Below are positions 1 through 64,000 of a stretch of DNA of 64,000 bases, in pieces. Below the pieces are notes generated by a model. The model was not told the DNA's origin, made no database searches, and saw only the letters and a list, made by a program, of their open reading frames with translations. A program made the translations under genes and the position numbers. Origin of the DNA: an uncultured bacterium (lineage in GTDB: Bacteria; Babelota; Babeliae; Babelales; Babelaceae). The stretch lies in the NCBI GenBank assembly GCA_963717435.1, contig OY970332.1:128001-192000 (forward strand), given 5' to 3'. How positions within the stretch are numbered: position 1 is the first letter of the stretch; the number at the start of each line of letters is the position of its first letter.

Positions 1-563
1 TTGCCCAAGATTCTGGGTACAAAAAAATTATAGCCTTGGGAAATTGCTACAGTAATTTCTTATTTGCGAGCTTGGCCAACAGATTCGACAAAATAATTTT
101 AGATAGCTGCTGGCTCTCAGTTAACGCTTTTGCTGAAAGTATAATAGAGGATCCATTAATACCTATATGGCCGCAAGATGGTGGAACTCCTGAATGTCTA
201 AAGAAAATTTTAAAAACTAGATTTGTAAAAACACCATTAATGTTTTTATTAAATTTTATTCTTCCCAAATTATCTATAGAAGATCATCTTAAGAAAATAG
301 AAGCCACCCCCGTATTATTTATTTACGGACAAAAAGATCTAATGGTATCAAAAACGCATTTTGAAACTATATGGAACTCGACAAGCAGCCCGAACAAATT
401 TGTGTTTGTTACACCCCATGAACATTCAAATAATACAGAAAACCCTTTAATTTATAGTTACGTATGTAGCAAATTTATAGAAAGCTTGGATACCCCAACT
501 TTTATAAAAAATATTAAAGGGATTGCAAATGAACAAAAATCAGAGAAAAAATCAGAGATTTGA
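1..563 (+). CDS. Alpha/beta-hydrolase fold protein, 5'-truncated by window edge
   Basis: Frame is open from position 3 (AQDSGYKKIIALGNCYS); nucleophile-elbow-like GNCYS, PVLFIYGQKDLMV acid motif, downstream His (PHEHS). Confidence 0.65.
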   Translation, partial: AQDSGYKKIIALGNCYSNFLFASLANRFDKIILDSCWLSVNAFAESIIEDPLIPIWPQDGGTPECLKKILKTRFVKTPLMFLLNFILPKLSIEDHLKKIEATPVLFIYGQKDLMVSKTHFETIWNSTSSPNKFVFVTPHEHSNNTENPLIYSYVCSKFIESLDTPTFIKNIKGIANEQKSEKKSEI

Positions 564-2097
564 AGAGTTATATAAAGAGATATCTAAAGACGGCAAGATA
601 ATTTATTCAGGAACATTGCTTGAAAGAGCAGCAAAAAACTGGCCACACAATATAGCTATAATCTGTGCCGATCAAAAAATAACCTACCAAGAACTTTATA
701 ATAGAGCAGCAAATTTATCTTTAGAACTAAAACAACTGGGTCTGCAAAAACAAGACAGAGTAATTTTGTTTTATGAAAATTCTATAGAGTTTTATGTTGC
801 TTATTATGGCATATGGCAAGCAGGTGGCGTTGTTGCGGCGCTTAATATTTTTTTAGGGCAAAAAGAACTTGAGCATATCATAAAAGACTGCTCACCTAAA
901 ATTATTATTACATCAAGCACTTTAGTAGAAAAAGTTAATCTTGCATTTGAAGCTTTAAAAAGTGCAGGATTCTCCGGCGAACTTCCAAAAATAATTACAG
1001 ATCTGTCTGGTAATGCAAACAAAAACTTGCCTGAAAATTTTATTATAGAACAACTTGAACCCGAAAGCATGGCGGCTTTATTATATACATCCGGCACAAC
1101 AGGCATGCCAAAAGGCGTCATGCTAAGTTCAAAAAATATTATGACAAACTTAGTTCAGGGCGCATCACTATTAAATGTCACACCAAAAGATAGCGTCTAC
1201 GGTGCGTTGCCATTATTTCACGCGCTTATGCAAAATGCATGCTTATGGGGAGCTGTTTATGTCGGCGGAACAACGATACTTGTTCCAAAAATAGACAGAA
1301 AAAACTTAATTGACGGCTTAAAACAAAAACCTACTATAATTATAGCTGTTCCTGCTCTATTTGGGCTATTCTGCATGATGAAAAATTTAGATTTTTCACG
1401 CGTAAAATACTTCTTCTGCGGAGGTGACGCACTGCCTGATAAAATTCGTATGTATTTTTCGCTGATATATGGCAGGAAAATATGTAACGGTTATGGTCTC
1501 ACAGAAACGTCGCCACTAATTGCAGTAGACACTGACGACTACGTACAACCCACTGACACTGTTGGTTATCCTGCGCATGGAATAGAGTGCCAAATTAGGG
1601 ACGACCAAAACAATGTATTAGATAGCAATAACACTAATAATATTGGAGTTTTGTGGGTAAAAGGGGATAATATCATGCTCGGGTATTATAACGCCAAAGA
1701 AGCAACAGAAAAAGTTTTAAATAATAACTGGCTAAATACTGGCGATCTTGCAAAATTTGATAGCTCAGGAAAAATAGTTTTGGCTGGACGCGAAAAAGAT
1801 TTGATAGTAAATAAGGGCCTGAAAATTTATCCTCAAGAAGTTGAAAACGTTTTGATGTCCCATCCTGCAGTTTTTAAAGTTGGCGTTGTTGGCCAAAAAG
1901 TTGATGACACAGAGATCCCGGTTGCATTTATTGCAACCAAAGAGAAAGACACTGAGAAATTAAAACTAGAACTTCAAGATTTATGTTCAAGAAATCTGGC
2001 GCATTATAAGCATCCAAGAAACTATTTCTTTAAAGACGACCTGATATCTACAGCAACCGGAAAAGTTGACAAAAAAGCACTGCGCCAAGAATTATAA
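529..2097 (+). CDS. Long-chain fatty acid-CoA ligase / AMP-binding enzyme
   Basis: YTSGTTGMPKG AMP-binding loop, NGYGLTE, WLNTGDL, GREKDLI, TGKVDKK motifs. Start could be 523 or 529. Confidence 0.9.
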   Translation: MNKNQRKNQRFEELYKEISKDGKIIYSGTLLERAAKNWPHNIAIICADQKITYQELYNRAANLSLELKQLGLQKQDRVILFYENSIEFYVAYYGIWQAGGVVAALNIFLGQKELEHIIKDCSPKIIITSSTLVEKVNLAFEALKSAGFSGELPKIITDLSGNANKNLPENFIIEQLEPESMAALLYTSGTTGMPKGVMLSSKNIMTNLVQGASLLNVTPKDSVYGALPLFHALMQNACLWGAVYVGGTTILVPKIDRKNLIDGLKQKPTIIIAVPALFGLFCMMKNLDFSRVKYFFCGGDALPDKIRMYFSLIYGRKICNGYGLTETSPLIAVDTDDYVQPTDTVGYPAHGIECQIRDDQNNVLDSNNTNNIGVLWVKGDNIMLGYYNAKEATEKVLNNNWLNTGDLAKFDSSGKIVLAGREKDLIVNKGLKIYPQEVENVLMSHPAVFKVGVVGQKVDDTEIPVAFIATKEKDTEKLKLELQDLCSRNLAHYKHPRNYFFKDDLISTATGKVDKKALRQEL

Positions 2098-2207
2098 AGT
2101 CTTTTTTTAATTTTTTATTTTTTTACTATTTTTTTGTGCTATGTAAACTTTGAATGTTGTATTAGCACAACTTACAGATTCGAAAAATTTATACGGGCAC
2201 CTAACCT

Positions 2208-3323
2208 ATGCACAAAACAAAAATATTACATGTTATTTCTAGTTTGAAACTTGGGGGTGCGGAGCAGGTTTTATATAGTATTTTGGATAGTCACAAAGAC
2301 AATGTTGAGCATGAAGTTGTTTATTTTCACGATGGGCCGATCAGAGAAAAAATAGAAAATTTGGGGATTAAAACTACTAAGATTACAGGGTTAATAGTTA
2401 ATTATGACCCTGTTTTTTTGTATAGATTTTTTAAAAAAATAGTTAACTTTAAGCCAGACTTAATAAGTTCAAGTTTGTGGGCGGCCAATTTACTTTCAAG
2501 AATTTCAGCTAAAATTTTAAATATCCCAGTTATAAACGCAATTCATGCGTTGCCAATATTTGAAGGCAAATTTAGAAACAAACTAGATAATATAAGCTTA
2601 AATCTGGCAACAAAAATTATTAGCGTAAGCAATAATATATCTCAAGAACTGTTAGCAGCAAAAAAAATTGCTCCCGAAAAGCTTGAAACAATACAAAATG
2701 GTATTAATATTTTGGATCTTCAAGAAAAATTTACAAATTCTAACATAACCAAAAATAGTTTGGGGCTTACAGAAAAAAATATAGTTATTGGCACAGTTGG
2801 CAGGTTTATCGGGGAAAAAAATCAAGATAAATTAATCAAAGCTTTCAGTATTGTTCACAAAAAAAACCCAGATTCTAGATTATTATTAGTTGGCGTGGGG
2901 CCATTAGAACAAAATTTAAGAGAACTGACAAAAGAGCTAAATCTTGAAAAATCTGTGATATTTATTGTTGGACAACCAGCATATAAATATTTACCTATTA
3001 TGGACATTTTTGCATTACCATCAAGATTTGAGGGGTTACCCATCGCCCTTCTTGAGGCGATGACGTGTAAACTGTCGGTTATTGTCACGGGTAAAAACAA
3101 AAATCACGAAGTTGTTCAAGATTTACAAACAGGACTTATAATCGAAGCTGATAATATCGAGCAACTATCAGATTCGATTATAGAACTAATCTTAACTCCG
3201 GAGCTTAAAAATAAACTCGCAAAAAAGGGGCAAGACTTAGTTAAAGAAAAATATAATATCAGCTTAATGTCCAAAAAGTATCAGGATTTATTTAATAAAC
3301 TAGCTGAGCAAAAAAATCTTTGA
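2208..3323 (+). CDS. Glycosyltransferase family 4 (GT-B)
   Basis: GGAEQV N-terminal motif, IQNGI, VGRFIGEKNQ, PSRFEGLPIALLEAM. Confidence 0.9.
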   Translation: MHKTKILHVISSLKLGGAEQVLYSILDSHKDNVEHEVVYFHDGPIREKIENLGIKTTKITGLIVNYDPVFLYRFFKKIVNFKPDLISSSLWAANLLSRISAKILNIPVINAIHALPIFEGKFRNKLDNISLNLATKIISVSNNISQELLAAKKIAPEKLETIQNGINILDLQEKFTNSNITKNSLGLTEKNIVIGTVGRFIGEKNQDKLIKAFSIVHKKNPDSRLLLVGVGPLEQNLRELTKELNLEKSVIFIVGQPAYKYLPIMDIFALPSRFEGLPIALLEAMTCKLSVIVTGKNKNHEVVQDLQTGLIIEADNIEQLSDSIIELILTPELKNKLAKKGQDLVKEKYNISLMSKKYQDLFNKLAEQKNL

Positions 3324-3398
3324 TTATTCCGTCGACTATTATAAATATTTTGTGCCAAAATATTTAAGGGACAAAATTTTATAAAAAAGGGGCGGATC

Positions 3399-4169
3399 GT
3401 GAAAAAAAGTTTATTTTTATTTCTGTTTTTTATTTCGGCTTATTCTAATGTTATTTGTCGGGAACGACGGCATCATAACCGGAATCATAATTGGCCTAGT
3501 TATTATACGCCACAAAATACAGTTTTTGCGTTCGATTTACATGACGTGCTAGTAAAAACCAACTATTGGGAAGCTGTTAAAGTCAGCTTTAAAGAGTTAT
3601 CTATATCTGACATGATATTTATAATCACTCACAAAGAAGTAAGAAGAAGCTTTAAAGCAGCATTTAATAATCAAATTACTGTAGAAAAAATGCTTGATAA
3701 TTTGAGCCGAAAAGAAGAACGGGTCAAAAAACTAAAAGAGCCGATTATAAAAATTATTAACTGCCAAGATATAAACCAGGACGTCTTGGACCTGGCACAC
3801 GAGATTAAAACTCTGGGGTTCAGATTATACCTGCTTTCAAATATAGGCATCCAGGCCCTAAACAACTTATACACAAAACACCCTAATCTAAATAAACTTT
3901 TTGATGGATTTTATGTACCTAGACCTGAGAATTTTTACATGCGAAAGCCGTCTTTATATTTCTTTTCAGAGTTTAAAAGATACTTAAGAGAGATAGGGGA
4001 TAAGCAGAAAAATATTATATTTATCGATGATCTTAAAGAAAACGTCGAAAATGCCCGAAAATTGGGCTTTAAAGCTATACATTTCACATCTAAAAAACAG
4101 CTTGAATATGACCTTAAAAAAATGGGCTTTAACCTGCAAACCCTACCTGTTGCCAAAAAACAGCAATAA
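3399..4169 (+). CDS. HAD-family phosphatase with N-terminal signal peptide
   Basis: MKKSLFLFLFFISAYS leader; HAD motifs FDLHDV, LLSN, RKP, FIDD..EN. Confidence 0.8.
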   Translation: MKKSLFLFLFFISAYSNVICRERRHHNRNHNWPSYYTPQNTVFAFDLHDVLVKTNYWEAVKVSFKELSISDMIFIITHKEVRRSFKAAFNNQITVEKMLDNLSRKEERVKKLKEPIIKIINCQDINQDVLDLAHEIKTLGFRLYLLSNIGIQALNNLYTKHPNLNKLFDGFYVPRPENFYMRKPSLYFFSEFKRYLREIGDKQKNIIFIDDLKENVENARKLGFKAIHFTSKKQLEYDLKKMGFNLQTLPVAKKQQ

Positions 4170-4228
4170 TTTACACTTAGTAATATATCACTAAAGTGAT
4201 TACTAAGAAGAATTAATGGAGGAGTATC

Positions 4229-4615
4229 ATGTTAAAACACCTAAAATCAGGTTTATTAAAGTTATTATGTCTTTCTATGCCTTTTGGCATAAATTCGACA
4301 GCAGAGTCCATCTCTGTTCAAAAAACTGAGATTAAAGCCGAAAACAAAAAAGAAACTACAAGTAAATATGCTCAAATAAAAAAGTGGGCAAAAGATAACA
4401 AAAATCTGCTACTTGCTGCGGGCGGGACGGTAATTTGCATATGCGCCTATTACTTTTTTTCAACAAAAACAGGCAACAATAATTTATTACCTTCTGGTGG
4501 GGAACTTTTTGAGAGCAAAAAAAGTGTCTCAAGTAATTCTGAAACATTAGTGCCTCTTGAAAATGCTGACCTATACACCGGTTTTTTAGAACAGCTGAAT
4601 AATGACGAAAATTAA
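4229..4615 (+). CDS. Secreted/membrane-anchored hypothetical protein (W..NK + TM module)
   Basis: GGAGGAG SD, signal peptide, KKWAKDNKN followed by hydrophobic LLLAAGGTVICICAYYFF. Confidence 0.7.
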   Translation: MLKHLKSGLLKLLCLSMPFGINSTAESISVQKTEIKAENKKETTSKYAQIKKWAKDNKNLLLAAGGTVICICAYYFFSTKTGNNNLLPSGGELFESKKSVSSNSETLVPLENADLYTGFLEQLNNDEN

Positions 4616-4652
4616 ATTTTAAAATATAAAATAACTCTTAAATGGAGAAGTT

Positions 4653-5378
4653 ATGAAATCTGTTATACAAAAAATTAATTTTAATATTTTATTATTACTG
4701 GCAGTTTTTAGTGCCCAGTTTAATATAGCCTGCGCAAGGCAGTTTACGCCTGAAAATACGGTATTTGCGTTTGATTTACATGACGTTGTCTTAAAAACTG
4801 ATTATACAAGGGCAATAAAAACTGGTGTCAACGAGCTGCCTAAGTTGCCAGCTTTAAAACTCTTGGCCAACCCTTGGGCAATATCAAAAATGGTAGAGAC
4901 CAAGAAAAGATATGGGGTCAACGAAAAATTCTTTGAAGAAATGGCAGGCGAATACCCAGAAATAGCCGATTGCAAAGAAACGATATTAAAACTTGCAAAC
5001 TATCAAAATATAAACGCCCCTATGCTTAAAACTATAAAAGAGCTAAAACAACTTGGGTATAAAGTTTATATTTTTTCTAATATTTCGACAGAATCTTTAA
5101 ATTACTTAAAAACTAATCAGCCCGAACTTATGTCGCTATTTGACGGAGTTCAAAATCCAAATCAAGAAAATAATTTCACAAGAAAGCCAAAATCTCAAGC
5201 TTATTTATTATTCAAAGAACAGCTAGAGAAAAATGGGGATCAAAATAAAACTGTGATATTTTTGGACGACAATAAAAATAATATAAAAACAGCTAACAAC
5301 ATGGGCTTTATTGGAATAAGATATAAATCACCCGAAAAATTTAAATCCAGACTGTGCCGACTGGGAATTAAGTTCTAA
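4653..5378 (+). CDS. HAD-family phosphatase with N-terminal signal peptide (paralog of 3399-4169)
   Basis: TPENTVFAFDLHDV shared with the 3399 ORF; FSN, RKP, FLDD..NN motifs. Confidence 0.8.
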   Translation: MKSVIQKINFNILLLLAVFSAQFNIACARQFTPENTVFAFDLHDVVLKTDYTRAIKTGVNELPKLPALKLLANPWAISKMVETKKRYGVNEKFFEEMAGEYPEIADCKETILKLANYQNINAPMLKTIKELKQLGYKVYIFSNISTESLNYLKTNQPELMSLFDGVQNPNQENNFTRKPKSQAYLLFKEQLEKNGDQNKTVIFLDDNKNNIKTANNMGFIGIRYKSPEKFKSRLCRLGIKF

Positions 5379-5381
5379 AAT

Positions 5382-6323
5382 TTAGCTATTGCCTCCCCAG
5401 CTAAATGGTACCAAACTTGCAAATAAACTCTGCTGTTTTTTTACGGGCAAGATATTAAGCTTTACTAGCTCGCCTCTCAAATTGGAACATTTTTTGTCGA
5501 CCAATATCCCTTGCATGCCACACAACTTTGCGGCTTCAATATTTTCAGGCTGATCGTCAATCATTAAGCATTCTTTAGGCGAGATTTTATAGTTAGTTAG
5601 GTGTTCTAAAATAATTTTATAAGCCAAACTTGATGGCTTCATAATTTTCGTAATACTCGAGATAAAAATATTTTCTCTCTCAAAATAACCAAAAATTTCT
5701 TGCATGTTTTCAGAATTATAAATCTCATTAAAAGAATTCTGTTCCCAATTGGAAAGCATTAACAGTTTATAATCTTCATGCTTAAGAGATTTTAACTCAG
5801 CCAAAATAGAAACAGACCCTTTTATGGGCAGCGTAAATTCGGCAAGTTTTTTTGAATCAAACATAATTCTTACAATTTCGCTAAGAACCCGTCTTTCTGC
5901 TTCACTTTTAATCTTGTCATGCCCTATTTGAGATAAATTATTCAAATAATCTTGCACTTTTGCATTTGCATCTTCACCAGAAATATGCCCTCTTAACCAC
6001 TGGCACATGACTTCCGGAAGATCTGTGTTGCCATGTTTTGCAACTAGACCGTTGTCGCATTTCTCTTGATGGCCAAGCTCACCCATTATTTCCAAAACTT
6101 TTTCTTTAAGTCCCAAGTTAGAAAAATCCAGAGAAAAAAGATCAGTAATACCAAGTGCTGCAAGATTGGCTAGCCCTATTTCCCAGGCAAATTTACTTTC
6201 ACTTGTTTTTGCCAAAACTCCACCAAAATCGAATATAATCGCTTTTATTTCACAGCGTAAGTGAGAAAAAGATAGTAAGACAAAAAACAAAAAGAATTTT
6301 ACTGATCCAAAAATTCTGTTCAT
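5382..6323 (-). CDS. HAD-family phosphatase with N-terminal signal peptide
   Basis: Hydrophobic leader, then IKAIIFDFGGVL, LSNW, MKP, MIDDQPENIEAA. Confidence 0.8.
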   Translation of the reverse strand: MNRIFGSVKFFLFFVLLSFSHLRCEIKAIIFDFGGVLAKTSESKFAWEIGLANLAALGITDLFSLDFSNLGLKEKVLEIMGELGHQEKCDNGLVAKHGNTDLPEVMCQWLRGHISGEDANAKVQDYLNNLSQIGHDKIKSEAERRVLSEIVRIMFDSKKLAEFTLPIKGSVSILAELKSLKHEDYKLLMLSNWEQNSFNEIYNSENMQEIFGYFERENIFISSITKIMKPSSLAYKIILEHLTNYKISPKECLMIDDQPENIEAAKLCGMQGILVDKKCSNLRGELVKLNILPVKKQQSLFASLVPFSWGGNS

Positions 6324-6433
6324 ATCACCCCAAAATCAACAAGTATAAAAACCCACATAACTCGAGTATAATAGCACTTATTCTTTGGAGATTACAAGAA
6401 ATAGTATAATTATTTTTAGATCAAAATTTAAAA

Positions 6434-7114
6434 CTATTTCTTTAATAAATTCTGCTGAGCAAGATATTCAAGTAATATATTTAAAGCTTCGTCCACATCA
6501 TCAGTAAATTTCACAAAATCAAAATGCTCCGGCAATATTAACCCATTTTTTAATCCTGACTCTTTGGACCATTTTTCAATATCTGCCCAATACTGTTTTC
6601 CTATAATAATAACGGGCGCATATTTTAAATTATTTGTCTGCATCAGCGTCAAAACTTCGGCAAGCTCATCAAGTGTCCCAAATCCACCAGGAAAAAAAAC
6701 ATATCCGTTAGAATAGTTAATCAAGAGCCATTTTCTTGCCCAAAAATAGTCAGTTGTTATAATCGCATCCATACATGGATTTGCTTCCTCAAGCTTATCC
6801 AACCCCTTGACAGTGATCCCTATAGTTTTTGCTGTTTTTCCACCATGGGCCGCACCACAACTTGCCGACTCCATAATGCCAGGTCCTCCACCGGTCAGAA
6901 CAGAAATATTGTGTTCTATTAAATTACGACCCAAATTATGGGCCATTGTTGCATATGGGTTGTCCTGTTTTAATCTCGAACCACCAAAAATAGTTATAAC
7001 TGGGTGACGCAGTTCTGAAACGGTCCAAATGAACCTAACCTGTTGGAAAGAAATTTTAATAAACTGGGCCAAAAGCTTTATATATTTTATAACTTTTCTA
7101 ATTCTGAACATCAC
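6434..7114 (-). CDS. LOG-family Rossmann-fold protein (TIGR00730-like nucleotide phosphoribohydrolase)
   Basis: TIFGGSR, TGGGPGIME, RKWLL, FPGGFGTLDELAE motifs. Confidence 0.9.
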   Translation of the reverse strand: MMFRIRKVIKYIKLLAQFIKISFQQVRFIWTVSELRHPVITIFGGSRLKQDNPYATMAHNLGRNLIEHNISVLTGGGPGIMESASCGAAHGGKTAKTIGITVKGLDKLEEANPCMDAIITTDYFWARKWLLINYSNGYVFFPGGFGTLDELAEVLTLMQTNNLKYAPVIIIGKQYWADIEKWSKESGLKNGLILPEHFDFVKFTDDVDEALNILLEYLAQQNLLKK

Positions 7115-7375
7115 AACTTCCCGCTTTTTTATAGTTTTTAAAAACTTATCAGTAGCAGTTTTAAAGTATCATAAACTCTCATGTATAAACAACACAATAA
7201 AGCAATAAAAATTATTTATATGCAAAAAAGTTATTTATATTATTTTATAAAATTTTAGTTGTAATTTTATTTTTTTTGGACCAAAATACTAATATCTGAG
7301 AGTAGATACCTTAAACCTATATTCAATTCTGGTTTAATAATTTATAATTTCGATTTAAATTTAATTTGGTAGCCC

Positions 7376-8029
7376 ATGAAAAAAATCAATTTTATTTTAG
7401 TCTCTTTAATTTTTAATATACTTATTGGCCAAAAAAACCCCCAAAATACGCTTTATTTAAAAAACAAAACGGTTGAAAATATCAAACTACATGGCTCTGC
7501 CAATCTAAATAAAGTCTTGGTAGAAGATGAGACCGATATTACCGGGGATCTTGAAGCAGATAATAGCCAATTTGCCTACGCACCAAACAAAGACTTCAGC
7601 TGGGCTTTAAACCTCAAAGGCGGGGCTAAATTAAAAAATAGCAAAATTCATGGCAATGCCAACATTAATGGCAATATTTCTAGCATAAACTCGAGCTTTT
7701 TTAAAGCCCTCTTGGTCCACGGAAAATCTGACCTAATCAAGACTCTAATTAAACAAAATTCGAAATTTTATGGGAACACAAAAATCTCGGATTCACAATT
7801 TCACGAAGATATCTATATTGCCGATACTGATCAAATTACCGCTATTAATTCAGTATTTGAAAGAGGTTTAACTTTAGACAGCGATTCAAGACAACCGGTA
7901 ATAAACCTTGTAAATTCGAGAGTACAAGGCGAAATAGTTTTCAAGGGCAGAGCTGGTGTTGTTGTTTTAGCCCAAAAAAGCAAAATCAGCGGCGTCACCA
8001 ACGGAAAAATTGTTAAAGTTAAAAAATAA
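7376..8029 (+). CDS. Secreted hypothetical protein with beta-helix/bactofilin-like repeats
   Basis: Signal peptide; three roughly 33-aa repeats of pattern L.(L/V).G...L....I......(T/N/Y)G.....(N/D)S.F. Confidence 0.6.
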   Translation: MKKINFILVSLIFNILIGQKNPQNTLYLKNKTVENIKLHGSANLNKVLVEDETDITGDLEADNSQFAYAPNKDFSWALNLKGGAKLKNSKIHGNANINGNISSINSSFFKALLVHGKSDLIKTLIKQNSKFYGNTKISDSQFHEDIYIADTDQITAINSVFERGLTLDSDSRQPVINLVNSRVQGEIVFKGRAGVVVLAQKSKISGVTNGKIVKVKK

Positions 8030-8243
8030 CCCCAAACCTGCCAGATTCAGCAAATAACCCCCCCCACCATCCCAACCTATAATCCTGCCTGAAATTTAAG
8101 CCCCCTTAGGGCTTTTGCTGCTTTATTTAACCCGTGCTATAATTATAATACAGGCTGAAATTGGCCCCAATCTGGGCCCGGAAAGCCATACCTGTCTTAC
8201 AGGTTAGAAAAAAGCAATAAATTATAAACAATGGGGCGTTAAC

Positions 8244-8531
8244 ATGAAAAGTCTATTAAACAAGCTAATTTTATTTGGTCTTATATTATCCCCAGTATTA
8301 GTTATGGGGCAAACAAGTGAGCCAGAAACGAAAAAAGCACAAAATTGGCGAGAAAAAGTTGCTAAAAATTGTAACTCTTTAACAAATAAAGCCAAAAAAG
8401 AATTGGGCCATTTAAAAACTTGGATTCGAGAAAATCCAAAAACTTATGCTGTAATAGTTGGACTAATAGCTACAACGTTACATGTTGGTACGAAAATGAA
8501 ACTTGAAAGAGTTCAAAAATCAAAGCCATAA
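8244..8531 (+). CDS. Small secreted protein (WIRENPK + TM module)
   Basis: Signal peptide similar to next gene; LKTWIRENPKTYAVIVGLIA. Confidence 0.7.
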   Translation: MKSLLNKLILFGLILSPVLVMGQTSEPETKKAQNWREKVAKNCNSLTNKAKKELGHLKTWIRENPKTYAVIVGLIATTLHVGTKMKLERVQKSKP

Positions 8532-8563
8532 ACTAATGTCTCATCAATAAAGGATTATTTAAT

Positions 8564-9190
8564 ATGATTAACAATATACTAAACAAGCTAATTTTGACTG
8601 GATTATTATTGCCTAGTTTATCTATTGCCAATAATCAGCCAGAACAAAATCAAGTAGTAGAAAGCCAGGACAGTAAAAAAACAACTGAAGCTGAGACTGA
8701 GCATAACGAATATGCAAATCGATCAAAATTGAGCCTTTGGGCGGAATATATGACTGCAAGAGGCGAAATTGCTCTTGAAAATTTTAAAGAGAGAATTGAG
8801 CCGATTACAACACAAATCAGCGACGGGCTAAATAACGGCTATTTGTGGATCAAGAAAAATCCAAAGAAAACTGTTGTCGGAATAGCCGTTTTAATTTTGG
8901 CTATTATTGCTGCCAAAAAAACTAAAAATGCACCTGATAATGTTATCAATCAAACGGCTGAACAAAAGCAGCGCCTTGAAAAAAAATTAGACGAATTCAA
9001 AGCACGCCAAAAACACCTCGAAACAAAATCTACAATTTCTGTGCCAGCCGCCCCGACATCCATAATACCCAGTAACAACCCTGGTTATCAAAGCATATAT
9101 GGCGACGTCGGCAATATGATGCAACCCGTTGCAGATGATCTTGCTGCTAACAATCCCTACAAAGTAGTGATAAACCAAGAAAGACAATAA
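8564..9190 (+). CDS. Secreted/membrane-anchored protein (WIKKNPKK + TM module)
   Basis: Signal peptide; GLNNGYLWIKKNPKK shared with the next two genes; short coiled coil after TM. Confidence 0.75.
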   Translation: MINNILNKLILTGLLLPSLSIANNQPEQNQVVESQDSKKTTEAETEHNEYANRSKLSLWAEYMTARGEIALENFKERIEPITTQISDGLNNGYLWIKKNPKKTVVGIAVLILAIIAAKKTKNAPDNVINQTAEQKQRLEKKLDEFKARQKHLETKSTISVPAAPTSIIPSNNPGYQSIYGDVGNMMQPVADDLAANNPYKVVINQERQ

Positions 9191-9194
9191 GCCC

Positions 9195-10280
9195 ATGAAG
9201 AAAATATTTTTACTACTAACAATAACTTTGGCACAAGCACAAGTTTGTCTTGCTAATTCTGCTGAAATCGCGGTACAAAGCGCTGTTGAAAATTCTCAGC
9301 AAACAAAAGATAATAAGCCACAAACATGGCGCGAGTATTTTGACAGCAAAGTTGCTAGCACAAAAAACAGACTAAATAATGGCTATTTGTGGGTTAAGAA
9401 AAATCCGAAAACCACAGGAGTGATAGTCGTAAACATAGCCATCATTTGCGCATTAACATACGCAATTGTCTCTTATAAATCTGCAAATGATAAACTATCT
9501 GCAAATGTAGGATCTTTACAAAATCAAAATGATAAACTTCTTGGCAAAGTTGATACCCTAAGAGGAGAAAAAGCGAGTCTTGATAACAAGGTGAGCACAC
9601 TACAACTCGAAATGAGCCAAGAAACGAATGATTATGGCAAAAAAATATCTGCCCTTAGCGAACAAAACCAAAAATTAGCTTTTGATAATGGGAATTTAGC
9701 AAAAGAAAAAGATGCTTATGTTTCACAACTTAGAACTGCTTATTTGGACAAAAACAAAGTAATAGAAGCTCTTAATGAAGAAAAGAACAAATATGAACTT
9801 TTAGCTAAAAAAGAAACAATAATTAAAGCTATCGCCGATGCCGAAAATCTTAGAGAAGCGAACAAAAAATTATCATTATACAGAGATGTGTCCGACAACA
9901 CAATTGAAAGTTTGCGCTCAGAAATTGATAAAAAAGCAGAAATTTTTGCTAAAGAAAAAACAGCTTTGGTTTCAGAAATTACAGAGCAAAAGCAAAAATA
10001 TGAACTCATGACTAAACCCAAAGATGGGATAGAGAAAGCACTTAGTGACAAGATAAAACAATTATATGATGAAATCAGAAATCTAAAGACTTTATCCGAG
10101 AAACAAGAATATTTTATAAAATTTATAACTCAAAATGAATATAACGTTGTGCTCGCTAACTTAAGAGAGGCTGCGGAGTTTTTGCTTAGAGAAAATGAAG
10201 CTCTGAAAAGTGGGGTATTTCCATGGATTGGGCGCGATGCTAGAATAGAACAGAGTATTCGCCTGGTAAATCAAAATTAA
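9195..10280 (+). CDS. Secreted/membrane-anchored coiled-coil protein (WVKKNPK + TM module)
   Basis: Signal peptide, motif + TM, long heptad-rich C-terminal region. Confidence 0.8.
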   Translation: MKKIFLLLTITLAQAQVCLANSAEIAVQSAVENSQQTKDNKPQTWREYFDSKVASTKNRLNNGYLWVKKNPKTTGVIVVNIAIICALTYAIVSYKSANDKLSANVGSLQNQNDKLLGKVDTLRGEKASLDNKVSTLQLEMSQETNDYGKKISALSEQNQKLAFDNGNLAKEKDAYVSQLRTAYLDKNKVIEALNEEKNKYELLAKKETIIKAIADAENLREANKKLSLYRDVSDNTIESLRSEIDKKAEIFAKEKTALVSEITEQKQKYELMTKPKDGIEKALSDKIKQLYDEIRNLKTLSEKQEYFIKFITQNEYNVVLANLREAAEFLLRENEALKSGVFPWIGRDARIEQSIRLVNQN

Positions 10281-10384
10281 TGCTGCCAAGTTCACATCGC
10301 TGAAAATTATTAGTAAATAAGAGAAAATATTTCATTTACAGAAAATCTTGTTCTAGAATTCTAATAATTGAGAAAGATCTAATT

Positions 10385-10912
10385 ATGAAGAAAATATTTT
10401 TACTACTAACAATCACATTATCACAAGCACAAGTTTGTCTTGCTGATTCTGCTGAAATAGCAGTACAAAGCGCTATTGAAAATTCTCAGCAAACAGAAGA
10501 AAACAAGCCAGAAACATGGCGCGAGTATTTTGACAGTAAAATTGCTAGCACAAAAAACGGGCTAAATAACGGATATTTGTGGGTTAAGAAAAATCCCGGA
10601 AAAATTATCATCGGGGCAATAATAACATTAATAATTATTGCTGATGCTCATAGATTCAAAAAAAGACACCTGTCCAATTCAAATAATGCTAATAATAACA
10701 ACAATATTTTGAATGATGCAGCCAGGAAATTACTTGAAGAAACAGAACACGATATTGCCGCGGAAGGCGATAACCCGTTTGCAACTGATGATGAAAAACG
10801 CGATCCAAAGTTTTTTAGATTAATTAAACGCGCTAGGGGCATAAATTTGAGCAAGCAAGAAACTAATCCTAGCGAGAATTCAGATACTGAGAGCGGCGCA
10901 GAACAGATTTAA
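10385..10912 (+). CDS. Secreted/membrane-anchored protein, N-terminus nearly identical to 9195-10280
   Basis: First about 71 codons nearly identical to the 9195 ORF; unrelated after WVKKNP. Confidence 0.8.
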   Translation: MKKIFLLLTITLSQAQVCLADSAEIAVQSAIENSQQTEENKPETWREYFDSKIASTKNGLNNGYLWVKKNPGKIIIGAIITLIIIADAHRFKKRHLSNSNNANNNNNILNDAARKLLEETEHDIAAEGDNPFATDDEKRDPKFFRLIKRARGINLSKQETNPSENSDTESGAEQI

Positions 10913-11688
10913 CTATTAATCTTGTTCCAGAATTCTAATAACTGGGGCTTGGTAAGTTGCTGGGCGCGGAGAGTGAGAAGTTCGGGCTGCACAGCGTCTA
11001 GATTGTAATGCGTTTGTTGTAAGTTATTTTTGATCGTTCTTCTTGGTTGCTTAAACACAAGCTTAACAAATTTCCAAAACTCTTCTTCGTTTTCAATCTT
11101 ATCCAAAACTTTTCTTGGCTTAAAATATAATAATCGAGAAAATACTTTCGGTGGTGGGTAAAACGCATCGGGAGAGATTTTATCTAGTAATTTCCATTCA
11201 AAAAAATGCTGAAAATATACAGAGACAAAGCCGTAATCACGACCACCAGATTTGGTGATCTTTTGCGCAACTTCTTCTTGAACCATTATTACACCTTCAG
11301 AAAAAATATCTCTATTTTTCTGAAATAAATATAAAAGCGGGAACGTAATTTGATACGGCAAATTTGCAAGTAGTGTCCAGGGCTTATGCTCTTGAAATCT
11401 TGAAAAATCTACATCAAGAATATTTTCTAAGTTCATAGTAAGACGAGGATCCGGATAGGTCTTCTTGACATAAGACGCCCATTCCGGATCTATCTCAAAT
11501 ATCCAAAGTCTGGCTATGTTAGTATGCAAAATAGATTTAGTTAAAAAACCGTCACCGCAGCCAATTTCAAACACGCTTGTGTTTTTATCAAGTTTCACAT
11601 GATCAAGCATAGAATCGATAACCGATTGTCTGCGCAAAAAATGCTGCCCGTATTTTTTCTTTAATCTAATTCCGTCTAATTCTGCCAT
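10909..11688 (-). CDS. rsmA: 16S rRNA adenine dimethyltransferase
   Basis: KKKYGQHFL, VFEIGCGDG, ANLPYQIT, MVQEEVA, FYPPPKV, FKQPRRTIKNNL. Confidence 0.95.
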   Translation of the reverse strand: MAELDGIRLKKKYGQHFLRRQSVIDSMLDHVKLDKNTSVFEIGCGDGFLTKSILHTNIARLWIFEIDPEWASYVKKTYPDPRLTMNLENILDVDFSRFQEHKPWTLLANLPYQITFPLLYLFQKNRDIFSEGVIMVQEEVAQKITKSGGRDYGFVSVYFQHFFEWKLLDKISPDAFYPPPKVFSRLLYFKPRKVLDKIENEEEFWKFVKLVFKQPRRTIKNNLQQTHYNLDAVQPELLTLRAQQLTKPQLLEFWNKINS

Positions 11689-11727
11689 TTTATTATTTTA
11701 GTAAAAATTTATTTTATTATATTTAAT

Positions 11728-12792
11728 TTACGTTTTCATGAGTGCGTCTTTGAAAAAGTCTAGTTGCTCTAGAACTTTTCCCGCACCATTTACAACACAG
11801 AATAATGGATTTTCTGCTATTCTTACAGGCAAACCTGTGTCTTGACTTACAAGTTCACTAAGACCGCGTAATAGCGATCCGCCACCTGCCATTACTATAC
11901 CCTTATCCACCAAATCTGAAGATAACTCAGGCGGTGTATTTTCAAGCGCAACGCGAATAACATCCACTATGCTCGCAACAGTTTCTAATAGAGATTCATG
12001 CACTTCTGCGCTGGTTAAAATAATTGTCTTTGGGACACCGGTCACGAGATCGCGACCCTTAACTTCCATTGTTTCAATATTTGAGTTATGCAAAACTGTA
12101 CCGATCTGAATTTTAATTAATTCTGCAGTACGTTCACCTATTAATAAATTATACTTTCTTTTTACATATTGGACAATGGAGCGATCCATGCCATCGCCAC
12201 CAACTCTTACGGATCTGCAGAAAACTACGTCTTTTAGAGTTATAACAGCAACTTCGGTTGTACCACCACCAATATCAACTATCATGCTGCCCGACGGATC
12301 CTGAACCGGAAGTCCTGCGCCAATTGCTGCAGCCATTGGCTCCATAATTGTATAAACTTCTCGCGCACCAGCCTGCTTTGCTGAATCTTCTACTGCACGT
12401 CTTTCAACTTGTGTGATTCCTGAAGGTACACCTATGATCATACGAGGACGAACCAATGTTCTTCGGTCGTCATGCACAACCCTGATAAAATATCTTAACA
12501 TGCTTTCTGTAAGCTCAAAATTTGCAATTACACCATCACGCATTGGCCTGCATGCAATTATACTTTCAGGAGTTTTTCCTAACATTTCTTTTGCTCTACG
12601 ACCCGCGGCAAGAACCTGATTTGTGTGAGCCTTAACCGCAACCACAGATGGCTCATCAAGAACTATGCCTCTTCCAGGAACATAAACAACTGTGTTTGCT
12701 GTTCCTAAATCGATAGCCAAGTCGTTAGAAAAAAAACCGAAGAGCCTTTTGGCTGGAAAAAATTTATCATAAAAAGTGTTCATATTGCTCAT
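11728..12792 (-). CDS. mreB: Rod shape-determining protein MreB
   Basis: AIDLGTANT, EPSVVA, RPMRDGVIA, EPMAAAIGAG, DIGGGTTEVA, AGGGSLL. True start probably 12792 or 12783 (the ORF-track extension overlaps the upstream gene). Confidence 0.97.
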   Translation of the reverse strand: MSNMNTFYDKFFPAKRLFGFFSNDLAIDLGTANTVVYVPGRGIVLDEPSVVAVKAHTNQVLAAGRRAKEMLGKTPESIIACRPMRDGVIANFELTESMLRYFIRVVHDDRRTLVRPRMIIGVPSGITQVERRAVEDSAKQAGAREVYTIMEPMAAAIGAGLPVQDPSGSMIVDIGGGTTEVAVITLKDVVFCRSVRVGGDGMDRSIVQYVKRKYNLLIGERTAELIKIQIGTVLHNSNIETMEVKGRDLVTGVPKTIILTSAEVHESLLETVASIVDVIRVALENTPPELSSDLVDKGIVMAGGGSLLRGLSELVSQDTGLPVRIAENPLFCVVNGAGKVLEQLDFFKDALMKT

Positions 12793-12809
12793 ATATTTTT
12801 TACCTACAA

Positions 12810-14078
12810 TTAAAAACAGGACTCTATCAAAAGCGATACAAAATTTGTTTTTGGCGTACGTTTTGGTGTCACAAAGAAGTTGGTCGGAATATCCCATGCA
12901 AAAGATACAATGGGTGATAGCCCGCGGTCCTCTTTGAACCTTCCAAAATCATAACGAAACTCTAAAGTAACATGCTCCATAACCCACGAAGATCTTTTGT
13001 ATACACATGCAAGTGCAGCATTAACAGATTTATCGCATCTCATGTCAGTTATATCATCTTTTTGATGTTTGACAAATGTGTAGCCCACTAACAACCCGAA
13101 GCCCTCACGCAAGCCGTCAAGTCTAAAATATGGGGCAATAATAAACGTAAATCCCGGATCGACTTTTAAGGGACCAACATTGATGCCATAATTGGTTGGC
13201 TCCAATAAAACTGGAAACCTGCTTTGTATTGTTTTTGTAAAACGCTTGTTCAACCGCAAAAGTGCTCCCAATTTCATATCGCGCTTTAACTCAAATTCTG
13301 CGTCAATTGCGCCATAAATACCCCAAAATCCATTGCCACCAAATGGCACCGATGCGGGGTTATTTATATCTAGTTTGCCACCAGTTGGAATTATAACACC
13401 AAGACGACCGCCAACATCTATGCTGCGCATCTTAAGTAGATAATCAAATCTGTCGCCTGCTCTTAAATAAATATCAAGATCTCCAAATCCAAATGCGCTA
13501 AACTCTGGAGAACTTACGCCAATCAATCTATTCATTGTTTGCTTTAAAAGTAAGAGCTCGTTTTCATCACCTTCCGGCTGGGCTGGCAAACTTGTCTGAA
13601 TACCCCCAACTTCTCTTCGAAACTGCTGATGATATCCCACGTGCATAAAAAGAGCTGAGACACCCAGAGCCATGTGGCAACCAAGAGACTGATGATATAA
13701 AAACGCAACACCTTGTGTTTCTAAAAGGCCATAAGGATCCCAAGGAACTGTCGCTAGACCCATCCAATCTGATCTGAATAAACTGCCTGAAGTTTTTCCT
13801 GAAAGTTGTAACGCTTTGTCTATTTTGACCATATCGTATGGTCCGTTAAAAGCAGTTATTGAAGTAGTTTCGCCCGTGTCATTGTAGGCACTGTCTGCCG
13901 TTGAAGCAAATGGCTGGACTATTAAATGTGATAGATAATCTTCGAATTTTGTGTACTGTTTTTGATATAATGGCACAAATCTGTTATCAAAAGTCATCGC
14001 CTGTGATTTATTCAAACATATAACCGAAATAAATACGGTTGCTATAAATTTGAGAAGTTTGTCTGTATTTACTGTCAT
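12810..14078 (-). CDS. Secreted hypothetical protein, probable outer-membrane beta-barrel
   Basis: Signal peptide, alternating hydrophobic beta pattern, GFGDLDIYLRAG segment, C-terminal Phe. Confidence 0.6.
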   Translation of the reverse strand: MTVNTDKLLKFIATVFISVICLNKSQAMTFDNRFVPLYQKQYTKFEDYLSHLIVQPFASTADSAYNDTGETTSITAFNGPYDMVKIDKALQLSGKTSGSLFRSDWMGLATVPWDPYGLLETQGVAFLYHQSLGCHMALGVSALFMHVGYHQQFRREVGGIQTSLPAQPEGDENELLLLKQTMNRLIGVSSPEFSAFGFGDLDIYLRAGDRFDYLLKMRSIDVGGRLGVIIPTGGKLDINNPASVPFGGNGFWGIYGAIDAEFELKRDMKLGALLRLNKRFTKTIQSRFPVLLEPTNYGINVGPLKVDPGFTFIIAPYFRLDGLREGFGLLVGYTFVKHQKDDITDMRCDKSVNAALACVYKRSSWVMEHVTLEFRYDFGRFKEDRGLSPIVSFAWDIPTNFFVTPKRTPKTNFVSLLIESCF

Positions 14079-14238
14079 AAAGTTTCCCGGTTATACTCTG
14101 CTTATATATTTTGAGAAGGGATCTTTTGCCCAAAACAACGTATACATAATAAATTAACTATCTCTTTTGGGCAACTTCTACTTGCTCTTATCGTGCAAAA
14201 CTTAATTAATATTTTTAAAAATAAAATTTTTAATAAAA

Positions 14239-14275
14239 AATTGGGCCCGTAGAAAGTGTATCTACGAGCCCAATT
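14239..14275 (-). terminator. Rho-independent terminator
   Basis: AATTGGGCCCGTAGA / TCTACGAGCCCAATT inverted repeat with adjacent A-run (U-tail on minus strand) downstream of 14326 ORF. Confidence 0.7.
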
Positions 14276-14325
14276 AATTTAAAATCAAAAAAATATTTTT
14301 GAAAAATTTGTAAAATTATTAATAG

Positions 14326-14799
14326 TTATTTATTTCCAACAACCAACTTGCCATAAGCCGCCAAAGCATACTGCATCTTTTTAGCTGCCAAATTTAATAG
14401 CCGAAGTTTTTCAGATTTTTCAGACAATTTTTCTATACCGACTAAAATAATAAATGGGCCATAAGCCGGGGCAAGAAATATTTTCTGACAAATTGGCCTC
14501 TCTAAATCTTCTTCATCTTTACATAGAGGGCTATAAAGCAAACCAAAACCTATAAGTTCTAGAGCTAACAAAGTTGTTATGGCACCTGCTTTTTTGGGAT
14601 TATCTTGCGCCCATTTTGCCAAACTTGATTCTTTAATTTTATCCAAGTTTTTTGAAAAAAAAGTTTTATTTTTATCAGATTTTTCTTGAGCTAGTTTTTC
14701 TTGATCAATATTTTTATTAAATTCTTGCGCTGCACCGAGACATACCCCAGTAAATAAAATTAATAACAAATATAACTGTGCTTTAAATATTTTATTCAT
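14326..14799 (-). CDS. Secreted/membrane-anchored protein (WAQDNPKK + TM module)
   Basis: Signal peptide; LAKWAQDNPKKAGAITTLLALELIGFGLL; second hydrophobic segment. Confidence 0.75.
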   Translation of the reverse strand: MNKIFKAQLYLLLILFTGVCLGAAQEFNKNIDQEKLAQEKSDKNKTFFSKNLDKIKESSLAKWAQDNPKKAGAITTLLALELIGFGLLYSPLCKDEEDLERPICQKIFLAPAYGPFIILVGIEKLSEKSEKLRLLNLAAKKMQYALAAYGKLVVGNK

Positions 14800-14846
14800 G
14801 ATTACACGTGATCCTCAATAAGATTATCTAACAGCCACTCTTTAAA

Positions 14847-15254
14847 TTATTTTTTTATTTTTTCTAATCCCAACAAAGTTTGCTTGATAAAATTTTTCAT
14901 AGCAACTTTTACGGGATTTTGTTTAGAAACACAAATACTTACTGTTTCTTTAACAGGCAATAATAATGCAGCCAAACATATTAACGGAAAATCACAATTT
15001 TCAAGAGCACTAATTTTTTTATTGGCTTTAAACTTTGTATAAATATGCAAATAACTAGCATAGCTATATAAACCAAAGCCAGTTAATGCAAGAGAGATTG
15101 CTACTTTTTTGGGATTTTGCTTGATCCAATTGACAGCTTTATCACGCCCAGATTTTACCTGTTCTTTTGCTTCTTTAATAGAATAAGCTGAGACCAGATT
15201 GGGGATTAAGCCTGTAAAAGCAAGATATAACATCAGTTTTGATACAAATTTCAT
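14847..15254 (-). CDS. Secreted/membrane-anchored protein (WIKQNPKK + TM module)
   Basis: Starts MKFVSKLM, same as upstream paralog; motif plus TM. Confidence 0.75.
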   Translation of the reverse strand: MKFVSKLMLYLAFTGLIPNLVSAYSIKEAKEQVKSGRDKAVNWIKQNPKKVAISLALTGFGLYSYASYLHIYTKFKANKKISALENCDFPLICLAALLLPVKETVSICVSKQNPVKVAMKNFIKQTLLGLEKIKK

Positions 15255-15255
15255 A

Positions 15256-15639
15256 TTACTTCTTACCCACAAGTTTTTCTATCGAATATTCTAAAAAATC
15301 CAAAAGATTATTTATATAAGCTGGATTATCAAACTCGCTTCTATTTAATAAAATTTTAGTTAAAACAGCTATACCCGCCAGAGGAGAAACGATAGCTTTT
15401 CTCCACAATGGGGCCTTGATCTCATCGTCTTGGTTTAAACCATGTAAACCCAAGCCACTAATCGGAAGTAAAACTGCAAGGGCTAAAAGCTTTTTCTTGT
15501 GTGTTTTAGAAAACAATAAGGCTTTATCACAACCCGCTTTTACCTGTTCTGTTGCCTCCTTAATAGAATAAGCTGAGATCAGATTGGGGATTAAGCCTGT
15601 AAAAGCAAGATATAACATCAGTTTTGACACGAATTTCAT
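15256..15639 (-). CDS. Secreted/membrane-anchored protein (FSKTHKKK + TM module), paralog of 14847-15254
   Basis: GGAGG SD; first about 40 codons nearly identical to the downstream gene. Confidence 0.75.
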   Translation of the reverse strand: MKFVSKLMLYLAFTGLIPNLISAYSIKEATEQVKAGCDKALLFSKTHKKKLLALAVLLPISGLGLHGLNQDDEIKAPLWRKAIVSPLAGIAVLTKILLNRSEFDNPAYINNLLDFLEYSIEKLVGKK

Positions 15640-15963
15640 AAAAAACCTCCAAATTAATACTTTTAGGTTATTTTCAGGTATAAATTATTAATAAATATAT
15701 CTAAAAATCAGCCAGTATATTATTAAATTTAATATATATTGCCAGGTTGTCAATTGGGTGGGCCTCCAAGAAAGAGTCAGGAAGCGGCAGAACCCCAAAA
15801 ACATCCCTGAACAAATCTAATAACTATAATAATTAACTGTAATATTTAATATATTTTTAGACTTGCTTGTAAGCTCATGATAAATTACAGATAATTACGG
15901 CGCATATATTAGCGTATATATTTAAAATATTTTGAAATTAAAACAGTTTTAGAGGAGTCGATT

Positions 15964-17400
15964 ATGATAACCCAAAAACTTCAGGCAGTGGTTCTTGCAG
16001 CAGGAAAATCGTCAAGATTTAATACAAAAAATTCGAAATTAAGTTACAAACTTTGTGGACAAGAGATGATCGCATATCCAGCAAAGTTGTTAAATAATTT
16101 GGGAATCAACACAACACTTGTAGTCGGTTATCAAAAAGAGTTAATCAAAGATATTTTGAATAAATATAATTTAACGAATATTAACTACGTAGAACAAAAA
16201 GAACAAAAGGGCACAGGACACGCTCTTATGTGCACAGAAGATTTTTGGAACGCAGATAATATTTTGGTAATGAACGGCGATATGCCATTAATATCACAGA
16301 GTTTGATAGAAGAGCTAATAGAAAAACACCAAAAAACTGAAGCCGCTATAAGTTTTGTTATAGCACATAACGATGACCCTACTTTGCCAGGATATGGCAG
16401 AGTTGTGGAAGAAAATGGCGCGATTAAAATTATTGAAGCTAAAGAATTTAATGGTGACTTTAACACACATTGCTGGATAAACGCCGGGGTTTATATAATC
16501 AGAAAAGATTTTTTAAAAAGTTATAAAGATCTTTTGACAACAAATAGAACCAGTGGCGAAATTTATATTACTGATCTAATATCACTTGCAAGTTTAAACG
16601 AAGAAATCATAACACCGGTCAAAACGTCTTTTGATCAAGTACGTGGCATAAACACTCTAAAAGAATTGTGGACAGCTGAGCAGATTAAAAGATCTGAGCT
16701 TATAGCTTATTGGAAAGAGAACGGCGTATATTTTTCACTTGCGCAAAGTGTTCATATCGATCTTGAAGTTACTATAGGTGCCGGAACAATTGTTGGAATT
16801 GGCGTACAACTTCTTGGAAAAACAAAAGTTGGCTCACGCGTTCAAATTGGCGTAGGCTCTGTAATATCTAACAGCCTGATTCATGACGATGCTTTTATAC
16901 ACCCATGTTGTGTAATTACAGATTCTGAAATTCAGTCTGAGGCAAAAATCGGGCCATTTGCGCACATAAAAGATAAATCAAATATTGGCAAAAATAGTTC
17001 TGTTGGAAACTTTGTTGAAGTTACAAGATCGACGCTTGGAGAAAAAACAAAAGCTAAGCATCTGGCTTATATTGGCGACGCAATAGTTGGCGCAAACGTT
17101 AATATTGGCGCAGGGACAATAGTTTGCAACTATGACGGCTTTAATAAGAACAAAACTTTTATAGAGAATAATGTTTCTATTGGGAGCAACAACTGCTTGG
17201 TCGCTCCTGTTACACTTTGTGAAAGTTCAATAACAGCTGCAGGGTCCGTCATAACAGAAGATGTTCCAAAAAACAGTTTAGCTATCGCAAGAACTAAGCA
17301 AGTTAACAAAGAGGGCTACGCTACAAAATTAAGGGATAAGTTAAGCAAAAAAATAAAAAAGATAAATCCTGCAAAAACAGAGTTTCAAGAACTGGCATGA
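15964..17400 (+). CDS. glmU: Bifunctional UDP-GlcNAc pyrophosphorylase / glucosamine-1-P N-acetyltransferase
   Basis: VVLAAGKSSR, GTGHA, NGDMPLI, GYGRV, hexapeptide repeats, GNFVE, KAKHLAYIGDA, NYDG. Confidence 0.96.
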   Translation: MITQKLQAVVLAAGKSSRFNTKNSKLSYKLCGQEMIAYPAKLLNNLGINTTLVVGYQKELIKDILNKYNLTNINYVEQKEQKGTGHALMCTEDFWNADNILVMNGDMPLISQSLIEELIEKHQKTEAAISFVIAHNDDPTLPGYGRVVEENGAIKIIEAKEFNGDFNTHCWINAGVYIIRKDFLKSYKDLLTTNRTSGEIYITDLISLASLNEEIITPVKTSFDQVRGINTLKELWTAEQIKRSELIAYWKENGVYFSLAQSVHIDLEVTIGAGTIVGIGVQLLGKTKVGSRVQIGVGSVISNSLIHDDAFIHPCCVITDSEIQSEAKIGPFAHIKDKSNIGKNSSVGNFVEVTRSTLGEKTKAKHLAYIGDAIVGANVNIGAGTIVCNYDGFNKNKTFIENNVSIGSNNCLVAPVTLCESSITAAGSVITEDVPKNSLAIARTKQVNKEGYATKLRDKLSKKIKKINPAKTEFQELA

Positions 17401-18647
17401 TCAAATTTATACACACCGCTGACATACATTTTGGGATGGAAAACTATGGCAGAATAGATCCCCAGACTGGAATACACACCAGATTATTAGATTTTGAAAG
17501 AGCATTAAATTTTTGCATAGACTATGCAATCGACAATAGTTTCGATTTTTTTCTATTTTCTGGAGATGCATATAAAACTGCGCATCCGACGCCAACTCAG
17601 CAGAGATTATTACTACAGTGTTTTCTGAGATTATACAAAGCAAATATTCCTGTAATTATAATTGTTGGAAATCATGATAACCCATTAAGTTTTGGAAAAG
17701 CGCATGCCCTTGAAATATTTGGGCAGCTGCCAGTTGATGGATTTTATGTAGTTAGCAAACCAGAAATTATTAATTTAAAAACTAAAAACGGCCCCATAAA
17801 TATTGTGGGAATACCCTGGCCAACCAAAGGTAACATAGCATCTTCAAATCAACACTTATACTCTTCTGCTTTTGAACTTACAAATTATATCAGTGCCGCT
17901 ATAAGTTCGATAATAAAAAAATTTGCTGCCGAACTTGACCCAAAAATACCCGCGGTTCTTGCAGGACACTTAACAGTCACATCTGGTATTTTTTCAGGAT
18001 CTGAAAAGCGTGCAATATATGGCAACGATCCAGTATTTTTGCCGTCTCAACTTGCAATAGAGCCATTTGATTATGTCGCACTGGGACATCTGCATAGACA
18101 TCAAAATTTAAATATTAATGGCTATCCGGCAGTTGTTTATTCTGGCTCTATAGAGCGTGTTGATTTTGGTGAAAGAAAAGAAGAAAAAGGCTTTTGCGCT
18201 GTTACTATTACAGAAAAAAATAAAACAACTTATGAGTTCATAAAAACACCCACTCGTAAATTTATACAGATAGAAGTCGAACTCAACTCTATTAATTCTA
18301 GTAATTCTACTGAAGATCAAACTGATCAAATAATTAAAGAGATATCAAAATATAATATCACTGATGCTGTGATAAAAATTCTTTATACTGTCCCTTCGGG
18401 CCAAAAAGACAGGGTTGACCTGCAAAGGGTTCAAGCTTATTGCGCTGACGCGATTTACATTGCTGGAATTATACCCATCAGATTTCATGAGATTAAAGAG
18501 AAAAGAGCAAATTTAAAAGTCGATATGGACCTTGTAAATTTGCTCAATGCTTATTTTGAAACTAAGCCAGAGTATAAACAACAAAAAGATAAACTTATTT
18601 TAAAGGCTCTTGACCTGGAATCTGAATGTTGTGATAACGAATCTTAA
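17397..18647 (+). CDS. sbcD: SbcD/Mre11-family exonuclease
   Basis: HTADIHFG, SGDAY, GNHD, YVALGHLH, YSGSIERVDFGE motifs. Confidence 0.9.
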   Translation: MIKFIHTADIHFGMENYGRIDPQTGIHTRLLDFERALNFCIDYAIDNSFDFFLFSGDAYKTAHPTPTQQRLLLQCFLRLYKANIPVIIIVGNHDNPLSFGKAHALEIFGQLPVDGFYVVSKPEIINLKTKNGPINIVGIPWPTKGNIASSNQHLYSSAFELTNYISAAISSIIKKFAAELDPKIPAVLAGHLTVTSGIFSGSEKRAIYGNDPVFLPSQLAIEPFDYVALGHLHRHQNLNINGYPAVVYSGSIERVDFGERKEEKGFCAVTITEKNKTTYEFIKTPTRKFIQIEVELNSINSSNSTEDQTDQIIKEISKYNITDAVIKILYTVPSGQKDRVDLQRVQAYCADAIYIAGIIPIRFHEIKEKRANLKVDMDLVNLLNAYFETKPEYKQQKDKLILKALDLESECCDNES

Positions 18648-19485
18648 CTGAGTCGAACAGCTTGTTTTCATAATCTTTCATGCGATCTTCGTATGCTTTT
18701 AATTTTAAAATTTCTTCGATTTCCTGACGTCTTTCCTCAAGCGGAACATTATGGGCCTCTGTTTTTGAAACCAACTTAACTAGATAAACTCCGTCGTCAG
18801 TTTTTTTGAATATAGAAACCTGATCTATACCCATGCCCGTTATAAATTTCTGATCTTCAGAAAACTCAGATAGTTTAAATTCTACCGGTTCATCCCAAGA
18901 AACTGCGTACTGTATATCGCCACTATTAATTAGTTTTTCTATGCCCGCAATATTTTCTTCCGGTGTTTTTTCTTTGTTAAAAGCAAAAAAAGTTTGTGAA
19001 ATTTTATAGCTTTCTTCTATTTTGATTGGATTTTTATCGTTATAGTCTTTAATTGCTTCGTCACTAATCACAACTTGGTTTTGTTGTCTGACTCTATAAG
19101 ATACAACTTCTTGGACCATGTTGGTTTTTTTTAGCTCTTGCCTGCCCTCTTCAGGCGTTAACCCAAGCTCTAAAAAGCCATTTTCTATTTGCTTCAAACT
19201 GTAACCTGTCTGCTTTTGCAACATTGCCAAATATCGCTCAACATCTTCGTCTGAAACCTCGACATGTAACTTTTTTGCATCTCTAAGCGCCAACTCCTGA
19301 AATAACAGGTCTTTTAATGTTCTTGGGCTCCCATCAAGAGAAGGTCTTATATCTGAAAGTTTAATTAAAATATTTCCCTCGGGATTGTATGCCGTTGCCA
19401 CGGTTCCATCAAGAATATGTAATTTGCCAAACAATGGCGTTAAAAAAGCAGCCAATCCAAAAAACAGTATAATTTTAAATTTCAT
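18595..19485 (-). CDS. SurA-like periplasmic chaperone
   Basis: AGGAG SD before MKFKI; signal peptide; LDGTVATA, EVSDEDVE, ISDEAIKDY, PLEERRQEI patterns of SurA/PrsA proteins. Confidence 0.7.
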   Translation of the reverse strand: MKFKIILFFGLAAFLTPLFGKLHILDGTVATAYNPEGNILIKLSDIRPSLDGSPRTLKDLLFQELALRDAKKLHVEVSDEDVERYLAMLQKQTGYSLKQIENGFLELGLTPEEGRQELKKTNMVQEVVSYRVRQQNQVVISDEAIKDYNDKNPIKIEESYKISQTFFAFNKEKTPEENIAGIEKLINSGDIQYAVSWDEPVEFKLSEFSEDQKFITGMGIDQVSIFKKTDDGVYLVKLVSKTEAHNVPLEERRQEIEEILKLKAYEDRMKDYENKLFDSVKIRYHNIQIPGQEPLK

Positions 19486-19700
19486 ATTCACTCCTTTAGG
19501 CAAGTCACGTAAGTTTTTTATTATTTTAACAGAAATAAGCAATAACAGAACATTAATAGAGAAAATAAGTATATTGAAAAAAAATATTTAAAAAAAATTA
19601 TTTTAAAAATCTTGCAAAATCATAAACAATAGTAGCAGATTACTACAGGAACTAGATATTACTCTGTGAATTTTATGTTCATAAAACTGAAAGGGGCGTT

Positions 19701-20540
19701 ATGATTCAATCAAAGATTAACTCTATGTTTCTTGTCCTGTCTGTTTTTTTGTTCAACCCAAAATATTCTTTATCAACCGGAGGTGATAGTGAGTGGACCG
19801 ATTGTGAAGACTCAGCCGTTGAATCATCAGCCATGAGCGAATATAACCCAGGTGACGATGAAAGCTATGCACCAATAATTGGAACCCTATTGCCCTCGTC
19901 CAAAACCGCAAAAGAGGAAGTTTCTGAAAAAGACAAAGAAGTGCTAAGACTTAGCGCAGAGGTTAATGAATTGACATCAACCGTAAAGTACCTCTTACGT
20001 AAAGAGAGGAGAGACAAAATCGAGCAAAGACAATCTTTTGCTCAATATAAAACCGATATTGACGAGGTGCTAAAAAAAAATCTGTTTGAACAAATACAGG
20101 ACGCAATGATGCATAATAGAGATTCAAATAAAGAATTTTTAAAATCGGAGATATTTAAATTTAAAAAGCATATAAATATGAGGGACAAAAATGGCGACAC
20201 CCTTTTGCATATGGCCGTACAAGTCAAAGATTTAAAGGTTATAAAATATTTAGTGGCTAATGGCGCTGATTATAATATTAAAAATTCGCTAAACCAAACT
20301 CCTGTGGACCTGGTTAATATTCTCAGAGCGGCTTCAAAAGAAAAAGATATCGATCCCGCAGTGAAAAAACAGAACAAAGCATTGGTATCATACTGGCACA
20401 AGAAAGTTATGAAAAAGAAAGATATAAACTTTGAGGACCAAGAACTGAACAAGTTTGAAAAATTAAAACTCGGGTTTGCAAAACAGATCAGCAAATTTAA
20501 AGGTTTTAATTCAAAATTTTCAAAAAGCGCAGACAATTAA
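19701..20540 (+). CDS. Secreted ankyrin-repeat protein
   Basis: Signal peptide, acidic stretch, coiled coil, INMRDKNGDTLLHMAV...YLVANGADYNIKNSLNQTPVD. Confidence 0.85.
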   Translation: MIQSKINSMFLVLSVFLFNPKYSLSTGGDSEWTDCEDSAVESSAMSEYNPGDDESYAPIIGTLLPSSKTAKEEVSEKDKEVLRLSAEVNELTSTVKYLLRKERRDKIEQRQSFAQYKTDIDEVLKKNLFEQIQDAMMHNRDSNKEFLKSEIFKFKKHINMRDKNGDTLLHMAVQVKDLKVIKYLVANGADYNIKNSLNQTPVDLVNILRAASKEKDIDPAVKKQNKALVSYWHKKVMKKKDINFEDQELNKFEKLKLGFAKQISKFKGFNSKFSKSADN

Positions 20541-20578
20541 ATTTTTGCATAAAATTTGAATAAAATATTAACACAAGT

Positions 20579-20630
20579 AAAAAGAGAGAGCGTAAAATAA
20601 GATTTTTATTTTACGCTCTCTCTTTTTTTT
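20579..20630. terminator. Bidirectional Rho-independent terminator
   Basis: 22-bp perfect inverted repeat AAAAAGAGAGAGCGTAAAATAA / TTATTTTACGCTCTCTCTTTTT between convergent genes. Confidence 0.85.
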
Positions 20631-20652
20631 ATACTCTTAAATATCTGTTAAA

Positions 20653-21666
20653 TTATAGTGAACCGCCATTTGATTGAGCTTGAGGCTGAGCTTGGGTCGC
20701 AGCTTCAGGCATAGCTTCTTGGCCTTGTTCTGCTGGAGCCGGAACAGGCTTTGCAGCGAAGAACTCTTTGTTCTCAACAACCTTCAAATTATTTTTTACT
20801 TCATCGATTTTTGCTTTGAATATTTCAGGAAGCTTGCTTTGTTGAACAACTTCTTTTACAGCTTCTTTAACTTGCGCAAATGGAGCAAACTCCGTATCTC
20901 TTTTTCCTTTAATTCGAATAACCCAGAATTTTTTATCTGCACCTTTAGAAAGAATAACACCTGTGATATCGCGTGCTGAAAGAATATCTTTTTTTACGTT
21001 AGAATCCACATCTTGGCTTTGCGCACTTACTGCACCAAAATCAGCCACACTCTTTTTAATGTCTCTTGCTAAATTAGCAAAATTTGCTGCAGCCGCTTTT
21101 GCTTTAGCCATAAAGTCTTTTGCAGATTTTTCAGAATCGAAGCTTACGCCTTCAGATTCTACGCCACCAGCAGATACAACAAACGGTTGTTGTTTAAAAT
21201 AACCAGATTTGTCTTTATTTTCGTTGTAATATTTTTCAGCTTCTTCATCAGATACAAGATTTGCTGCATTTTTCATAACATCTTGCTGGAAAGCTTCGAT
21301 TGCTAATTTGCGATCGATCATTTCATAAGCTTTATCTCTATTTTTCTTGTAATCAGCGTCTTGATCTTTTTTGTTACGTTTTACCCATTCTGTGAAAATA
21401 TTTTGGTAAACCAACTCTTCAAAAATACCTTTTCTAATTTCGTCTTTAACTGCAGGATTAATTGCCAAATAAGACTGCAAATCTTGTCTCATATTTAAAA
21501 AGTCATTATAAAAAGTTTCATAATCACTTTCGTATATTACCGGCTTGCCATCTATAGACAATAGAATTGCGCCTGATTTTTTCTCGGATTTTGTCTCTTT
21601 TCCTGTATCCATGCAACCTGGAAGAATAAACAGAGAAGAAAGTAACAATACAAGATTTTTCTTCAT
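20653..21666 (-). CDS. PrsA/PpiC-like foldase lipoprotein
   Basis: Lipobox ILPGC, LLSIDGKPVI, VSDEEAEKYY, degenerate rotamase region, PFAQVKEAVK. Confidence 0.75.
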   Translation of the reverse strand: MKKNLVLLLSSLFILPGCMDTGKETKSEKKSGAILLSIDGKPVIYESDYETFYNDFLNMRQDLQSYLAINPAVKDEIRKGIFEELVYQNIFTEWVKRNKKDQDADYKKNRDKAYEMIDRKLAIEAFQQDVMKNAANLVSDEEAEKYYNENKDKSGYFKQQPFVVSAGGVESEGVSFDSEKSAKDFMAKAKAAAANFANLARDIKKSVADFGAVSAQSQDVDSNVKKDILSARDITGVILSKGADKKFWVIRIKGKRDTEFAPFAQVKEAVKEVVQQSKLPEIFKAKIDEVKNNLKVVENKEFFAAKPVPAPAEQGQEAMPEAATQAQPQAQSNGGSL

Positions 21667-21796
21667 AATAAGAACCCTTTTGATTAGTTATAACTGTTGA
21701 ACTTCTAAAATAATTTAATATTTTCTAGTAGATTATCACATAAGAACACATGTTGCAAAACTGCAGCCTGTTAATTTTGATAATCTTAATTTAAGA

Positions 21797-22576
21797 TTAT
21801 ATAGTCCTGCACCCCACAACCGCGATTATAGAGCTTGGTTTTAATTTTTTTATCTCTTTTGCTAAATTTACCAAAGTCGATCCAGTCGTCATAAGATCGT
21901 CAACTATTAAAATTTTTTTATTTTCGAAAGCCCCTCCCTCGATACATTCTACTTCGCCAAGGCTACGTAGAACACTCGGGACGAGCGGGTGTTTAATTTT
22001 ACTCTTAAATTTTATAAAAAATATATTTATTAAATTATTTAAATAACTATATTTTTTTAATTCAAAAGCGTTTTTTAAATTTGACTGTCTTTGATGGCTC
22101 AGAAGAGCTCTCTGGAACAAAGTTTTTTTATTTCTCCGCACAACATCAATTACTGGTTTGCCGCTAAATTTTGATATTTCTCGCGCCATTATTTCAGCCT
22201 GATTAAATCCACGACGCGAAAGCCTTGTCCAGTGTAATGGCACAGGAATTATAAAATCAAAGTCTAGATTTGAAATATCTGTTTTTTGCCAAATAATCTG
22301 CGCAAGCTGCTTGCTTGCCAATCTATCAGAAAATATTTTTGCCAAAATTAATTTTTTGAGCGGGTATTTATACTCTGATGCTGCATAAACTGACATCTTG
22401 TATTTTGGCGTAACTTCTAGTGTACAGGAGACAACCGGAGTAATTTTTTTAAAGCAGTCATCACAAAAAATATAATAATCTTTTAGAAATATATAGCAGT
22501 AGGCACAATATGGAGGCGATAAAATTTTATAAAATTTATCTAAAATAAATTTCACAAATTTAAAATTAAAAAGCAT
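21797..22576 (-). CDS. comF: ComF-family phosphoribosyltransferase-like protein with in-frame insertion
   Basis: CAYC...CDDC zinc finger, IPVPLHW.R...RGFNQA, ILIVDDLMTTGST; extra about 35-40 aa before the PRT motif. Confidence 0.88.
   Translation of the reverse strand: MLFNFKFVKFILDKFYKILSPPYCAYCYIFLKDYYIFCDDCFKKITPVVSCTLEVTPKYKMSVYAASEYKYPLKKLILAKIFSDRLASKQLAQIIWQKTDISNLDFDFIIPVPLHWTRLSRRGFNQAEIMAREISKFSGKPVIDVVRRNKKTLFQRALLSHQRQSNLKNAFELKKYSYLNNLINIFFIKFKSKIKHPLVPSVLRSLGEVECIEGGAFENKKILIVDDLMTTGSTLVNLAKEIKKLKPSSIIAVVGCRTI
21935..21989 (-). repeat. Palindromic element copy 1 (type A arms), in frame inside comF
   Basis: Minus strand CCCGCTCGTCCCGAGTG-TTCTACGTAGCCTTGGCGAAGTAGAAT-GTATCGAGGGA. 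Confidence 0.9.
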
Positions 22577-22591
22577 TAAATATAGCCAAAA

Positions 22592-23068
22592 TTAAAGCCA
22601 AGAAAAATATATAAATAAATTTAATATAGCGTTGCTGATAAGTCCGGCAGCAATATCGTCAGCCAATATACCAAGCGCACCAGGATATTTTTCGACTTTA
22701 TTTATGCCCATGATTTTTGTTATATCAAAAAATCTAAACAGCAAAAAGCCAAGAATAAAAGCTTTGTAAGAAACCGGTATCATAAAAAAAGTAAATAAAC
22801 ATCCTACAAATTCATCAAATACAATCTGGGACGGGTCACTTGAATAAAAATATGTAAGCGCATTTTTGATTATAATATAGCCAATAACTGTTAACAAAAT
22901 AAGTATCAGAGCAGACGAAAACATAGAACGAGATAAATTCGGGTTATTATTAAACACCCACATGAAAATTAAACCGGGAACAGATCCCCAGGTCCCAGAT
23001 GCAGGCAAATAACCCAAGGGCCCAATCGTTGCAAGCCAGTTAAAAATTGTATCAAGATTAGTCTTCAT
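22592..23068 (-). CDS. pgpA: Phosphatidylglycerophosphatase A
   Basis: GYLPASGTWGS, DPSQIVFDEFVG, FLLFRFFDITK, GILADDIAAG. Confidence 0.93.
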   Translation of the reverse strand: MKTNLDTIFNWLATIGPLGYLPASGTWGSVPGLIFMWVFNNNPNLSRSMFSSALILILLTVIGYIIIKNALTYFYSSDPSQIVFDEFVGCLFTFFMIPVSYKAFILGFLLFRFFDITKIMGINKVEKYPGALGILADDIAAGLISNAILNLFIYFSWL

Positions 23069-23537
23069 AAAATATTATCTTAATAAACATAAAAAAAACC
23101 CCTAAAGTGATAAAAATATCTGCGATATTAAAATTTGGAAAAGAAAAACCGCCAAAATTAAAAGCCAAAAAATCAACCACGCCCTCGTAAAAAAATCTGT
23201 CTATCAAATTCGATACCCCACCAGAGAGAACCAAAAATTCTGCAAAGACAGAGTGGCCCGAATTTAATCTATTAATAATATATAGCCCCAGAAGAGCCAA
23301 AACAACTGCTATTATAAAACTTATTAAATAGAAAAAAATAATATTATTTGTGTGAAATACACCCCAAGATATGCCCCTATTAAAGCTTAAATCAAAAGAA
23401 AAAAATTTGTTTATATAAACCGGGGTTTGCAAATACGATCTTGCAAAAAATTTTGTTAGTTGATCAAGCAGAATAATAAATATACCCAGAAAAAGTAGCC
23501 CCAGAAGCTCTTTTTTTCTTAAAATATTTTTTAGCAT
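23058..23537 (-). CDS. lspA: Lipoprotein signal peptidase II
   Basis: LDQLTK, NRGISWG, GGVSNLIDR, GVVDF, FNIADIFI. Confidence 0.95.
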   Translation of the reverse strand: MLKNILRKKELLGLLFLGIFIILLDQLTKFFARSYLQTPVYINKFFSFDLSFNRGISWGVFHTNNIIFFYLISFIIAVVLALLGLYIINRLNSGHSVFAEFLVLSGGVSNLIDRFFYEGVVDFLAFNFGGFSFPNFNIADIFITLGVFFMFIKIIFYED

Positions 23538-23589
23538 GTTTGTGTTACTTTCTCAGCACTTATTATTAATTTTTAATTATTTTTTATTA

Positions 23590-25926
23590 CTATCTTATTG
23601 CAGCACCAAGTTGTTGAAGATCACTGACCACAGACTCGTAAACTTCGTCTATTTCGGGCTTTGTTAAAGTTTTGTTTTCGTCAGAAATCACAAACCTCAT
23701 AGTTATAGATTTTAAATCTTTCCATTCAGATTTATAGAAATGGTCAACAAGTTCAACAGACTTTATTTTGCCGTCAGCAGATTTTATAACTTTTTGAATC
23801 TCCCCGACTGTAACAGTTTGAGGTATGAGCATGCTTACATCAAGATCGACTTCAGGATATTTTGATAAATGCGCAAACTTCTTAACTTCGGGTTTATAAT
23901 TCAAAATAAAGTCAGCGTTAAGATCAAATACAAAACTGTCCCCCTCAAAGAACTTTGAACCAAATTGCGGCAAAACTTTCCCCGCAACTCCAACTAGAGC
24001 ATCTTTATGGTATATAGCGGCAGTTTGGTATTTATCAAACCAAATATCAAGATTAAAATCGGGCTTGGCAAAATTCACTTCGATAGACATAGATTTAAAA
24101 AATCTTTCAAGCTCAGATTTTATCTCATAAAAATCTACAGGAGACTTTCTGTCTGCGACTATCCCTGATAGTCTTAAAATTTCTTTGGATTTATTTTCAA
24201 GTTTCAGCCAGGTTTTATTAAGCTCAAAAAATCTTAAATTAATCTGACTTGCCTGAGCAGTAACTATAGCTTTAAATAAATTTGGAATTAACGAAGTGAC
24301 AAGTCTTTTGTTGTTTTCAGATATTGGATTAATTAAATTTATAGTGTTATCAGGCTCAAAATTTATTTGGCGCAGAAAATCTTCGTCGTAAAGGGCATAT
24401 GTATAAACTTCATGCATATTAGCAGAATGCGCAAAAAAGTTTTTGACTTTACGCGTATTTGTTACATTAGTTAAGTCAAAATTCCCCATAGCTCTTTCTG
24501 GCAGCTTGTGGGCGATATTTGTATAACCAAAAAATCTTGCTATTTCTTCAAGTATGTCTTCTTTTATTGTCACATCTTTTGACGATCTTGAAGTTGGAAC
24601 AGTAACCTGATAAGAGTTGTCTTTCAAAAGTCTTACGCCAAAACCCAGTTTTGAAAAAATATCCAGTATCATATCCTGACTTACTGAAACACCCATTCTT
24701 GAGTTAATCATGTCCTGAGATATTGTAATTATTTTTTCTTGTGCAAGATTGCCCAAAGATATAATATTTTGCGATGACTTATAAGCAATTTTATAGTCAT
24801 CTAACAATTTTAAAAATCTGGTTATTGCTGTAGTGTTTTGGTTTGGATCGAGAGTTTTTTCAAAACGGGCCGAGCTTTCTGTCCGTTTTTTTAATCTCAA
24901 AGATGTTTGTCTAATTATCGACGCTTCAAAATTTGCAGACTCAAGTAATATAGACTTTGTCGAATTACTAACAGCTGTCGATTCCCCACCCATTATGCCA
25001 GCAAGTGAAACAGGAGTTGTTCCGTCATAGATAGCTAAATCTTTTGAACTAAGAGTTACAGAGCTGTTATCAAGCAGATTTAAAACTTCGCCGTCAGTCG
25101 CAAATTTTGCAGCAATTTTTTTATTTTTTAATTTGTCTGCGTCAAATGCGTGCATTGGCTGCGACGTATCAAGCATGACGTAATTTGTTAAGTCAACAAT
25201 AAAATCTATTGGGCGAGAATCTAGTCTTGCCAATCTATGTGCAATAAATAAATTAGATGCGTTATTTTCTATCTTACTTATATACAAACCAGCAAATCGC
25301 TTACAGCTATTCAGATCCTGAATCTCAAACTCAAACGGATTATCTGTGCTATCAACAGATTTTTTGTCGTAATGCTTTATCGACTGGTTAACCATAAATC
25401 TCTCTTCTGGCCATAGTTCCAGATCCAATATTGCAGCTATTTCACGAGCAAATCCGCGATGACCCCACATATCGGGTCTATTGGTTATCGATTTATTATC
25501 AACAGTTAAAATATAATCTTCGGTTTCAACATGCTTTCTCCAACCGCCCTTTAGATATTCTGGGTCAGAGATCCATAAATTTGTTAATAAGCCGTCTTTA
25601 TCGGAGTTTAGATCTTTTAGAGTCGCCCATTTTAGTTTTTTATTTTCTTTACGAGCAAGATATATCCCGTTATTAATTAGATCAGTTCGGTTATTATTTT
25701 CTGCAAGAATTTCTACTAGCTTATTATTTTCTGTATTATAAAACTCAAAAGAGTTACTATTTTTTACAGCTTTGACCAAAATAAAATTATCTGGATTAAA
25801 TTCGACTTTATTAAAGTGCTCAGTTTCTGCAGTAATCTGATTAAATCTTTTGACCAGATCAACTATATCATATTTTTTCCAGTCAGCGTTTATATGATCG
25901 AAAATCCAAGAAATAGAGAGTTTCAT
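23590..25926 (-). CDS. pheT: Phenylalanine-tRNA ligase beta subunit
   Basis: MKLSISWI, DNKSITNRPD, QPMHAFDAD, AGIMGG, LLESANF, SSARFEK, EDILEEIARFFGY, C-terminal FDX-ACB domain. Confidence 0.96.
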   Translation of the reverse strand: MKLSISWIFDHINADWKKYDIVDLVKRFNQITAETEHFNKVEFNPDNFILVKAVKNSNSFEFYNTENNKLVEILAENNNRTDLINNGIYLARKENKKLKWATLKDLNSDKDGLLTNLWISDPEYLKGGWRKHVETEDYILTVDNKSITNRPDMWGHRGFAREIAAILDLELWPEERFMVNQSIKHYDKKSVDSTDNPFEFEIQDLNSCKRFAGLYISKIENNASNLFIAHRLARLDSRPIDFIVDLTNYVMLDTSQPMHAFDADKLKNKKIAAKFATDGEVLNLLDNSSVTLSSKDLAIYDGTTPVSLAGIMGGESTAVSNSTKSILLESANFEASIIRQTSLRLKKRTESSARFEKTLDPNQNTTAITRFLKLLDDYKIAYKSSQNIISLGNLAQEKIITISQDMINSRMGVSVSQDMILDIFSKLGFGVRLLKDNSYQVTVPTSRSSKDVTIKEDILEEIARFFGYTNIAHKLPERAMGNFDLTNVTNTRKVKNFFAHSANMHEVYTYALYDEDFLRQINFEPDNTINLINPISENNKRLVTSLIPNLFKAIVTAQASQINLRFFELNKTWLKLENKSKEILRLSGIVADRKSPVDFYEIKSELERFFKSMSIEVNFAKPDFNLDIWFDKYQTAAIYHKDALVGVAGKVLPQFGSKFFEGDSFVFDLNADFILNYKPEVKKFAHLSKYPEVDLDVSMLIPQTVTVGEIQKVIKSADGKIKSVELVDHFYKSEWKDLKSITMRFVISDENKTLTKPEIDEVYESVVSDLQQLGAAIR

Positions 25927-26075
25927 CTTTGGGCCTTAATTAATTACCAAACTTTTACCAAACTTATAGAATAATAAAATTAGAAAATTAGCTCTTGCGC
26001 TATATTCTGTGCCATATAAAAATTATTATATAAAAAATTATATAGAGATTAAGATAAATTAAAACAACCAAACCA

Positions 26076-26618
26076 TCAATTTTTTATTAAATACTCAGGA
26101 TCCAGAATTTGAACTTTCCCGGTTAATTGCAAGCCCGACGAAGTTAAATTTAAATCTAATACCCCGTGGCCCTTTTGGGAAATTGGAGAATATACGTTTT
26201 TGTATAACTTAGCTTCGTTCAGATCGTCAATTTTATAAACAGATGCCATATATCCTGATGGACATAAACCACATTTTGAACAGTTTTTGTCATCGATCAC
26301 ATAGTGCTTATATTTTATGCTAAGCTTCGATGGCTTTCTTTGCCCTAAAATACTATACACAATAAAAAAGCCACTCGCTGGTCCCTCAGGGGTCTCAAAA
26401 CTAAACTCATCAAGTTTTATAGAAGAATTTTTTCTGATTTTGAACTTTTTTTGCTGACTAGAGCTAGGCAACGACTTTATCGAATCTTTTAACGTTGATA
26501 TTGTTACCTGCACAGGTTTATCTGTTGAATTTATAAAAGAACCCAACTTTAAACCTGCTGATTTTAAATTAAAAAAAGCCAACACAACAATCAAGCAAAA
26601 TATTTTGCCTCTATCCAT
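26076..26618 (-). CDS. Secreted hypothetical protein
   Basis: Signal peptide, FINSTDKPVQV beta-strand start, CSKCGLC cluster. Confidence 0.6.
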   Translation of the reverse strand: MDRGKIFCLIVVLAFFNLKSAGLKLGSFINSTDKPVQVTISTLKDSIKSLPSSSQQKKFKIRKNSSIKLDEFSFETPEGPASGFFIVYSILGQRKPSKLSIKYKHYVIDDKNCSKCGLCPSGYMASVYKIDDLNEAKLYKNVYSPISQKGHGVLDLNLTSSGLQLTGKVQILDPEYLIKN

Positions 26619-26744
26619 ATTGTTCCACCCCTAACCCTAAAAGTCTGCACTAATAAAGAAAAGCAAACTTTTCTGTTTTAATTATATATACCAGCCAAAC
26701 CTGACTGCAATAATTTTATTCAAAAAAAATTTATAAGAGAGCAA

Positions 26745-26912
26745 GTGGGCTGCCCTACGACATGTGTCCTGCGTAGCCTTGACGTAGAGGGAAACCTGCC
26801 AAGCTCCGTTGTGGCCTGGGGGAAGTGGGGCCTGCCCGTATCTTTGGAGTCGTAGGGGGGCCTGCCCTCCGTAGCCTGCCAAGCCGGGAGGCGTGGATAG
26901 GCGTAGGGGGGG
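26745..26912 (+). repeat. GC-rich cluster of degenerate CCTG(T/C)CC-led hairpin repeats
   Basis: Units such as TGTCCTGCGTAGCCTTGACGTAGAGGGA (26765-26792) and CCTGCCCTCCGTAGCCT...GGCGTAGGGGGGG (26861-26912), related to the element at 61888-61917. Confidence 0.65.
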
Positions 26913-27010
26913 CTTTTGAAAAAAAATAAACTTCTTCTATACTATAATTATAGGTAAAATTATAGCTAAACAGCCCTAATTAGCCCTAAGTCTCACAAAA
27001 TGGAGCAGAT

Positions 27011-29131
27011 ATGACAAATTTTAAAAAACATATATTTTCGATAATTTGGGTAATTCTAGGGGTTTTTACGCCCTTAAATGCCTCAAATATCGCTTTAAAC
27101 CAACAAAAATATGAATTTTTGTGTTCTACCCTGCTCTCAAATGAAACTAAGGACCAAGAGGTTTCTGAGGTTGAAGATAAGAACCTACAACAAGGGAACA
27201 TTTGGAGCAGACTTTCTGAGCTTGTCTTAGGAAAAAGACAAAAAACACCTGATTTGAATATAAAGACATTAAATAACTACGAAAAACTGGATTTAACTCT
27301 AAGTAATATTTCACCCTGCCAAGCCGATTTTGGGGTCGTTGAGGAGCATGTGATGAAAGAACTTAGTTTAACTACAGGTGCAGGTTCAAATAAGCAGGAG
27401 CATTTGGTTAATTCTATAAACAGATGTTCGAGCATATTTGGCTATATTACGCTTGCTCAAGAGATTTCAAACCCTACGGACAATATCGAACTCTTGGAAA
27501 AAAAGCAGGAGCTTTGCAAGCAGTTTTTAAACTCTGACAAGGCCAGAGAAAAAATCACTCAAAATCTTAAAGATATTAAAACGGGCGAAGATTCTTTACT
27601 TAGACTTTATGAAAAAAAGAATATGTTTCACCATAAAGTTAAAGAGTATAGTATCGAGAAATATCTTTCTTCTAACCCTGTTCTTAAACCACTTGGAAAA
27701 GAACTTGATTCTAGCCCAACGGCTCTTACCCACTGGAAACGTGCCGCTATTTTGAACAAGCTGTCCGGAACATTAAACTTCCCATTCGTTGGAAGTGTTG
27801 CAGGTGGTGCATTCTTAATAAAGAACGTTCAGTGGTTACTATCTACGGACATTGCGCAGGGCATAAAACAGGTTAAAGCTCTAACTGAGTATGTTAAAGA
27901 CACACAAATGGTCAAGACTTTAACAACTTTTACAGACACAAAATATCTATACAAAAGCTTTATGGAGTCTGAGACAAGCACAAAAGTTAAGTTGGCGCTT
28001 TTAGCAGCAGTGCTGGCGGTGCCCTATGGGATAATATACAGAGTGCAGCTAGATAACATATTTGGCGGAATAGACTTTGATAATCAGTTGGTTAACAAAG
28101 TAAAAACCGAAATCCAAAATATTTCGATATTAATTAAAGCTTTAATTAATATTAATAGTTTCGCGCAGAATTATAAAAACAAAAAATATTTCGAGCATAT
28201 TAAGGGCCTAGAATACTTAAATAATGTATGCACAAAGCCTGAACTGATTTCAGAAAAATTAAAGCAGCTATTAGAAATAATATTATCTGGAAAAGAGATT
28301 ACCGATGGTGAAGCTCTTGCTTCATATTATCTTCTGGATGACGTCAAGAAAGAGATAATGCCTGCTCTAGAGGTTATAGGTCAAATTGATGTTGCAGTTT
28401 CAACAGCTAGTTTAATAAAAGAGTTTGAAAACAAAAGAGTTAAATTTAGCTTTGTTAAATTTGTTAAATCAGATAGGCCATATTTAATAATCAAAAATGG
28501 CTGGACCCCGTTAGTTAATCCAGAATTTGTTGTTGCGACAGATTTTGAAATTAATGGGCCAAGAGACATAAAAAACATGATGTTAACAGGACCCGGTGGT
28601 TGCGGTAAATCTACAAGTATGAAAGAGCTTTGTAATAATATTATTATGGCTCAAACACTTGGTATTGCCCCTGCTGATAGCATGGAACTTGCGCCTTATA
28701 GCAAAATCTGCACGGCTATTGGTGTCGAAGAAGATTTAAGCAGAAATAAATCTAAGTTTATGGCCCAACAAGAGCGCATGAATAATATAGAAAAGACTAT
28801 CGACGAAACAGACAGGCTTGTGTTTATAGCAGTCGACGAGTGCTATAACGGGACAACTGAGATTCTTGGAGCAAAATTATTATATAATTTCGCATTAAAA
28901 GCGGGTCAGTCAGAACACACCACTTCGATAATTTCAACCCACTTTAGGGTTGGCGCCGAAGTGCCGAACTTCTCTAATTTCCAGGTTGAATTACTTGAAC
29001 CTACACCCGGTAAATTTAAAAGAACATTTAGGCTTCTTGATGGAGTTTGTGAGTGGTGGTTGCATGATGCTGAAAAAGCTGCGCGCTTTGCTCGTTGGCT
29101 CCATGGTATGGAGATGGTCTCGGGCATATAA
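27011..29131 (+). CDS. MutS-like ATPase (domains III/V only) with signal peptide and internal hydrophobic segments
   Basis: IGQIDVAVSTA, GWTPLV, LTGPGGCGKST, MAQTLG, SKFMAQ, VDECYNGT, ISTHF; no mismatch-binding domain evident. Confidence 0.8.
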   Translation: MTNFKKHIFSIIWVILGVFTPLNASNIALNQQKYEFLCSTLLSNETKDQEVSEVEDKNLQQGNIWSRLSELVLGKRQKTPDLNIKTLNNYEKLDLTLSNISPCQADFGVVEEHVMKELSLTTGAGSNKQEHLVNSINRCSSIFGYITLAQEISNPTDNIELLEKKQELCKQFLNSDKAREKITQNLKDIKTGEDSLLRLYEKKNMFHHKVKEYSIEKYLSSNPVLKPLGKELDSSPTALTHWKRAAILNKLSGTLNFPFVGSVAGGAFLIKNVQWLLSTDIAQGIKQVKALTEYVKDTQMVKTLTTFTDTKYLYKSFMESETSTKVKLALLAAVLAVPYGIIYRVQLDNIFGGIDFDNQLVNKVKTEIQNISILIKALININSFAQNYKNKKYFEHIKGLEYLNNVCTKPELISEKLKQLLEIILSGKEITDGEALASYYLLDDVKKEIMPALEVIGQIDVAVSTASLIKEFENKRVKFSFVKFVKSDRPYLIIKNGWTPLVNPEFVVATDFEINGPRDIKNMMLTGPGGCGKSTSMKELCNNIIMAQTLGIAPADSMELAPYSKICTAIGVEEDLSRNKSKFMAQQERMNNIEKTIDETDRLVFIAVDECYNGTTEILGAKLLYNFALKAGQSEHTTSIISTHFRVGAEVPNFSNFQVELLEPTPGKFKRTFRLLDGVCEWWLHDAEKAARFARWLHGMEMVSGI

Positions 29132-29155
29132 GCTATAACTACTTTAATAAATCAT

Positions 29156-29192
29156 AAAATAGTACACCGTAGAACCGTGTACTATTTTTTTT
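29156..29192 (+). terminator. Rho-independent terminator
   Basis: AAAATAGTACAC / GTGTACTATTTT inverted repeat plus T-run. Confidence 0.7.
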
Positions 29193-29293
29193 ACAAATCT
29201 TGGAATAAATTAATCTTTTAGATTATATTTAAACTATATTAGTATATTTACAGTATATTTCACAACAATCTTTCTAACTTTTTTAATAAAAAT

Positions 29294-30217
29294 ATGGAAA
29301 AAATAATTCTCTTTTATAAATACGTAAAACTAACCTATCCACACCAAGTTATGAAATGGCAAAGACAGCTTTGCTCGCAACTTGGCCTAAAGGGCAGAAT
29401 CGTGCTTGCAACAGAAGGCATTAATGGCACACTGGGCGGATCGGTAGAGGCTTGCGAAATTTATAAGAAAGAGATGGAAGCCAGCGAATTCTTTAAAAAT
29501 ATAGACTTTAAAGAAAGCGAAGGTGGAGCAGACTGCTTTCCAAGACTAGAAATCAAAGTTAAAAAAGAAATTACACATTTGGGTCTGGATACAGAACTTT
29601 ATACAGCAGAAAATGGTGGAATACACTTAACGCCAGAAGAAGCCCATAACTTAATGGCAAATCCTCCAAAAGATTTGATTATTCTTGATGGTAGAAATAA
29701 TTACGAAGCGGCAATTGGCAAATTCGTAAATGCTATAACACCTGATGTTAACCATTTTAGAGAGTTTCCAAATTATATAGATAATAATTTAGAGCAGTTT
29801 AAAGATAAAGAAGTCTTGATGTATTGCACGGGTGGGATACGTTGCGAACGCGCTTCAACTTACCTAAAATCTAAAGGCGTAGCCAAAAACGTTTACCAAA
29901 TTCTTGGTGGAATACACAGATATGCAGAAAAATATCCTGATGGCTTTTTCAGGGGCAAGAACTACGTATTTGATGCACGAGTAACTGTAAGAATTAATGA
30001 CGACATTTTGGGTTCTTGCAAGTTTTGCAATATCCCATTCGATGATTATACTAACTGCGTTAATTCTGTGTGCAATAAGCAGATTATAGTTTGTCCAAAA
30101 TGCTGCCAAGAGAATATTAATACGTGTAGTGCTGCATGCGCAGAACTTGTAAAAAACAAATCTGTAGTTGTTCGTCAAAAGCCTAAAAAGATTAATATAT
30201 CAGCTTGTAGTATATAA
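29294..30217 (+). CDS. trhO: tRNA uridine(34) hydroxylase / rhodanese-related protein (UPF0176)
   Basis: LFYKY, KGRIVLATEGINGT, DGRNNYE, MYCTGGIRCE, LGGIHRY, GKNYVFDAR, Cys-rich C-terminus. Confidence 0.9.
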   Translation: MEKIILFYKYVKLTYPHQVMKWQRQLCSQLGLKGRIVLATEGINGTLGGSVEACEIYKKEMEASEFFKNIDFKESEGGADCFPRLEIKVKKEITHLGLDTELYTAENGGIHLTPEEAHNLMANPPKDLIILDGRNNYEAAIGKFVNAITPDVNHFREFPNYIDNNLEQFKDKEVLMYCTGGIRCERASTYLKSKGVAKNVYQILGGIHRYAEKYPDGFFRGKNYVFDARVTVRINDDILGSCKFCNIPFDDYTNCVNSVCNKQIIVCPKCCQENINTCSAACAELVKNKSVVVRQKPKKINISACSI

Positions 30218-30236
30218 AATTAAGGGGTTGATTATC

Positions 30237-31418
30237 ATGACCGTTCAAACTGTAACTGAAAATTATAATAATTTAGTTAATTTTGATCATGAGTTGATCC
30301 AAGTTAATATCCCGCTTAAAGACAAAATTTGGTTCAGAACCGGTGGTCCCGCTAAATATTTTTGTGAACCCAAAAACGCACAAGAATTCGGGCGAGCACT
30401 CGATTTTGCAAAATGTAATAATCTTGAGATTTTTGTTCTCGGCCAAGGCGCTAATGTTCTTGTCAGCGATGACGGCTTTGACGGACTTGTTATCAGGCCA
30501 AAAATAAATTTTATAGAGTTACTCGATCCCTCGATACAAAATTCCTGCGGAATTTCACTCGGGACGAGCGGGTCATCTTCAAATAATATAAGCACAGTAG
30601 ATACAAAAAAAACAGAAGAAATAAACAAACAAGAAGATCTCAACAAAGAAAATTTATCCCACCGCTCGTCCCGAGTGTTTTTCGAAAGCGAAGCTGAGAA
30701 AAATGTATCGAGGGATATTGCGGACCAAACACTTGTAAAATCAGGCTCGGGAGTAATCTTTCAAGATTTAATTAATTTCTGCTTAGACAATAACATGGTT
30801 GGCCTAGAAGAATTTAGTGGAATACCCGGCACAGTTGGCGGATCAGTATTTATTAATATTCACTACTTTGAGTTTTTATTGAGTCAGTTTTTAGAATCAG
30901 CAGAAGTAATAAATAAAAATAGCGGCGAAATATTAACTGTCGATAAAAACTGGTTTAATTTCGGGTATAACTATTCACAACTTCATGAAGAAAAATATTA
31001 CTTAATCTCTGCAACTTTTAAATTAAAAAAAGCTACCGAACTTGAAGCTGCTTATTCTCGCGGACGTAGCCATGAGATAGCAAGACAAAGAGCAAAAAAA
31101 TATCCTGTAACAAATACATGCGGCAGCTTTTTTAGAAACTTTCATGATCACGAAGTTACGCTTGTAAGTAATAATAAAAAATTAATTTATGTTGCTTACT
31201 ATTTAGACAAAATAGGAGTTAAGGGGACATTATCTGTTGGTGATGCGATAGTATCTTATCAACATGCTAACATGATAGTTAATAGAGGCGCTGCAACTTC
31301 TAGTGATATTATTAATCTCGTAAAAACCATGCAACAACTTGTTAAAGAAAATTATAATATAACACCACAACCTGAGTGCAGATTAATTGGTTTTAAAGAA
31401 TACCCATTATTAAAGTAA
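30237..31418 (+). CDS. murB: UDP-N-acetylenolpyruvoylglucosamine reductase with about 65-aa in-frame insertion
   Basis: FRTGGPA, LGQGANVLVSDDGFDGLVI, GLEEFSGIPGTVGG, CGSFFRN, HANMIVN, PECRLIG. Confidence 0.93.
   Translation: MTVQTVTENYNNLVNFDHELIQVNIPLKDKIWFRTGGPAKYFCEPKNAQEFGRALDFAKCNNLEIFVLGQGANVLVSDDGFDGLVIRPKINFIELLDPSIQNSCGISLGTSGSSSNNISTVDTKKTEEINKQEDLNKENLSHRSSRVFFESEAEKNVSRDIADQTLVKSGSGVIFQDLINFCLDNNMVGLEEFSGIPGTVGGSVFINIHYFEFLLSQFLESAEVINKNSGEILTVDKNWFNFGYNYSQLHEEKYYLISATFKLKKATELEAAYSRGRSHEIARQRAKKYPVTNTCGSFFRNFHDHEVTLVSNNKKLIYVAYYLDKIGVKGTLSVGDAIVSYQHANMIVNRGAATSSDIINLVKTMQQLVKENYNITPQPECRLIGFKEYPLLK
30527..30572 (-). repeat. Palindromic element copy 2 (type A arms), in frame inside murB
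   Basis: Plus strand TCCCTCGATAC-AAAATTCCTGCGGAATTT-CACTCGGGACGAGCGGG. Confidence 0.9.
30662..30715 (+). repeat. Palindromic element copy 3 (type A arms), in frame inside murB, inverted relative to copy 2
   Basis: CCGCTCGTCCCGAGTG-TTTTTCGAAAGCGAAGCTGAGAAAAAT-GTATCGAGGGA. Confidence 0.9.
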
Positions 31419-31423
31419 TTTTA

Positions 31424-31472
31424 TCACGCGACCCTTCGATACACCCTGCGGGCACTCAGGGCGAGCGCGTGA
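31424..31472 (-). repeat. Palindromic element copy 4 (type B arms), immediately after murB stop
   Basis: Plus strand TCACGCGACCCTTCGATAC-ACCCTGCGGG-CACTCAGGGCGAGCGCGTGA. Confidence 0.9.
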
Positions 31473-31518
31473 AAATAAATTATATAAAACTAAGCATTAA
31501 ATTTGAGAGTTTATTTTT

Positions 31519-32460
31519 ATGACACTAATATTTGTTTTATACGCACTTATTGCATCAACTTTTGTTATGGCAAAATATGCACTGTTTTATGCAAAGCCCA
31601 TATTTTTGATAGGGGTCAGGATGGTACTGGCCGGAACAATATTATTGGGCTATTTAAAATTATTTGATAAAAACAATTTTAAAATCGACAAAACTGATAC
31701 TAAAAACTTTCTTCTAGTAGCTTTATATCACATATATTTGTCTTTTATATTAGAGTTTTGGGCGTTGCAATATTTAAGCTCATCAAAAACTAATATTATT
31801 TATTCGATTACGCCGTTTATATCTGCTTTTATAGCTTATTATTTTTATAAAGAAAAACTTAATATATATAAAAAAATTGGAATGCTCTTGGGGATTTTGG
31901 CTATAATCCCAGTTTTAGTGGCGCAGTATAACCCACAAGAATCTGGCTCTATACTTAATTTCTCAACTGCTGAAGTTGCCATGCTTGCGGCAGTTTTTTT
32001 CGGCGCTTACGCTTGGTTTTTGATCAAAGATCTTATGAACAAAAATTATTCTTTAATTTTAATTAATGGCTTTGCAATGTTGGTTGGCGGAATCGGAGCT
32101 TTGGCAACATCGTTAATTTTTGAAGTCTTAATACCAGTATTTTCAGAATATAATAAATATGGTCAAGTTAGTTTTGCCAATATTAATTTGGTCTCAGATT
32201 ATTATAAGTTTTTTTTGTGGATCGGGGCACTAATTTTAACAAGTAATATTATTGTTTATAATTTATTTGGCTTTTTAATAAAAAAATATTCGATCACTTT
32301 CTTAACATTAGCAGGATTTTTGTCGCCAGTATTTGGAGCAATCGGGGGGTACTTTTTATTAAAAGAGCCCATATCTTGGCACTATTTGGCATCCCTTGCT
32401 TTAATTACTCTGGCATTGTATATTTTCAATGTCCAAGAGCGGGTTTCAAGAAAGTTATAA
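31519..32460 (+). CDS. EamA/DMT-family transporter
   Basis: About 10 TM segments, PIFLIGVRMVLAG, YSITPFISA..AY...KEKL, LSPVFGA...Y.LLKEPI. Confidence 0.88.
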   Translation: MTLIFVLYALIASTFVMAKYALFYAKPIFLIGVRMVLAGTILLGYLKLFDKNNFKIDKTDTKNFLLVALYHIYLSFILEFWALQYLSSSKTNIIYSITPFISAFIAYYFYKEKLNIYKKIGMLLGILAIIPVLVAQYNPQESGSILNFSTAEVAMLAAVFFGAYAWFLIKDLMNKNYSLILINGFAMLVGGIGALATSLIFEVLIPVFSEYNKYGQVSFANINLVSDYYKFFLWIGALILTSNIIVYNLFGFLIKKYSITFLTLAGFLSPVFGAIGGYFLLKEPISWHYLASLALITLALYIFNVQERVSRKL

Positions 32461-32585
32461 AATCTTTGATTTTTTATAAAACTTGGTTTAGATTTATATC
32501 AATAGTTAATTAGATAACCTCCATTTCCCCTGTCCGTGACGTTCTGTCTGGATAGGGGTAAATTTTGTATAAATAAGCATAAAAA

Positions 32586-33635
32586 ATGTTTCAGGAAAAA
32601 GATAAATCTCACAAGATTGAACCTTACATATCAGAAAATCGCTTTTATAACTTCGCCGGCGAAAAGGCCGAAGGATATGTTCTGCGTTCAATTGCCATGT
32701 TCTTCCAATCCTGGTGGCACCACAAAAGAAGCCGTTTTAACCCTCAAGAATGGTTTTTAGAGAACCAACAAATTCAGGACAAATCTGAATCACCAAAAAT
32801 AACGTGGATCGGCCATTCAAGCTTTCTTATACAAATCGGCGGGTTTAATATTTTAACTGACCCGGTTTTTGGTAGTCTTGCCGTAGTTTTTCAAAGAATC
32901 TTTGCACCCGGTATACAACCAGATACGCTACCCAAAATAGATTTTGTGTTAATATCCCACAATCACAGGGATCATATGGACAGAAAATCACTAGAAAGAC
33001 TAAAAAGAGATCACCCAAGTGCAACTTTTTTGGTTCCCCAAGGTGACAAATATTGGTTCGAATCTCGTAATTTCAAAAAAATTCTTGAATTTAACTGGTG
33101 GGAAAAGAAAAGTTTCACCGGGCAAATAAATCAACTTGCAGGCATCGAGTTTACTTTTTTGCCTGCGTTTCATTGGTCCGGGCGGGGAATTTTGGACAGA
33201 AACAGATCTTTGTGGGGCAGCTGGATGATCAGTTGCAACGGCACAAATATATACTTTGCCGGCGATACAGCCTACGCGGATCATTTTAAGTTTATAAAAA
33301 AAGAGTTCCCGGTTATTGATATAGCTCTTATGCCAATAGCGCCATGTGAACCGAGAGAATGGATGAAAAAAACCCATGTTAACGCTGAAGAGGCCGTTCA
33401 GGCTTTTATAGACATGGACGCCCAAAATTTTGTGCCTATGCACTGGGGAACATACCATTTTGGAGTTGAATCTTTCCTGGCACCAATCGAGAGACTTGAA
33501 AAGTCTTGGATGGAGCAAAATCTTACACAAAAAGATAAATCTTTAAATATCTTAAGAATTGGCGAGCAGATAACGTTCCCTGTAAGCTCTTCAAATATTA
33601 TCCAACCAAAACAGCCTAATATTCTTAGCCTGTAA
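32586..33635 (+). CDS. Metallo-beta-lactamase-fold hydrolase (NAPE-PLD/RomA-like)
   Basis: ITWIGHSSFLI, LTDPVF, SHNHRDHMD, HWSGRG, YFAGDT, PMHWGTY. Confidence 0.9.
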   Translation: MFQEKDKSHKIEPYISENRFYNFAGEKAEGYVLRSIAMFFQSWWHHKRSRFNPQEWFLENQQIQDKSESPKITWIGHSSFLIQIGGFNILTDPVFGSLAVVFQRIFAPGIQPDTLPKIDFVLISHNHRDHMDRKSLERLKRDHPSATFLVPQGDKYWFESRNFKKILEFNWWEKKSFTGQINQLAGIEFTFLPAFHWSGRGILDRNRSLWGSWMISCNGTNIYFAGDTAYADHFKFIKKEFPVIDIALMPIAPCEPREWMKKTHVNAEEAVQAFIDMDAQNFVPMHWGTYHFGVESFLAPIERLEKSWMEQNLTQKDKSLNILRIGEQITFPVSSSNIIQPKQPNILSL

Positions 33636-33764
33636 GCCTCAAAAAGCCCCGGCCCCTAGATCTAATTAGCGTCATTTATTTTATATGTTAAAAGCCAAAC
33701 TATTGCTTTAATAATACATATTTTGATACATTAAATTTATAATATATTTAATGGGGATGTTATT

Positions 33765-34640
33765 ATGAAAAATTCAAGAATTTTAGCGTTAATTTTAGGC
33801 CTAAGCCTGTCGCCCAACCTATCAGCCATGTGGTGGCCGTGGTCACGTAAGCCTGAGCAGCCTAAAAAGGAAGAACCTGCTAAATACGGTGATCTTGATG
33901 AGAAAAAAGAAGAAAAATACGAAATTAAAACTCTTGAAGGTAAAGATTATATCTCCCAACTTCCCGATGAAATAATTTTGGACATAGTTTCAATGACTAT
34001 CAATAAAACTGCTGATACAAAAAGTAAAGCTTTTGGAGATGCAATAAATCTATTATCAACAAGTAAGAGGTTTAGAAGACTTTATAGCAAATTTATGGAA
34101 AGAAAAGACGTTAAAGAGCTAAGAACGGAGATTGAGGAATTAAAGAAAGCGCTCAAGATAATTAAAGATTATAAAGCTTTGCCTGGAAATTCAGAACATG
34201 GAGATGTGTATATTGCTCGCGATAAAGGTTTAATTATTTGGTTCAAATATTACATGGATACTCTGAGTCGCGAAGATAAAACATACGTGTTGGGATCATT
34301 AATTTCTCAGTTTCGACGTGAGGCGTCCTGGAATGAGAAAAATAAAGACACAGAACAACATTTAAAAATAATTCAAATGCTAATTGACAATGGAGCTTAT
34401 ATCAACAGTTCAATGGCTATACCTCTTTATCAAGGTGCTAGAAGAACTATGAGCTTTTTAGCAGCTTCGTTATTTGAATATTCGGATAACGAAATACTTT
34501 TATCTTTAGCAAAAATATTATTGGATAATGGTGCTCAAATTGATAAGACCGTTAAAGATCTTATGGAAGAAGATCCCAAAATTAAACAATTTATAGAAGA
34601 TTATTTAGCAAAAAAGAAATTGAGTAGCAGGCAAGATTAA
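33765..34640 (+). CDS. Secreted F-box-like / ankyrin-repeat protein (putative effector)
   Basis: Signal peptide; YISQLPDEIILDIV...LLSTSKRFRRL F-box-like; IIQMLIDNGAYIN and LAKILLDNGAQID ankyrin-like ends. Confidence 0.7.
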   Translation: MKNSRILALILGLSLSPNLSAMWWPWSRKPEQPKKEEPAKYGDLDEKKEEKYEIKTLEGKDYISQLPDEIILDIVSMTINKTADTKSKAFGDAINLLSTSKRFRRLYSKFMERKDVKELRTEIEELKKALKIIKDYKALPGNSEHGDVYIARDKGLIIWFKYYMDTLSREDKTYVLGSLISQFRREASWNEKNKDTEQHLKIIQMLIDNGAYINSSMAIPLYQGARRTMSFLAASLFEYSDNEILLSLAKILLDNGAQIDKTVKDLMEEDPKIKQFIEDYLAKKKLSSRQD

Positions 34641-34756
34641 GAAGCAAATAAAGCCTAATAAATCATGGTTTTTAGGGCTGCCTAATTTGACAAATATGCA
34701 ATATATTATATCATTAATGCATGATACAATCCCCCTCAAATCTATCGTGGACAAAT

Positions 34757-35368
34757 ATGATTGCAAATATTTTTTGTTTTTGTTTATTGATAATAATATT
34801 TGCTAGTAATTTGATGGCTATGGAAAAAAAATATAATAATATGACAAATAATAAACAAGAGATAAATTTTAGTTTTAAGAATATAAGCGAAGAGGATATC
34901 CCGTTGCTTTATTCTTGGCTAAAAGAACCACATGTATCAAAATGGTGGCCGACGCCAGAAAAAGACGAATTCTATGAAAAATTTCTTCAAAGAATTAGAT
35001 CAAAAGATACCGTCGGGTATTTGGTATTATTTAATTCAAAGCCCATTGGTTATATACAGTATTATAAAATTGATAGAAGTTTAGAAAAAGCCGGTTCTTG
35101 GTTGCCGGAACTTCCTGAAAATACAGTCGGAACCGACCAATTTATAGGCGATAAAGATTTTATTGGCAAGGGCTATGGGACATTGTTTGTTAAAGAATTT
35201 ATTAAATATCTTAAAAACTTGGAACCTGAGTTAACTACTGTTATTGTCGATCCTGAACCTGATAATATTGCAGCCATCAGGTGCTATGAAAAAGTCGGGT
35301 TTAAAAATGTAGGGCTTTATGATACGGCCCATGGTAAAGCTCAGCTGTTAAGATATGATATTAAGTAG
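34757..35368 (+). CDS. GNAT N-acetyltransferase, AAC(6')-Ib/Acetyltransf_8-like, with signal-peptide-like N-terminus
   Basis: WLKEPHVSKWW, PIGYIQYY, GTDQFIG, IGKGYGT, DPEPDNIAAIRCYEKVGF. Start uncertain (34721, 34757 or later). Confidence 0.85.
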   Translation: MIANIFCFCLLIIIFASNLMAMEKKYNNMTNNKQEINFSFKNISEEDIPLLYSWLKEPHVSKWWPTPEKDEFYEKFLQRIRSKDTVGYLVLFNSKPIGYIQYYKIDRSLEKAGSWLPELPENTVGTDQFIGDKDFIGKGYGTLFVKEFIKYLKNLEPELTTVIVDPEPDNIAAIRCYEKVGFKNVGLYDTAHGKAQLLRYDIK

Positions 35369-35394
35369 CTTAAATTAGACATAAAAATTTGATT

Positions 35395-35427
35395 TATAAA
35401 AGTGCCACAGCTTGTGGCACTTTTATA
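35395..35427. terminator. Bidirectional terminator between convergent genes
   Basis: 15-bp perfect inverted repeat TATAAAAGTGCCACA / TGTGGCACTTTTATA. Confidence 0.8.
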
Positions 35428-35459
35428 CTTTTGGTCAATTTCTAATTTAGCGCTTGATG

Positions 35460-36155
35460 CTATTCCGGGTAAGTTTCAAGTCTTATTTTAAGCAAAAATA
35501 TTGTCTCTGTGAGTAGCTTTTCTTTGACCCATGCCTTTTGCTTGGAATCAAGCAATTCACCTAATCCGGACAAAATATTACGATTACTCATCGACTCAAG
35601 CTCTTTAATGCATTTATTTAAAAACTTGCGCATCGACAAGCCGGTTCTTTTTTCAATAATCTGGCCATTGATCGGCCAGTTATTTTTCAAAAAAAAGTAT
35701 GTGTCAAAAATGTCGCGATTTGCATCACCAATGCGTTCAAGCATAGCAACCATTTTATTTGCGACCATATCTTCTTTGACCATTACTTTCATAGGAATTC
35801 CAAGATAAGACTTTACTTCATACTTCGATCCGAAATTTCTACGATTAACTTCAACTTTAATATTCTGAGATCCGTCACTATAAGAAATTCTAAAAAATAA
35901 GGTATATTTTTTTTCGTAGGAATCTTTAATGGCGCCATGTTGTTCGAGAATTTTTTTTAGCTGCTCAAAAACCTCATGTTCTTTGGACGCATCAAGTAAA
36001 TCAAAGTCTAAATCTACGGAAAAACGATTAAGGTCATAAAATAAAAAGGCTGCCGTGCCTCCCTTAAAACCTAAAAATGGCCCTATGAACACATTTGTAT
36101 AAATTTCTTTCAAAATACGAATCAAAATAGTTTTGTGAACTGTTGTATCTAACAT
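35460..36155 (-). CDS. AbiEii-family nucleotidyltransferase (type IV TA toxin)
   Basis: FKGGTA, LNRFSVDLDF, IKVEVN, ANKMVA, RDIFD motifs. Confidence 0.88.
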   Translation of the reverse strand: MLDTTVHKTILIRILKEIYTNVFIGPFLGFKGGTAAFLFYDLNRFSVDLDFDLLDASKEHEVFEQLKKILEQHGAIKDSYEKKYTLFFRISYSDGSQNIKVEVNRRNFGSKYEVKSYLGIPMKVMVKEDMVANKMVAMLERIGDANRDIFDTYFFLKNNWPINGQIIEKRTGLSMRKFLNKCIKELESMSNRNILSGLGELLDSKQKAWVKEKLLTETIFLLKIRLETYPE

Positions 36156-36751
36156 TATGACAATCTCCTATTAGCTTGGAACTCTTTGAAATAAGCATGT
36201 ACTTTTTTGACCATCCGTTGCCTATTGTAGATGGGCAATAATGCGAATACTTTGTCAAAATCCAAAGGCGAGAGATTATCAAAGTGATAACCCTTATTCA
36301 AATATAATATATCTAAAAATGCCCGTTCTTTACTCGCTATAAAATAATAACCCCGTTGTTCAATACCAGCACTATTAGTCAGAATGGTATCTTTAATTTT
36401 TTTGAACACATAAGTCTGACCATCACAAACAATCTCTTTACTTTGATAAGTTGCAACAAAAATCGTAGAATAATGTTGAAATATAACACCTGCTTCAATA
36501 AGAACTGTTTCAAAGCTCACATAGGATGGGGTAAATATCTTAGTTGCAAGCTCCAATTTGTCGTAATTTTTATCTTTCGCATACAACCCACGCCTGATAT
36601 GGTAAAGCTCTCCATTTTTAATATAGTGACTCAAACGTCTTTTTAAGAGCAAAGGCTTAGCTTCAGTGCTGGCTAACAATAATTCTTTGAAGGTAAAAAC
36701 TGAGGATTTAGATCGCAAAATATTAAGTATATTTACTTTGTTCATATTCAT
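36155..36751 (-). CDS. AbiEi-family antitoxin (type IV TA)
   Basis: N-terminal winged HTH with IRRGLY, PSYVSFETVL..AGVI, IASKERAFLD; stop overlaps toxin start. Confidence 0.85.
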   Translation of the reverse strand: MNMNKVNILNILRSKSSVFTFKELLLASTEAKPLLLKRRLSHYIKNGELYHIRRGLYAKDKNYDKLELATKIFTPSYVSFETVLIEAGVIFQHYSTIFVATYQSKEIVCDGQTYVFKKIKDTILTNSAGIEQRGYYFIASKERAFLDILYLNKGYHFDNLSPLDFDKVFALLPIYNRQRMVKKVHAYFKEFQANRRLS

Positions 36752-36754
36752 CCG

Positions 36755-36791
36755 TGAGTTAAAGGTTACATATAATGTTACTTTTAACTCA
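36755..36791. promoter_or_regulatory. Inverted-repeat operator upstream of abiEi
   Basis: TGAGTTAAAGGTTACA-N5-TGTTACTTTTAACTCA (14/16 match) directly before the start codon, with TATAAT on the minus strand at 36794-36799. Confidence 0.7.
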
Positions 36792-36973
36792 TATTATAGA
36801 GTTTGGTTAAAAAATACAATAACAAAACAATTCTTGGTTAATTTACAATTTTTTGCTATATTTATTACTAATATATATTTCCAATTCACAGTAAAAACAT
36901 CAAGAATTTACCCCTAAATTAAGCTTAAAAACTAAAATAAAATTAAAGTAATATAAGCACTAATGGAGAGAGT

Positions 36974-38959
36974 ATGTCATTATTCAAATTACACGCGCCG
37001 TTTCCGCCGGCGGGGGACCAGCCAAAGGCGATAGAGACTTTGGTATCAAGGAGACCTGGGATATCGACACTTTTGGGTGTAACAGGATCCGGAAAAACTT
37101 ACACTATTGCAAACGTTATAGCAAAGCAAAACAAGCCAGTTTTAATTTTATCACCTAATAAAACACTGGCAGCGCAGCTTTATGAAGAATTTTCACTGTT
37201 TTTTCCTGAAAACAAAGTGGGATATTTTGTAAGCTACTACGATTATTATCAACCAGAATCTTATCTGCCAGCGCAGGATATTTATATTGCAAAAGAAACC
37301 AAAATAAACAGTGAAATTGAGCGTCTGAGAATAGAATCAGCCGCGTCTTTGGTTAATAGACCAGATACAATAATTATAGCTTCTGTCTCATGTATTTATT
37401 CGTTGGGTAACCCAGAAGATTATAAAAATCTTTCTATGAAGCTGCATGTGGGGCAGGAAATATCAAGACAAGAGTTCTTACGACAATTAGTGTTTATACA
37501 ATACAACAGAAACGATATTGAAAAATCTTCAGGGACATTTAGCGTTACTGGTAACACTGTTGAAATTATACTGCCATATCAAAAAGAAAAGCTTAGAGTC
37601 GAAATTTTTGGTAATAAAATAGAGAGCTTGCAGTGGGTAAGCAAACAGGATAATAAAATTTTAACAGAACTTGATAACACTTTAATATTTCCTGCAAAAT
37701 ATTTCGTAACTCCACTGGACAAAAAAGAAGCGGCTATTAAATCGATCGAACGAGAGCTTGAATGGTGGGCGCCGCAACTTAAAAATCCTTTGTATCAAGA
37801 GCGCATAAAAGCACGCGTTGGGCATGATTTAGAGATGCTACGAGAGACTGGGTTTTGCACAGGAATCGAAAACTATTCGAGCCATTTTGATGGCCGACTT
37901 CCTGGCAGCAGACCGTACTGCTTGTTCGATTATTTTCCAGAAGATTTTTTGCTAGTTATAGATGAGTCGCATATAGCGGTCCCACAACTTCGTGGCATGT
38001 ATGCAGGCGATAAAGCTAGAAAAAAATCTTTAATAGATTTTGGCTTCAGGTTGCCATCAGCAGCAGATAATAGACCATTAAAATTTGAAGAAACAGAAAA
38101 ATATTTTAACGATGTAATATTTGTTTCAGCAACACCATCTGAGTACGAACTTAAAAAAAGTGACGTTTTTGTTGAACAGATAATCAGGCCAACAGGGCTT
38201 GTTGACCCGATAGTTGAAACTCACCCAAGATTAAATCAGCTAACACATTTAAAATCACAGATAGAAGAGACAAATAATAAGGGTTATAGAACTCTTGTAA
38301 CAGTTTTGACTAAAAAACTTGCGGAAGAACTTGCAAGATATTTGCAGGAACAAAAAATTAAAGTCTGCTACTTGCACAGTGAGATGAAAACTCCGCAGAG
38401 AACAGAAATCTTGCACAAATTAAGACTTGGTGTTTTTGATTGTATAGTGGGGGTAAATTTACTTCGTGAGGGGCTTGATTTACCAGAAGTGGCGCTTGTT
38501 GCGATAATGGACGCAGATATTGAAAGTTTCTTGCGTGATAAAAGATCGTTAATACAAACTATCGGACGCGCAGCAAGAAACGTCGAATCTAAAGTTATTT
38601 TATACACAGATAAAATAACACAGTCTATTAAGGGCGCGATGGAAGAAACTTCACGCAGAAGAGAGCTGCAACTTGAATACAACAAAAAACATGGCATAGT
38701 TGCTCAATCTGTTAAGCGCGAAGTTACAAAGAGTATCTCGAATATCCAAAAAGCCATTATGGAAGCGAGCAAGCTTAAGCCTAGAAAGCAAAAAGAAAAG
38801 CCCGAGAATCTCGGTATTTTGGAGATACAATACAAAATCGAAGATTTGGAAAAAGCTATGCAAAAAGCTGCTGAATCTCTTAACTTCGAACTTGCTATTA
38901 AACTGCGCCAAGAATGGTTCGATCTTAAAAAAGATTTAACTGAAAAAGACAAGAAATAA
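36974..38959 (+). CDS. uvrB: Excinuclease ABC subunit B
   Basis: PAGDQP, LLGVTGSGKT, YFVSYYDYYQPE, GIENYS, IDESH, GFRLPSA.DNRPL, NLLREGLD, QTIGRAARN, C-terminal UVR domain. Confidence 0.98.
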   Translation: MSLFKLHAPFPPAGDQPKAIETLVSRRPGISTLLGVTGSGKTYTIANVIAKQNKPVLILSPNKTLAAQLYEEFSLFFPENKVGYFVSYYDYYQPESYLPAQDIYIAKETKINSEIERLRIESAASLVNRPDTIIIASVSCIYSLGNPEDYKNLSMKLHVGQEISRQEFLRQLVFIQYNRNDIEKSSGTFSVTGNTVEIILPYQKEKLRVEIFGNKIESLQWVSKQDNKILTELDNTLIFPAKYFVTPLDKKEAAIKSIERELEWWAPQLKNPLYQERIKARVGHDLEMLRETGFCTGIENYSSHFDGRLPGSRPYCLFDYFPEDFLLVIDESHIAVPQLRGMYAGDKARKKSLIDFGFRLPSAADNRPLKFEETEKYFNDVIFVSATPSEYELKKSDVFVEQIIRPTGLVDPIVETHPRLNQLTHLKSQIEETNNKGYRTLVTVLTKKLAEELARYLQEQKIKVCYLHSEMKTPQRTEILHKLRLGVFDCIVGVNLLREGLDLPEVALVAIMDADIESFLRDKRSLIQTIGRAARNVESKVILYTDKITQSIKGAMEETSRRRELQLEYNKKHGIVAQSVKREVTKSISNIQKAIMEASKLKPRKQKEKPENLGILEIQYKIEDLEKAMQKAAESLNFELAIKLRQEWFDLKKDLTEKDKK

Positions 38960-39185
38960 TTTTGATTGATGCCGCCATAAACTTATATTTTTATATATAA
39001 ATAACTGAGGTTTTACCCAAAAACCAGGTATTTTCGGGGTATTTTGGCCCCAAAAAACCATGTTTTTAGAGAATTAAAGAGAGGGGATATGTCTTGAACC
39101 TGTATACCCCCCTTTTGACATATAATTCCCATAGTTTAAACTTAAATACAGATAGATAATATAACTCAAAACATGAGAGGTTTGA

Positions 39186-39881
39186 ATGTTTAAAAAATTA
39201 ACAATAGTAGCTCTAATGGCTTTTGCTAATGCTAATATGGTAGCTGAAACAGCTAAGCCAGAAGAAAAGTCTACTAAATCAGAAGAAAAATCAAATATTA
39301 GTGATAATAAAGAATCTTTATCGATAGATTCAGGATTGATATCAGCTATCGAAACTTTAAATATTGATGAAGTTAAGCAATTTATCGCAGGAAGAGCCTT
39401 TAATTCTGAAGCAGAAAAACAGCAAATTTCGACGCTTATAGAAAATACGCGTGGATCTATAAAAAAATGCTCACCTATGGATTTTATAGAACAACATAGA
39501 TATATTTTTACAGCCCTGAATCTACTGCCAACGTTTTTTGCTGAAAGATATTATGTAGAAAAAGAATACAGAGCTTTATCATACGCTGCAATGTCGCATC
39601 AGGATAATTATGATAATTCGGTAGGTGCAACGAGTTCACAAGCGCTTAAAAATTGGAGAATTGCGATAAAGGCCTTAGATGCTTACAATGGTCGCAGCTG
39701 GTGGGATAGAACAGGTAAAAAAACCGCTATTGCTTTAGGTGTACATCTGAGTTGTCTTGCAGTACTGGTATACGGTCCGATCTTCTTATACGAACTTAAA
39801 GTAATTATCCCCAAGTTAAAAAAATTAGAAGAAATAAATGAGTTGATAACCCAAATACCTGTTAGCGAGCTTATACAATAA
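39186..39881 (+). CDS. Secreted hypothetical protein with hydrophobic segments
   Basis: GAGAGG SD, signal peptide, SWWDRTGKK followed by a TM-like stretch. Confidence 0.7.
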   Translation: MFKKLTIVALMAFANANMVAETAKPEEKSTKSEEKSNISDNKESLSIDSGLISAIETLNIDEVKQFIAGRAFNSEAEKQQISTLIENTRGSIKKCSPMDFIEQHRYIFTALNLLPTFFAERYYVEKEYRALSYAAMSHQDNYDNSVGATSSQALKNWRIAIKALDAYNGRSWWDRTGKKTAIALGVHLSCLAVLVYGPIFLYELKVIIPKLKKLEEINELITQIPVSELIQ

Positions 39882-40046
39882 ATTTCTTGTTGGAGGCAAA
39901 ATAACGGGAACTTCAAGAAAATAGCCGTCTATGTTTTATTAGGGTATAATTTATCCCGCTAACCCATTATTTTCTCAAATCCGCAATAATGTGTACTTAG
40001 CACAATTGTATAAATCTATTGAGGCCCGAAAAACCTTGAAGAGGCT

Positions 40047-40209
40047 AAACAAATTTAGCATAAAAATACTATACGTAATTTAATATTACCAGATTAAAGC
40101 CATAACAAACAATATTTATTGTTTGTTATTTTTCAGATATAAAATTAAATATAGCATTAAAAAGGGGGCTTTTTTGAGCCCCCCCTTAATTTTATTAATT
40201 TTTCTCTTA
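40047..40209. repeat. Duplicated intergenic module (terminator plus promoter), copy of 41183-41338
   Basis: Shared GCATAAAAATACTATAC.TAATTTAATATTACCA.ATTAAA and AAAAGGGG(G)CT...AGCCCCC hairpin. Confidence 0.75.
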
Positions 40210-41169
40210 CTGGTTCGGTCTGTAATTTTCAAATATTTCAATAATAGCTTTTAGCTTTTTCATATCTTCAGAGTCAGACATCGATTTCCCAGACATCCAA
40301 GACACCCAATCTTGATTTTTTTTGTTTTCTTCAGCTAATTTAGCAAGCGTTTCTTTTGCATAATCTAATACACTAGATGATCGCCCATTTAACACAGCCA
40401 ATGGGTCAGCGCCATAAGTCATTAATAGCTTAACCAAATCTACATCACGGATTTCAATCGCTGTTACCAAATAGTCGTCTTCTACATCTAATTTGGCTCC
40501 CAATTTAAGAAAATACTCGATATTCTCTCTCTCAGTTTCTCTCAAGGCGGGTTTTACACCTGGAAAAACTAACCTGATCATGGCCATTCTCAAACGGGCT
40601 TCTGGATACTCCAGAGGAACACCGTGGTTAGATATATTAGCCTTAGCCAAATCGGAATGCTTAGCAATTTTTTGGCATCTAAACCAAATCTTTGCATCTA
40701 GATCAACTGCCGCAGCAAGTTTTTCTTGCTCAGAGGCTTTTTGTCCAACCTTATCTTTTATCTTTTGATCAAATTTATTGTATAGATTTTCAATGGCATC
40801 ATTTTTAAATTTGCCATAATTATACTCATTGATTAATCTGGATTTTTCTTTGGGATCAGCAACATTTTTATACTTATTCAATGCATGTGTTTTAACCAAA
40901 TTAATTATAGTCTGCTCAGATCGGCCACCAAGACGTTTCATTGAGTCTGTTAACTTGAAGATTTCAGCCTTGGTTGAGGCACCTATATTAATATTAATAC
41001 CAGCCTTTGCTATCTCTAGCAAAACCCCATTGGGCATTTTTTTGTCTATTTTTGCAATTTTTAAGACTTCTCTTTCCCTTCTGGCTTCTTCCGCCCCCTG
41101 CTCCATGCCATTCAAACCTGCAAAAAGGGTAAAAAGACCCAATAAGCTTAATAATCTTAGATTTTTCAC
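40207..41169 (-). CDS. Secreted ankyrin-repeat protein (putative effector)
   Basis: GGAGG SD then GTG start (VKNLR), signal peptide ending LNGME, C-terminal IEYFLKLGAKLD / LVKLLMTYGADP ankyrin repeats. Confidence 0.75.
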   Translation of the reverse strand: MKNLRLLSLLGLFTLFAGLNGMEQGAEEARREREVLKIAKIDKKMPNGVLLEIAKAGININIGASTKAEIFKLTDSMKRLGGRSEQTIINLVKTHALNKYKNVADPKEKSRLINEYNYGKFKNDAIENLYNKFDQKIKDKVGQKASEQEKLAAAVDLDAKIWFRCQKIAKHSDLAKANISNHGVPLEYPEARLRMAMIRLVFPGVKPALRETERENIEYFLKLGAKLDVEDDYLVTAIEIRDVDLVKLLMTYGADPLAVLNGRSSSVLDYAKETLAKLAEENKKNQDWVSWMSGKSMSDSEDMKKLKAIIEIFENYRPNQ

Positions 41170-41335
41170 GATAACCTCCAAAAAACAAATTTTTGCATAA
41201 AAATACTATACTTAATTTAATATTACCACATTAAACCCGAAACAAAAGTGCCCCTTGTGATTATTTTTCAAATATAATATTAAACAAGCATAAAAAAAGG
41301 GGCTTTTTAGCCCCCTAATTTTATAGCTTTAAATC

Positions 41336-42355
41336 TTACCCGATTAACTTGTTTGTTTCATCGTCAGCTTCAATATCAACATTAAGATTTTGTGGTTCAT
41401 TTGCAGGATTTAGCTGTACGTCTTCACTGTAATAAGTGTCCCCGTTTTCATCAGTCACCATCTGCTTCTTTTCTGCTTCTGCTTTCTCCACGATCTCGTC
41501 AGCAACAGATTCTTTTTTCTGTAATTTTGCTTTATTTGATTCTTGTGCCGTTTGTGTTGTTACAGTTTCTTCTTCCGGATTAAACACCAATTCTTCTTGT
41601 GTTTTATTTTCTGTTTCTTCTGTATTATCAGTCCCGTTGTGGTTTTCTGATTCTAAAGAAACATCTGGATACACTATTTCTTCTTCTTTTGCTGCTTCTT
41701 GTGTTTCTACTTTTTCTTCCGGTTTTTCTTCAGTTGTTGTTATCACATTGTCAGTTTGTGCTTCTAATTCAGAAGTCTGTGCGGGCTGCTGTATTTCTTG
41801 CGTTTCATTAGATGGCGCAGCTACTTCTTCTGTAGTCTCAGCGGGTTGTTCAGTTTGCGCAGGTTGTTCGGTCTCCTCCGACAATTCTGGTTTTTGCTCA
41901 GTCTCAGTTGTTGTCGTTGCCATAGTTGTAGTTGTTAGATCATCGCTAACTTTCTCACCTTCTGCAGCAGGTTCCTCAAAAACAACTTCTGATTTAGGTT
42001 GCTCCGTAACAGCATTCTCAGATTTGTTCTCAGACTCTTCTGGTGCAGTTACTTCTTGGGAAATTTGAGGAGCTTCTTCTTTTTGTTCTTCCTGAGCTTG
42101 AACAGGTTCTACACCAGCTGTTTGCTCAGTGCCCTCAACCGGGTTAGCACCAGGCTGAACAAGTTTTTTTGTTGTATCAGTAGTCATCAAAGTCGAGGTC
42201 GACAAATCTGAACTAATTGGCTCAGGCTTATTTTCTGCATTAACTTCAGTTGCGATACCCTGCTCATCAGATAATGCGCCACGTGTGGCATTAACTGCAA
42301 CACCTGACAATAATAATATTATCGAAAGATATTTTATATCTCTTAGATTCTTCAT
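41336..42355 (-). CDS. Secreted acidic low-complexity (E/T/Q/P-rich) protein
   Basis: GGAGG SD then MKNLR, signal peptide, repeated EQPAQT-like and LTTTTMATT-like units. Confidence 0.75.
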   Translation of the reverse strand: MKNLRDIKYLSIILLLSGVAVNATRGALSDEQGIATEVNAENKPEPISSDLSTSTLMTTDTTKKLVQPGANPVEGTEQTAGVEPVQAQEEQKEEAPQISQEVTAPEESENKSENAVTEQPKSEVVFEEPAAEGEKVSDDLTTTTMATTTTETEQKPELSEETEQPAQTEQPAETTEEVAAPSNETQEIQQPAQTSELEAQTDNVITTTEEKPEEKVETQEAAKEEEIVYPDVSLESENHNGTDNTEETENKTQEELVFNPEEETVTTQTAQESNKAKLQKKESVADEIVEKAEAEKKQMVTDENGDTYYSEDVQLNPANEPQNLNVDIEADDETNKLIG

Positions 42356-42500
42356 AATAACCTCCAAAAACCAAATTAAGTGCAACTTAATTCGATCATT
42401 AACTATATTTTAACTATTTATTCTAATTTCAGAATACCAATTTTGAGTGACAAAAAGCAATAGTTTGCGATAATTATAATCTTTTTTAGCTGTTTTTAAC

Positions 42501-44228
42501 CTATTTTAAGCTTAACCCGGGTAGCGGTTCAGAAGTCGCCAAAGACGGTCTTGGGACGCCCAAAATGTAAGATAAGCTTACAGGTACAGAAAGCATAGAA
42601 ACGTTCTTAAATATCGTCTGCTTTTGGAACCTGCTGGACTGATAAAATATTAGCGGCACCTGGCGGTCATAATTTTGCGGGCTCAAATGGGTTGTACCAG
42701 AAGGCAAATTATCCATAAAATTATACGGTCTTATTTCATAAATTAACTGCCCACTTCTACCTGGGAAAGTTTGATTTTTAAAGTACCAACCTGGATCGCC
42801 TTCTTCAAAAATAGCACTTTTAAGTTCTTTTTCTGACCAAACCCTACCTATCCCGGTCTGAGATAACAAATAATCTTTTAAATCTTTATTAATTTTTTCC
42901 TGAGTCTCAGGATCAAGTTTATTAAATTTGTTAAGATCATAGTAAAAAAACGGGGCCTTAAATTTAAACACAAACTTATCTATGTCATATTTTTTCTTAA
43001 CCAGATCGTTCATAGCAGCAAATATCTCTTGCTCATTAAGTCTTTTTGCCATAGGCATACCCTGATCCTTTGTAACCTCATAAATCGGTTGCATGCCATG
43101 ATCGGCTGTCAGGATAAATAGAACATCTTTTTTATCAAATTTAGAGTATACAAAATCCATAAACTCTTGAAGCTGGTGATCCATTTGATAGATCATATCG
43201 ATATATTCAAGGGTTTGCGGACCATACAAGTGACCGATTTTATCAAGACTACTTAAACTTAGCCACATTAATATTTTATTATTATTTTTCTTTTCTAGAT
43301 TTTCTTTTATCGTATTTTCAAGCGCAAGCTCAGCCAGATTCACCAAATTTTTATTTGCCATTGGCGTCGCCAAAAATAACGCATACGGCTCTTTGGTTTT
43401 ACGATCTATGCCAATATATTTGCCGATAATCGAGTGACCCAAAGTAGAATATTTATAGTTGTCTATTTCTGGGAATTTGTACTGCTCAGCTGATTTATCA
43501 AAAAGCGGGTTCCATTTAAAACTCTTAACTTGGTCGATTTTTTGGTCTGTGTTAAATTTTACGAGCCAATCTGGTAATTTATCAAAATAAGCTTTGCTTG
43601 AGGTAAAAAATGCATCTTTTTCATCAAACCATACGGCTTTTGCACCAGCTTCTCCGGCCAACGCCCCCATATGTCCGGCCAATGCTATTGCGGCCCTGCT
43701 TTTTAAAGAAAGCGATAATATACTGTATTTTGAAATTGGAGAATGGGCCAACACGATCTGATCAGACAGGTTATCAACCAATATATTCTTGGGAGATTTG
43801 CCTTTTTTATCTTTAATGGCATAAGTCGAAATACCATCTTTTTTAAATACTGCAGCTGATTCGGAACTATCATCATCGGCTTTAGTTTTTTTCTCTTTGC
43901 CTTGCTCAAACCACTCATTATTTACTATCCCATGATCTTTTGCATATGCCCCTGTGGAAAGCGCAGTATGACCTATGGCTGTCCCAGGTGCCGCATGGGG
44001 AAAAAACGCACTCATGTAACTTGTTCCGTTATCCAGCAAATTACCCAGGCCCCCTTTAAGATATGGTCTTAAAGATCTAAGCGAGTTAAAAGATAACTGG
44101 TCGATTACTATAAAAACGGTCAACTTAGGCGCTTCAACAGCCTTGGTACTTTTCTCTTCAGCAGCCAAAGCCGCAAAGTTTATTATTATGGCAATCAGGG
44201 CAATATTAAACCACCTTATAACCTTCAC
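42501..44228 (-). CDS. Secreted alkaline phosphatase superfamily protein (PafA/nucleotide pyrophosphatase-like)
   Basis: PKLTVFIVIDQL, GTAIGH (Thr nucleophile), HGIVNNEW, SLKSRAAI, DKIGH.YGP, LTADHG, GTTH, YDRQVPLI. Confidence 0.9.
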   Translation of the reverse strand: MKVIRWFNIALIAIIINFAALAAEEKSTKAVEAPKLTVFIVIDQLSFNSLRSLRPYLKGGLGNLLDNGTSYMSAFFPHAAPGTAIGHTALSTGAYAKDHGIVNNEWFEQGKEKKTKADDDSSESAAVFKKDGISTYAIKDKKGKSPKNILVDNLSDQIVLAHSPISKYSILSLSLKSRAAIALAGHMGALAGEAGAKAVWFDEKDAFFTSSKAYFDKLPDWLVKFNTDQKIDQVKSFKWNPLFDKSAEQYKFPEIDNYKYSTLGHSIIGKYIGIDRKTKEPYALFLATPMANKNLVNLAELALENTIKENLEKKNNNKILMWLSLSSLDKIGHLYGPQTLEYIDMIYQMDHQLQEFMDFVYSKFDKKDVLFILTADHGMQPIYEVTKDQGMPMAKRLNEQEIFAAMNDLVKKKYDIDKFVFKFKAPFFYYDLNKFNKLDPETQEKINKDLKDYLLSQTGIGRVWSEKELKSAIFEEGDPGWYFKNQTFPGRSGQLIYEIRPYNFMDNLPSGTTHLSPQNYDRQVPLIFYQSSRFQKQTIFKNVSMLSVPVSLSYILGVPRPSLATSEPLPGLSLK

Positions 44229-44460
44229 ACTTCCCCCAGTTTTTCTAAATTTACAATTTTAAATATAGAAATAAATTTTAACTAACAAATTATAATATAT
44301 TTCTATCTTCAATTATAAATATACAAAAAAGAAACCAGGAAATGCAATAGTATGCATTCCCCGGTTTAAAATGTTCAATTATTAGTTTAAGTCTGAGTTA
44401 AATTTTAATGATAAATACCAACTTAACCAATTTTGGTCCAGACAGGTATCTAAACAAAAA

Positions 44461-44491
44461 AACCGGGGAAGGCGTTTATTCCTTCCCCGGT
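44461..44491 (-). terminator. Rho-independent terminator
   Basis: ACCGGGGAAGG / CCTTCCCCGGT stem with adjacent A-run; a related hairpin lies at about 44332-44367. Confidence 0.75.
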
Positions 44492-44519
44492 CAATAAAAT
44501 TCGATTTAAAGTCTAAGTG

Positions 44520-45299
44520 TTACTTTTTTGAACCAAAAAGCTTTTCGAAAACTTCTGGAAGCAAATTAGCCTTTAGCATATTTCTATAGCGTTTAGAAAA
44601 AGCGATTTTGTTCAACGCTTCTTTAAAGTTATTCAAATAACTCTCTGATTTTTCTGCTTTCAGGACATTTTCCCAACCCTGAGCAGCTGCTTTACCATAT
44701 TCCGCATTGCTGGCTGTAAACGCTTGATTCGATAGGTCAAGTTTTGCTCCAAGCTTGGTCAATGCTAAGTTATTAGATTCAATTTCTGCGTTCAATGAAT
44801 CAATTTCCGTTAGAGCAATTTGCTTCACTACATCATATTCTCGTTGAAGTGCTTTAAGTTTTGCATCTTTTAAAGTAGTTGCATCAACTGTGCTTTGGTA
44901 CCCTTCATTCAATAGAGCAAGTTTGGCTTCAGATTGTTCCAGTTTTTTAGCCAACTGTCCCTTTGATTTCAAATCTGCAAAAGCTTTTTTAGAATATACG
45001 TCAAACAATTGACCATATTTCTCTTGAGAATTAGCCTTTTCAAGAGCAAGATCTTTTCTTAGCTTATAAATATAAGCACCGCCAGCAAGTGCTACAACTG
45101 CGGCAGCAGCGCCAATTGCGACTTCTTTTTTATGAGCAGAAGCCCATTCTCTAGCTTCGTTAAACTTTTGTTTACCAAAGTTAATAGTTTTAACAGCTGA
45201 ATCCTTAACTCCAGTTGTAACTTGAGAGAAAGTAATAGCTTGAACATTTGCAGCAAATACTATTAAAGTAAGTGCCATTGATTTAAATTGTAGTTTCAT
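44520..45299 (-). CDS. Secreted/membrane-anchored coiled-coil protein (WASAHKK + TM module)
   Basis: Signal peptide MKLQFKSMALTLIVFAANVQA; motif + TM; coiled-coil C-terminus. Confidence 0.8.
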   Translation of the reverse strand: MKLQFKSMALTLIVFAANVQAITFSQVTTGVKDSAVKTINFGKQKFNEAREWASAHKKEVAIGAAAAVVALAGGAYIYKLRKDLALEKANSQEKYGQLFDVYSKKAFADLKSKGQLAKKLEQSEAKLALLNEGYQSTVDATTLKDAKLKALQREYDVVKQIALTEIDSLNAEIESNNLALTKLGAKLDLSNQAFTASNAEYGKAAAQGWENVLKAEKSESYLNNFKEALNKIAFSKRYRNMLKANLLPEVFEKLFGSKK

Positions 45300-45439
45300 T
45301 AGAAACACTCCATAAAAAAATTATTATACGATTAAACTCAACGATTTTTATCAATATTCAGTTAAGATTTAAGATAGGATTTAACCCTAACTAATAATCA
45401 TAATACCATAACAACCCATATTTTCAACTGGTCAATAAT
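45238..45439. repeat. About 200-bp direct repeat (promoter, 5' UTR, signal peptide), copy at 46018-46218
   Basis: Near-identical AAACACTCCATAAAAAAATTATTATACGATTAAACTCAACGATTT...TTTTCAACTGGTCAATAAT in both copies. Confidence 0.85.
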
Positions 45440-45550
45440 GCTGCCAAGAATGGGGTGCCAAGGGCGCCTTGGAGTGGAAAACTCAAAGAACAGCTATTCT
45501 CAGGTTAGAAAATACTTAAATACAGCATGTTTTTCATATTAAAAACAAAA

Positions 45551-45582
45551 AACTGGAGAAGGTTTTTATTCCTTCTCCAGTT
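45551..45582 (-). terminator. Rho-independent terminator
   Basis: AACTGGAGAAGG / CCTTCTCCAGTT stem, homologous to 44461-44491 with compensatory changes. Confidence 0.75.
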
Positions 45583-45653
45583 ACTTTAGTGAATTAATAA
45601 GGGGCCACAAGGACCCCTTATTTTATTTTCAAAATTAGTTAATAATAACTAAA

Positions 45654-46079
45654 TTATGCTGGAATAACACCAAAAAACGTAGCTACTATAGCGTTACCTA
45701 TTTTTTCTCTATTATAAGTAAGAGCACCAGTTGCAACTGCTCCTGCTACCAAACCAACTGTTGTTTTCTTGTGATTTTTGATCCAAGAAGCAACATTATT
45801 ACCTGCTTGTTTAGCTTTAGCTCCGACGAAAGAAGCAACATTGCTCGCTGCTTTTTTAGCGTTAGCTTTAACTGATTCTAATTTACCAGCTTTGTTAAGC
45901 TTATAAAGACCTGTAACTGCAGCGACAGGAACAAGAACTTTTGCAGCTGTTTTTGCATTATTTCTGGTCAAAGAAGCTTTAGCCAAAGCCGCAACTCCTG
46001 CAAACTTATATTCTGCTGCTTGAACATTAGATGCAAATACTATTAAAGCAAGTGACATCAATTTAAATTGTAGTTTCAT
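45654..46079 (-). CDS. Secreted Ala/Lys-rich protein (WIKNHKK + TM module)
   Basis: Signal peptide shared with the 44520 ORF; ASWIKNHKKTTVGLVAGAVATGALTY. Confidence 0.75.
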   Translation of the reverse strand: MKLQFKLMSLALIVFASNVQAAEYKFAGVAALAKASLTRNNAKTAAKVLVPVAAVTGLYKLNKAGKLESVKANAKKAASNVASFVGAKAKQAGNNVASWIKNHKKTTVGLVAGAVATGALTYNREKIGNAIVATFFGVIPA

Positions 46080-46382
46080 TTGAAACACTCCATAAAAAAA
46101 TTATTATACGATTAAACTCAACGATTTCATAAATATTCAGTTAAAATTTAAGATATCTTTTAAACCCAACTAATAGCCATAATACCACAACTGCCATTAT
46201 TTTCAACTGGTCAATAATCAATGCCGGAGCCTACCTGAAAAAAATGGGCATATTGTGAAAAAATCTCTAGCAGCTTGTCTTTGTCAGCAAGCTGTTTTAA
46301 GCTACTTTGAACAAAAAAGTGGGCACAAAAGAGCAAAAGAGAACAATAAAAAAAGCATAAAAAGAGTAGTAAAGAAAGCAGC

Positions 46383-47879
46383 ATGAATAACACAAATAAC
46401 TTTAATAAGACAAATAATCAAAAACCGGGTATTTTGCGGGCCAAGTTTATATCTATAATATTAACTGCTATTTTGGCCACAACTTTGCCAATTGTGGGGA
46501 AAAAATCATTAAAAACGAGCCAGACATATTTTCTTGCAAGACCACTGTATCACAATATGCCCGCGCGGCAGACCTTGTGGACGCCAATTATTAATGACGA
46601 TTGTAATGCTTGTGAAAATGGGGTAAAAACGCATGTGTGCGGAACAATTCAAGCAGTTGCGCTGTATCAAAAATCACTTTGCGATTCGAACAAAGATGTC
46701 GCAGGATATTTTTTGTTTAAATGTAAAAATTGCTTAACTGTTAAGGGTGATAATGCGATAAGCAATATTACCCAGCGTGATATTCGAGCAGAATGGATCG
46801 GGCTGCCAGCAGATTTTTCAGGCGATTTTTGCATAAACCCCAAACAGAAGCAAGAGGGCTTTATGCTTGAATATAGCCAAAAACTGAGAAGATTCTCGAG
46901 CCATAAGCTATTTAAAAACTTGTATATAAATGTGATAATGCCATTTGTTTGGGTAAAAAACCAGACAAATCTTACCGGAAACACGCAAATCATTCAGGCA
47001 TTTAATCAAGAAAGCTGGCAGTTTGCCAAAATTTCAGATCATGAACAAAGCAGTCACGGGCTAGCCGAAATTCGAGCATCTATAGGGGCAACTTTGTATA
47101 ATCAAGACGACTTTTTGGTCGCAACTGAAACATTTGGAATAATTCCATTAAAAAAATATAAATACCCGCATTATTTGTTTATGCCTATTGTTGGTACCAA
47201 CAATAAATTAGGTTTTGGGACAAATCTGAGATTTGATCTGCCATTGCAAGAATATTACGCTGACTATAAAGCTATATTATATTTCTGCATAGAAGGGCAA
47301 TATTATCTAAAAGATACCCAGCGCAGGACCCTTGATTTGCGCCATAACCCCTGGAGCAGGTATTTGTTATACCAAAACCAATATTCAGGAGAGATTGTTC
47401 AGGGTGTGAATATTTTAACCCCTTGGGTTATCGTTAACCCTTACTGCTTTGTTGAGCTTGATGCCGGGGTAAGATTTGAATTTGGGGGCCTCAATTTTGA
47501 GCTGGGCTATAACTTTTGGTCAAATGGTAGAGAGAAGCTAGAATTGAATGAAAACTGCTGCCAAAAGACAGAATTTGTTTTCCAGAACTATGGCATATCT
47601 GGCAGCGCCCCACTAACTTCAGCTTCAAACAGTACTATAAACAATCTGGCCCCTAATGACAGTAGCTTTGTAACCTTAATGGCGTCAGATTTAGATCTTA
47701 CATCGGGGGGGTCTCGTGGGGCACAGGTTAATAAATTTTATGGATTTCTGGGATACCGAACCGCGACACATAGATTATTAACTCTTTTTGCAGGGCTTGG
47801 TGGCTCCATCGAAGTTCCAGATTCAAACACTGCATTTAAGCAAGCGGCAGGATGGTTCAAGCTGGGCTTAGAATTTTAA
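46383..47879 (+). CDS. Secreted hypothetical protein, probable outer-membrane beta-barrel
   Basis: Hydrophobic leader, amphipathic beta strands, C-terminal GWFKLGLEF (BAM-type signal). Confidence 0.65.
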   Translation: MNNTNNFNKTNNQKPGILRAKFISIILTAILATTLPIVGKKSLKTSQTYFLARPLYHNMPARQTLWTPIINDDCNACENGVKTHVCGTIQAVALYQKSLCDSNKDVAGYFLFKCKNCLTVKGDNAISNITQRDIRAEWIGLPADFSGDFCINPKQKQEGFMLEYSQKLRRFSSHKLFKNLYINVIMPFVWVKNQTNLTGNTQIIQAFNQESWQFAKISDHEQSSHGLAEIRASIGATLYNQDDFLVATETFGIIPLKKYKYPHYLFMPIVGTNNKLGFGTNLRFDLPLQEYYADYKAILYFCIEGQYYLKDTQRRTLDLRHNPWSRYLLYQNQYSGEIVQGVNILTPWVIVNPYCFVELDAGVRFEFGGLNFELGYNFWSNGREKLELNENCCQKTEFVFQNYGISGSAPLTSASNSTINNLAPNDSSFVTLMASDLDLTSGGSRGAQVNKFYGFLGYRTATHRLLTLFAGLGGSIEVPDSNTAFKQAAGWFKLGLEF

Positions 47880-47979
47880 ATAAATTATGTTATAATTTTC
47901 TTCAAAAAGTGGCAATTAAAAGCAAAAATCCAAAATATTACAAAAATATTAACACTTTCACTATCAAAGTTATAACTTC

Positions 47980-48402
47980 ATGAATAAACACAAAATCAAA
48001 TTACTTTTTGCAGTCAGTTGTTATTTGCCAAGCTTATTAGCCCCCCTGCGCCCGGTAGTAACAGAAGATAACAGGCTTATCTTTGAGAGTGATGAAGCAG
48101 ATGAAAACTCTAATGAACAAAATAAACGAGTTTTAACAGAACAACAGGCGATAGTCGTTAAAGTATTATGCATAATAAGCAAAGAAAATAATTGGCCGCA
48201 AGAGTATATCTCTTACTGGGCATATTTGGCTCTAGCAAATTCAAATTTAGAGGCCATAATAATTCTCAAATTTATGGCCAGGGAAAAATATTTTTCTGAA
48301 AAATCTTCTGGCCAATCTGAACCCAGACTTCAAAGTCTTTTAATTTCAATGGAAAAACTGGTTTTCCTAAACCCCACAATCGAACAAATACTTAATAGTT
48401 AA
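47980..48402 (+). CDS. Hypothetical protein with signal-peptide-like N-terminus
   Basis: 140-aa ORF filling the intergenic space; hydrophobic leader. Confidence 0.55.
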   Translation: MNKHKIKLLFAVSCYLPSLLAPLRPVVTEDNRLIFESDEADENSNEQNKRVLTEQQAIVVKVLCIISKENNWPQEYISYWAYLALANSNLEAIIILKFMAREKYFSEKSSGQSEPRLQSLLISMEKLVFLNPTIEQILNS

Positions 48403-48423
48403 ACTTGCAAAAACTTGATTAAC

Positions 48424-48458
48424 AAAAGAGGGCCGGATTTTCTCCAGCCCTCTTTTTT
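48424..48458. terminator. Bidirectional terminator downstream of groEL
   Basis: AAAAGAGGGCCGGA / TCCAGCCCTCTTTT hairpin between convergent genes. Confidence 0.8.
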
Positions 48459-48471
48459 TAATTAAATATTA

Positions 48472-50120
48472 TTAATACATGCCTGGCATGCCGCCCCATG
48501 CGGCCATGGCCAGCATGAGCAGCCGTCTCTTTTTTCTCTTCAGGAATATCAGCAATAATCGCTTCAGTAGTTAACAATAAGCCAGCAATAGATGCTGCAT
48601 TTTGTAATGCTGAACGTACAACTTTAGCAGGATCAATAATACCCGCTTCAATCATATCAACAAATTCACCAGTTTTTGCATCAAAGCCGATATTGCCACG
48701 ATTCTGCACGAACACTGTTAACAATAACAGATGCTTCAAAGCCAGCATTTGAGCAAATAATACGCAAAGGCTCTTCAAGCGCACGATGAACAATTTGTGC
48801 ACCAAGTTGTTCATCACCTTCAAGCTTTAATTTATTAACAGCTTCTTGAGCACGTAGTAATGCAACACCACCACCAGCAACAATACCTTCTTCAACAGCA
48901 GCACGTGTTGCATGTAAAGCATCTTCAATGCGATCTTTTTTTTCTTTCATTTCAGTTTCAGTTGCAGCACCAACTTTAATAACTGCAACACCACCAGCAA
49001 GTTTAGCAAGACGTTCTTGAAGTTTTTCTTTGTCATAATCAGAAGTAGTATTTTCAATTTGAGACTTTGATTTGCATAACGCGGCCTTTAATAGCTCTGT
49101 CGCTGCCAGAGCCTTCAATAATAGTAGTATGTATCTTTAGTAACAACCACTTTTTTAGCGCGACCAAGATCAGTTAAGTGTAACATGTTTCAAGCTTTAA
49201 ACCAAGATCTTCAGAAATCAAGTTTACCACCAGTTAAGATAGCAATATCTTCAAGCATTGCTTTACGACGATCACCAAAACCAGGTGCTTTAACTGCTAC
49301 AACATTAAGATGCCACGAAGTTTATTAACAACTAATGTTGCAAGTGCTTCGCCTTCAACATCTTCTGCAATAATAAATAATGGACGTACCAGATTTTGCA
49401 ACTTGTTCAAGTACTGGCAATAAGCTCTTCATGCTTGAAATTTTTTTTTCAAAAATCAAAATAAATGGATCATTCATAACTGCTTCCATTTTTTCTGCAT
49501 CAGTTACAAAATAAGGAGAAAGATATCCACGATCAAATTGCATACCTTCAACAACTGTCAATTCACTTTCCATGCCTTTTGCTTCTTCAACGGTAATAAC
49601 ACCATCGCGACCAACTTTTTCCATAGCTTGAGCAATTTGTTCACCAATAAAGGTGTCTGAATTTGCAGAAATAGTAGCAACTTGCTCAATCTCTTTTTTG
49701 CTACTTACTTTTTTTGAACGAGCTTTTAATATCTTCAACAACTGCTATAACTGCTTTATCGATACCACGCTTTAGTTCCATAGGATTAGCGCCAGCAGTA
49801 ACATATTTATTACCTTCACGGAAAATAGCTTGAGTCAAAACTGTTGCGGTAGTTGTTCCATCACCAGCAACATCTGCTGTTTTGCTTGCAACTTCACGCA
49901 CCATTTGCGCGCCCATATTTTCAACAGGATCCGCTAGTTCAATTTCTTTTGCAACACTCACACCATCTTTGGTAATCGCAGGTGATCCAAATGCTTTTCC
50001 ATAAGCAACATTACGACCACGGGGCCCAAGGGTTACTTTTACTGCATTTGCTAAGGTATCAACGCCATTTGCCAATTTTTGACGCGCTTCTACGCCAAAT
50101 AAAATTTTTTTTCCAGCCAT
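48472..50120 (-). pseudogene. groL: Chaperonin GroEL, interrupted by at least ten single-base indels (likely sequence error)
   Basis: Fragments carry [65 protein letters not shown] tail; full collinear coverage once indels are removed. Confidence 0.9.
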
Positions 50121-50167
50121 GATGTTCCCATTTTGTTTTAAAATTTTTGTTCTGTTAATTAATAAAC

Positions 50168-50222
50168 CCCGCTCGTCCCGAGTGCCCGACGTAGCTTTAG
50201 CGTAGACGGGTGTATCGAGGGA
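50168..50222 (+). repeat. Palindromic element copy 5 (type A arms) between groES and groEL
   Basis: CCCGCTCGTCCCGAGTG-CCCGACGTAGCTTTAGCGTAGACGGGT-GTATCGAGGGA. Confidence 0.9.
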
Positions 50223-50239
50223 TGTTCTGGTAATTAATT

Positions 50240-50527
50240 TTATTTTTCGACTATTCCAAGAATTTCATCTTCACGAATCATAATGTGCTTATCGCCAGTT
50301 TCGGTTCCAGCATATTTGCCAAAAAAGACCGTATCGCCGACCCTTACTTGCATTGGAATAACTTTACCTTCAGAATTGCTCTTTCCCGGCCCGACTGCCA
50401 AAACTTTGCCAGTTTGACCTTTTTCTTTTGCACTATCAGGGATAATTAAGCCACCTGCTGTTTTTTCTGTGTGTTCAAGACGCTCAACCCAAACTCTATC
50501 ACCTAAGGGTCTAATTTTGTCATTCAT
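50240..50527 (-). CDS. groS: Co-chaperonin GroES
   Basis: [44 protein letters not shown]. Confidence 0.97.
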
Positions 50528-50590
50528 GCAATCACCCTAAATTTGAAACTGTGTTTGTAAAAAAATATTAGTTCTAAAAATCACAAGTTA

Positions 50591-50618
50591 ATTATACAAT
50601 AAGATAAAAAGAGTTCAA
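50591..50618 (-). promoter_or_regulatory. Sigma70-type promoter for groESL
   Basis: Minus strand TTGAAC-N16-TATAAT. Confidence 0.5.
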
Positions 50619-50747
50619 TAAAAGAGTTAAATGCTTATAGAAACTCACTCAGATTTTTTATATTATTTTTTTAAACTTATAAAAAATTAGTTATAAAAAA
50701 TAATATTACTATAATTATTAAAATTAATTATTTCGGAGAGTAGTAAA

Positions 50748-51452
50748 ATGATACAAATATACCCTTCACTAATCGCGTGTAGTATTTCAAAAAATATTTC
50801 CCAGGTAGATAAACTAGATAACTGCATAAAATCAACAGAACCTTTCTCGGCAGGTTATCACATAGATATTATGGACAATAAATTTGTCCCAAATTCAAGC
50901 TGGAGCCCAGAAGAGGTTAATATAATTAGAACAAAAACAGACAAGCCATTTTTTATTCACTTGATGGTCGAAAATCCCCAAAACTATTTAGATCTTTTAA
51001 ATTTAAATAATAAAGACACTATCTGCTTTCATGTTGAAACCCATGACGATCACAATAATTTACTCAAAAAAATTCATGAAAAAAATCTTCTTGCAAGCTT
51101 GGCGCTAAAACCGAAAACTCTTGTAGAATCTATCTTAAATTATATTCATGATATAGATCATGTATTATTAATGTCAGTTGAGCCGGGTTTTTCTGGACAA
51201 GAGTTTTTATTACAATCTTTTGACAGATTTAAAGCTTTAAAATCACTTAAAGATCTTAACCAAGCAGCGTTTAAAATTGGGCTTGATGGTGGGATTAATA
51301 AAACAAACATAAAAGAGATAAGCGATCTTGGAGCAGATGACGTTGCAATCGGCTCAGCAATATTCGGCAGCAGCACCCCTGAAAAATCTATCAAAGAGCT
51401 TTATGATATTGTTCACGAAGATAAGGATATTAAAAAACTTGAAGGGGCATAA
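50748..51452 (+). CDS. rpe: Ribulose-phosphate 3-epimerase
   Basis: HIDIMDNKFVPN, HLMVENP, FHVE, LMSVEPGFSGQ, DGGIN, GSAIF. Confidence 0.93.
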   Translation: MIQIYPSLIACSISKNISQVDKLDNCIKSTEPFSAGYHIDIMDNKFVPNSSWSPEEVNIIRTKTDKPFFIHLMVENPQNYLDLLNLNNKDTICFHVETHDDHNNLLKKIHEKNLLASLALKPKTLVESILNYIHDIDHVLLMSVEPGFSGQEFLLQSFDRFKALKSLKDLNQAAFKIGLDGGINKTNIKEISDLGADDVAIGSAIFGSSTPEKSIKELYDIVHEDKDIKKLEGA

Positions 51453-51600
51453 AACACCAAGAGCTAATTTAAATCTCCCGCAAAATACCCTTTAATAAAT
51501 TATTCGCACAAATTTATTTCAACTAACCTTTGAATAATTTACCCGCACCTGAATATAGTTAGACTATATCCGCATATTTCTGATACAAAAAATTAAAGAG

Positions 51601-51649
51601 GCGCTCGCCCTGAGTGAAATTCCGCAGGAATTTAGTATCGAAGGGTCGC
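51601..51649 (+). repeat. Palindromic element copy 6 (type B arms, inner hairpin identical to copy 2)
   Basis: GCGCTCGCCCTGAGTG-AAATTCCGCAGGAATTTA-GTATCGAAGGGTCGC. Confidence 0.9.
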
Positions 51650-51789
51650 CGTCTCAAAACCTTTAATCCTAAGGGGGAGCAACCATGAAACACCCAAACT
51701 ATCTTTTGTCGATTGCCTATAACCTGGTTCCGGTCTTTTTAGCAATAAGATTAACCAATATCGCCGCAACAAAATCCGATCTTATTAAA

Positions 51790-51892
51790 TTTCAGATAGA
51801 AAAACTATTGCATTTTGTCCATCAAATACTTTAACCTATAAATAGGGAGAAAATTTTTCGATTATATTATTTTTTTCAAAAGTGGAGAATTT
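51790..51892 (+). promoter_or_regulatory. Promoter/5' UTR of first secreted-paralog trio (duplicated at 54388-54490)
   Basis: TTTCAGATAGAAAAA.CTATTGCAT-N18-TAACCT here and TTGCAT-N18-TACTCT in the second copy. Confidence 0.65.
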
Positions 51893-52540
51893 ATGTTAAA
51901 AAATTTAAAAATCTTAGCGATATTAGGGCTATTATTGTCAGTAGGCAATAGTTATACTTTATCCAAAACACCCAAAAAATATGTTACTCAAATTGAAGCT
52001 CGTAAGTATGGTGTTATTTTTGACAAATATTACGAGGTAGATTCTTTGAATAAAGAATTTAGAGACCAGACGTTGAAAAAAGATTTTATTATAACAAGCC
52101 AAAACTTTGAATTGCAAAATAAAACTAAATCAAAAGTGATGGTAATTGCAGAACTATTTAATCAAAATGATGGCTCTTGCATCTTTCTAGGATCTGAGAC
52201 TATAGGGCCAAAGGCAGCCTCTAATAAGTTTAAAAACATAGTGATACGCGACGCCTTCCAAATAAAAATAGTTTATCCAGATGAAAAGGGCAATATAGAA
52301 ATAACACGCAAAAATAATGGCTGTGCTGAAACTGATTCTCCTAAAGCAATTTTTGCAATCAACACAAAGTCTGACAAAAAAGATATAAAGACATTTTATT
52401 TTACATTAAAGGGCGATGATTTAACGACAATCAGCTTAAAGCCGGAAACGGGCCAATTAAACGGTCTATCTGGCATAACTGAGTCTGGTCTATATCTTGG
52501 AGATAACGTAGAACAAAGTAATATAAAGAGAGAGCGGTAA
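51893..52540 (+). CDS. Secreted paralog array member 1
   Basis: Signal peptide MLKNLKIL..LGLLL; QNFEL.NK; C-terminal LKPETGQL...TESGL. Confidence 0.85.
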   Translation: MLKNLKILAILGLLLSVGNSYTLSKTPKKYVTQIEARKYGVIFDKYYEVDSLNKEFRDQTLKKDFIITSQNFELQNKTKSKVMVIAELFNQNDGSCIFLGSETIGPKAASNKFKNIVIRDAFQIKIVYPDEKGNIEITRKNNGCAETDSPKAIFAINTKSDKKDIKTFYFTLKGDDLTTISLKPETGQLNGLSGITESGLYLGDNVEQSNIKRER

Positions 52541-52569
52541 TAATAAAAAATAAAAAAAGTGGAGAATTT

Positions 52570-53328
52570 ATGTTAAAAAATTTAAAAATCTTATCGATAT
52601 TAGGGTTATTATTGTCAGTCGGCAATAGTTATACCTGGTCCAAAACTTTACTAAAAACACCCAAAAAATATGTTACTGCAACTGAAGCTCGTAATTATGG
52701 CTACACGGATGATTATAACTCACTAGATTCTGCGAATAGAGAATTTACTGACACCAAGCTGAATAAAAAGTTTATTATGACCAATCAAAACTTTGAATTG
52801 CGCAACAAAACTAAATCAAAAATAATGGTAATTGCAGAAATATACAATTCAATTACCGGTTGTAAGTTTTTAGGCCTTGAAAAAATTGAACCGGGCAAAG
52901 CCTCTGAGACATTCACAAACATAGAAATACCTGAACAACATATGTCGCCTGCAGATAGATTGCAGATAAAAATAATTTATGCAGATAAAAACAAATCCCT
53001 GCCTACCTATGAAGCCAATTATGGTAATCACTGCGCCAAAAACATGGCGCTCGACCGAACAGTTGGTTTTTTAATAGCAAATCCACAATTTAAAGATGGC
53101 AGCCCAAAAGGGACATTTTATTTAACATTGGATGGAGATTCTGTACAAAGTAGCAATTTAAGACCCCAAACAGGACAATTAGGTAAATTTATGGGGATAG
53201 AAACGGGTCTAGCGTCAAAGACTGAGACTGGTCTTTACATAGGAAACAATATATTAAAAGGAAGCATATCTAAACAAGGAACTATAATTTCCACAAATCC
53301 ATTTATAAAAACAAATATACAGTATTAA
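52570..53328 (+). CDS. Secreted paralog array member 2
   Basis: Same leader; QNFELRNK; LRPQTGQLG...KTETGL. Confidence 0.85.
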   Translation: MLKNLKILSILGLLLSVGNSYTWSKTLLKTPKKYVTATEARNYGYTDDYNSLDSANREFTDTKLNKKFIMTNQNFELRNKTKSKIMVIAEIYNSITGCKFLGLEKIEPGKASETFTNIEIPEQHMSPADRLQIKIIYADKNKSLPTYEANYGNHCAKNMALDRTVGFLIANPQFKDGSPKGTFYLTLDGDSVQSSNLRPQTGQLGKFMGIETGLASKTETGLYIGNNILKGSISKQGTIISTNPFIKTNIQY

Positions 53329-53353
53329 TCTTAAATTAAAAAAAGGAGAGTTT

Positions 53354-54304
53354 ATGAAGAAAAATTTACAAATCTTATCAATGTTGGGGTTATTATTGTC
53401 AGTAGGCAATAGCTACACTCTATCCAAAACTTATCTTGGAGTAACAGAAGTTTATGTACCAACCACGGAAAGAGATGATTTGGGACTAAGGGTTGGTGAC
53501 TTTTATAAATATGACTACTTTAATGAGATGGATAAGATAAACAAGACATATGAAGCTAAGATAGAAAACGCAAAGGTGGCTGATAAGAAAAAACTGGAGC
53601 AAGAACAAACTGCAGCCTTAGAAAAGCTTAAACAATCATCTAAAGTAGATGAATTAACTACTCTCAACAAAGTTACAACAATCATGATTAGCGACAAAAA
53701 TTTCGAAATTTTTAACAAATCAAAAGGCCCTATTACCATAGCTTTACAATATATAGAGCCTAACGCACAAAGTGGACCTTTATTAAAAATCAATCCTAAT
53801 AGTACGGCTGATAAATATACGCAAGTCATAAATCCTGGAAAGGAAAACCAGTTCCAATACACAGACGTATTGCCAATATATCCAGCAAACAAAGATGCGA
53901 AGTTGAGATTATATATTTGGGATAAGTCGGTAAAAGTCGAAAAAGAGGAATCAACGGTAGATTGGGCCAAGAAAGGACTTATCAATCTGGGAGCAAAACT
54001 AATCGGCGATGAATACAAAAAACCCACTTCCTACAAAATAAAAAATCCACAATATATATATGAATTTAGAGATCTATATACTTTAAATCGGTTTAATATG
54101 ATAGAACCAGTTGCAAACAAAGACAAAAAACCTATATTAACACTTTTGTTGACATGGGACGGAAAAGAAAAGAATCCTCTAAGGCCTGAAACTGGGCAAC
54201 TGGGACCACTACAGTCGCTTGGAATTCCTAAGAAAACTGAATCTGGTTTGAGTTCCGAATTCAATCTCGAGGCAAAGAACATAGTTCAAGTGACGGCCAA
54301 GTAA
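53354..54304 (+). CDS. Secreted paralog array member 3
   Basis: Same leader; NFEIFNKSKGPITIALQY; LTWDG; LRPETGQLG...KTESGL. Confidence 0.85.
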   Translation: MKKNLQILSMLGLLLSVGNSYTLSKTYLGVTEVYVPTTERDDLGLRVGDFYKYDYFNEMDKINKTYEAKIENAKVADKKKLEQEQTAALEKLKQSSKVDELTTLNKVTTIMISDKNFEIFNKSKGPITIALQYIEPNAQSGPLLKINPNSTADKYTQVINPGKENQFQYTDVLPIYPANKDAKLRLYIWDKSVKVEKEESTVDWAKKGLINLGAKLIGDEYKKPTSYKIKNPQYIYEFRDLYTLNRFNMIEPVANKDKKPILTLLLTWDGKEKNPLRPETGQLGPLQSLGIPKKTESGLSSEFNLEAKNIVQVTAK

Positions 54305-54323
54305 TAAGTTTATTTAAAAATTT

Positions 54324-54355
54324 GGGGCCGGAGGTAAAACTCCGGTCTATTTTTT
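54324..54355 (+). terminator. Terminator of first trio
   Basis: GGCCGGAG-GTAAAA-CTCCGGTC plus T-run; same core at 57237-57269. Confidence 0.8.
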
Positions 54356-54490
54356 GCAGATTTTTTTCACCGGCCCGAAATCTATTATTTCAGATAGAAA
54401 AATCTATTGCATTTCGTCCATAAAATACTTTACTCTATAAATAAGGGGAAGATTGACTTCGATTATATTATTTAAAAAAGGGCAGAAGTT

Positions 54491-55273
54491 ATGTTAAAAA
54501 AGCTAAAAATATTATCGATACTGGGGTTATTATTTATCTCTAATGCTTTTTCTATAAGCAAAAACATACTCGACACACCAAAACTATATCTCCCGGGTGG
54601 CATCGCAAATTTAAGCTCGATCGATCTTAAAGATTATGAAAGTAAAAAATATGACACTTCGAAGGATCCTGCTAAAAATGCGATAGATAAAATGGGGTTA
54701 AAAGATCGCCCGAGTAAGGTGATATTTACGGAGCAAAATTTTGAAGTCTTCAACAAAACAGATAAGTCCATAACGATAGCTTTACAGCTTTCAATACAAA
54801 ATTCGCTCCACGCATCGGGGGAAATTTATTCCAACCCGACATTTGAAATTATCTCACCTAAAAAGCAATCTACTGTAATCCGAAATCTTCAAACCACAAT
54901 CGATGATATGCCTGAAATTAATAAACTTAGCCGTTCTAAGAGATCTTTAACACTATATATTTGGCCAAATAAATCTGCATACAAAGAACAAAGAGATGGA
55001 AAAATTCTAAATCTTTCACAAAATCCTGGCTTGGTCTACGTTTATAAATTTAAAGATTTGGAAAAATTTAACAAAAAGAATAACCCTAAATATACAATGT
55101 ATTTAACATTTGACGGCAAAATAAATGATAAAAAAGGTGATATTGGTCTAAGGCCACAAACTGGTCAATTAGGTAAAATTTTTGGAAAAGAAACGGGACT
55201 AGCATCAAAGACTGAAACTGGTTTATCTCTGGTAACTAATATTGATAAAAATGACATAGAGCAATTTAAATAG
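54491..55273 (+). CDS. Secreted paralog array member 4
   Basis: Signal peptide; QNFEVFNKTDK; LRPQTGQLG...KTETGL. Confidence 0.85.
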   Translation: MLKKLKILSILGLLFISNAFSISKNILDTPKLYLPGGIANLSSIDLKDYESKKYDTSKDPAKNAIDKMGLKDRPSKVIFTEQNFEVFNKTDKSITIALQLSIQNSLHASGEIYSNPTFEIISPKKQSTVIRNLQTTIDDMPEINKLSRSKRSLTLYIWPNKSAYKEQRDGKILNLSQNPGLVYVYKFKDLEKFNKKNNPKYTMYLTFDGKINDKKGDIGLRPQTGQLGKIFGKETGLASKTETGLSLVTNIDKNDIEQFK

Positions 55274-55293
55274 TCTAACAAAGCGGTAGATAT

Positions 55294-56142
55294 ATGTTAA
55301 AAAATATAAAATTATTGTCGATAGTGGGATTATTATTATTTATCTCCAATGTTTTTTGTATAAGCAAAACCATATTTGACACACCCAAATTATATTTCCC
55401 AACTGTCATCAAAGATGCTTACACCAATATTAATTACACAGATAAATATGATACCTCAAAGGGTATTGCTGAGCAGGCAATAGAGACAATGGGGCTAAAA
55501 GATTATCCGAGAAAAGTGATATTTACAAATCAAAATTTTGAAATATTCAACAAAACAGATAAGCCCATAACGATAGCTTTACAGTATTCACGAATAAATC
55601 CAGTGCCTAACAAGTCTATTTTTTCCAAACCGATTTTTGAAATTATACAAGCTAAAACACAATCTACTGTGATCAAAAATCTGCAATATGGTGGCGTAAT
55701 TGACACCGAAATTAATGGAACTGGCTCAGGAACATTAACTTTATATATTTGGCCCAATAAATCCACCTACATCGCTCAAAAAAGTGAGAAAATGCTAGAC
55801 GTTTCAAATACTGGCCCGGTTTATGTTTATACATTTAATAACCTACAAAGACTTAAAAAAATTCTGAAAGATGGTGACTATTACTTCGAAGGCAACCCCA
55901 AATATACAATCTACGTAACATTTGACGGCAAAATCGATGAGGACAAAGGCGATATTGGACTAAGACCACAAACTGGTCAATTAGGTAAATTAGGTAAAAT
56001 TTTTGGAAAAGAAACGGGACTAGCATCAAAGACTGAAACTGGATTATCTCTGGTAACCAATATTGATAAGGGTGATATAAAATTAACCAGAATTGAAAAT
56101 CAAAAGCGAAAAACAGAAGCAGAAATACTAGAACAGAAGTAA
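55294..56142 (+). CDS. Secreted paralog array member 5
   Basis: Signal peptide; QNFEIFNKTDK; LRPQTGQLGKLGK...KTETGL. Confidence 0.85.
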   Translation: MLKNIKLLSIVGLLLFISNVFCISKTIFDTPKLYFPTVIKDAYTNINYTDKYDTSKGIAEQAIETMGLKDYPRKVIFTNQNFEIFNKTDKPITIALQYSRINPVPNKSIFSKPIFEIIQAKTQSTVIKNLQYGGVIDTEINGTGSGTLTLYIWPNKSTYIAQKSEKMLDVSNTGPVYVYTFNNLQRLKKILKDGDYYFEGNPKYTIYVTFDGKIDEDKGDIGLRPQTGQLGKLGKIFGKETGLASKTETGLSLVTNIDKGDIKLTRIENQKRKTEAEILEQK

Positions 56143-56213
56143 TTTGTATATCTGTAGAGAGGTACGATTTATAAAGGGTTTAATTAAAATAATTTTTAAA
56201 AAACGGGGAGTTT

Positions 56214-57206
56214 ATGTTTAAAAATCTAAAAATATTTTCGATAGTGAGTTTATTGCTGGGCCTCTTGGGATTAGCTGATATCTATTCTATTAGTTCAACA
56301 CTAGTAGAGCCTGTGAGGTTATATTTACCCAAAGCAGAAAGAGAAAGAAAAAAGGTTAAAGTTAATGAAAATCTCCAAACGGACGAATATTTCTATGAGA
56401 CAGATCTAAGCCTATCTCAACTCCTAAAGGGAACTGATAAAAAAGCCAAAGTCACCTTTGATACTATTACATACAAACCAACAAAAAGCCCCAAACCTTG
56501 GGACGTTGAAATTACCAATCAAAACTTTGAAATATTTAATAAATCAAATGGACCTATAACATTTGCTCTGCAATATAGCGATAAGGGACCAGGTGGCAGA
56601 TCATTCTTAGGCGAGCCTTATGTAGAAAGAGTCTTAAAGGGCAAGGCATCTAAAAACATTGAAACTGCGCAGGGCGATGCAAACTTCTTAGAAAACATCA
56701 GTCAATTATATCACAGAGATCAGGGACAAGATAATCCGAAAATACTGCTTCCAACTGAGCGTCAAATACTGCTTCCAACTGAGCATCTTTGTTTATATAT
56801 CTATAAAGGGGAATTTGAAATCCAAACAGAAAGAGATGTGATGGTTGGAAAGGGGGACGCACAAAATCCTAACAGAATCGTAAGTGATCCGTATCGTGTT
56901 TATGAATTTAAAATTCCAGTACTTAAGAATAGCAAAGGCAATCCTATAACAACAATTTATTTAACATGGGACGATAAGGCAAACAAAAAAACATACTCGA
57001 CTGGATTAAAACCCGAAACTGGTCAATTAGGTAAAATTTTGGGGATAGAAACCGGTCTGGCATTTAAAACTGAATCAGGTTTGTCGATTATAACTAATTT
57101 GGATCAGGCCAATATAATAGACATTACACAAAAGGTTAAGAAAGAATTAGGAAACGATGCGGTAGCTCCGAAACCATATGTTAGGAAAAAAAAGAAGACA
57201 GAATAA
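56214..57206 (+). CDS. Secreted paralog array member 6
   Basis: Signal peptide; NFEIFNKSNGPITFALQY; LTWDD; LKPETGQLG...KTESGL; basic tail RKKKKTE. Confidence 0.85.
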   Translation: MFKNLKIFSIVSLLLGLLGLADIYSISSTLVEPVRLYLPKAERERKKVKVNENLQTDEYFYETDLSLSQLLKGTDKKAKVTFDTITYKPTKSPKPWDVEITNQNFEIFNKSNGPITFALQYSDKGPGGRSFLGEPYVERVLKGKASKNIETAQGDANFLENISQLYHRDQGQDNPKILLPTERQILLPTEHLCLYIYKGEFEIQTERDVMVGKGDAQNPNRIVSDPYRVYEFKIPVLKNSKGNPITTIYLTWDDKANKKTYSTGLKPETGQLGKILGIETGLAFKTESGLSIITNLDQANIIDITQKVKKELGNDAVAPKPYVRKKKKTE

Positions 57207-57236
57207 AGACCAACCTAAATTTGTAGAAAATAATTT

Positions 57237-57269
57237 TGGGCCGGAGGTAAAACTCCGGTCCATTTTTTT
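57237..57269 (+). terminator. Terminator of second trio
   Basis: TGGGCCGGAG-GTAAAA-CTCCGGTCCA plus T-run. Confidence 0.8.
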
Positions 57270-57306
57270 GTAAAAAAATAGCTAAAATATTGCAGTTAAA
57301 TTTACC
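57270..57306 (+). repeat. Direct repeat, left copy (right copy 58632-58667) flanking AAA ATPase gene
   Basis: GTAAAAAA(A)TAGCTAAAATATTGCAGTTAAATTTACC identical except one A in the A-run. Confidence 0.85.
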
Positions 57307-57445
57307 TAAAAAAATTAGCACCCAAAAAAATTGCTTTAAAACTATATTAAATTAACCTGATTTGTGCTAATATATAAATAGAGTTAGAGATTCGCACAAG
57401 ATAATGTTTTTTTTTATAAAAAAATTAAAAAATTTGGGGGACAAA

Positions 57446-58642
57446 ATGGCGTTTTTCAGAAGAGATATAGAAGAAACAGTGTTGAGATTTGCAAAGTTTC
57501 CCGTTGTTGCAATATTGGGGCCGAGACAGTCAGGAAAGACGACTTTGGTAAAACATGTTTTTTCAAAGCATGTTTTTATAGATCTTGATGATCTTGAGCT
57601 CAGAACACTGGCAATTGATGACCCTAAGGGTTTTTTTAGAAAATTTGAAAATGAACACGGGATAATACTTGATGAGTTCCAAAACTGCCCGGATCTACTC
57701 TCTTATATTAAAGTTATATCAGATGCACAAGACAGGCCCGGATATTTTATCTTAACTGGTTCACAAAATTTTTTGGTTAACGAAGCAATAAGCCAGTCGC
57801 TTGCTGGAAGAGTTGGCATATTAACCCTACTGCCATTGTCTTTGAATGAGCTAAAAAACAACAATCTTATCGATAAATCTAGAGCGCCCGAAGAGGTTAT
57901 ATTTAAGGGCTTTTACCCAAGGGTTTATAAAAATTTTGAACCTGAAGAAGTATACCCTTCTTATATAAACACTTATGTTGAAAGAGATATTAGATTGCTA
58001 ACAAATATTGAAAATATAAGTACTTTCCAGAAATTTATAAAGCTCTGCGCAGCCAGAGTTGGGCAGCTGGTAAACTATTCCGATTTAGCCGTAAACTGCG
58101 GAATTAGCGTTCCGACTGTAAAACAATGGCTATCGATACTTGAAGCAAGTTATATAATATTTTTGCTCAAACCACATTTTCAAAATTTTAATAAGCGAAT
58201 AACAAAGACGCCTAAGTTATATTTTTACGATACGGGACTTGTATGTTCGTTGCTGGAGATTAATAGTAGCAAAAATTTATTACTAAATCCGTTTTATGGA
58301 CATCTTTTTGAATGCATGATTATTTCTGATTTGTATAAACAGTATTTTAATCAAGGCAAAAACCCTCCACTATATTTTTGGCGCGATCAGAACGGCTTAA
58401 TAGAAGTTGATTGCATAGTTGATATTGGAAAAGAACTTCTGCCAATAGAGATTAAATCCGGTGAAACTTACAATAAAAAATTTTTAGAATCACTTGATAA
58501 GTGGAACAGTATCGCAAAAAGGGAAGCCGCGGAAAATTATCTTATTTATGCTGGAACGCAAATATTTAGAGGCACCGCTTATACTCTTTTGCCATGGGAT
58601 CAAATGGCAACTCTGGTAAAAGATATTATAAGTAAAAAATAG
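57446..58642 (+). CDS. AAA_14/DUF4143-type ATPase with C-terminal PD-(D/E)xK-like motif
   Basis: GPRQSGKTT, ILDEFQ, LTGS, QSLAGR, YVERDI, KTPKLYFYDTGL, GHLFE, EVDC...PIEIKSG; GGGGGA SD before MAFFRR. Confidence 0.9.
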   Translation: MAFFRRDIEETVLRFAKFPVVAILGPRQSGKTTLVKHVFSKHVFIDLDDLELRTLAIDDPKGFFRKFENEHGIILDEFQNCPDLLSYIKVISDAQDRPGYFILTGSQNFLVNEAISQSLAGRVGILTLLPLSLNELKNNNLIDKSRAPEEVIFKGFYPRVYKNFEPEEVYPSYINTYVERDIRLLTNIENISTFQKFIKLCAARVGQLVNYSDLAVNCGISVPTVKQWLSILEASYIIFLLKPHFQNFNKRITKTPKLYFYDTGLVCSLLEINSSKNLLLNPFYGHLFECMIISDLYKQYFNQGKNPPLYFWRDQNGLIEVDCIVDIGKELLPIEIKSGETYNKKFLESLDKWNSIAKREAAENYLIYAGTQIFRGTAYTLLPWDQMATLVKDIISKK

Positions 58643-58667
58643 CTAAAATATTGCAGTTAAATTTACC
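58632..58667 (+). repeat. Direct repeat, right copy, spanning both convergent stop codons
   Basis: Matches 57270-57306. Confidence 0.85.
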
Positions 58668-59638
58668 CAGGCGGCGAATATTTTGGTGTCATACAATTTT
58701 AATCTGCCAATATTTAATCCTGCCCCTAAAACTATCGGGACGTTAATGCCTGGGCAACGCTTAAAGAGATGATTAAAGTTTGCGTAAAAACTGTTTCTGA
58801 CAAACCAGTGGCTCTTAATCTCTCTTGTGGGCAACAAAATAGCCTGGTTGCTAAAAAAAGTTGGGTTATAACCGGCTTCAAGTAAATTAAATTTGAATCT
58901 ATATTCTAAAGTAAATAATAAGTCCGTTACGTTTCCCGGTTGAATTTTTGCGCCTACTGGCAACACAGGGTAAAAGTATCTATTAAAAAAGTGTATGAAC
59001 CTGTTTTGAAAGACAAATATTACGTTTCTTTTTTCTTGATTTATAAAGCTGTAAGAAAACTCGGAGCCAACACCCAGACTATAAAATCTTGTTCCAACAA
59101 GTGGATCTTGGGCATCAAAAAGTGTGATTTTTCGATTTGTTGGAAAGCCCGTAAGCGCATATAAATCTATCTGTAAATCTTGAGTTGGAAAGAAATTATA
59201 ACCACCAGAAAAAACTATGTCATCGAGCCCAGTTTTTGATGTTTTAAAACTTGATGCAGGGCTAATTTTAGAATCGGATCGCACATGTTCGGTTTCTATG
59301 CCAGTTGTTGCTTCTAGCCACCAGTTTTTTGATCTAATATAACGTAAGTTTAAAATCGCACCGTCAGTTAGACGATTCTCGCAAATATCTGTTGGGACAA
59401 GTATATCGTTAACTATGTGCCGATCTCGCTTATAAACTATTGGCAATACTGTTGGCACCCAAAATGGTTTTTGCGGTATCGTACCAAGTAGCTTATTTAC
59501 TCTGAAAACTCGCCTGATTTTAAGGTTATAAACAAGTGAAATTGGGCAAATATTTGCCGCATTAAATATTATTAAGCTTAAAAATATTAGTTTGGATTTT
59601 TTTGTTAAAATTAAAGATATAAAACTGTTGCCGGACAT
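58643..59638 (-). CDS. Secreted hypothetical protein, probable outer-membrane beta-barrel
   Basis: Signal peptide, TGLDDIVFSGGY segment, alternating beta pattern, C-terminal WVNLTAIF. Confidence 0.6.
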   Translation of the reverse strand: MSGNSFISLILTKKSKLIFLSLIIFNAANICPISLVYNLKIRRVFRVNKLLGTIPQKPFWVPTVLPIVYKRDRHIVNDILVPTDICENRLTDGAILNLRYIRSKNWWLEATTGIETEHVRSDSKISPASSFKTSKTGLDDIVFSGGYNFFPTQDLQIDLYALTGFPTNRKITLFDAQDPLVGTRFYSLGVGSEFSYSFINQEKRNVIFVFQNRFIHFFNRYFYPVLPVGAKIQPGNVTDLLFTLEYRFKFNLLEAGYNPTFFSNQAILLPTREIKSHWFVRNSFYANFNHLFKRCPGINVPIVLGAGLNIGRLKLYDTKIFAAWVNLTAIF

Positions 59639-59863
59639 AGCTACTCTCTTAATTTTTTATTAAAATTTTATTCACAATTTAATTATAGTTCACAACAAAA
59701 AAATATATTTGTAAAAAACAGTAATTTTGCCCCATGCTTTCTGTTTTAACGCGCCGCCATTTCAGGAAAATAATCAGGAGGCTATTTTGACATCAAAACT
59801 CATTATGTTAAGCTTTTGGCATGTGGAGAAAATATTAAAAAACAGTCACAATCGGAGTCATAT

Positions 59864-60547
59864 ATGAAAAAGATATCTTTATTAATATTACTAGCAACTA
59901 CGAGTTCTGTATTAGTCGCAGAAAAAAGTGAATTAGAAATTCTTAGAGAAAAGCATGATGCTGCACTTAAAGAAGTTGTAAAACATATTGATGACATGTG
60001 GTACGAAGAGGCAACAGTTAATTCGCACACAGTCAACCCGCAAATAGGTTTTGTCAGCGGCCCAATGGGTATTACTGATGGCCACTATGGTGCTTCATTT
60101 GGAACCACTCACACATCAACAACAATAAACAAGCTTTTTTTCAATACCCCTGAGGCTGGAAGAGAATACAACAAATATCTAAAAGCGTTGTCACCATTTG
60201 AGTGGGACATATTCAAAAAAGACTTAATCACAAGTATTGCAACAGGCATTGTTTCAGGCTTAGCTCTGAATCAAAAATTACTTGACCAAAAAACAGAAGC
60301 AGAGTGGTCAACTGTCGATAAAATTGCGGTTACAGCACCTTTCTTGGCACCGATTGCCGAAATCATCGCAACCAACTTACTTGAAAATCCTATGAAATAT
60401 TTTAACAGCCGAACACTATCGGTTCATGATAACCTTTATGGAAATCTAAGTTGGAAAACAACTGGTAGAATATTGGGGCATGTTATTATGTCATATGTAA
60501 CACTTGGTGGAACAGCAATTGTAAAAAAAGCTGTATTAGCAAAGTAA
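59864..60547 (+). CDS. Secreted/membrane hypothetical protein
   Basis: GGAG SD before MKKISLLILLA; three C-terminal hydrophobic stretches. Confidence 0.7.
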   Translation: MKKISLLILLATTSSVLVAEKSELEILREKHDAALKEVVKHIDDMWYEEATVNSHTVNPQIGFVSGPMGITDGHYGASFGTTHTSTTINKLFFNTPEAGREYNKYLKALSPFEWDIFKKDLITSIATGIVSGLALNQKLLDQKTEAEWSTVDKIAVTAPFLAPIAEIIATNLLENPMKYFNSRTLSVHDNLYGNLSWKTTGRILGHVIMSYVTLGGTAIVKKAVLAK

Positions 60548-60568
60548 AGTTTAATTAAATAACTTAGT

Positions 60569-60602
60569 ATGGCTCGCAGATAACTCTGCGGGCCATTTTT
60601 TT
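60569..60602 (+). terminator. Rho-independent terminator
   Basis: ATGGCTCGCAGA / TCTGCGGGCCAT plus T-run. Confidence 0.75.
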
Positions 60603-60688
60603 GTTGTAAAATAAAATATAAATAGTAAACTTTCGTGAGCAAAATTAATTAATCAAGTTTCATTTAACCCGATTCTTTAGGAGACATC

Positions 60689-61357
60689 ATGAAAAACAGA
60701 TTTTTCTTCCTGCCGTTTTTTTTTACCCTAACGACTATTAATATTTTTTCTAATATTTCTAATAATAAAGAGCTGATTCTAAAATTAAATAAAATAGGCG
60801 CGATAAAGTTTGAAAACGTAACACTTGAGGGAGGCATAGTCTCCCCATTTTATTTTGATATGAGGCTTATAATTTCTTATCCAGACGTGTTAATAAACTT
60901 TGCAGACGCGATAAAAGGAAAAATGGAAAATATAAACTGCGATGTGATTTGTGGCGTGCCTTATGCCGCTGTTCCTGTTGCAACTTTGGCTTGTGCGAAC
61001 ACAAAGACGCCCATGATCATGCAACGGAAAGAGCCCAAATCCCATGGCACAAAAAAGATGCTTGAGGGGAACTTTAAAAAACAGGATAAGTGCTTGATAA
61101 TCGAAGATGTGATTGTAACCGGAAACAGTATTAAAAAAAGTGCAGTAATATTAGAAGATCATGATTTGATTGCACGCGATGTTATTATTCTGATTGATAG
61201 AGAACAGGGGGGCGTTCAGCGCCTTGAAAAAGAGGGGTTTAGGGTTCATACGATATTGCAGCTATCAGAAGTGATTCAGGTTTTACTTGAAGAAAAATTA
61301 ATCACACAGGCACAAGTGGATATTGTTAGAGATTTTTGCGCAAACAATAGAGTTTGA
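60689..61357 (+). CDS. pyrE: Orotate phosphoribosyltransferase (UMPS-like) with signal-peptide-like N-terminus
   Basis: SPFYFDMR, CGVPYAAVP, RKEPKSHGTKK, LIIEDVIVTG, IDREQGG; AGGAG SD before MKNRFFFLPFFF. Confidence 0.85.
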   Translation: MKNRFFFLPFFFTLTTINIFSNISNNKELILKLNKIGAIKFENVTLEGGIVSPFYFDMRLIISYPDVLINFADAIKGKMENINCDVICGVPYAAVPVATLACANTKTPMIMQRKEPKSHGTKKMLEGNFKKQDKCLIIEDVIVTGNSIKKSAVILEDHDLIARDVIILIDREQGGVQRLEKEGFRVHTILQLSEVIQVLLEEKLITQAQVDIVRDFCANNRV

Positions 61358-61380
61358 GTCTAAAAAACTGGAGATGAGTT

Positions 61381-63108
61381 ATGAAGAAAAATCTAATCTT
61401 AATAGCTGTATTTATAAATATAATTTTTATAAATACAGCTAATTCTAAAAGCTTAAATTATAACATTTTTGGATATGCGATTAATTCTCCAATAGGGGTT
61501 GCTGCATGCCCGATAACAACAAGTAAGGGTATAAAATCTATATCAAAAATGGGTTATGATATTATAACTTATAAGACAATTAGAAGCTGCGAACAACAGT
61601 GTCATAAGGCTCCTAATATTTTTTTTGTAGACTGCAAAAGAAAAATTAGGAGATCTGATATTTGTGGAAAATTTTGTGCAGTTGGCGAACATGAACCAAC
61701 TGATCTGATAAAAAGAGATAATAGTGATAGTTGCTCTGACGAATTTTTAGATAATTTAACAATTACTAATTCTTTTGGGATAAGTTCTCAAGATCCAGAA
61801 GAAACAATTAGGGACATAAAATTAAGCAGAGAAATGCTTCAAGATGGCCAGGTCTTAATAGTATCTGTTTATGGTTCAGGAAATACATCCTCCTGCGCTA
61901 AAGCTCCGGAGGACAGGAAAGAACAGATAGATGACTTTGTAAAAACAGCAAAAATAGCTGTTGCAGGTGGCGCCCAGATTATCGAAGCTAATTTATCCTG
62001 CCCCAATATTGCGGACAATCAAAAACTTATATACCAGGACCCAATATTGGTCCATGACATTTGCAGAGCCATAAATCAAGAGATCCCCGAGATTCCGTTA
62101 ATTGTAAAAATTGGTTTGTGTGAAAATTTAGATATCATGAAAGATATTTTTGTCGCTGCACATAACGGCGGAGCTAAGGGAATATGTGGAATAAATACTG
62201 TGCCTGTCAGTGTTGTTGACGAATTGGAAAGACCAGTATTTGATGAACAAAGAAAGATGAGCGGACTATCAGGTTCTGCCATATTTGATTTAACTTTAGA
62301 ATTTGTAAAAAATGCAAAAAAAATAATTAAAGAAGAAAAATTAGATCTAAAATTATTTGCAACTGGAGGCGTCACAAGATGGCAGCAGTTTGATATCTTA
62401 CTTGCTGCAGGCGCAGATATTGTGCAGTGCGCAACTGGTGCGATGTGGAACAAAACTCTTGCGTTAGATTATCATAGTAATCATAGTTCAAAAAATTGTG
62501 ACCCAGAAAAAGTGGATCTGATTAAAACACTTTTTGGTATCGAAGCAATAAAAATTAAAGATATACAAATAAAAAGTGGCGCAATATCACCGATATATTT
62601 TGATATGAGATTAATTATCTCATACCCAGAAGTTTTAAAGCATATTGCGATAGAACTTAAAAAATTATTATCAAAATATAAGTTCGATATCGTCTGTGGG
62701 GTGCCATACGCTGCTGTGCCGCTAGCAACCAGCGTCTCTTTGCTTGGCAAATATTCTATGATCATGCATAGAAAAGAGGTAAAATCTTACGGCACCAAAA
62801 AAACTATAGAAGGCAATTATTCACAAGATAATATTTGCGCCGTAATTGAAGATGTAATTACAACAGGTTCCAGTATTTTAGAAACAGTAAAAGTTTTAGA
62901 AAATAATGGCTTAATTATTAATGATATTTTTGTACTTATCGATCGAGAACAGAACGGCGTTGAAAATGTTCAAAAACATGGCTACAAAGTTCACCCATTA
63001 TTTACGATCACCGAGATACTACAAGTTTTACTTGCCGAAAAACTTATCACTCATAACCAGTTTGCTACAATCAAACAGTTTTGCCTGGATAACAAAATTA
63101 ACATATAA
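61381..63108 (+). CDS. Class 1 dihydroorotate dehydrogenase-like domain fused to OPRT, with signal-peptide-like N-terminus
   Basis: SPIGVAACP, YKTIRS, NSFG, EANLSCPN, PLIVKIG, GINT, SGLSG, TGGV; C-terminal KSGAISPIYFDMR, CGVPY, RKEVKSYGTKK, IEDVITTG. Confidence 0.85.
   Translation: MKKNLILIAVFINIIFINTANSKSLNYNIFGYAINSPIGVAACPITTSKGIKSISKMGYDIITYKTIRSCEQQCHKAPNIFFVDCKRKIRRSDICGKFCAVGEHEPTDLIKRDNSDSCSDEFLDNLTITNSFGISSQDPEETIRDIKLSREMLQDGQVLIVSVYGSGNTSSCAKAPEDRKEQIDDFVKTAKIAVAGGAQIIEANLSCPNIADNQKLIYQDPILVHDICRAINQEIPEIPLIVKIGLCENLDIMKDIFVAAHNGGAKGICGINTVPVSVVDELERPVFDEQRKMSGLSGSAIFDLTLEFVKNAKKIIKEEKLDLKLFATGGVTRWQQFDILLAAGADIVQCATGAMWNKTLALDYHSNHSSKNCDPEKVDLIKTLFGIEAIKIKDIQIKSGAISPIYFDMRLIISYPEVLKHIAIELKKLLSKYKFDIVCGVPYAAVPLATSVSLLGKYSMIMHRKEVKSYGTKKTIEGNYSQDNICAVIEDVITTGSSILETVKVLENNGLIINDIFVLIDREQNGVENVQKHGYKVHPLFTITEILQVLLAEKLITHNQFATIKQFCLDNKINI
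61888..61917 (-). repeat. 30-bp hairpin element in frame inside the DHODH domain
   Basis: Minus strand CCTGTCCTCCGGAGCTTTAGCGCAGGAGGA; encodes SSCAKAPEDR on the plus strand. Confidence 0.8.
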
Positions 63109-63115
63109 ATAAGTA

Positions 63116-63141
63116 AATAGGGCCCGAGATTGGGCCCTATT
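63116..63141. terminator. Bidirectional terminator
   Basis: AATAGGGCCC / GGGCCCTATT between convergent genes. Confidence 0.75.
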
Positions 63142-63171
63142 GCTTTAAACACAAAAATTATTATTAAAAAT

Positions 63172-64000
63172 TTATACTGACACTTGTGTTTGTGCGTCTT
63201 CGATTTTTGTATACTCAGATTGTTCTTCAAATAAATTGGAAAGCTCCATGGCGCGGGCAAGTCGCGTTAAGCCGATACCACCACCAAATCTTTCGATCAT
63301 CTGTAAAGACAAGTATTCATCAAGTTCTTTTAGTACTCTATCTTTGCCAAATTTTGAGAATAATAAGCTACAGTACTCGCCATTTTCTATAGTAAAAAAT
63401 CTTTCGCGCATGCGGTTAATATCTGTTTCTCTTTCTGCTGACCCAATAGTCTCCATGCCATGCAACAGGATATCTATTTTGCTATAAACGCCATCCCCTT
63501 CTGATTTCATGTTCCAAAATGGATTTGTATGCTCTGGAAATTTTTCAAGACTTATAGAACTACCATATTTTTTTGAAAGAGCAGTTTCATGTATAGCTTC
63601 AAGTATATCAGTTTCATAAGCTTGTGCGGCGCTTAAATAATCTATAGTGATTGGCAAATCGAAACCAAGAAATAGAAGAAGTTCTTCTTCAAGTTTTTTA
63701 AGTTCATCAAATGTTCCATGGGACTCAAACTCAAACATTGGAAACACTCTTTTATGACGACCCTCGATTGGGGTCGGCTCGTCGCGATAACTTGTTGTAA
63801 CACAAAATACGCCGGGCCAACTTGGATTTTTTAGCATCTCATATTCCAGCCACATCTGACCCGTCTGTGGGAGAGGGAAAACTTCGCCTCCAATACTATA
63901 CTCTGTTATGGTCTTGGGCTGCTCGCATGCTGCCAAAATCGACGTCCGTGATTGGGCCGGGACCTCTATAAAGCCCTTTTTTTCTTGAAAAAAATTACGC
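63172..64000 (-). CDS. Class II aaRS (Asp/Asn) catalytic-domain protein, asparagine-synthetase-like; 5' end beyond window
   Basis: Frame open to the window edge (RNFFQEKKGFIEVPAQSRTSILAACE); PLPQTGQMWLE, SYRDE...GRH...FPMFEFE, ETIGSAERE, RFGGGIGLTRL. Confidence 0.85.
   Translation of the reverse strand, partial: RNFFQEKKGFIEVPAQSRTSILAACEQPKTITEYSIGGEVFPLPQTGQMWLEYEMLKNPSWPGVFCVTTSYRDEPTPIEGRHKRVFPMFEFESHGTFDELKKLEEELLLFLGFDLPITIDYLSAAQAYETDILEAIHETALSKKYGSSISLEKFPEHTNPFWNMKSEGDGVYSKIDILLHGMETIGSAERETDINRMRERFFTIENGEYCSLLFSKFGKDRVLKELDEYLSLQMIERFGGGIGLTRLARAMELSNLFEEQSEYTKIEDAQTQVSV

Follow-up and report, generated by a model that had tools for sequence, protein, structure and literature searches.

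What are the small GC-rich palindromes that recur both between and within the genes of an uncultured member of the Babeliales (Dependentiae/TM6), and what spreads them? We studied a stretch of 64,000 nucleotides (the window) of its genome, which is closed in a single contig of 1,198,203 bp. A first-pass annotation of the window described six copies, three of them inside the comF and murB frames, and interpreted them as a non-autonomous selfish family that adds peptide segments to housekeeping proteins, with HUH (RAYT/TnpA) enzymes as the known movers of such repeats. All six copies are present with the arms that it described (Table 1), and the frames of the comF and murB ORFs run through 21935-21989 and through the two copies at 30527-30715. 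The picture of a dispersed, mostly non-autonomous family adding in-frame segments stands; mobilisation by HUH/RAYT enzymes is not supported.

Table 1. Repeat copies and associated genes (window coordinates unless given as genome coordinates).
Feature	Position	Strand	Arm-core limits	Remarks
ComF-family phosphoribosyltransferase gene, host of one copy	21797..22576	-		Own protein P0121 matches PF00156
Hairpin copy in ComF-family gene	21930..21989	-	21936-21987 (-)	Same orientation as gene; encoded peptide HPLVPSVLRSLGEVECIEGGA
murB (UDP-N-acetylmuramate dehydrogenase), host of two copies in one putative loop	30168..31418	+		ORF and homologue alignment
Short-form copy in murB	30522..30572	-	30528-30570 (-)	Orientation opposite to gene; encodes LDPSIQNSCGISLGTSG
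Second murB copy	30661..30720	+	30663-30714 (+)	Same orientation as gene; encodes HRSSRVFFESEAEKNVSRDIA
Intergenic minimal-loop copy	31424..31472	-	31433-31467 (-)	8 nt past murB stop codon; inner hairpin CCCGCAGGG
Copy in groES-groEL spacer	50168..50227	+	50170-50221 (+)	Cpn10 and Cpn60 Pfam matches on flanking ORFs
Intergenic short-form copy, TGA-containing arm version	51600..51650	+	51602-51644 (+)	CCCT...AGGG stem
Single-domain GIY-YIG gene, 94 aa	genome 1066109-1066392			Outside window; PF01541, 61.1 bits, over cut-off

A genome-wide family of structured hairpins

There are 89 matches in the genome to the 15-nt arm CGCTCGYCCYGAGTG, and the same pattern reversed has no match in any of the 41 genomes searched. 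Full elements, defined by two arms within 80 nt of each other and at most one mismatch, number 100, and the family is far above chance. An additional 2 sites have only the left arm and 46 only the right arm; matches to the 10-nt right arm alone look mostly like chance.

The repeat unit (50-65 bp) is built in four layers. Inside an outer stem lies a second stem of 4 bp, which occurs in several compensated versions, among them TCCC/GGGA and CCCT/AGGG. It is followed by a conserved internal loop, in which GAGTG faces (T)GTATCGA, and by an exchangeable inner hairpin that is usually closed by a C-GNA-G triloop. All four pairs of the second stem are intact in 90 of the 100 copies, over seven pair combinations. 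Inner stems of at least 5 bp are found in 90/100 copies, compared with 5% of shuffled sequences, and comprise at least eight distinct sequences, while C-GNA-G is present in 83/100 copies and in 7% of shuffles. Judged by these covarying stems, every copy is a structured hairpin. The inner loops frequently hold CGTAG, and 13 of 19 adjacent copy pairs are in +/- arrangement (inverted dimers).

The first-pass annotation distinguished type A arms, free of stop codons, from type B arms, which contain TGA. This is right for the arms, but the two types are compensatory versions of one stem, and their separation into different kinds of element is ruled out. Nor do the TGA-arm copies stay intergenic, as had been proposed from the window: 7 of 34 lie inside ORFs genome-wide, compared with 24 of 66 for the other arm type.

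Spacers between convergent genes hold 26 of the 66 intergenic copies and 15% of intergenic length. In spacers between genes of the same direction the two orientations number 16 and 14, and no clear orientation bias by replichore or by transcription direction was detected among the genome's copies. The copy in the groES-groEL spacer is probably co-transcribed with the flanking genes, since both lie on the minus strand.

Copies inside genes and empty sites

Thirty-one of the 100 copies lie within intact ORFs of at least 120 aa, with all six combinations of orientation and phase represented (19 oriented like the gene, 12 opposite to it). Many of them add segments of 17-23 residues in frame to housekeeping proteins, as the first-pass annotation had supposed from the window. 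The window's own coding copies are predicted to be translated, judging from their uninterrupted frames. In the ComF-family gene the frame continues through the copy to the conserved C-terminal PRTase motif, and the inserted peptide is missing from all nine aligned homologues, including the nearest (76% identity). In murB, whose longest ORF starts at TTG 30168 and whose homologue alignment begins near 30234, the two copies and an 88-nt A-rich spacer form a composite insert of ~69 codons; the inner hairpin of the short-form copy is AAATTCC-GCA-GGAATTT. This insert is missing in 7 of 13 homologues. An AlphaFold model of moderate quality (mean pLDDT 61, from a 14-row alignment) hints at a loop location, with residues 101-161 of the 394-aa query, which make up the insert, below pLDDT 50 and flanked by confident blocks.

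Elsewhere in the genome, the site is empty in MnmG from 11/11 relatives having a match and in RecR from 12/12 relatives. Because empty sites exist in orthologues, an origin of the coding copies as ancestral peptide segments is ruled out. Empty sites, which the first-pass annotation had named as a check on its reading, were also found in near-identical metagenome contigs, in which two window copies are polymorphic (absent or replaced) among close relatives. Contigs from runs X1 and X5 have 30-33 other letters in place of window positions 30515/30518-30721, which include the second murB copy. A run-X1 contig, which differs from 31268-31424 at 6 of 157 nt, lacks 31425-31525, with 32 other letters instead. 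No clean target-site duplication was seen at these two polymorphic junctions. We also checked for split genes in 9 of 33 candidate flank pairs of copies scored as intergenic, namely tight same-strand ORF pairs. In none of the nine do the two sides share one Pfam family (6 match different families and 3 have no match on one or both sides).

A GIY-YIG gene between inverted repeat copies

No mobilising enzyme is encoded in the window, in agreement with the first-pass annotation, which had suggested looking further for a RAYT/HUH or GIY-YIG gene flanked by the same motif. The closed genome has no match to Y1_Tnp (PF01797), the TnpB zinc-ribbon, rve or DDE_Tnp_1, and the RAYT/HUH alternative thus found no candidate. 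The GIY-YIG alternative did: outside the window, the 94-aa gene has inverted repeat copies on both sides, forming a cassette at genome 1066025-1066468. It encodes no second domain and is the only one of five GIY-YIG matches in the genome to be flanked by the repeat. The nearest PDB chains to its product are UPF0213 proteins (E ~1e-14), and NCBIfam returned for the small GIY-YIG proteins just a group I intron endonuclease match below cut-off. Residues Y17, G19, T21, E64, K68, W70 and R72 match in position those of SsnA peptides, which we deduced from the mutagenesis primers of Chenal et al. (2025; PMC11893778). Ssn nucleases fall in the CDD clade cd10448 (GIY-YIG_unchar_3), to which the 94-aa protein may belong; the colinear residues speak indirectly for this, and the UPF0213 proteins as nearest structures call for caution.

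The repeat-flanked layout recurs in 8/8 close homologues (51-65% identity) from four other Babeliales genomes, four recognized by regular expression and four, with a shorter arm-only repeat, by reading the sequence. Among 80 cross-phylum loci of homologues, the arm is present on at least one side in 71 and on both sides in cassette orientation in 50. A Sphingobium genome has 11 GIY-YIG matches. Across the order, the gene is present in 39 of 60 arm-positive and 51 of 201 arm-negative genomes, a co-occurrence whose strength a Fisher P-value overstates because the counts come from related genomes. Eleven of the 13 genomes with at least 10 arm copies have the gene; in the bloom genomes G105 (36 arm copies) and G257 (12) it was not found at E<=1e-15, and the 51 arm-negative carriers have it without the exact arm. 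The distribution of the repeat over the order is patchy and bloom-like.

We consider it probable that a two-part system is present, in which the family of ~100 hairpins supplies the target repeats and the 94-aa GIY-YIG nuclease, which may mobilise them, is the partner. By analogy with SsnA, the nuclease would probably bind single-stranded DNA at the folded hairpin and nick beside it, and repair or replication of such nicks could spread hairpin units. The new copies that survive would be those of low harm, located 3' of genes and in operon spacers, and in-gene copies would survive only where the frame is kept and the loop tolerant, a filter that would explain the 22-31 in-frame copies. To our knowledge, no covalent DNA intermediate arises in the reaction of GIY-YIG enzymes, which leaves this nuclease without an obvious cut-and-paste route. 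More tentatively, with confidence somewhat short of even, the hairpin-GIY-YIG-hairpin unit could be an autonomous minimal mobile element of ~440 bp and the solo hairpins its non-autonomous progeny, with Ssn-type nucleases behind CGTC REPs and Rickettsia-type coding palindromes.

Other explanations were weighed against the nuclease-driven one. It is unlikely that the repeats are host-serving REP-like elements (terminators, mRNA stabilisers, or marks for a nuclease that destroys incoming single-stranded DNA), in which case functional selection would account for the copy number, with the coding copies as tolerated by-products. The enrichment in convergent-gene spacers fits such roles, as do the effects on transformation shown in N. 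meningitidis (Chenal et al., 2025; PMC11893778), and competence is plausible here since the genome retains genes for ComF, a DprA-like protein (PF02481) and a prepilin peptidase. However, nearly a third of the copies lie within ORFs, orientation is unbiased relative to transcription in spacers and ORFs, the distribution over the order is that of blooms, and presence or absence differs between close relatives. A domesticated role may exist alongside spread.

Much less credible is movement in trans of REPs or MITEs by an HUH (RAYT/IS200-type) or DDE transposase. REP/RAYT systems are a general precedent, and both the inner-loop CGTAG and the frequent inverted dimers would suit it, but with the transposase families unmatched in a closed genome, and a GIY-YIG gene in the repeat-flanked position, this explanation is largely refuted in the studied genome. 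Equally improbable is that the conserved structure acts as an RNA motif of which the DNA repeats are copies. Stem covariation alone cannot separate RNA from DNA pairing, and several copies are probably transcribed, such as those in genes and in the groES-groEL spacer. Against this, the orientations relative to genes are about equal, no Rfam family was matched at gathering score in the window and eight loci, and the hairpins are closed by C-GNA-G loops, a type that forms unusually stable DNA mini-hairpins. In addition, SsnA does not bind RNA (Chenal et al., 2025; PMC11893778).

What agent disperses small coding palindromes has been asked ever since the Rickettsia palindromic elements (RPEs) were described. 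This genome combines an intact candidate enzyme in a cassette, a bloom of ~100 hairpins, ~30% of them coding, and presence/absence polymorphism in environmental relatives, and these four features together make it a compact system in which to test repeat spread driven by a GIY-YIG single-strand nuclease, and the accompanying addition of peptides. If the autonomous-element reading were true, the process would be visible in this Babeliales lineage while still under way, with loops of element origin in more than 20 housekeeping proteins, and Ssn-type GIY-YIG nucleases would be the long-missing agent of CGTC REPs and RPE-type palindromes.

Comparison with known systems

The closest known systems are the Ssn nucleases with their NTS/SRM hairpin repeats (Chenal et al., 2025) and the coding palindromes of the CGTC-REP/RPE type (Di Nocera et al., 2013). 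SsnA of Neisseria meningitidis has 94 aa, and the system is marked by site-specific cleavage beside the hairpin, restricted to ssDNA (Chenal et al., Nat Commun 2025, PMC11893778). Shared with that system are a single-domain GIY-YIG protein of this length, with the catalytic Tyr and Glu and the K-x-W-x-R motif at equal positions; a gene bordered by hairpin repeats in inverted orientation; tens to hundreds of solo repeats dispersed in the genome; and co-occurrence of gene and repeat over a wide, patchy host range that includes many intracellular bacteria. The hairpin studied here differs in its conserved internal loop and modular inner hairpin. The published SRM pattern, HGTCWYN(0-2)YYVSBRHN(0-5)WNVSBRGN(0-2)RNCYNB, has one match in the genome and one or two in each of five shuffles, and none within 300 nt of the gene at the 80 cross-phylum loci. 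Hairpins of a class that borders this small nuclease in Sphingomonads, Methylococcaceae, Chloroflexota and others escape the pattern. The host belongs to Dependentiae, a phylum new for the system as far as the table of Chenal et al. (2025; PMC11893778) extends, where its sole member, Babela massiliensis, is listed with 0 SRMs and without ssnA. An unusually large share of copies is coding, with 31% in ORFs compared with 2% in N. meningitidis (PMC11893778). In Neisseria the repeats are restriction targets for incoming single-stranded DNA rather than proven mobile DNA; the sections of that paper used here tie Ssn nucleases to such repeats and do not address mobility or coding insertions.

REP/RAYT systems (REPINs) also have a single-copy enzyme gene flanked by the hairpins that are dispersed in the genome, inverted dimers, and presumed recognition of the single-stranded hairpin. 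The enzyme here is a GIY-YIG hydrolase and not an HUH Y1 transposase, and the arms are without the 5' GTAG tag. MITEs of DDE insertion sequences differ in that no rve or DDE_Tnp_1 match exists here and the two polymorphic sites are without clean duplication.

CGTC-tagged REPs are likewise small GC-rich palindromes, frequently inverted dimers, mostly located 3' of genes, with some copies in frame within known proteins, where several frames are represented (Di Nocera et al., BMC Genomics 2013, PMC3733652). CGTC is also present in the left arm of most copies studied here (CTCGTCCC), namely the 62 whose first variable arm position is T. Families CGTC-1 to CGTC-4 have an unpaired CGTC (or TGTC/CCTC) tag, stems of 8-9 bp that start with AT, loops of 4-5 nt and a CCA-like tail (PMC3733652), a stem, loop and tail layout absent from the repeats described here, which are 50-65 bp elements with three stem tiers in a different host phylum. 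Rickettsia palindromic elements (Ogata et al., 2002, as cited in Di Nocera et al., 2013, PMC3733652), the precedent named by the first-pass annotation, proved apt, as RPE-4 and RPE-6 have been equated with CGTC-tagged REPs (Di Nocera et al., 2013, PMC3733652). The likeness is one of layout: in both cases palindromes are inserted in frame, here with empty sites in MurB, ComF, MnmG and RecR orthologues.

A covarying family of tiered hairpins

All six GC-rich elements that the first-pass annotation had reported in the window, together with their arms, were found in place when the sequence was read. The host genome (G000) is closed, a single contig of 1,198,203 bp with 34.6% G+C in which the window covers bases 128001-192000, and the proposed genome-wide motif search recovered 89 exact occurrences of the left arm CGCTCGYCCYGAGTG and 98 of the right arm GTATCGARGG. 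Defining a full element as both arms paired within 80 nt, each with at most one mismatch, we counted 100 full elements, 2 left-arm-only and 46 right-arm-only matches; the latter are only 10 nt long and look like mostly chance matches. The reversed left-arm pattern, used as a control, had no match in any of the 41 genomes searched. Based on base profiles, the unit reaches about 2 nt past the left arm and 6 nt past the right arm, with a usual size of 51-65 bp.

Each unit is a tiered hairpin. The 4-bp second stem occurs as TCCC/GGGA (55 copies), CCCT/AGGG (25) or CCCC/GGGG (4), more rarely as TCCT/AGGA (2), TCCC/GGGG (2), TGCC/GGCA (1) or TACT/AGTA (1), and all four pairs are kept in 90 of the 100 copies. 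The two arm types previously treated as separate kinds, one of them containing TGA, are compensated versions of this one stem. Variable flanks beyond it often pair as an outer stem (e.g., CACCCG...CGGGTG), and an internal loop within it consists of invariant unpaired GAGTG and (T)GTATCGA. The inner hairpin is exchangeable, with at least eight different stem sequences, and is closed by at least 5 bp in 90/100 copies (5% of shuffles); C-GNA-G is present in 83/100 (7% of shuffles). Covariation is the stronger argument for structure, because the DNA of whole elements folds only moderately better than mononucleotide shuffles do (mean z -1.97). At gathering score, Rfam gave no match. Between the arms of three copies (91-96 bp) lie further, nested hairpin modules, suggesting insertion of one module in another's loop, or template switching.

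Coordinates of repeat copies, genes and compared stretches (G000, whole genome; window, 64,000-nt stretch)
Feature	Reference	Coordinates	Strand
Composite dimer, about 160 bp	G000	193741-193905	
Composite dimer, about 160 bp	G000	238623-238781	
Composite dimer, about 160 bp	G000	375696-375859	
Composite dimer, about 160 bp	G000	438284-438454	
Composite dimer, about 160 bp	G000	452905-453058	
Composite dimer, about 160 bp	G000	830579-830749	
Nested copy	G000	270644-270736	
Nested copy	G000	780665-780760	
Nested copy	G000	800143-800233	
Partner GIY-YIG gene (outside the window)	G000	1066109-1066392	
Small GIY-YIG gene, other subfamily (outside the window)	G000	200100-200430	
Small GIY-YIG gene, other subfamily (outside the window)	G000	413440-413790	
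GIY-YIG copy interrupted by TAG	G000	200267	
MurB loop with inserts	window	~30515-30721	
Stretch matched by X1 contig	window	31268-31424	
Stretch replaced in X1 contig	window	31425-31525	
groEL, beside the copy at 50168	window	48458-50120	minus
groES	window	50240-50536	

Copies between and within genes

With genes called by greedy selection of ORFs of 120 aa or more (1,024 ORFs, 84.7% of the genome), 31 of the 100 copies lie wholly within an ORF, 3 cross an ORF end and the other 66 are intergenic. Coding copies are depleted relative to the roughly 85 expected at random insertion. For nine of the 31, the position is among the first 50 codons of the longest ORF, possibly ahead of the true start, leaving 22 that are robustly internal. 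Host proteins other than MurB, ComF, MnmG and RecR were named by eye from translations. All six combinations of orientation and phase are used (same orientation 4, 9 and 6; opposite 4, 6 and 2). The idea that TGA-arm copies are kept out of genes does not hold, as 7 of 34 are inside ORFs, compared with 24 of 66 of the other type. About four of the six frames are free of stops per element (4.45 inside genes, 3.80 outside), compared with 2.72 in shuffled elements.

Twenty-six intergenic copies are in spacers between convergent genes, a class that makes up only 15% of the intergenic length; 30 are in same-direction spacers, where there is no orientation bias (16 vs. 14), and 10 are in divergent spacers. 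No gene splitting by "intergenic" copies was seen in nine tight ORF pairs checked. Adjacent pairs are in +/- arrangement in 13 of 19 cases, with right arms pointing inward. A composite dimer of about 160 bp recurs, consisting of one element, a 39-52 nt AT-rich spacer with shared sequence, and an inverted element with the inner hairpin ATCACC...GGTGAT; it is a MITE-like higher-order unit. In the window, groES is intact and groEL is split into four or more overlapping frames, reflecting a pseudogene or, more likely, assembly indel errors. If present, such errors would make the ORF-based counts conservative, with in-frame copies undercounted rather than overcounted.

Alignment with homologues indicates that the coding copies are insertions in all four host genes compared (MurB, ComF, MnmG and RecR), each of which has the empty sites in orthologues that the annotation had suggested looking for. 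Of 13 aligned MurB homologues, 7 have no insert, 5 have other inserts at the same loop, some encoding element-like peptides, and one, a 97%-identical fragment, shares the same composite insert. The ComF peptide is in none of nine aligned homologues, one of them 76% identical. In all 11 MnmG relatives with a match (12 searched), the alignment consists of two blocks separated by only a few bases of DNA and omits query residues ~135-160, and RecR residues ~135-168 are skipped in 12/12 relatives. Contigs of close relatives from public metagenome runs reveal insertion polymorphism. A contig from run X1 matches 31268-31424 with 6 differences in 157 nt and then lacks the intergenic copy, with 32 other letters replacing 31425-31525; contigs from X1 and X5 carry a 30-33-nt GC-rich palindrome in place of the 204-207-nt murB insert. 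Skipped and replacing lengths alike are multiples of three, and the coding copies preserve the reading frame. In the AlphaFold model of MurB (moderate overall, mean pLDDT 61), the insert has pLDDT <50 between confident blocks. Differing element-like inserts occur at this MurB loop in other Babeliales (proteins P0005, P0006, P0016 and P0084; peptides such as PSIH...TQDER, RPECFAQQNVS and LRTNG), and the loop is either permissive or a hot spot of insertion.

A GIY-YIG nuclease gene flanked by the repeats

The first-pass annotation had invoked HUH (RAYT) enzymes acting in trans, and had also pointed to a possible GIY-YIG gene flanked by the motif. The closed G000 genome has no match to Y1_Tnp/RAYT, TnpB zinc-ribbon, rve or DDE_Tnp_1. 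Instead, one of its five GIY-YIG matches, a 94-aa single-domain protein, is flanked by the repeats: a full element ends 23 nt before the ATG and an inverted element begins 16 nt past the stop codon. Eight close homologues of this partner protein (51-65% identity; four genomes rich in copies, another family of the same order) are all flanked likewise, three with full elements and five with a minimal form whose two arms directly adjoin each other (e.g., CGCGCTCGTCCTGAACTTGTTGAAGGAT...AGCGC); a regular expression found one of these five loci and the other four were recognised by reading the sequence. Six remoter GIY-YIG matches (30-36% identity) have no full-element flanking of this kind. The two small GIY-YIG genes of another subfamily have a different GC-rich hairpin upstream, followed by (A/C)GGCCAKYC, and one directly follows a putative tRNA gene (recognised by eye), apparently a second pairing of a nuclease with a hairpin.

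The cassette occurs across phyla. A profile search of genome contigs returned at least 573 loci encoding relatives of the partner protein, and the best 80, which we examined, include MAGs of Babeliales/Dependentiae, the lineage of the window, as well as Sphingobium, Sphingomonas, Methylococcaceae, Gallionella, Chloroflexota/Dehalococcoidia, Binatia and others. With up to 2 mismatches allowed and a distance limit of 200 nt, the arm core is upstream (+) and downstream (-) in 50 of these 80, on at least one side in 71 and on neither in 9; the reversed arrangement occurs in 11.

Within the order, the exact arm, a pattern that overlooks variant arms, is present in 60 of 261 genomes. Genomes rich in copies are spread across four families (G000 89, G248 72, G252 66, G250 52, G253 43, G105 36, G152 25). 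The nuclease subfamily (E<=1e-15) is found in 90/261 genomes and co-occurs with the repeat, in 39 of 60 arm-positive vs. 51 of 201 arm-negative genomes, although a Fisher P-value overstates this because the genomes are related. The gene is present in eleven of the 13 genomes carrying 10 or more copies, the exceptions being G105 and G257. G105 (98% complete, 10 contigs) has 36 exact arm copies and no close homologue of the flanked gene, the only hit being 31% identical and without arms in its vicinity; its repeats form an orphan population. In G252, none of the 30 copies examined (of 66) is robustly inside a gene, and the five in open frames that reach 200 aa or more each lie no further than 46 codons from the upstream stop. 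The abundance of copies in coding frames is thus a trait of G000, not of the family. Copies at G252 loci L115-L144 are mostly +/- dimers ~110-130 nt apart.

Possible mechanism and relation to known systems

GIY-YIG enzymes form no covalent intermediate, so any copying route must rely on host repair or replication. In the favoured reading the elements spread through the nuclease: the partner protein probably recognises the G000 hairpin, nicking would lead to copying of hairpin units, and selection would retain only harmless in-frame loop insertions. Less probably, the elements have a domesticated role, for example in transformation control or transcript-end marking, which could also exist alongside such spread. 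The precedent is Ssn proteins, described as recognising such hairpins on ssDNA and nicking beside them (PMC11893778).

In Chenal et al. (2025, PMC11893778), the single-domain GIY-YIG protein SsnA (94 aa; CDD cd10448) is reported to bind its hairpin repeat (NTS/SRM) exclusively in ssDNA form and to cut on the upstream side of the repeat; its gene has the layout NTS-ssnA-NTS, 81% of genomes with >200 SRMs have a homologue, and Babela massiliensis is tabulated with 0 SRMs and without ssnA. The SsnA peptides that this paper's mutagenesis primers encode (QPAV[Y]ILAS, TL[Y]IGVTS, TR[E]KQLKKWNR) line up colinearly with Y17, G19, T21, E64, K68, W70 and R72 of the G000 protein, which supports a relationship between the two proteins. 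The nearest solved structures are UPF0213 proteins. In literature since 2024, our search found SsnA together with GIY-YIG only in Chenal 2025; it returned no publication that mentions both "Rickettsia palindromic element" and "GIY-YIG", and no title about such elements among most of those found for Dependentiae, palindromic and repeat. CGTC-tagged REPs were defined, and equated with Neisseria dRS3 and Rickettsia RPE-4 and RPE-6, by Di Nocera et al. (2013, PMC3733652).

The G000 system is a real, well-developed case, useful for testing where coding palindromes come from. Its hairpin falls outside both the published SRM pattern and the CGTC family layouts, whereas its architecture is common to Ssn/SRM and its in-frame behaviour is common to Rickettsia palindromic elements.

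Follow-up and report, generated by a model that had tools for sequence, protein, structure and literature searches.

A DHODH-like/OPRT enzyme pair with predicted Sec leaders in a Dependentiae genome where the rest of the pyrimidine pathway was not found

In a 1.2-Mb Dependentiae genome, represented by a single contig that looks closed, two adjacent genes encode a stand-alone OPRT and a DHODH/DPD-like flavoenzyme joined in one chain to another OPRT, both proteins with a predicted Sec-type leader. With a probability of about one half, these proteins constitute an exported module that would act outside the bacterial cytoplasm, using host dihydroorotate and host PRPP to produce OMP. The unit occupies 60689-63108 (+) of the window, which is the whole 64,000-nucleotide stretch of DNA that was analysed. 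It consists of ORF1 (60689..61357, +; 222 aa) and ORF2 (61381..63108, +; 575 aa), the latter assigned from PF01180, TIGR00336 and an AF2 model. Both genes were recovered where a preliminary description had placed them and, as it had claimed, each has a good Shine-Dalgarno site (AGGAG at 60679..60683, +, 5 nt before the ORF1 ATG; GGAG at 61370..61373, +, 7 nt before the ORF2 ATG) followed by the basic and then hydrophobic leader that it quoted. The upstream boundary of the unit is a terminator-like hairpin with a T-run (60569..60596, +; a 12-pair stem with 7 GC), which ends the preceding gene, and only 23 nt separate ORF1 from ORF2, so that co-transcription is likely. Past the end of ORF2, before the gene that converges on it, lies a GC-rich palindromic hairpin (63116..63141, -), which was called as a minus-strand terminator and may also terminate the pyr unit. 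Matches to a sigma-70-like promoter did not rise above shuffles (9 vs 12.5 +/- 3.6) and no promoter is claimed; an Rfam search of the window gave no match.

Both phosphoribosyltransferase domains score above the TIGR00336 cut-off of 106.8 bits (125.4 bits for ORF1, 135.7 bits for ORF2), and the OPRT domain of human UMPS (2wns) is the most similar to them, in keeping with the likeness to eukaryotic UMP synthase that had been noticed earlier; ORF1 matches it with an E of 1e-43, and the ORF2 domain (residues 375-573; 62503..63099, +) with a TM of 0.90 and 40% identity. The two domains are 48% identical to each other over 195 aa, which agrees with the close paralogy first described. As in 2wns and the bacterial PRK13809-type OPRT, the PRPP-binding acidic motif (IIEDVIVTGNS in ORF1, VIEDVITTGSS in ORF2), the flexible catalytic loop RKExK..G (QRKEPKSHGTKK in ORF1, HRKEVKSYGTKK in ORF2) and the DR(E/Q) motif of the orotate site (LIDREQGG in ORF1, LIDREQNG in ORF2) are all kept, and both proteins would be predicted to have OPRT activity (orotate + PRPP -> OMP). 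Unlike human UMPS, neither is accompanied in the genome by an OMP decarboxylase, fused or separate. The LEGG of the stand-alone copy, to which the preliminary description had drawn attention, proved to be a real departure: ORF1 has L46-G49 (60824..60835, +), with Glu47 in place of the conserved Lys of the (L/F)KSG motif, which we take to be Lys26 in Salmonella numbering and which ORF2 retains as IKSG. Of the 168 domains aligned, 161 have K or R at this position and ORF1 alone has E, and therefore ORF1 may be impaired or specialised; a literature search on the role of the conserved lysine found nothing relevant. In a quick OPRT tree with SH-aLRT support, from which 75 of the 168 rows were left out (2/3 of the leaderless stand-alone P rows), the ORF1 branch is long (0.65 vs 0.24). 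A variant with 99% identity to ORF1 exists (P0121). The long branch and the charge reversal at the conserved Lys, along with the patchy occurrence of the module, which was seen in 20 of the 151 genomes sampled and in none of the 19 others from its family, would fit decaying remnants of a lost pathway without present function. This explanation is nonetheless highly improbable, as it is opposed by intact frames, SD sites and flanking terminators, by catalytic motifs that are all kept bar the one ORF1 residue, by the confident AF2 model and by homologues conserved in many genomes.

The N-terminal part of ORF2 (residues ~25-366; 61453..62478, +) is a class-1 DHODH/DPD-like FMN barrel, as seen from PF01180 (DHO_dh, 65.1 bits against a cut-off of 27, over profile positions 105-276 only), from invariant residues and from Foldseek, and the AF2 model of the protein has a pLDDT of 92.1 and a pTM of 0.88. 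The catalytic Cys that had been recognised in EANLSCPN, a class-1 type base, is Cys207 (codon 61999..62001, +), and it is invariant in 53 aligned homologues together with K65, N130, N204, N209, K243, N272, G329 and G330; all but the two Gly presumably map to residues of the Lactococcus DHODH, among them the FMN Lys and the ring-binding Asn. The conserved Lys and Asn of class-1 DHODH and DPD hold the flavin and the pyrimidine, and the invariant catalytic residues of ORF2 fit DPD as well as DHODH. While the FMN TIM barrel and the SCPN Cys are common to ORF2, Lactococcus PyrDA/PyrDB (1ep1, 5ksw) and DPD domain IV (1gt8, 1h7w), the identity to class-1 DHODHs and DPD is only 16-23%, and ORF2 differs from them in its Cys-rich insert at about residues 70-120, its leader and its OPRT fusion, with no PyrK partner and no Fe-S domains. 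A class-2, quinone-linked DHODH was considered and rejected, as residue 207 is Cys and not Ser, the N-terminus has a single helix (residues 2-20), and neither UbiA nor cytochrome bd was matched in a six-frame HMM search of the genome. By sequence, the best solved match of the barrel is DPD domain IV (2.2e-10), with DHODHs at 7e-10, and by fold it is again DPD domain IV (Foldseek E 3.5e-17, 22% identity), with 1ep1 and the human and E. coli DHODHs at ~4e-15; the ESM Atlas returned generic DHO_dh clusters only. Scores against the NCBIfam DHODH equivalogs are below all cut-offs (81 vs 269, 75 vs 330). That the DHOD-like part resembles DPD a little more than DHODH and stays under these cut-offs is an observation that speaks against the export reading.

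Such matches and equivalog scores, and the names 'hypothetical' or 'dihydrouridine synthase' carried by relatives, are also what would be seen if the module did not serve pyrimidine synthesis at all, the barrel being a DPD-like or other flavin oxidoreductase with a different substrate, for instance a dihydropyrimidine or some host molecule, and the PRT domains serving salvage or a different base. This is improbable, however, in that the Fe-S and NADPH domains needed by DPD are missing from ORF2, every Asn and Lys that contacts the pyrimidine ring is retained, and each of the two PRT domains scores above the OPRT equivalog-domain cut-off. It is also opposed by the architecture of the relatives. 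ORF2 is 39-57% identical to a family of fusions of DHOD-like and OPRT domains, in part with OMP decarboxylase, from Dependentiae and CPR bacteria (P0002-P0034), and in some of these one chain of 790-870 aa unites all three, in the order DHOD-like, OPRT, OMP decarboxylase, which corresponds to pathway steps 4-5-6 and therefore points to the orotate route. Dihydroorotate is thus the probable substrate of ORF2, judging from its own fusion to OPRT and, in relatives, from that to OMP decarboxylase. This genome shares the two-domain architecture with the family and differs in having an extra free OPRT with the altered Lys and in being without Prs. A locus search of genome contigs with the fusion protein alone gave no relative, and the literature searched held no description of the pyr module or of the fusion family. 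If the reading is correct, it would define a DHODH-like/OPRT fusion family, as yet uncharacterised, with a wide distribution among Dependentiae and CPR bacteria.

The genomic setting of the module bears directly on where it would act. None of the rest of the pyr pathway, the presence of which would have spoken for ordinary cytoplasmic enzymes, was found in the genome, and NTT transporters, which had been named as a second point to check, are encoded at three loci. The absences rest on six-frame HMM searches of a genome with a marker-based completeness of 88.8%, and these gave no match to the OTCase/ATCase fold, dihydroorotase or any Amidohydro_1, PRPP synthetase, UMP kinase, PyrK or flavokinase, nor to CarB, where the weak signal comes from a tandem D-Ala-D-Ala ligase. 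The sole gene with an OMPdecase fold is HxlA-like (141 bits; pyrF 37.5 bits vs a cut-off of 92.3), and tblastn of the genome with the fused OMP decarboxylase domains of relatives reached a best E of 0.64. The only genes with a PRT domain are ORF1, ORF2 and one ComF-like gene. In total, seven independent pathway functions were not found in the genome, in searches that were each positive in 14 of 14 control genomes, and OTCace_N was matched in 0 of the 151 sampled genomes of the phylum. Given such gaps, the module cannot serve an endogenous cytoplasmic pathway and, with no gene found for the supply of dihydroorotate, PRPP or FMN, for OMP decarboxylation or for UMP phosphorylation, the enzymes most likely act outside the bacterial cytoplasm. 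Machinery for export is present, namely signal peptidase I (115.6 bits), SecG and two secretins, as well as BamA, SurA, OmpH and TamB. The pattern repeats in purine synthesis, where an equivalog-level IMP dehydrogenase with a leader is encoded and GMP synthase was not found in the genome; one orthologue of this IMP dehydrogenase occurs in 61 sampled genomes, and it too has a hydrophobic leader.

The leader of ORF1, MKNRFFFLPFFFTLTTINIFSNI (residues 1-23; 60689..60757, +), precedes the OPRT fold, for which the HMM envelope begins at residue 24 and the alignment to 2wns at residue 29, and that of ORF2, MKKNLILIAVFINIIFINTANS (residues 1-22; 61381..61446, +), coincides with helix 2-20 of the AF2 model, in which the barrel starts from residue 27. 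Both leaders are 22-24 residues long, basic and then hydrophobic. By inspection and a crude leader rule, the first is built of MKNR, FFFLPFFFTLTTINIF and I-F-S, and the second of MKK, a 13-residue core and A-N-S at -3..-1, so that both have the basic n-region, the uncharged h-region and the small residues at -3/-1 that are features of Sec substrates of signal peptidase I, by which they would be cleaved. Two other routes were rejected: the Tat route, as the leaders have no twin arginine and the six-frame HMM search of the genome gave no TatC, and a lipoprotein signal, as no Cys stands behind the h-region. ORF1 and ORF2 carry predicted export signals where cytosolic homologues have none.

The interpretation given in the preliminary description is partly supported. 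All genomic checks that it named are favourable to it, but the leaders are not specific to the module and many homologues are leaderless. Across the genome, 487 of 1166 ORFs (~42%) pass the crude rule, including MutS-like, AAA+, sugar-nucleotide and redox enzymes; the leaders are a genome-wide habit, and the tag is therefore not specific, so that its meaning in the phylum could differ from classical export. The rule itself is selective, being satisfied at 18 of 2315 internal-Met sites (0.8%) vs 377 of 910 real N-termini, the latter counted among ORFs without further TM segments. This rate argues against the view that ORF1 and ORF2 are ordinary cytoplasmic enzymes, with leaders that are AT-rich by-products or are bypassed through initiation at a non-canonical codon, and with gaps that are filled by unrecognised genes. 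A GC content of 35%, with its bias towards F, I, N and K, the rare start codons (ATT, ATA, CTG) in frame behind the leaders, the leaderless state of some orthologues and the completeness estimate given above lend this view something, yet it is very unlikely. A start downstream of the leaders had been named as a possible objection, and no canonical one exists before the conserved core: the next in-frame start is codon 58 in ORF1 and codon 57 in ORF2, both within that core, and in-frame stops lie 7 codons (ORF1) and 1 codon (ORF2) upstream, and translation of the leaders is obligatory in this respect. Moreover, SD motifs precede the leader ATGs and none lies downstream, leaders recur in the genomes of relatives on orthologues that have otherwise diverged in sequence, and the seven functions are missing from a single-contig genome under searches with uniformly positive controls.

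A further possibility is that the leaders are uncleaved inner-membrane tethers, one anchor per complex being enough, and that the enzymes work on the cytoplasmic side with imported dihydroorotate or orotate and PRPP. Their uncharged runs of 19-22 residues are long enough to span the membrane, eukaryotic and class-2 DHODHs are membrane-bound, several relatives have a leader on only one of the DHOD-like and OPRT partners, and fusions have a single leader. Tethering is nevertheless unlikely. Positive charges stand ahead of the hydrophobic core in both proteins (K2 and R4 in ORF1, K2 and K3 in ORF2), and by the positive-inside rule such charges place the catalytic part outside. In a 19-residue KD window the leaders reach 1.54 and 1.71, within the 1.42-1.93 of the secretins, BamA and FKBP of the same genome and below its bitopic anchors MreC, FtsH and TamB (2.0-2.6), a comparison that consists of these three proteins, a PBP having been sought and none retrieved. 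The features that led to rejection of a class-2 enzyme give no reason for access to quinone, and OMP made in the cytoplasm would remain a dead end.

Among relatives, a hydrophobic N-terminus is found in 19 of 33 fusion homologues, the 14 leaderless ones including one on a 1.7-Mb contig, and in 20 of the 26 closest stand-alone DHOD-like homologues, vs 5 of the 60 next more distant. The remaining 55 of these 60, and ~112 of 120 stand-alone OPRT homologues, are without such an extension, in contrast to the leaders on both OPRT copies here. Four relatives have a leader on OPRT only and none on the adjacent DHOD-like gene, and if the leader means export, consecutive steps would take place in different compartments. 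Of the 19 relatives that bear the module, 11 have Prs, and dependence on host PRPP is therefore not general. A link between leader and Prs was not counted as support: none of the 5 genomes whose OPRT is leaderless lacks Prs, vs 5 of the 11 whose OPRT bears a leader, for groups that were set post hoc, with a hypergeometric value of ~0.1 by hand calculation and related genomes that are not independent.

The organism is a nucleotide-importing parasite living inside protists. Under the export reading, its two enzymes, carried out by Sec-type signal peptides, would oxidise dihydroorotate to orotate, probably with fumarate or O2 as acceptor, and then convert orotate with PRPP to OMP. The site could be the periplasm, with host metabolites entering through porins, or the host cytosol, reached by way of vesicles or the type II secretins. 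It counts against this reading that the DHOD-like domain depends on FMN while no TatC was matched, so that the flavin would have to be inserted once Sec transport is complete. The step bypassed would be the mitochondrial, respiration-linked DHODH of the host, and host UMP synthase and kinases would complete the pathway, to the probable benefit of the parasite, which would take up the nucleotides via its NTT transporters. A broader proposal, put forward tentatively, is that some Dependentiae export a nucleotide-synthesis kit made up of a soluble class-1 DHODH fused to OPRT, an auxiliary OPRT and IMP dehydrogenase, drawn from pacemaker or respiration-dependent steps, to which relatives would add OMP decarboxylase. 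The free OPRT with Glu47 might then be an altered subunit, assembling with the OPRT domain of the fusion. In the periplasm or host cytosol, the kit could make pyrimidine synthesis in the host independent of mitochondrial respiration and enlarge the host's pools of UTP, CTP and GTP, for the parasite to drain through the NTT transporters.

If true, this would be a case of a bacterial parasite that supplies biosynthetic enzymes to a host nucleotide pathway and does not only steal its products, parallel to microsporidian hexokinase and chlamydial glycogen enzymes, though concerned with nucleotides and working via Sec. Microsporidia are reported to secrete hexokinases, with secretion shown experimentally (PMC6460350, PMC3976299). 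As is predicted here, an intracellular thief of energy and nucleotides has placed a signal peptide on a cytosolic enzyme, presumably pushing host metabolism; that system differs in being a eukaryotic parasite with ER secretion of a glycolytic enzyme. In Chlamydia trachomatis, glycogen enzymes are reported to be secreted into the inclusion (PMC4829429, PMC9251005). These are likewise bacterial housekeeping enzymes that gained a secretion signal and meet host-derived substrates, but with type 3 secretion signals and in carbohydrate metabolism, as opposed to Sec leaders and nucleotide metabolism. For Dependentiae themselves, a wastewater MAG survey predicts few extracellular proteins, which speaks against the export reading (PMC11495043). 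The available text on the cultivated Chromulinavorax destructans covers only nucleoside salvage and mentions neither DHODH, OPRT nor IMPDH, 'orotate' having 0 occurrences in it (PMC6561590). If the reading holds, an assayable function would be given to part of the large, mostly unexplained signal-peptide proteome of Dependentiae. In that same text, signal peptides are predicted on 44% of the CDS of C. destructans, a secretome that includes ankyrin and hydrolase proteins and is close in extent to the leader-bearing fraction of the present genome (PMC6561590).

The two neighbouring genes named in the preliminary description are confirmed on the plus strand, ORF1, a stand-alone orotate phosphoribosyltransferase (OPRT), at 60689-61357 (222 aa) and ORF2, a flavoenzyme barrel fused to a second OPRT, at 61381-63108 (575 aa), each behind a good Shine-Dalgarno site as described (AGGAG, 5 nt ahead of the ORF1 ATG; GGAG, 7 nt ahead of the ORF2 ATG). 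Because of these sites, the 23-nt spacing, a strong terminator-like hairpin closing the gene that precedes ORF1 (60569-60596) and a GC-rich palindrome between ORF2 and the convergent downstream gene (63116-63141), the pair looks like a discrete two-gene unit. Sigma-70-like matches at the locus do not exceed those in shuffled sequences, and a promoter claim is therefore unsupported. The immediate upstream neighbours (58643-59638, minus strand; 59816-60547, plus strand) are leader-bearing too, and neither Pfam nor NCBIfam matched either of them; the 331-aa one ends in ...NLTAIF, with an aromatic last residue as in outer-membrane barrels. Just upstream of the unit, at 51893-57206 (plus strand), five or six tandem paralogues (215-330 aa, no Pfam match) all begin MLKNLKIL(S/A)I(L/V)GLLL... 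and form an expanded leader-bearing family. On the other side, 63172-64000 (minus strand, running on to G000:C1:192041 of the contig) encodes an AsnA/EpmA-like paralogue of 289 aa, in which the class II aminoacyl-tRNA synthetase catalytic core (PF00152) stands alone, the anticodon domain being absent.

Behind both ATGs lie the basic-hydrophobic leaders that had been claimed, each a basic n-region followed by an uncharged hydrophobic stretch: MKNRFFFLPFFFTLTTINIFS in ORF1 and MKKNLILIAVFINIIFINTANS in ORF2, where A-N-S precedes Lys23. A translation start downstream of them was looked for; since no further canonical in-frame start occurs before codon 58 in ORF1 and codon 57 in ORF2, both within the conserved core, and in-frame stops lie 7 codons and 1 codon upstream of the respective ATGs, the full-length enzyme must, judging from the reading frames, contain the leader, barring use of a rare start codon. 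A crude leader rule (Kyte-Doolittle mean >= 1.8 in the best 11-residue window that lacks charges and begins at residues 2-20, with net positive charge ahead of that window) was passed by 18/2315 internal-Met sites of the genome's own proteome (0.8%) and by 377/910 real N-termini, counted over ORFs with no other TM segment, its false positives being Rossmann-fold N-termini. On inspection, neither leader has a lipobox or twin arginine, and TatC was not found in a search of the genome. Over a 19-residue window the two leaders reach 1.54 and 1.71, where the genome's own secretins, BamA, FKBP and amidase have 1.42-1.93, and they are less hydrophobic than the three bitopic anchors retrieved (MreC, FtsH and TamB, 2.0-2.6), a search for PBPs having yielded none; beside these values, a membrane tether, in which the leaders anchor the enzymes, seems unlikely.

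The claimed fusion of a class-1 DHODH-like barrel to an OPRT domain holds. ORF2 passes PF01180 DHO_dh over residues 171-358 (65.1 bits, cut-off 27), and invariant across a 53-sequence alignment of its homologues are K65, N130, E202, N204, C207, P208, N209, K243, N272 and G329-G330, which we take to include the flavin-binding lysines, ring-binding asparagines and catalytic cysteine of class-1 DHODH and DPD. The AlphaFold2 model, with the 53 homologues as input, is confident (pLDDT 92.1, pTM 0.88) and places a helix at residues 2-20, the barrel from 27 and the OPRT domain from ~375. ORF2 falls far under the cut-off of every NCBIfam DHODH equivalog, and by sequence its barrel is equally near to dihydropyrimidine dehydrogenase (1gt8, 2.2e-10) and the Lactococcus-type DHODH B (5ksw, 7e-10). 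A different substrate for the module's enzymes would fit the Foldseek result, in which the barrel is slightly nearer DPD domain IV (E 3.5e-17) than DHODHs (~4e-15); in relatives, DHOD-like (ORF2-type flavoenzyme), OPRT and OMP decarboxylase domains occur in one chain of 790-870 aa, in that order, which matches pathway steps 4, 5 and 6 and therefore points to dihydroorotate as the probable substrate, making a different one quite improbable. The assignments as OPRTs and a class-1 DHODH/DPD-like enzyme are sound, with DHODH rather than DPD-like specificity suggested by fusion order. Within the barrel, a Cys-rich insert (61580-61740, residues ~68-120; CEQQC...C...C..C...C) is modelled less confidently (pLDDT 62-67), and homologues do not conserve it; were the protein extracytoplasmic, the insert could serve in disulfides or metal binding.

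Both OPRT copies exceed the TIGR00336 cut-off of 106.8 (ORF1 125.4 bits, ORF2 135.7 bits), and they are close paralogues, as had been proposed, with 48% identity across 195 aa. Among solved structures, ORF1 comes closest to the human UMP synthase OPRT domain (2wns, E 1e-43, alignment beginning at residue 29), and the ORF2 domain superposes on human OPRT with TM 0.90 at 40% identity (Foldseek). In a quick tree, with 75/168 rows omitted to thin leaderless free OPRTs, the clade formed by the OPRT domains of the nearest fusions takes in ORF1 together with three further leader-bearing free OPRTs (SH-aLRT 92 and 96), ORF1 on a long branch (0.65; ORF2 0.24). The preliminary description was right to suspect an alteration in the free copy, since ORF1 alone has Glu at the LKSG Lys position, which is K or R in 161/168 aligned OPRT domains and Ala, His or Asn in a few other free paralogues adjoining DHOD-like genes. 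The catalytic motifs of ORF1 are otherwise all intact, and with this Glu it may be impaired, specialised or a partner subunit.

The window belongs to a 1,198,203-bp single contig, which the names of homologues assign to Dependentiae/Babeliales. In six-frame HMM searches of this genome (marker-based completeness 88.8%) no match was found for the ATCase/OTCase fold, dihydroorotase or any Amidohydro_1, PRPP synthetase (top score 17.6 bits, from a ComF-like gene), UMP kinase or the GMP synthase C-domain, the same searches being positive in 14/14 control genomes. The single weak CPSase match is a tandem D-Ala-D-Ala ligase of two units (774 aa, G000:C1:494413-496737, minus strand). The sole OMPdecase-fold gene, leaderless (G000:C1:822498-823121, minus strand), is nearest 3-hexulose-6-phosphate synthase (TIGR03128, 141 bits, cut-off 200) and is not PyrF (37.5 bits vs 92.3); tblastn of the genome with the OMP decarboxylase domains of triple fusions gave a best E of 0.64. 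ORF1, ORF2 and the ComF-like gene are the only PRT-domain genes, and own-genome searches did not find PyrK, UbiA, cytochrome bd or flavokinase. Three NTT loci are present, as are signal peptidase I, SecG, two secretins, BamA, SurA, OmpH and TamB. The module occurs in 20/151 sampled genomes of the phylum, this one included, and in 0/19 other genomes of its family; across the 151, OTCace_N was found in none and Prs exceeded the cut-off in 69. A comparative study of seven TM6 genomes describes nucleoside biosynthesis genes as all absent and two gspD copies as universal (PMC4776705).

Inside the bacterium's own cytoplasm, nothing would supply the module with dihydroorotate, PRPP or FMN or make use of its OMP; outside it, host metabolism would solve all four problems. 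The preliminary description had proposed export to boost or divert host pyrimidine flux; every genomic test proposed with it came out favourably, and export itself, the best available explanation, has a probability of roughly 0.5. A larger host nucleotide pool would benefit a parasite with NTT transporters. Eukaryotic DHODH is bound to the inner membrane of the mitochondrion and relies on respiration, so that a soluble class-1 enzyme would also free pyrimidine synthesis in the host from its coupling to that organelle. For a cultivated relative, heavy remodelling of the host mitochondrion is reported (PMC6561590). The nearest functional precedents are the secreted hexokinases of microsporidia (PMC6460350, PMC3976299) and the secreted glycogen enzymes of chlamydiae (PMC4829429, PMC9251005). 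In the papers searched, neither DHODH nor OPRT was linked with Dependentiae or TM6, and no account of a DHODH-OPRT fusion was found; the fusion family is uncharacterised.

Among 33 fusion-type homologues (P0002-P0034), 14 pass the leader rule, another 5 are hydrophobic at the N-terminus but lack a basic residue there, and the other 14 have none, some of these being clearly cut or mis-started. Hydrophobic N-termini occur in 20/26 of the closest stand-alone DHOD-like proteins and in 5/60 of the next, a set including CPR/Patescibacteria- and Chlamydiales-labelled proteins; ~8/120 free OPRT homologues carry a leader-bearing extension, and the rest begin straight with the OPRT fold. Sampled genomes of the phylum show four fusions and two lone DHOD-like genes with a leader, four split pairs without one and four with a leader on OPRT only. 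Given these mixed counts, the leader is a recurrent, not universal, trait in Dependentiae, and the last pattern sits uneasily with a simple model of export.

Genome-wide, the leader rule is passed by 487/1166 ORFs, a share close to that reported for Chromulinavorax destructans, where 44% of CDS have predicted signal peptides (PMC6561590). A wastewater MAG survey predicted few extracellular proteins in Dependentiae, which speaks against a truly secreted set of large size (PMC11495043). Scanned with Pfam, 406 leader-positive ORFs yielded the expected envelope proteins, many ankyrin, WD40, LRR, PP2C and DnaJ proteins, and cytoplasm-type enzymes whose domains start at residue 24-64 after the leader, among them UDP-glucose dehydrogenase, GDP-mannose dehydratase, epimerases, short-chain dehydrogenases, thioredoxin-reductase-like, AhpC, ITPase and uridine-kinase-like proteins, GNATs, AAA+ and MutS-like proteins. 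Also in this enzyme group, and outside the window, an equivalog-level, full-length IMP dehydrogenase (G000:C1:1128522-1130048; L075:12522-14045 in local coordinates; TIGR01302, 563 bits vs 481.5) has its domain from residue 35 after a hydrophobic leader, and is present while GMP synthase was not found in the genome; among 61 sampled genomes only one other has this IMPDH (genome G033; L106:1498-2985, minus strand), and that copy likewise begins with a hydrophobic leader. On one side, this breadth makes enzyme export a lineage strategy and not an oddity; on the other, a leader by itself tells little about any given protein. The pattern appears to be one in which an intracellular parasite has equipped housekeeping enzymes with putative export signals, in this case enzymes of pyrimidine and purine nucleotide synthesis.

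Other leader-bearing proteins include a type I phosphodiesterase/nucleotide pyrophosphatase (PF01663; 42504-44228, minus strand), plausibly an extracytoplasmic nucleotide-scavenging enzyme, and MutS-like proteins (MutS_V, MutS_III; one with ankyrin repeats) at 27011-29128 (plus strand) and G000:C1:205498-208821, which would be an odd cargo for export. A run of glycan enzymes at G000:C1:306000-326000 (locus L030) comprises UDP-glucose dehydrogenase, GDP-mannose dehydratase, an epimerase, GT2, GT6 and methyltransferases, all leader-bearing, with a leader-bearing GT10 (PF00852) and TylF methyltransferase just upstream (locus L029, ~C1:302-305 kb). A leader-bearing 632-aa protein at G000:C1:943929-945827 (plus strand) carries a C-terminal Ntox17 domain (Pfam).
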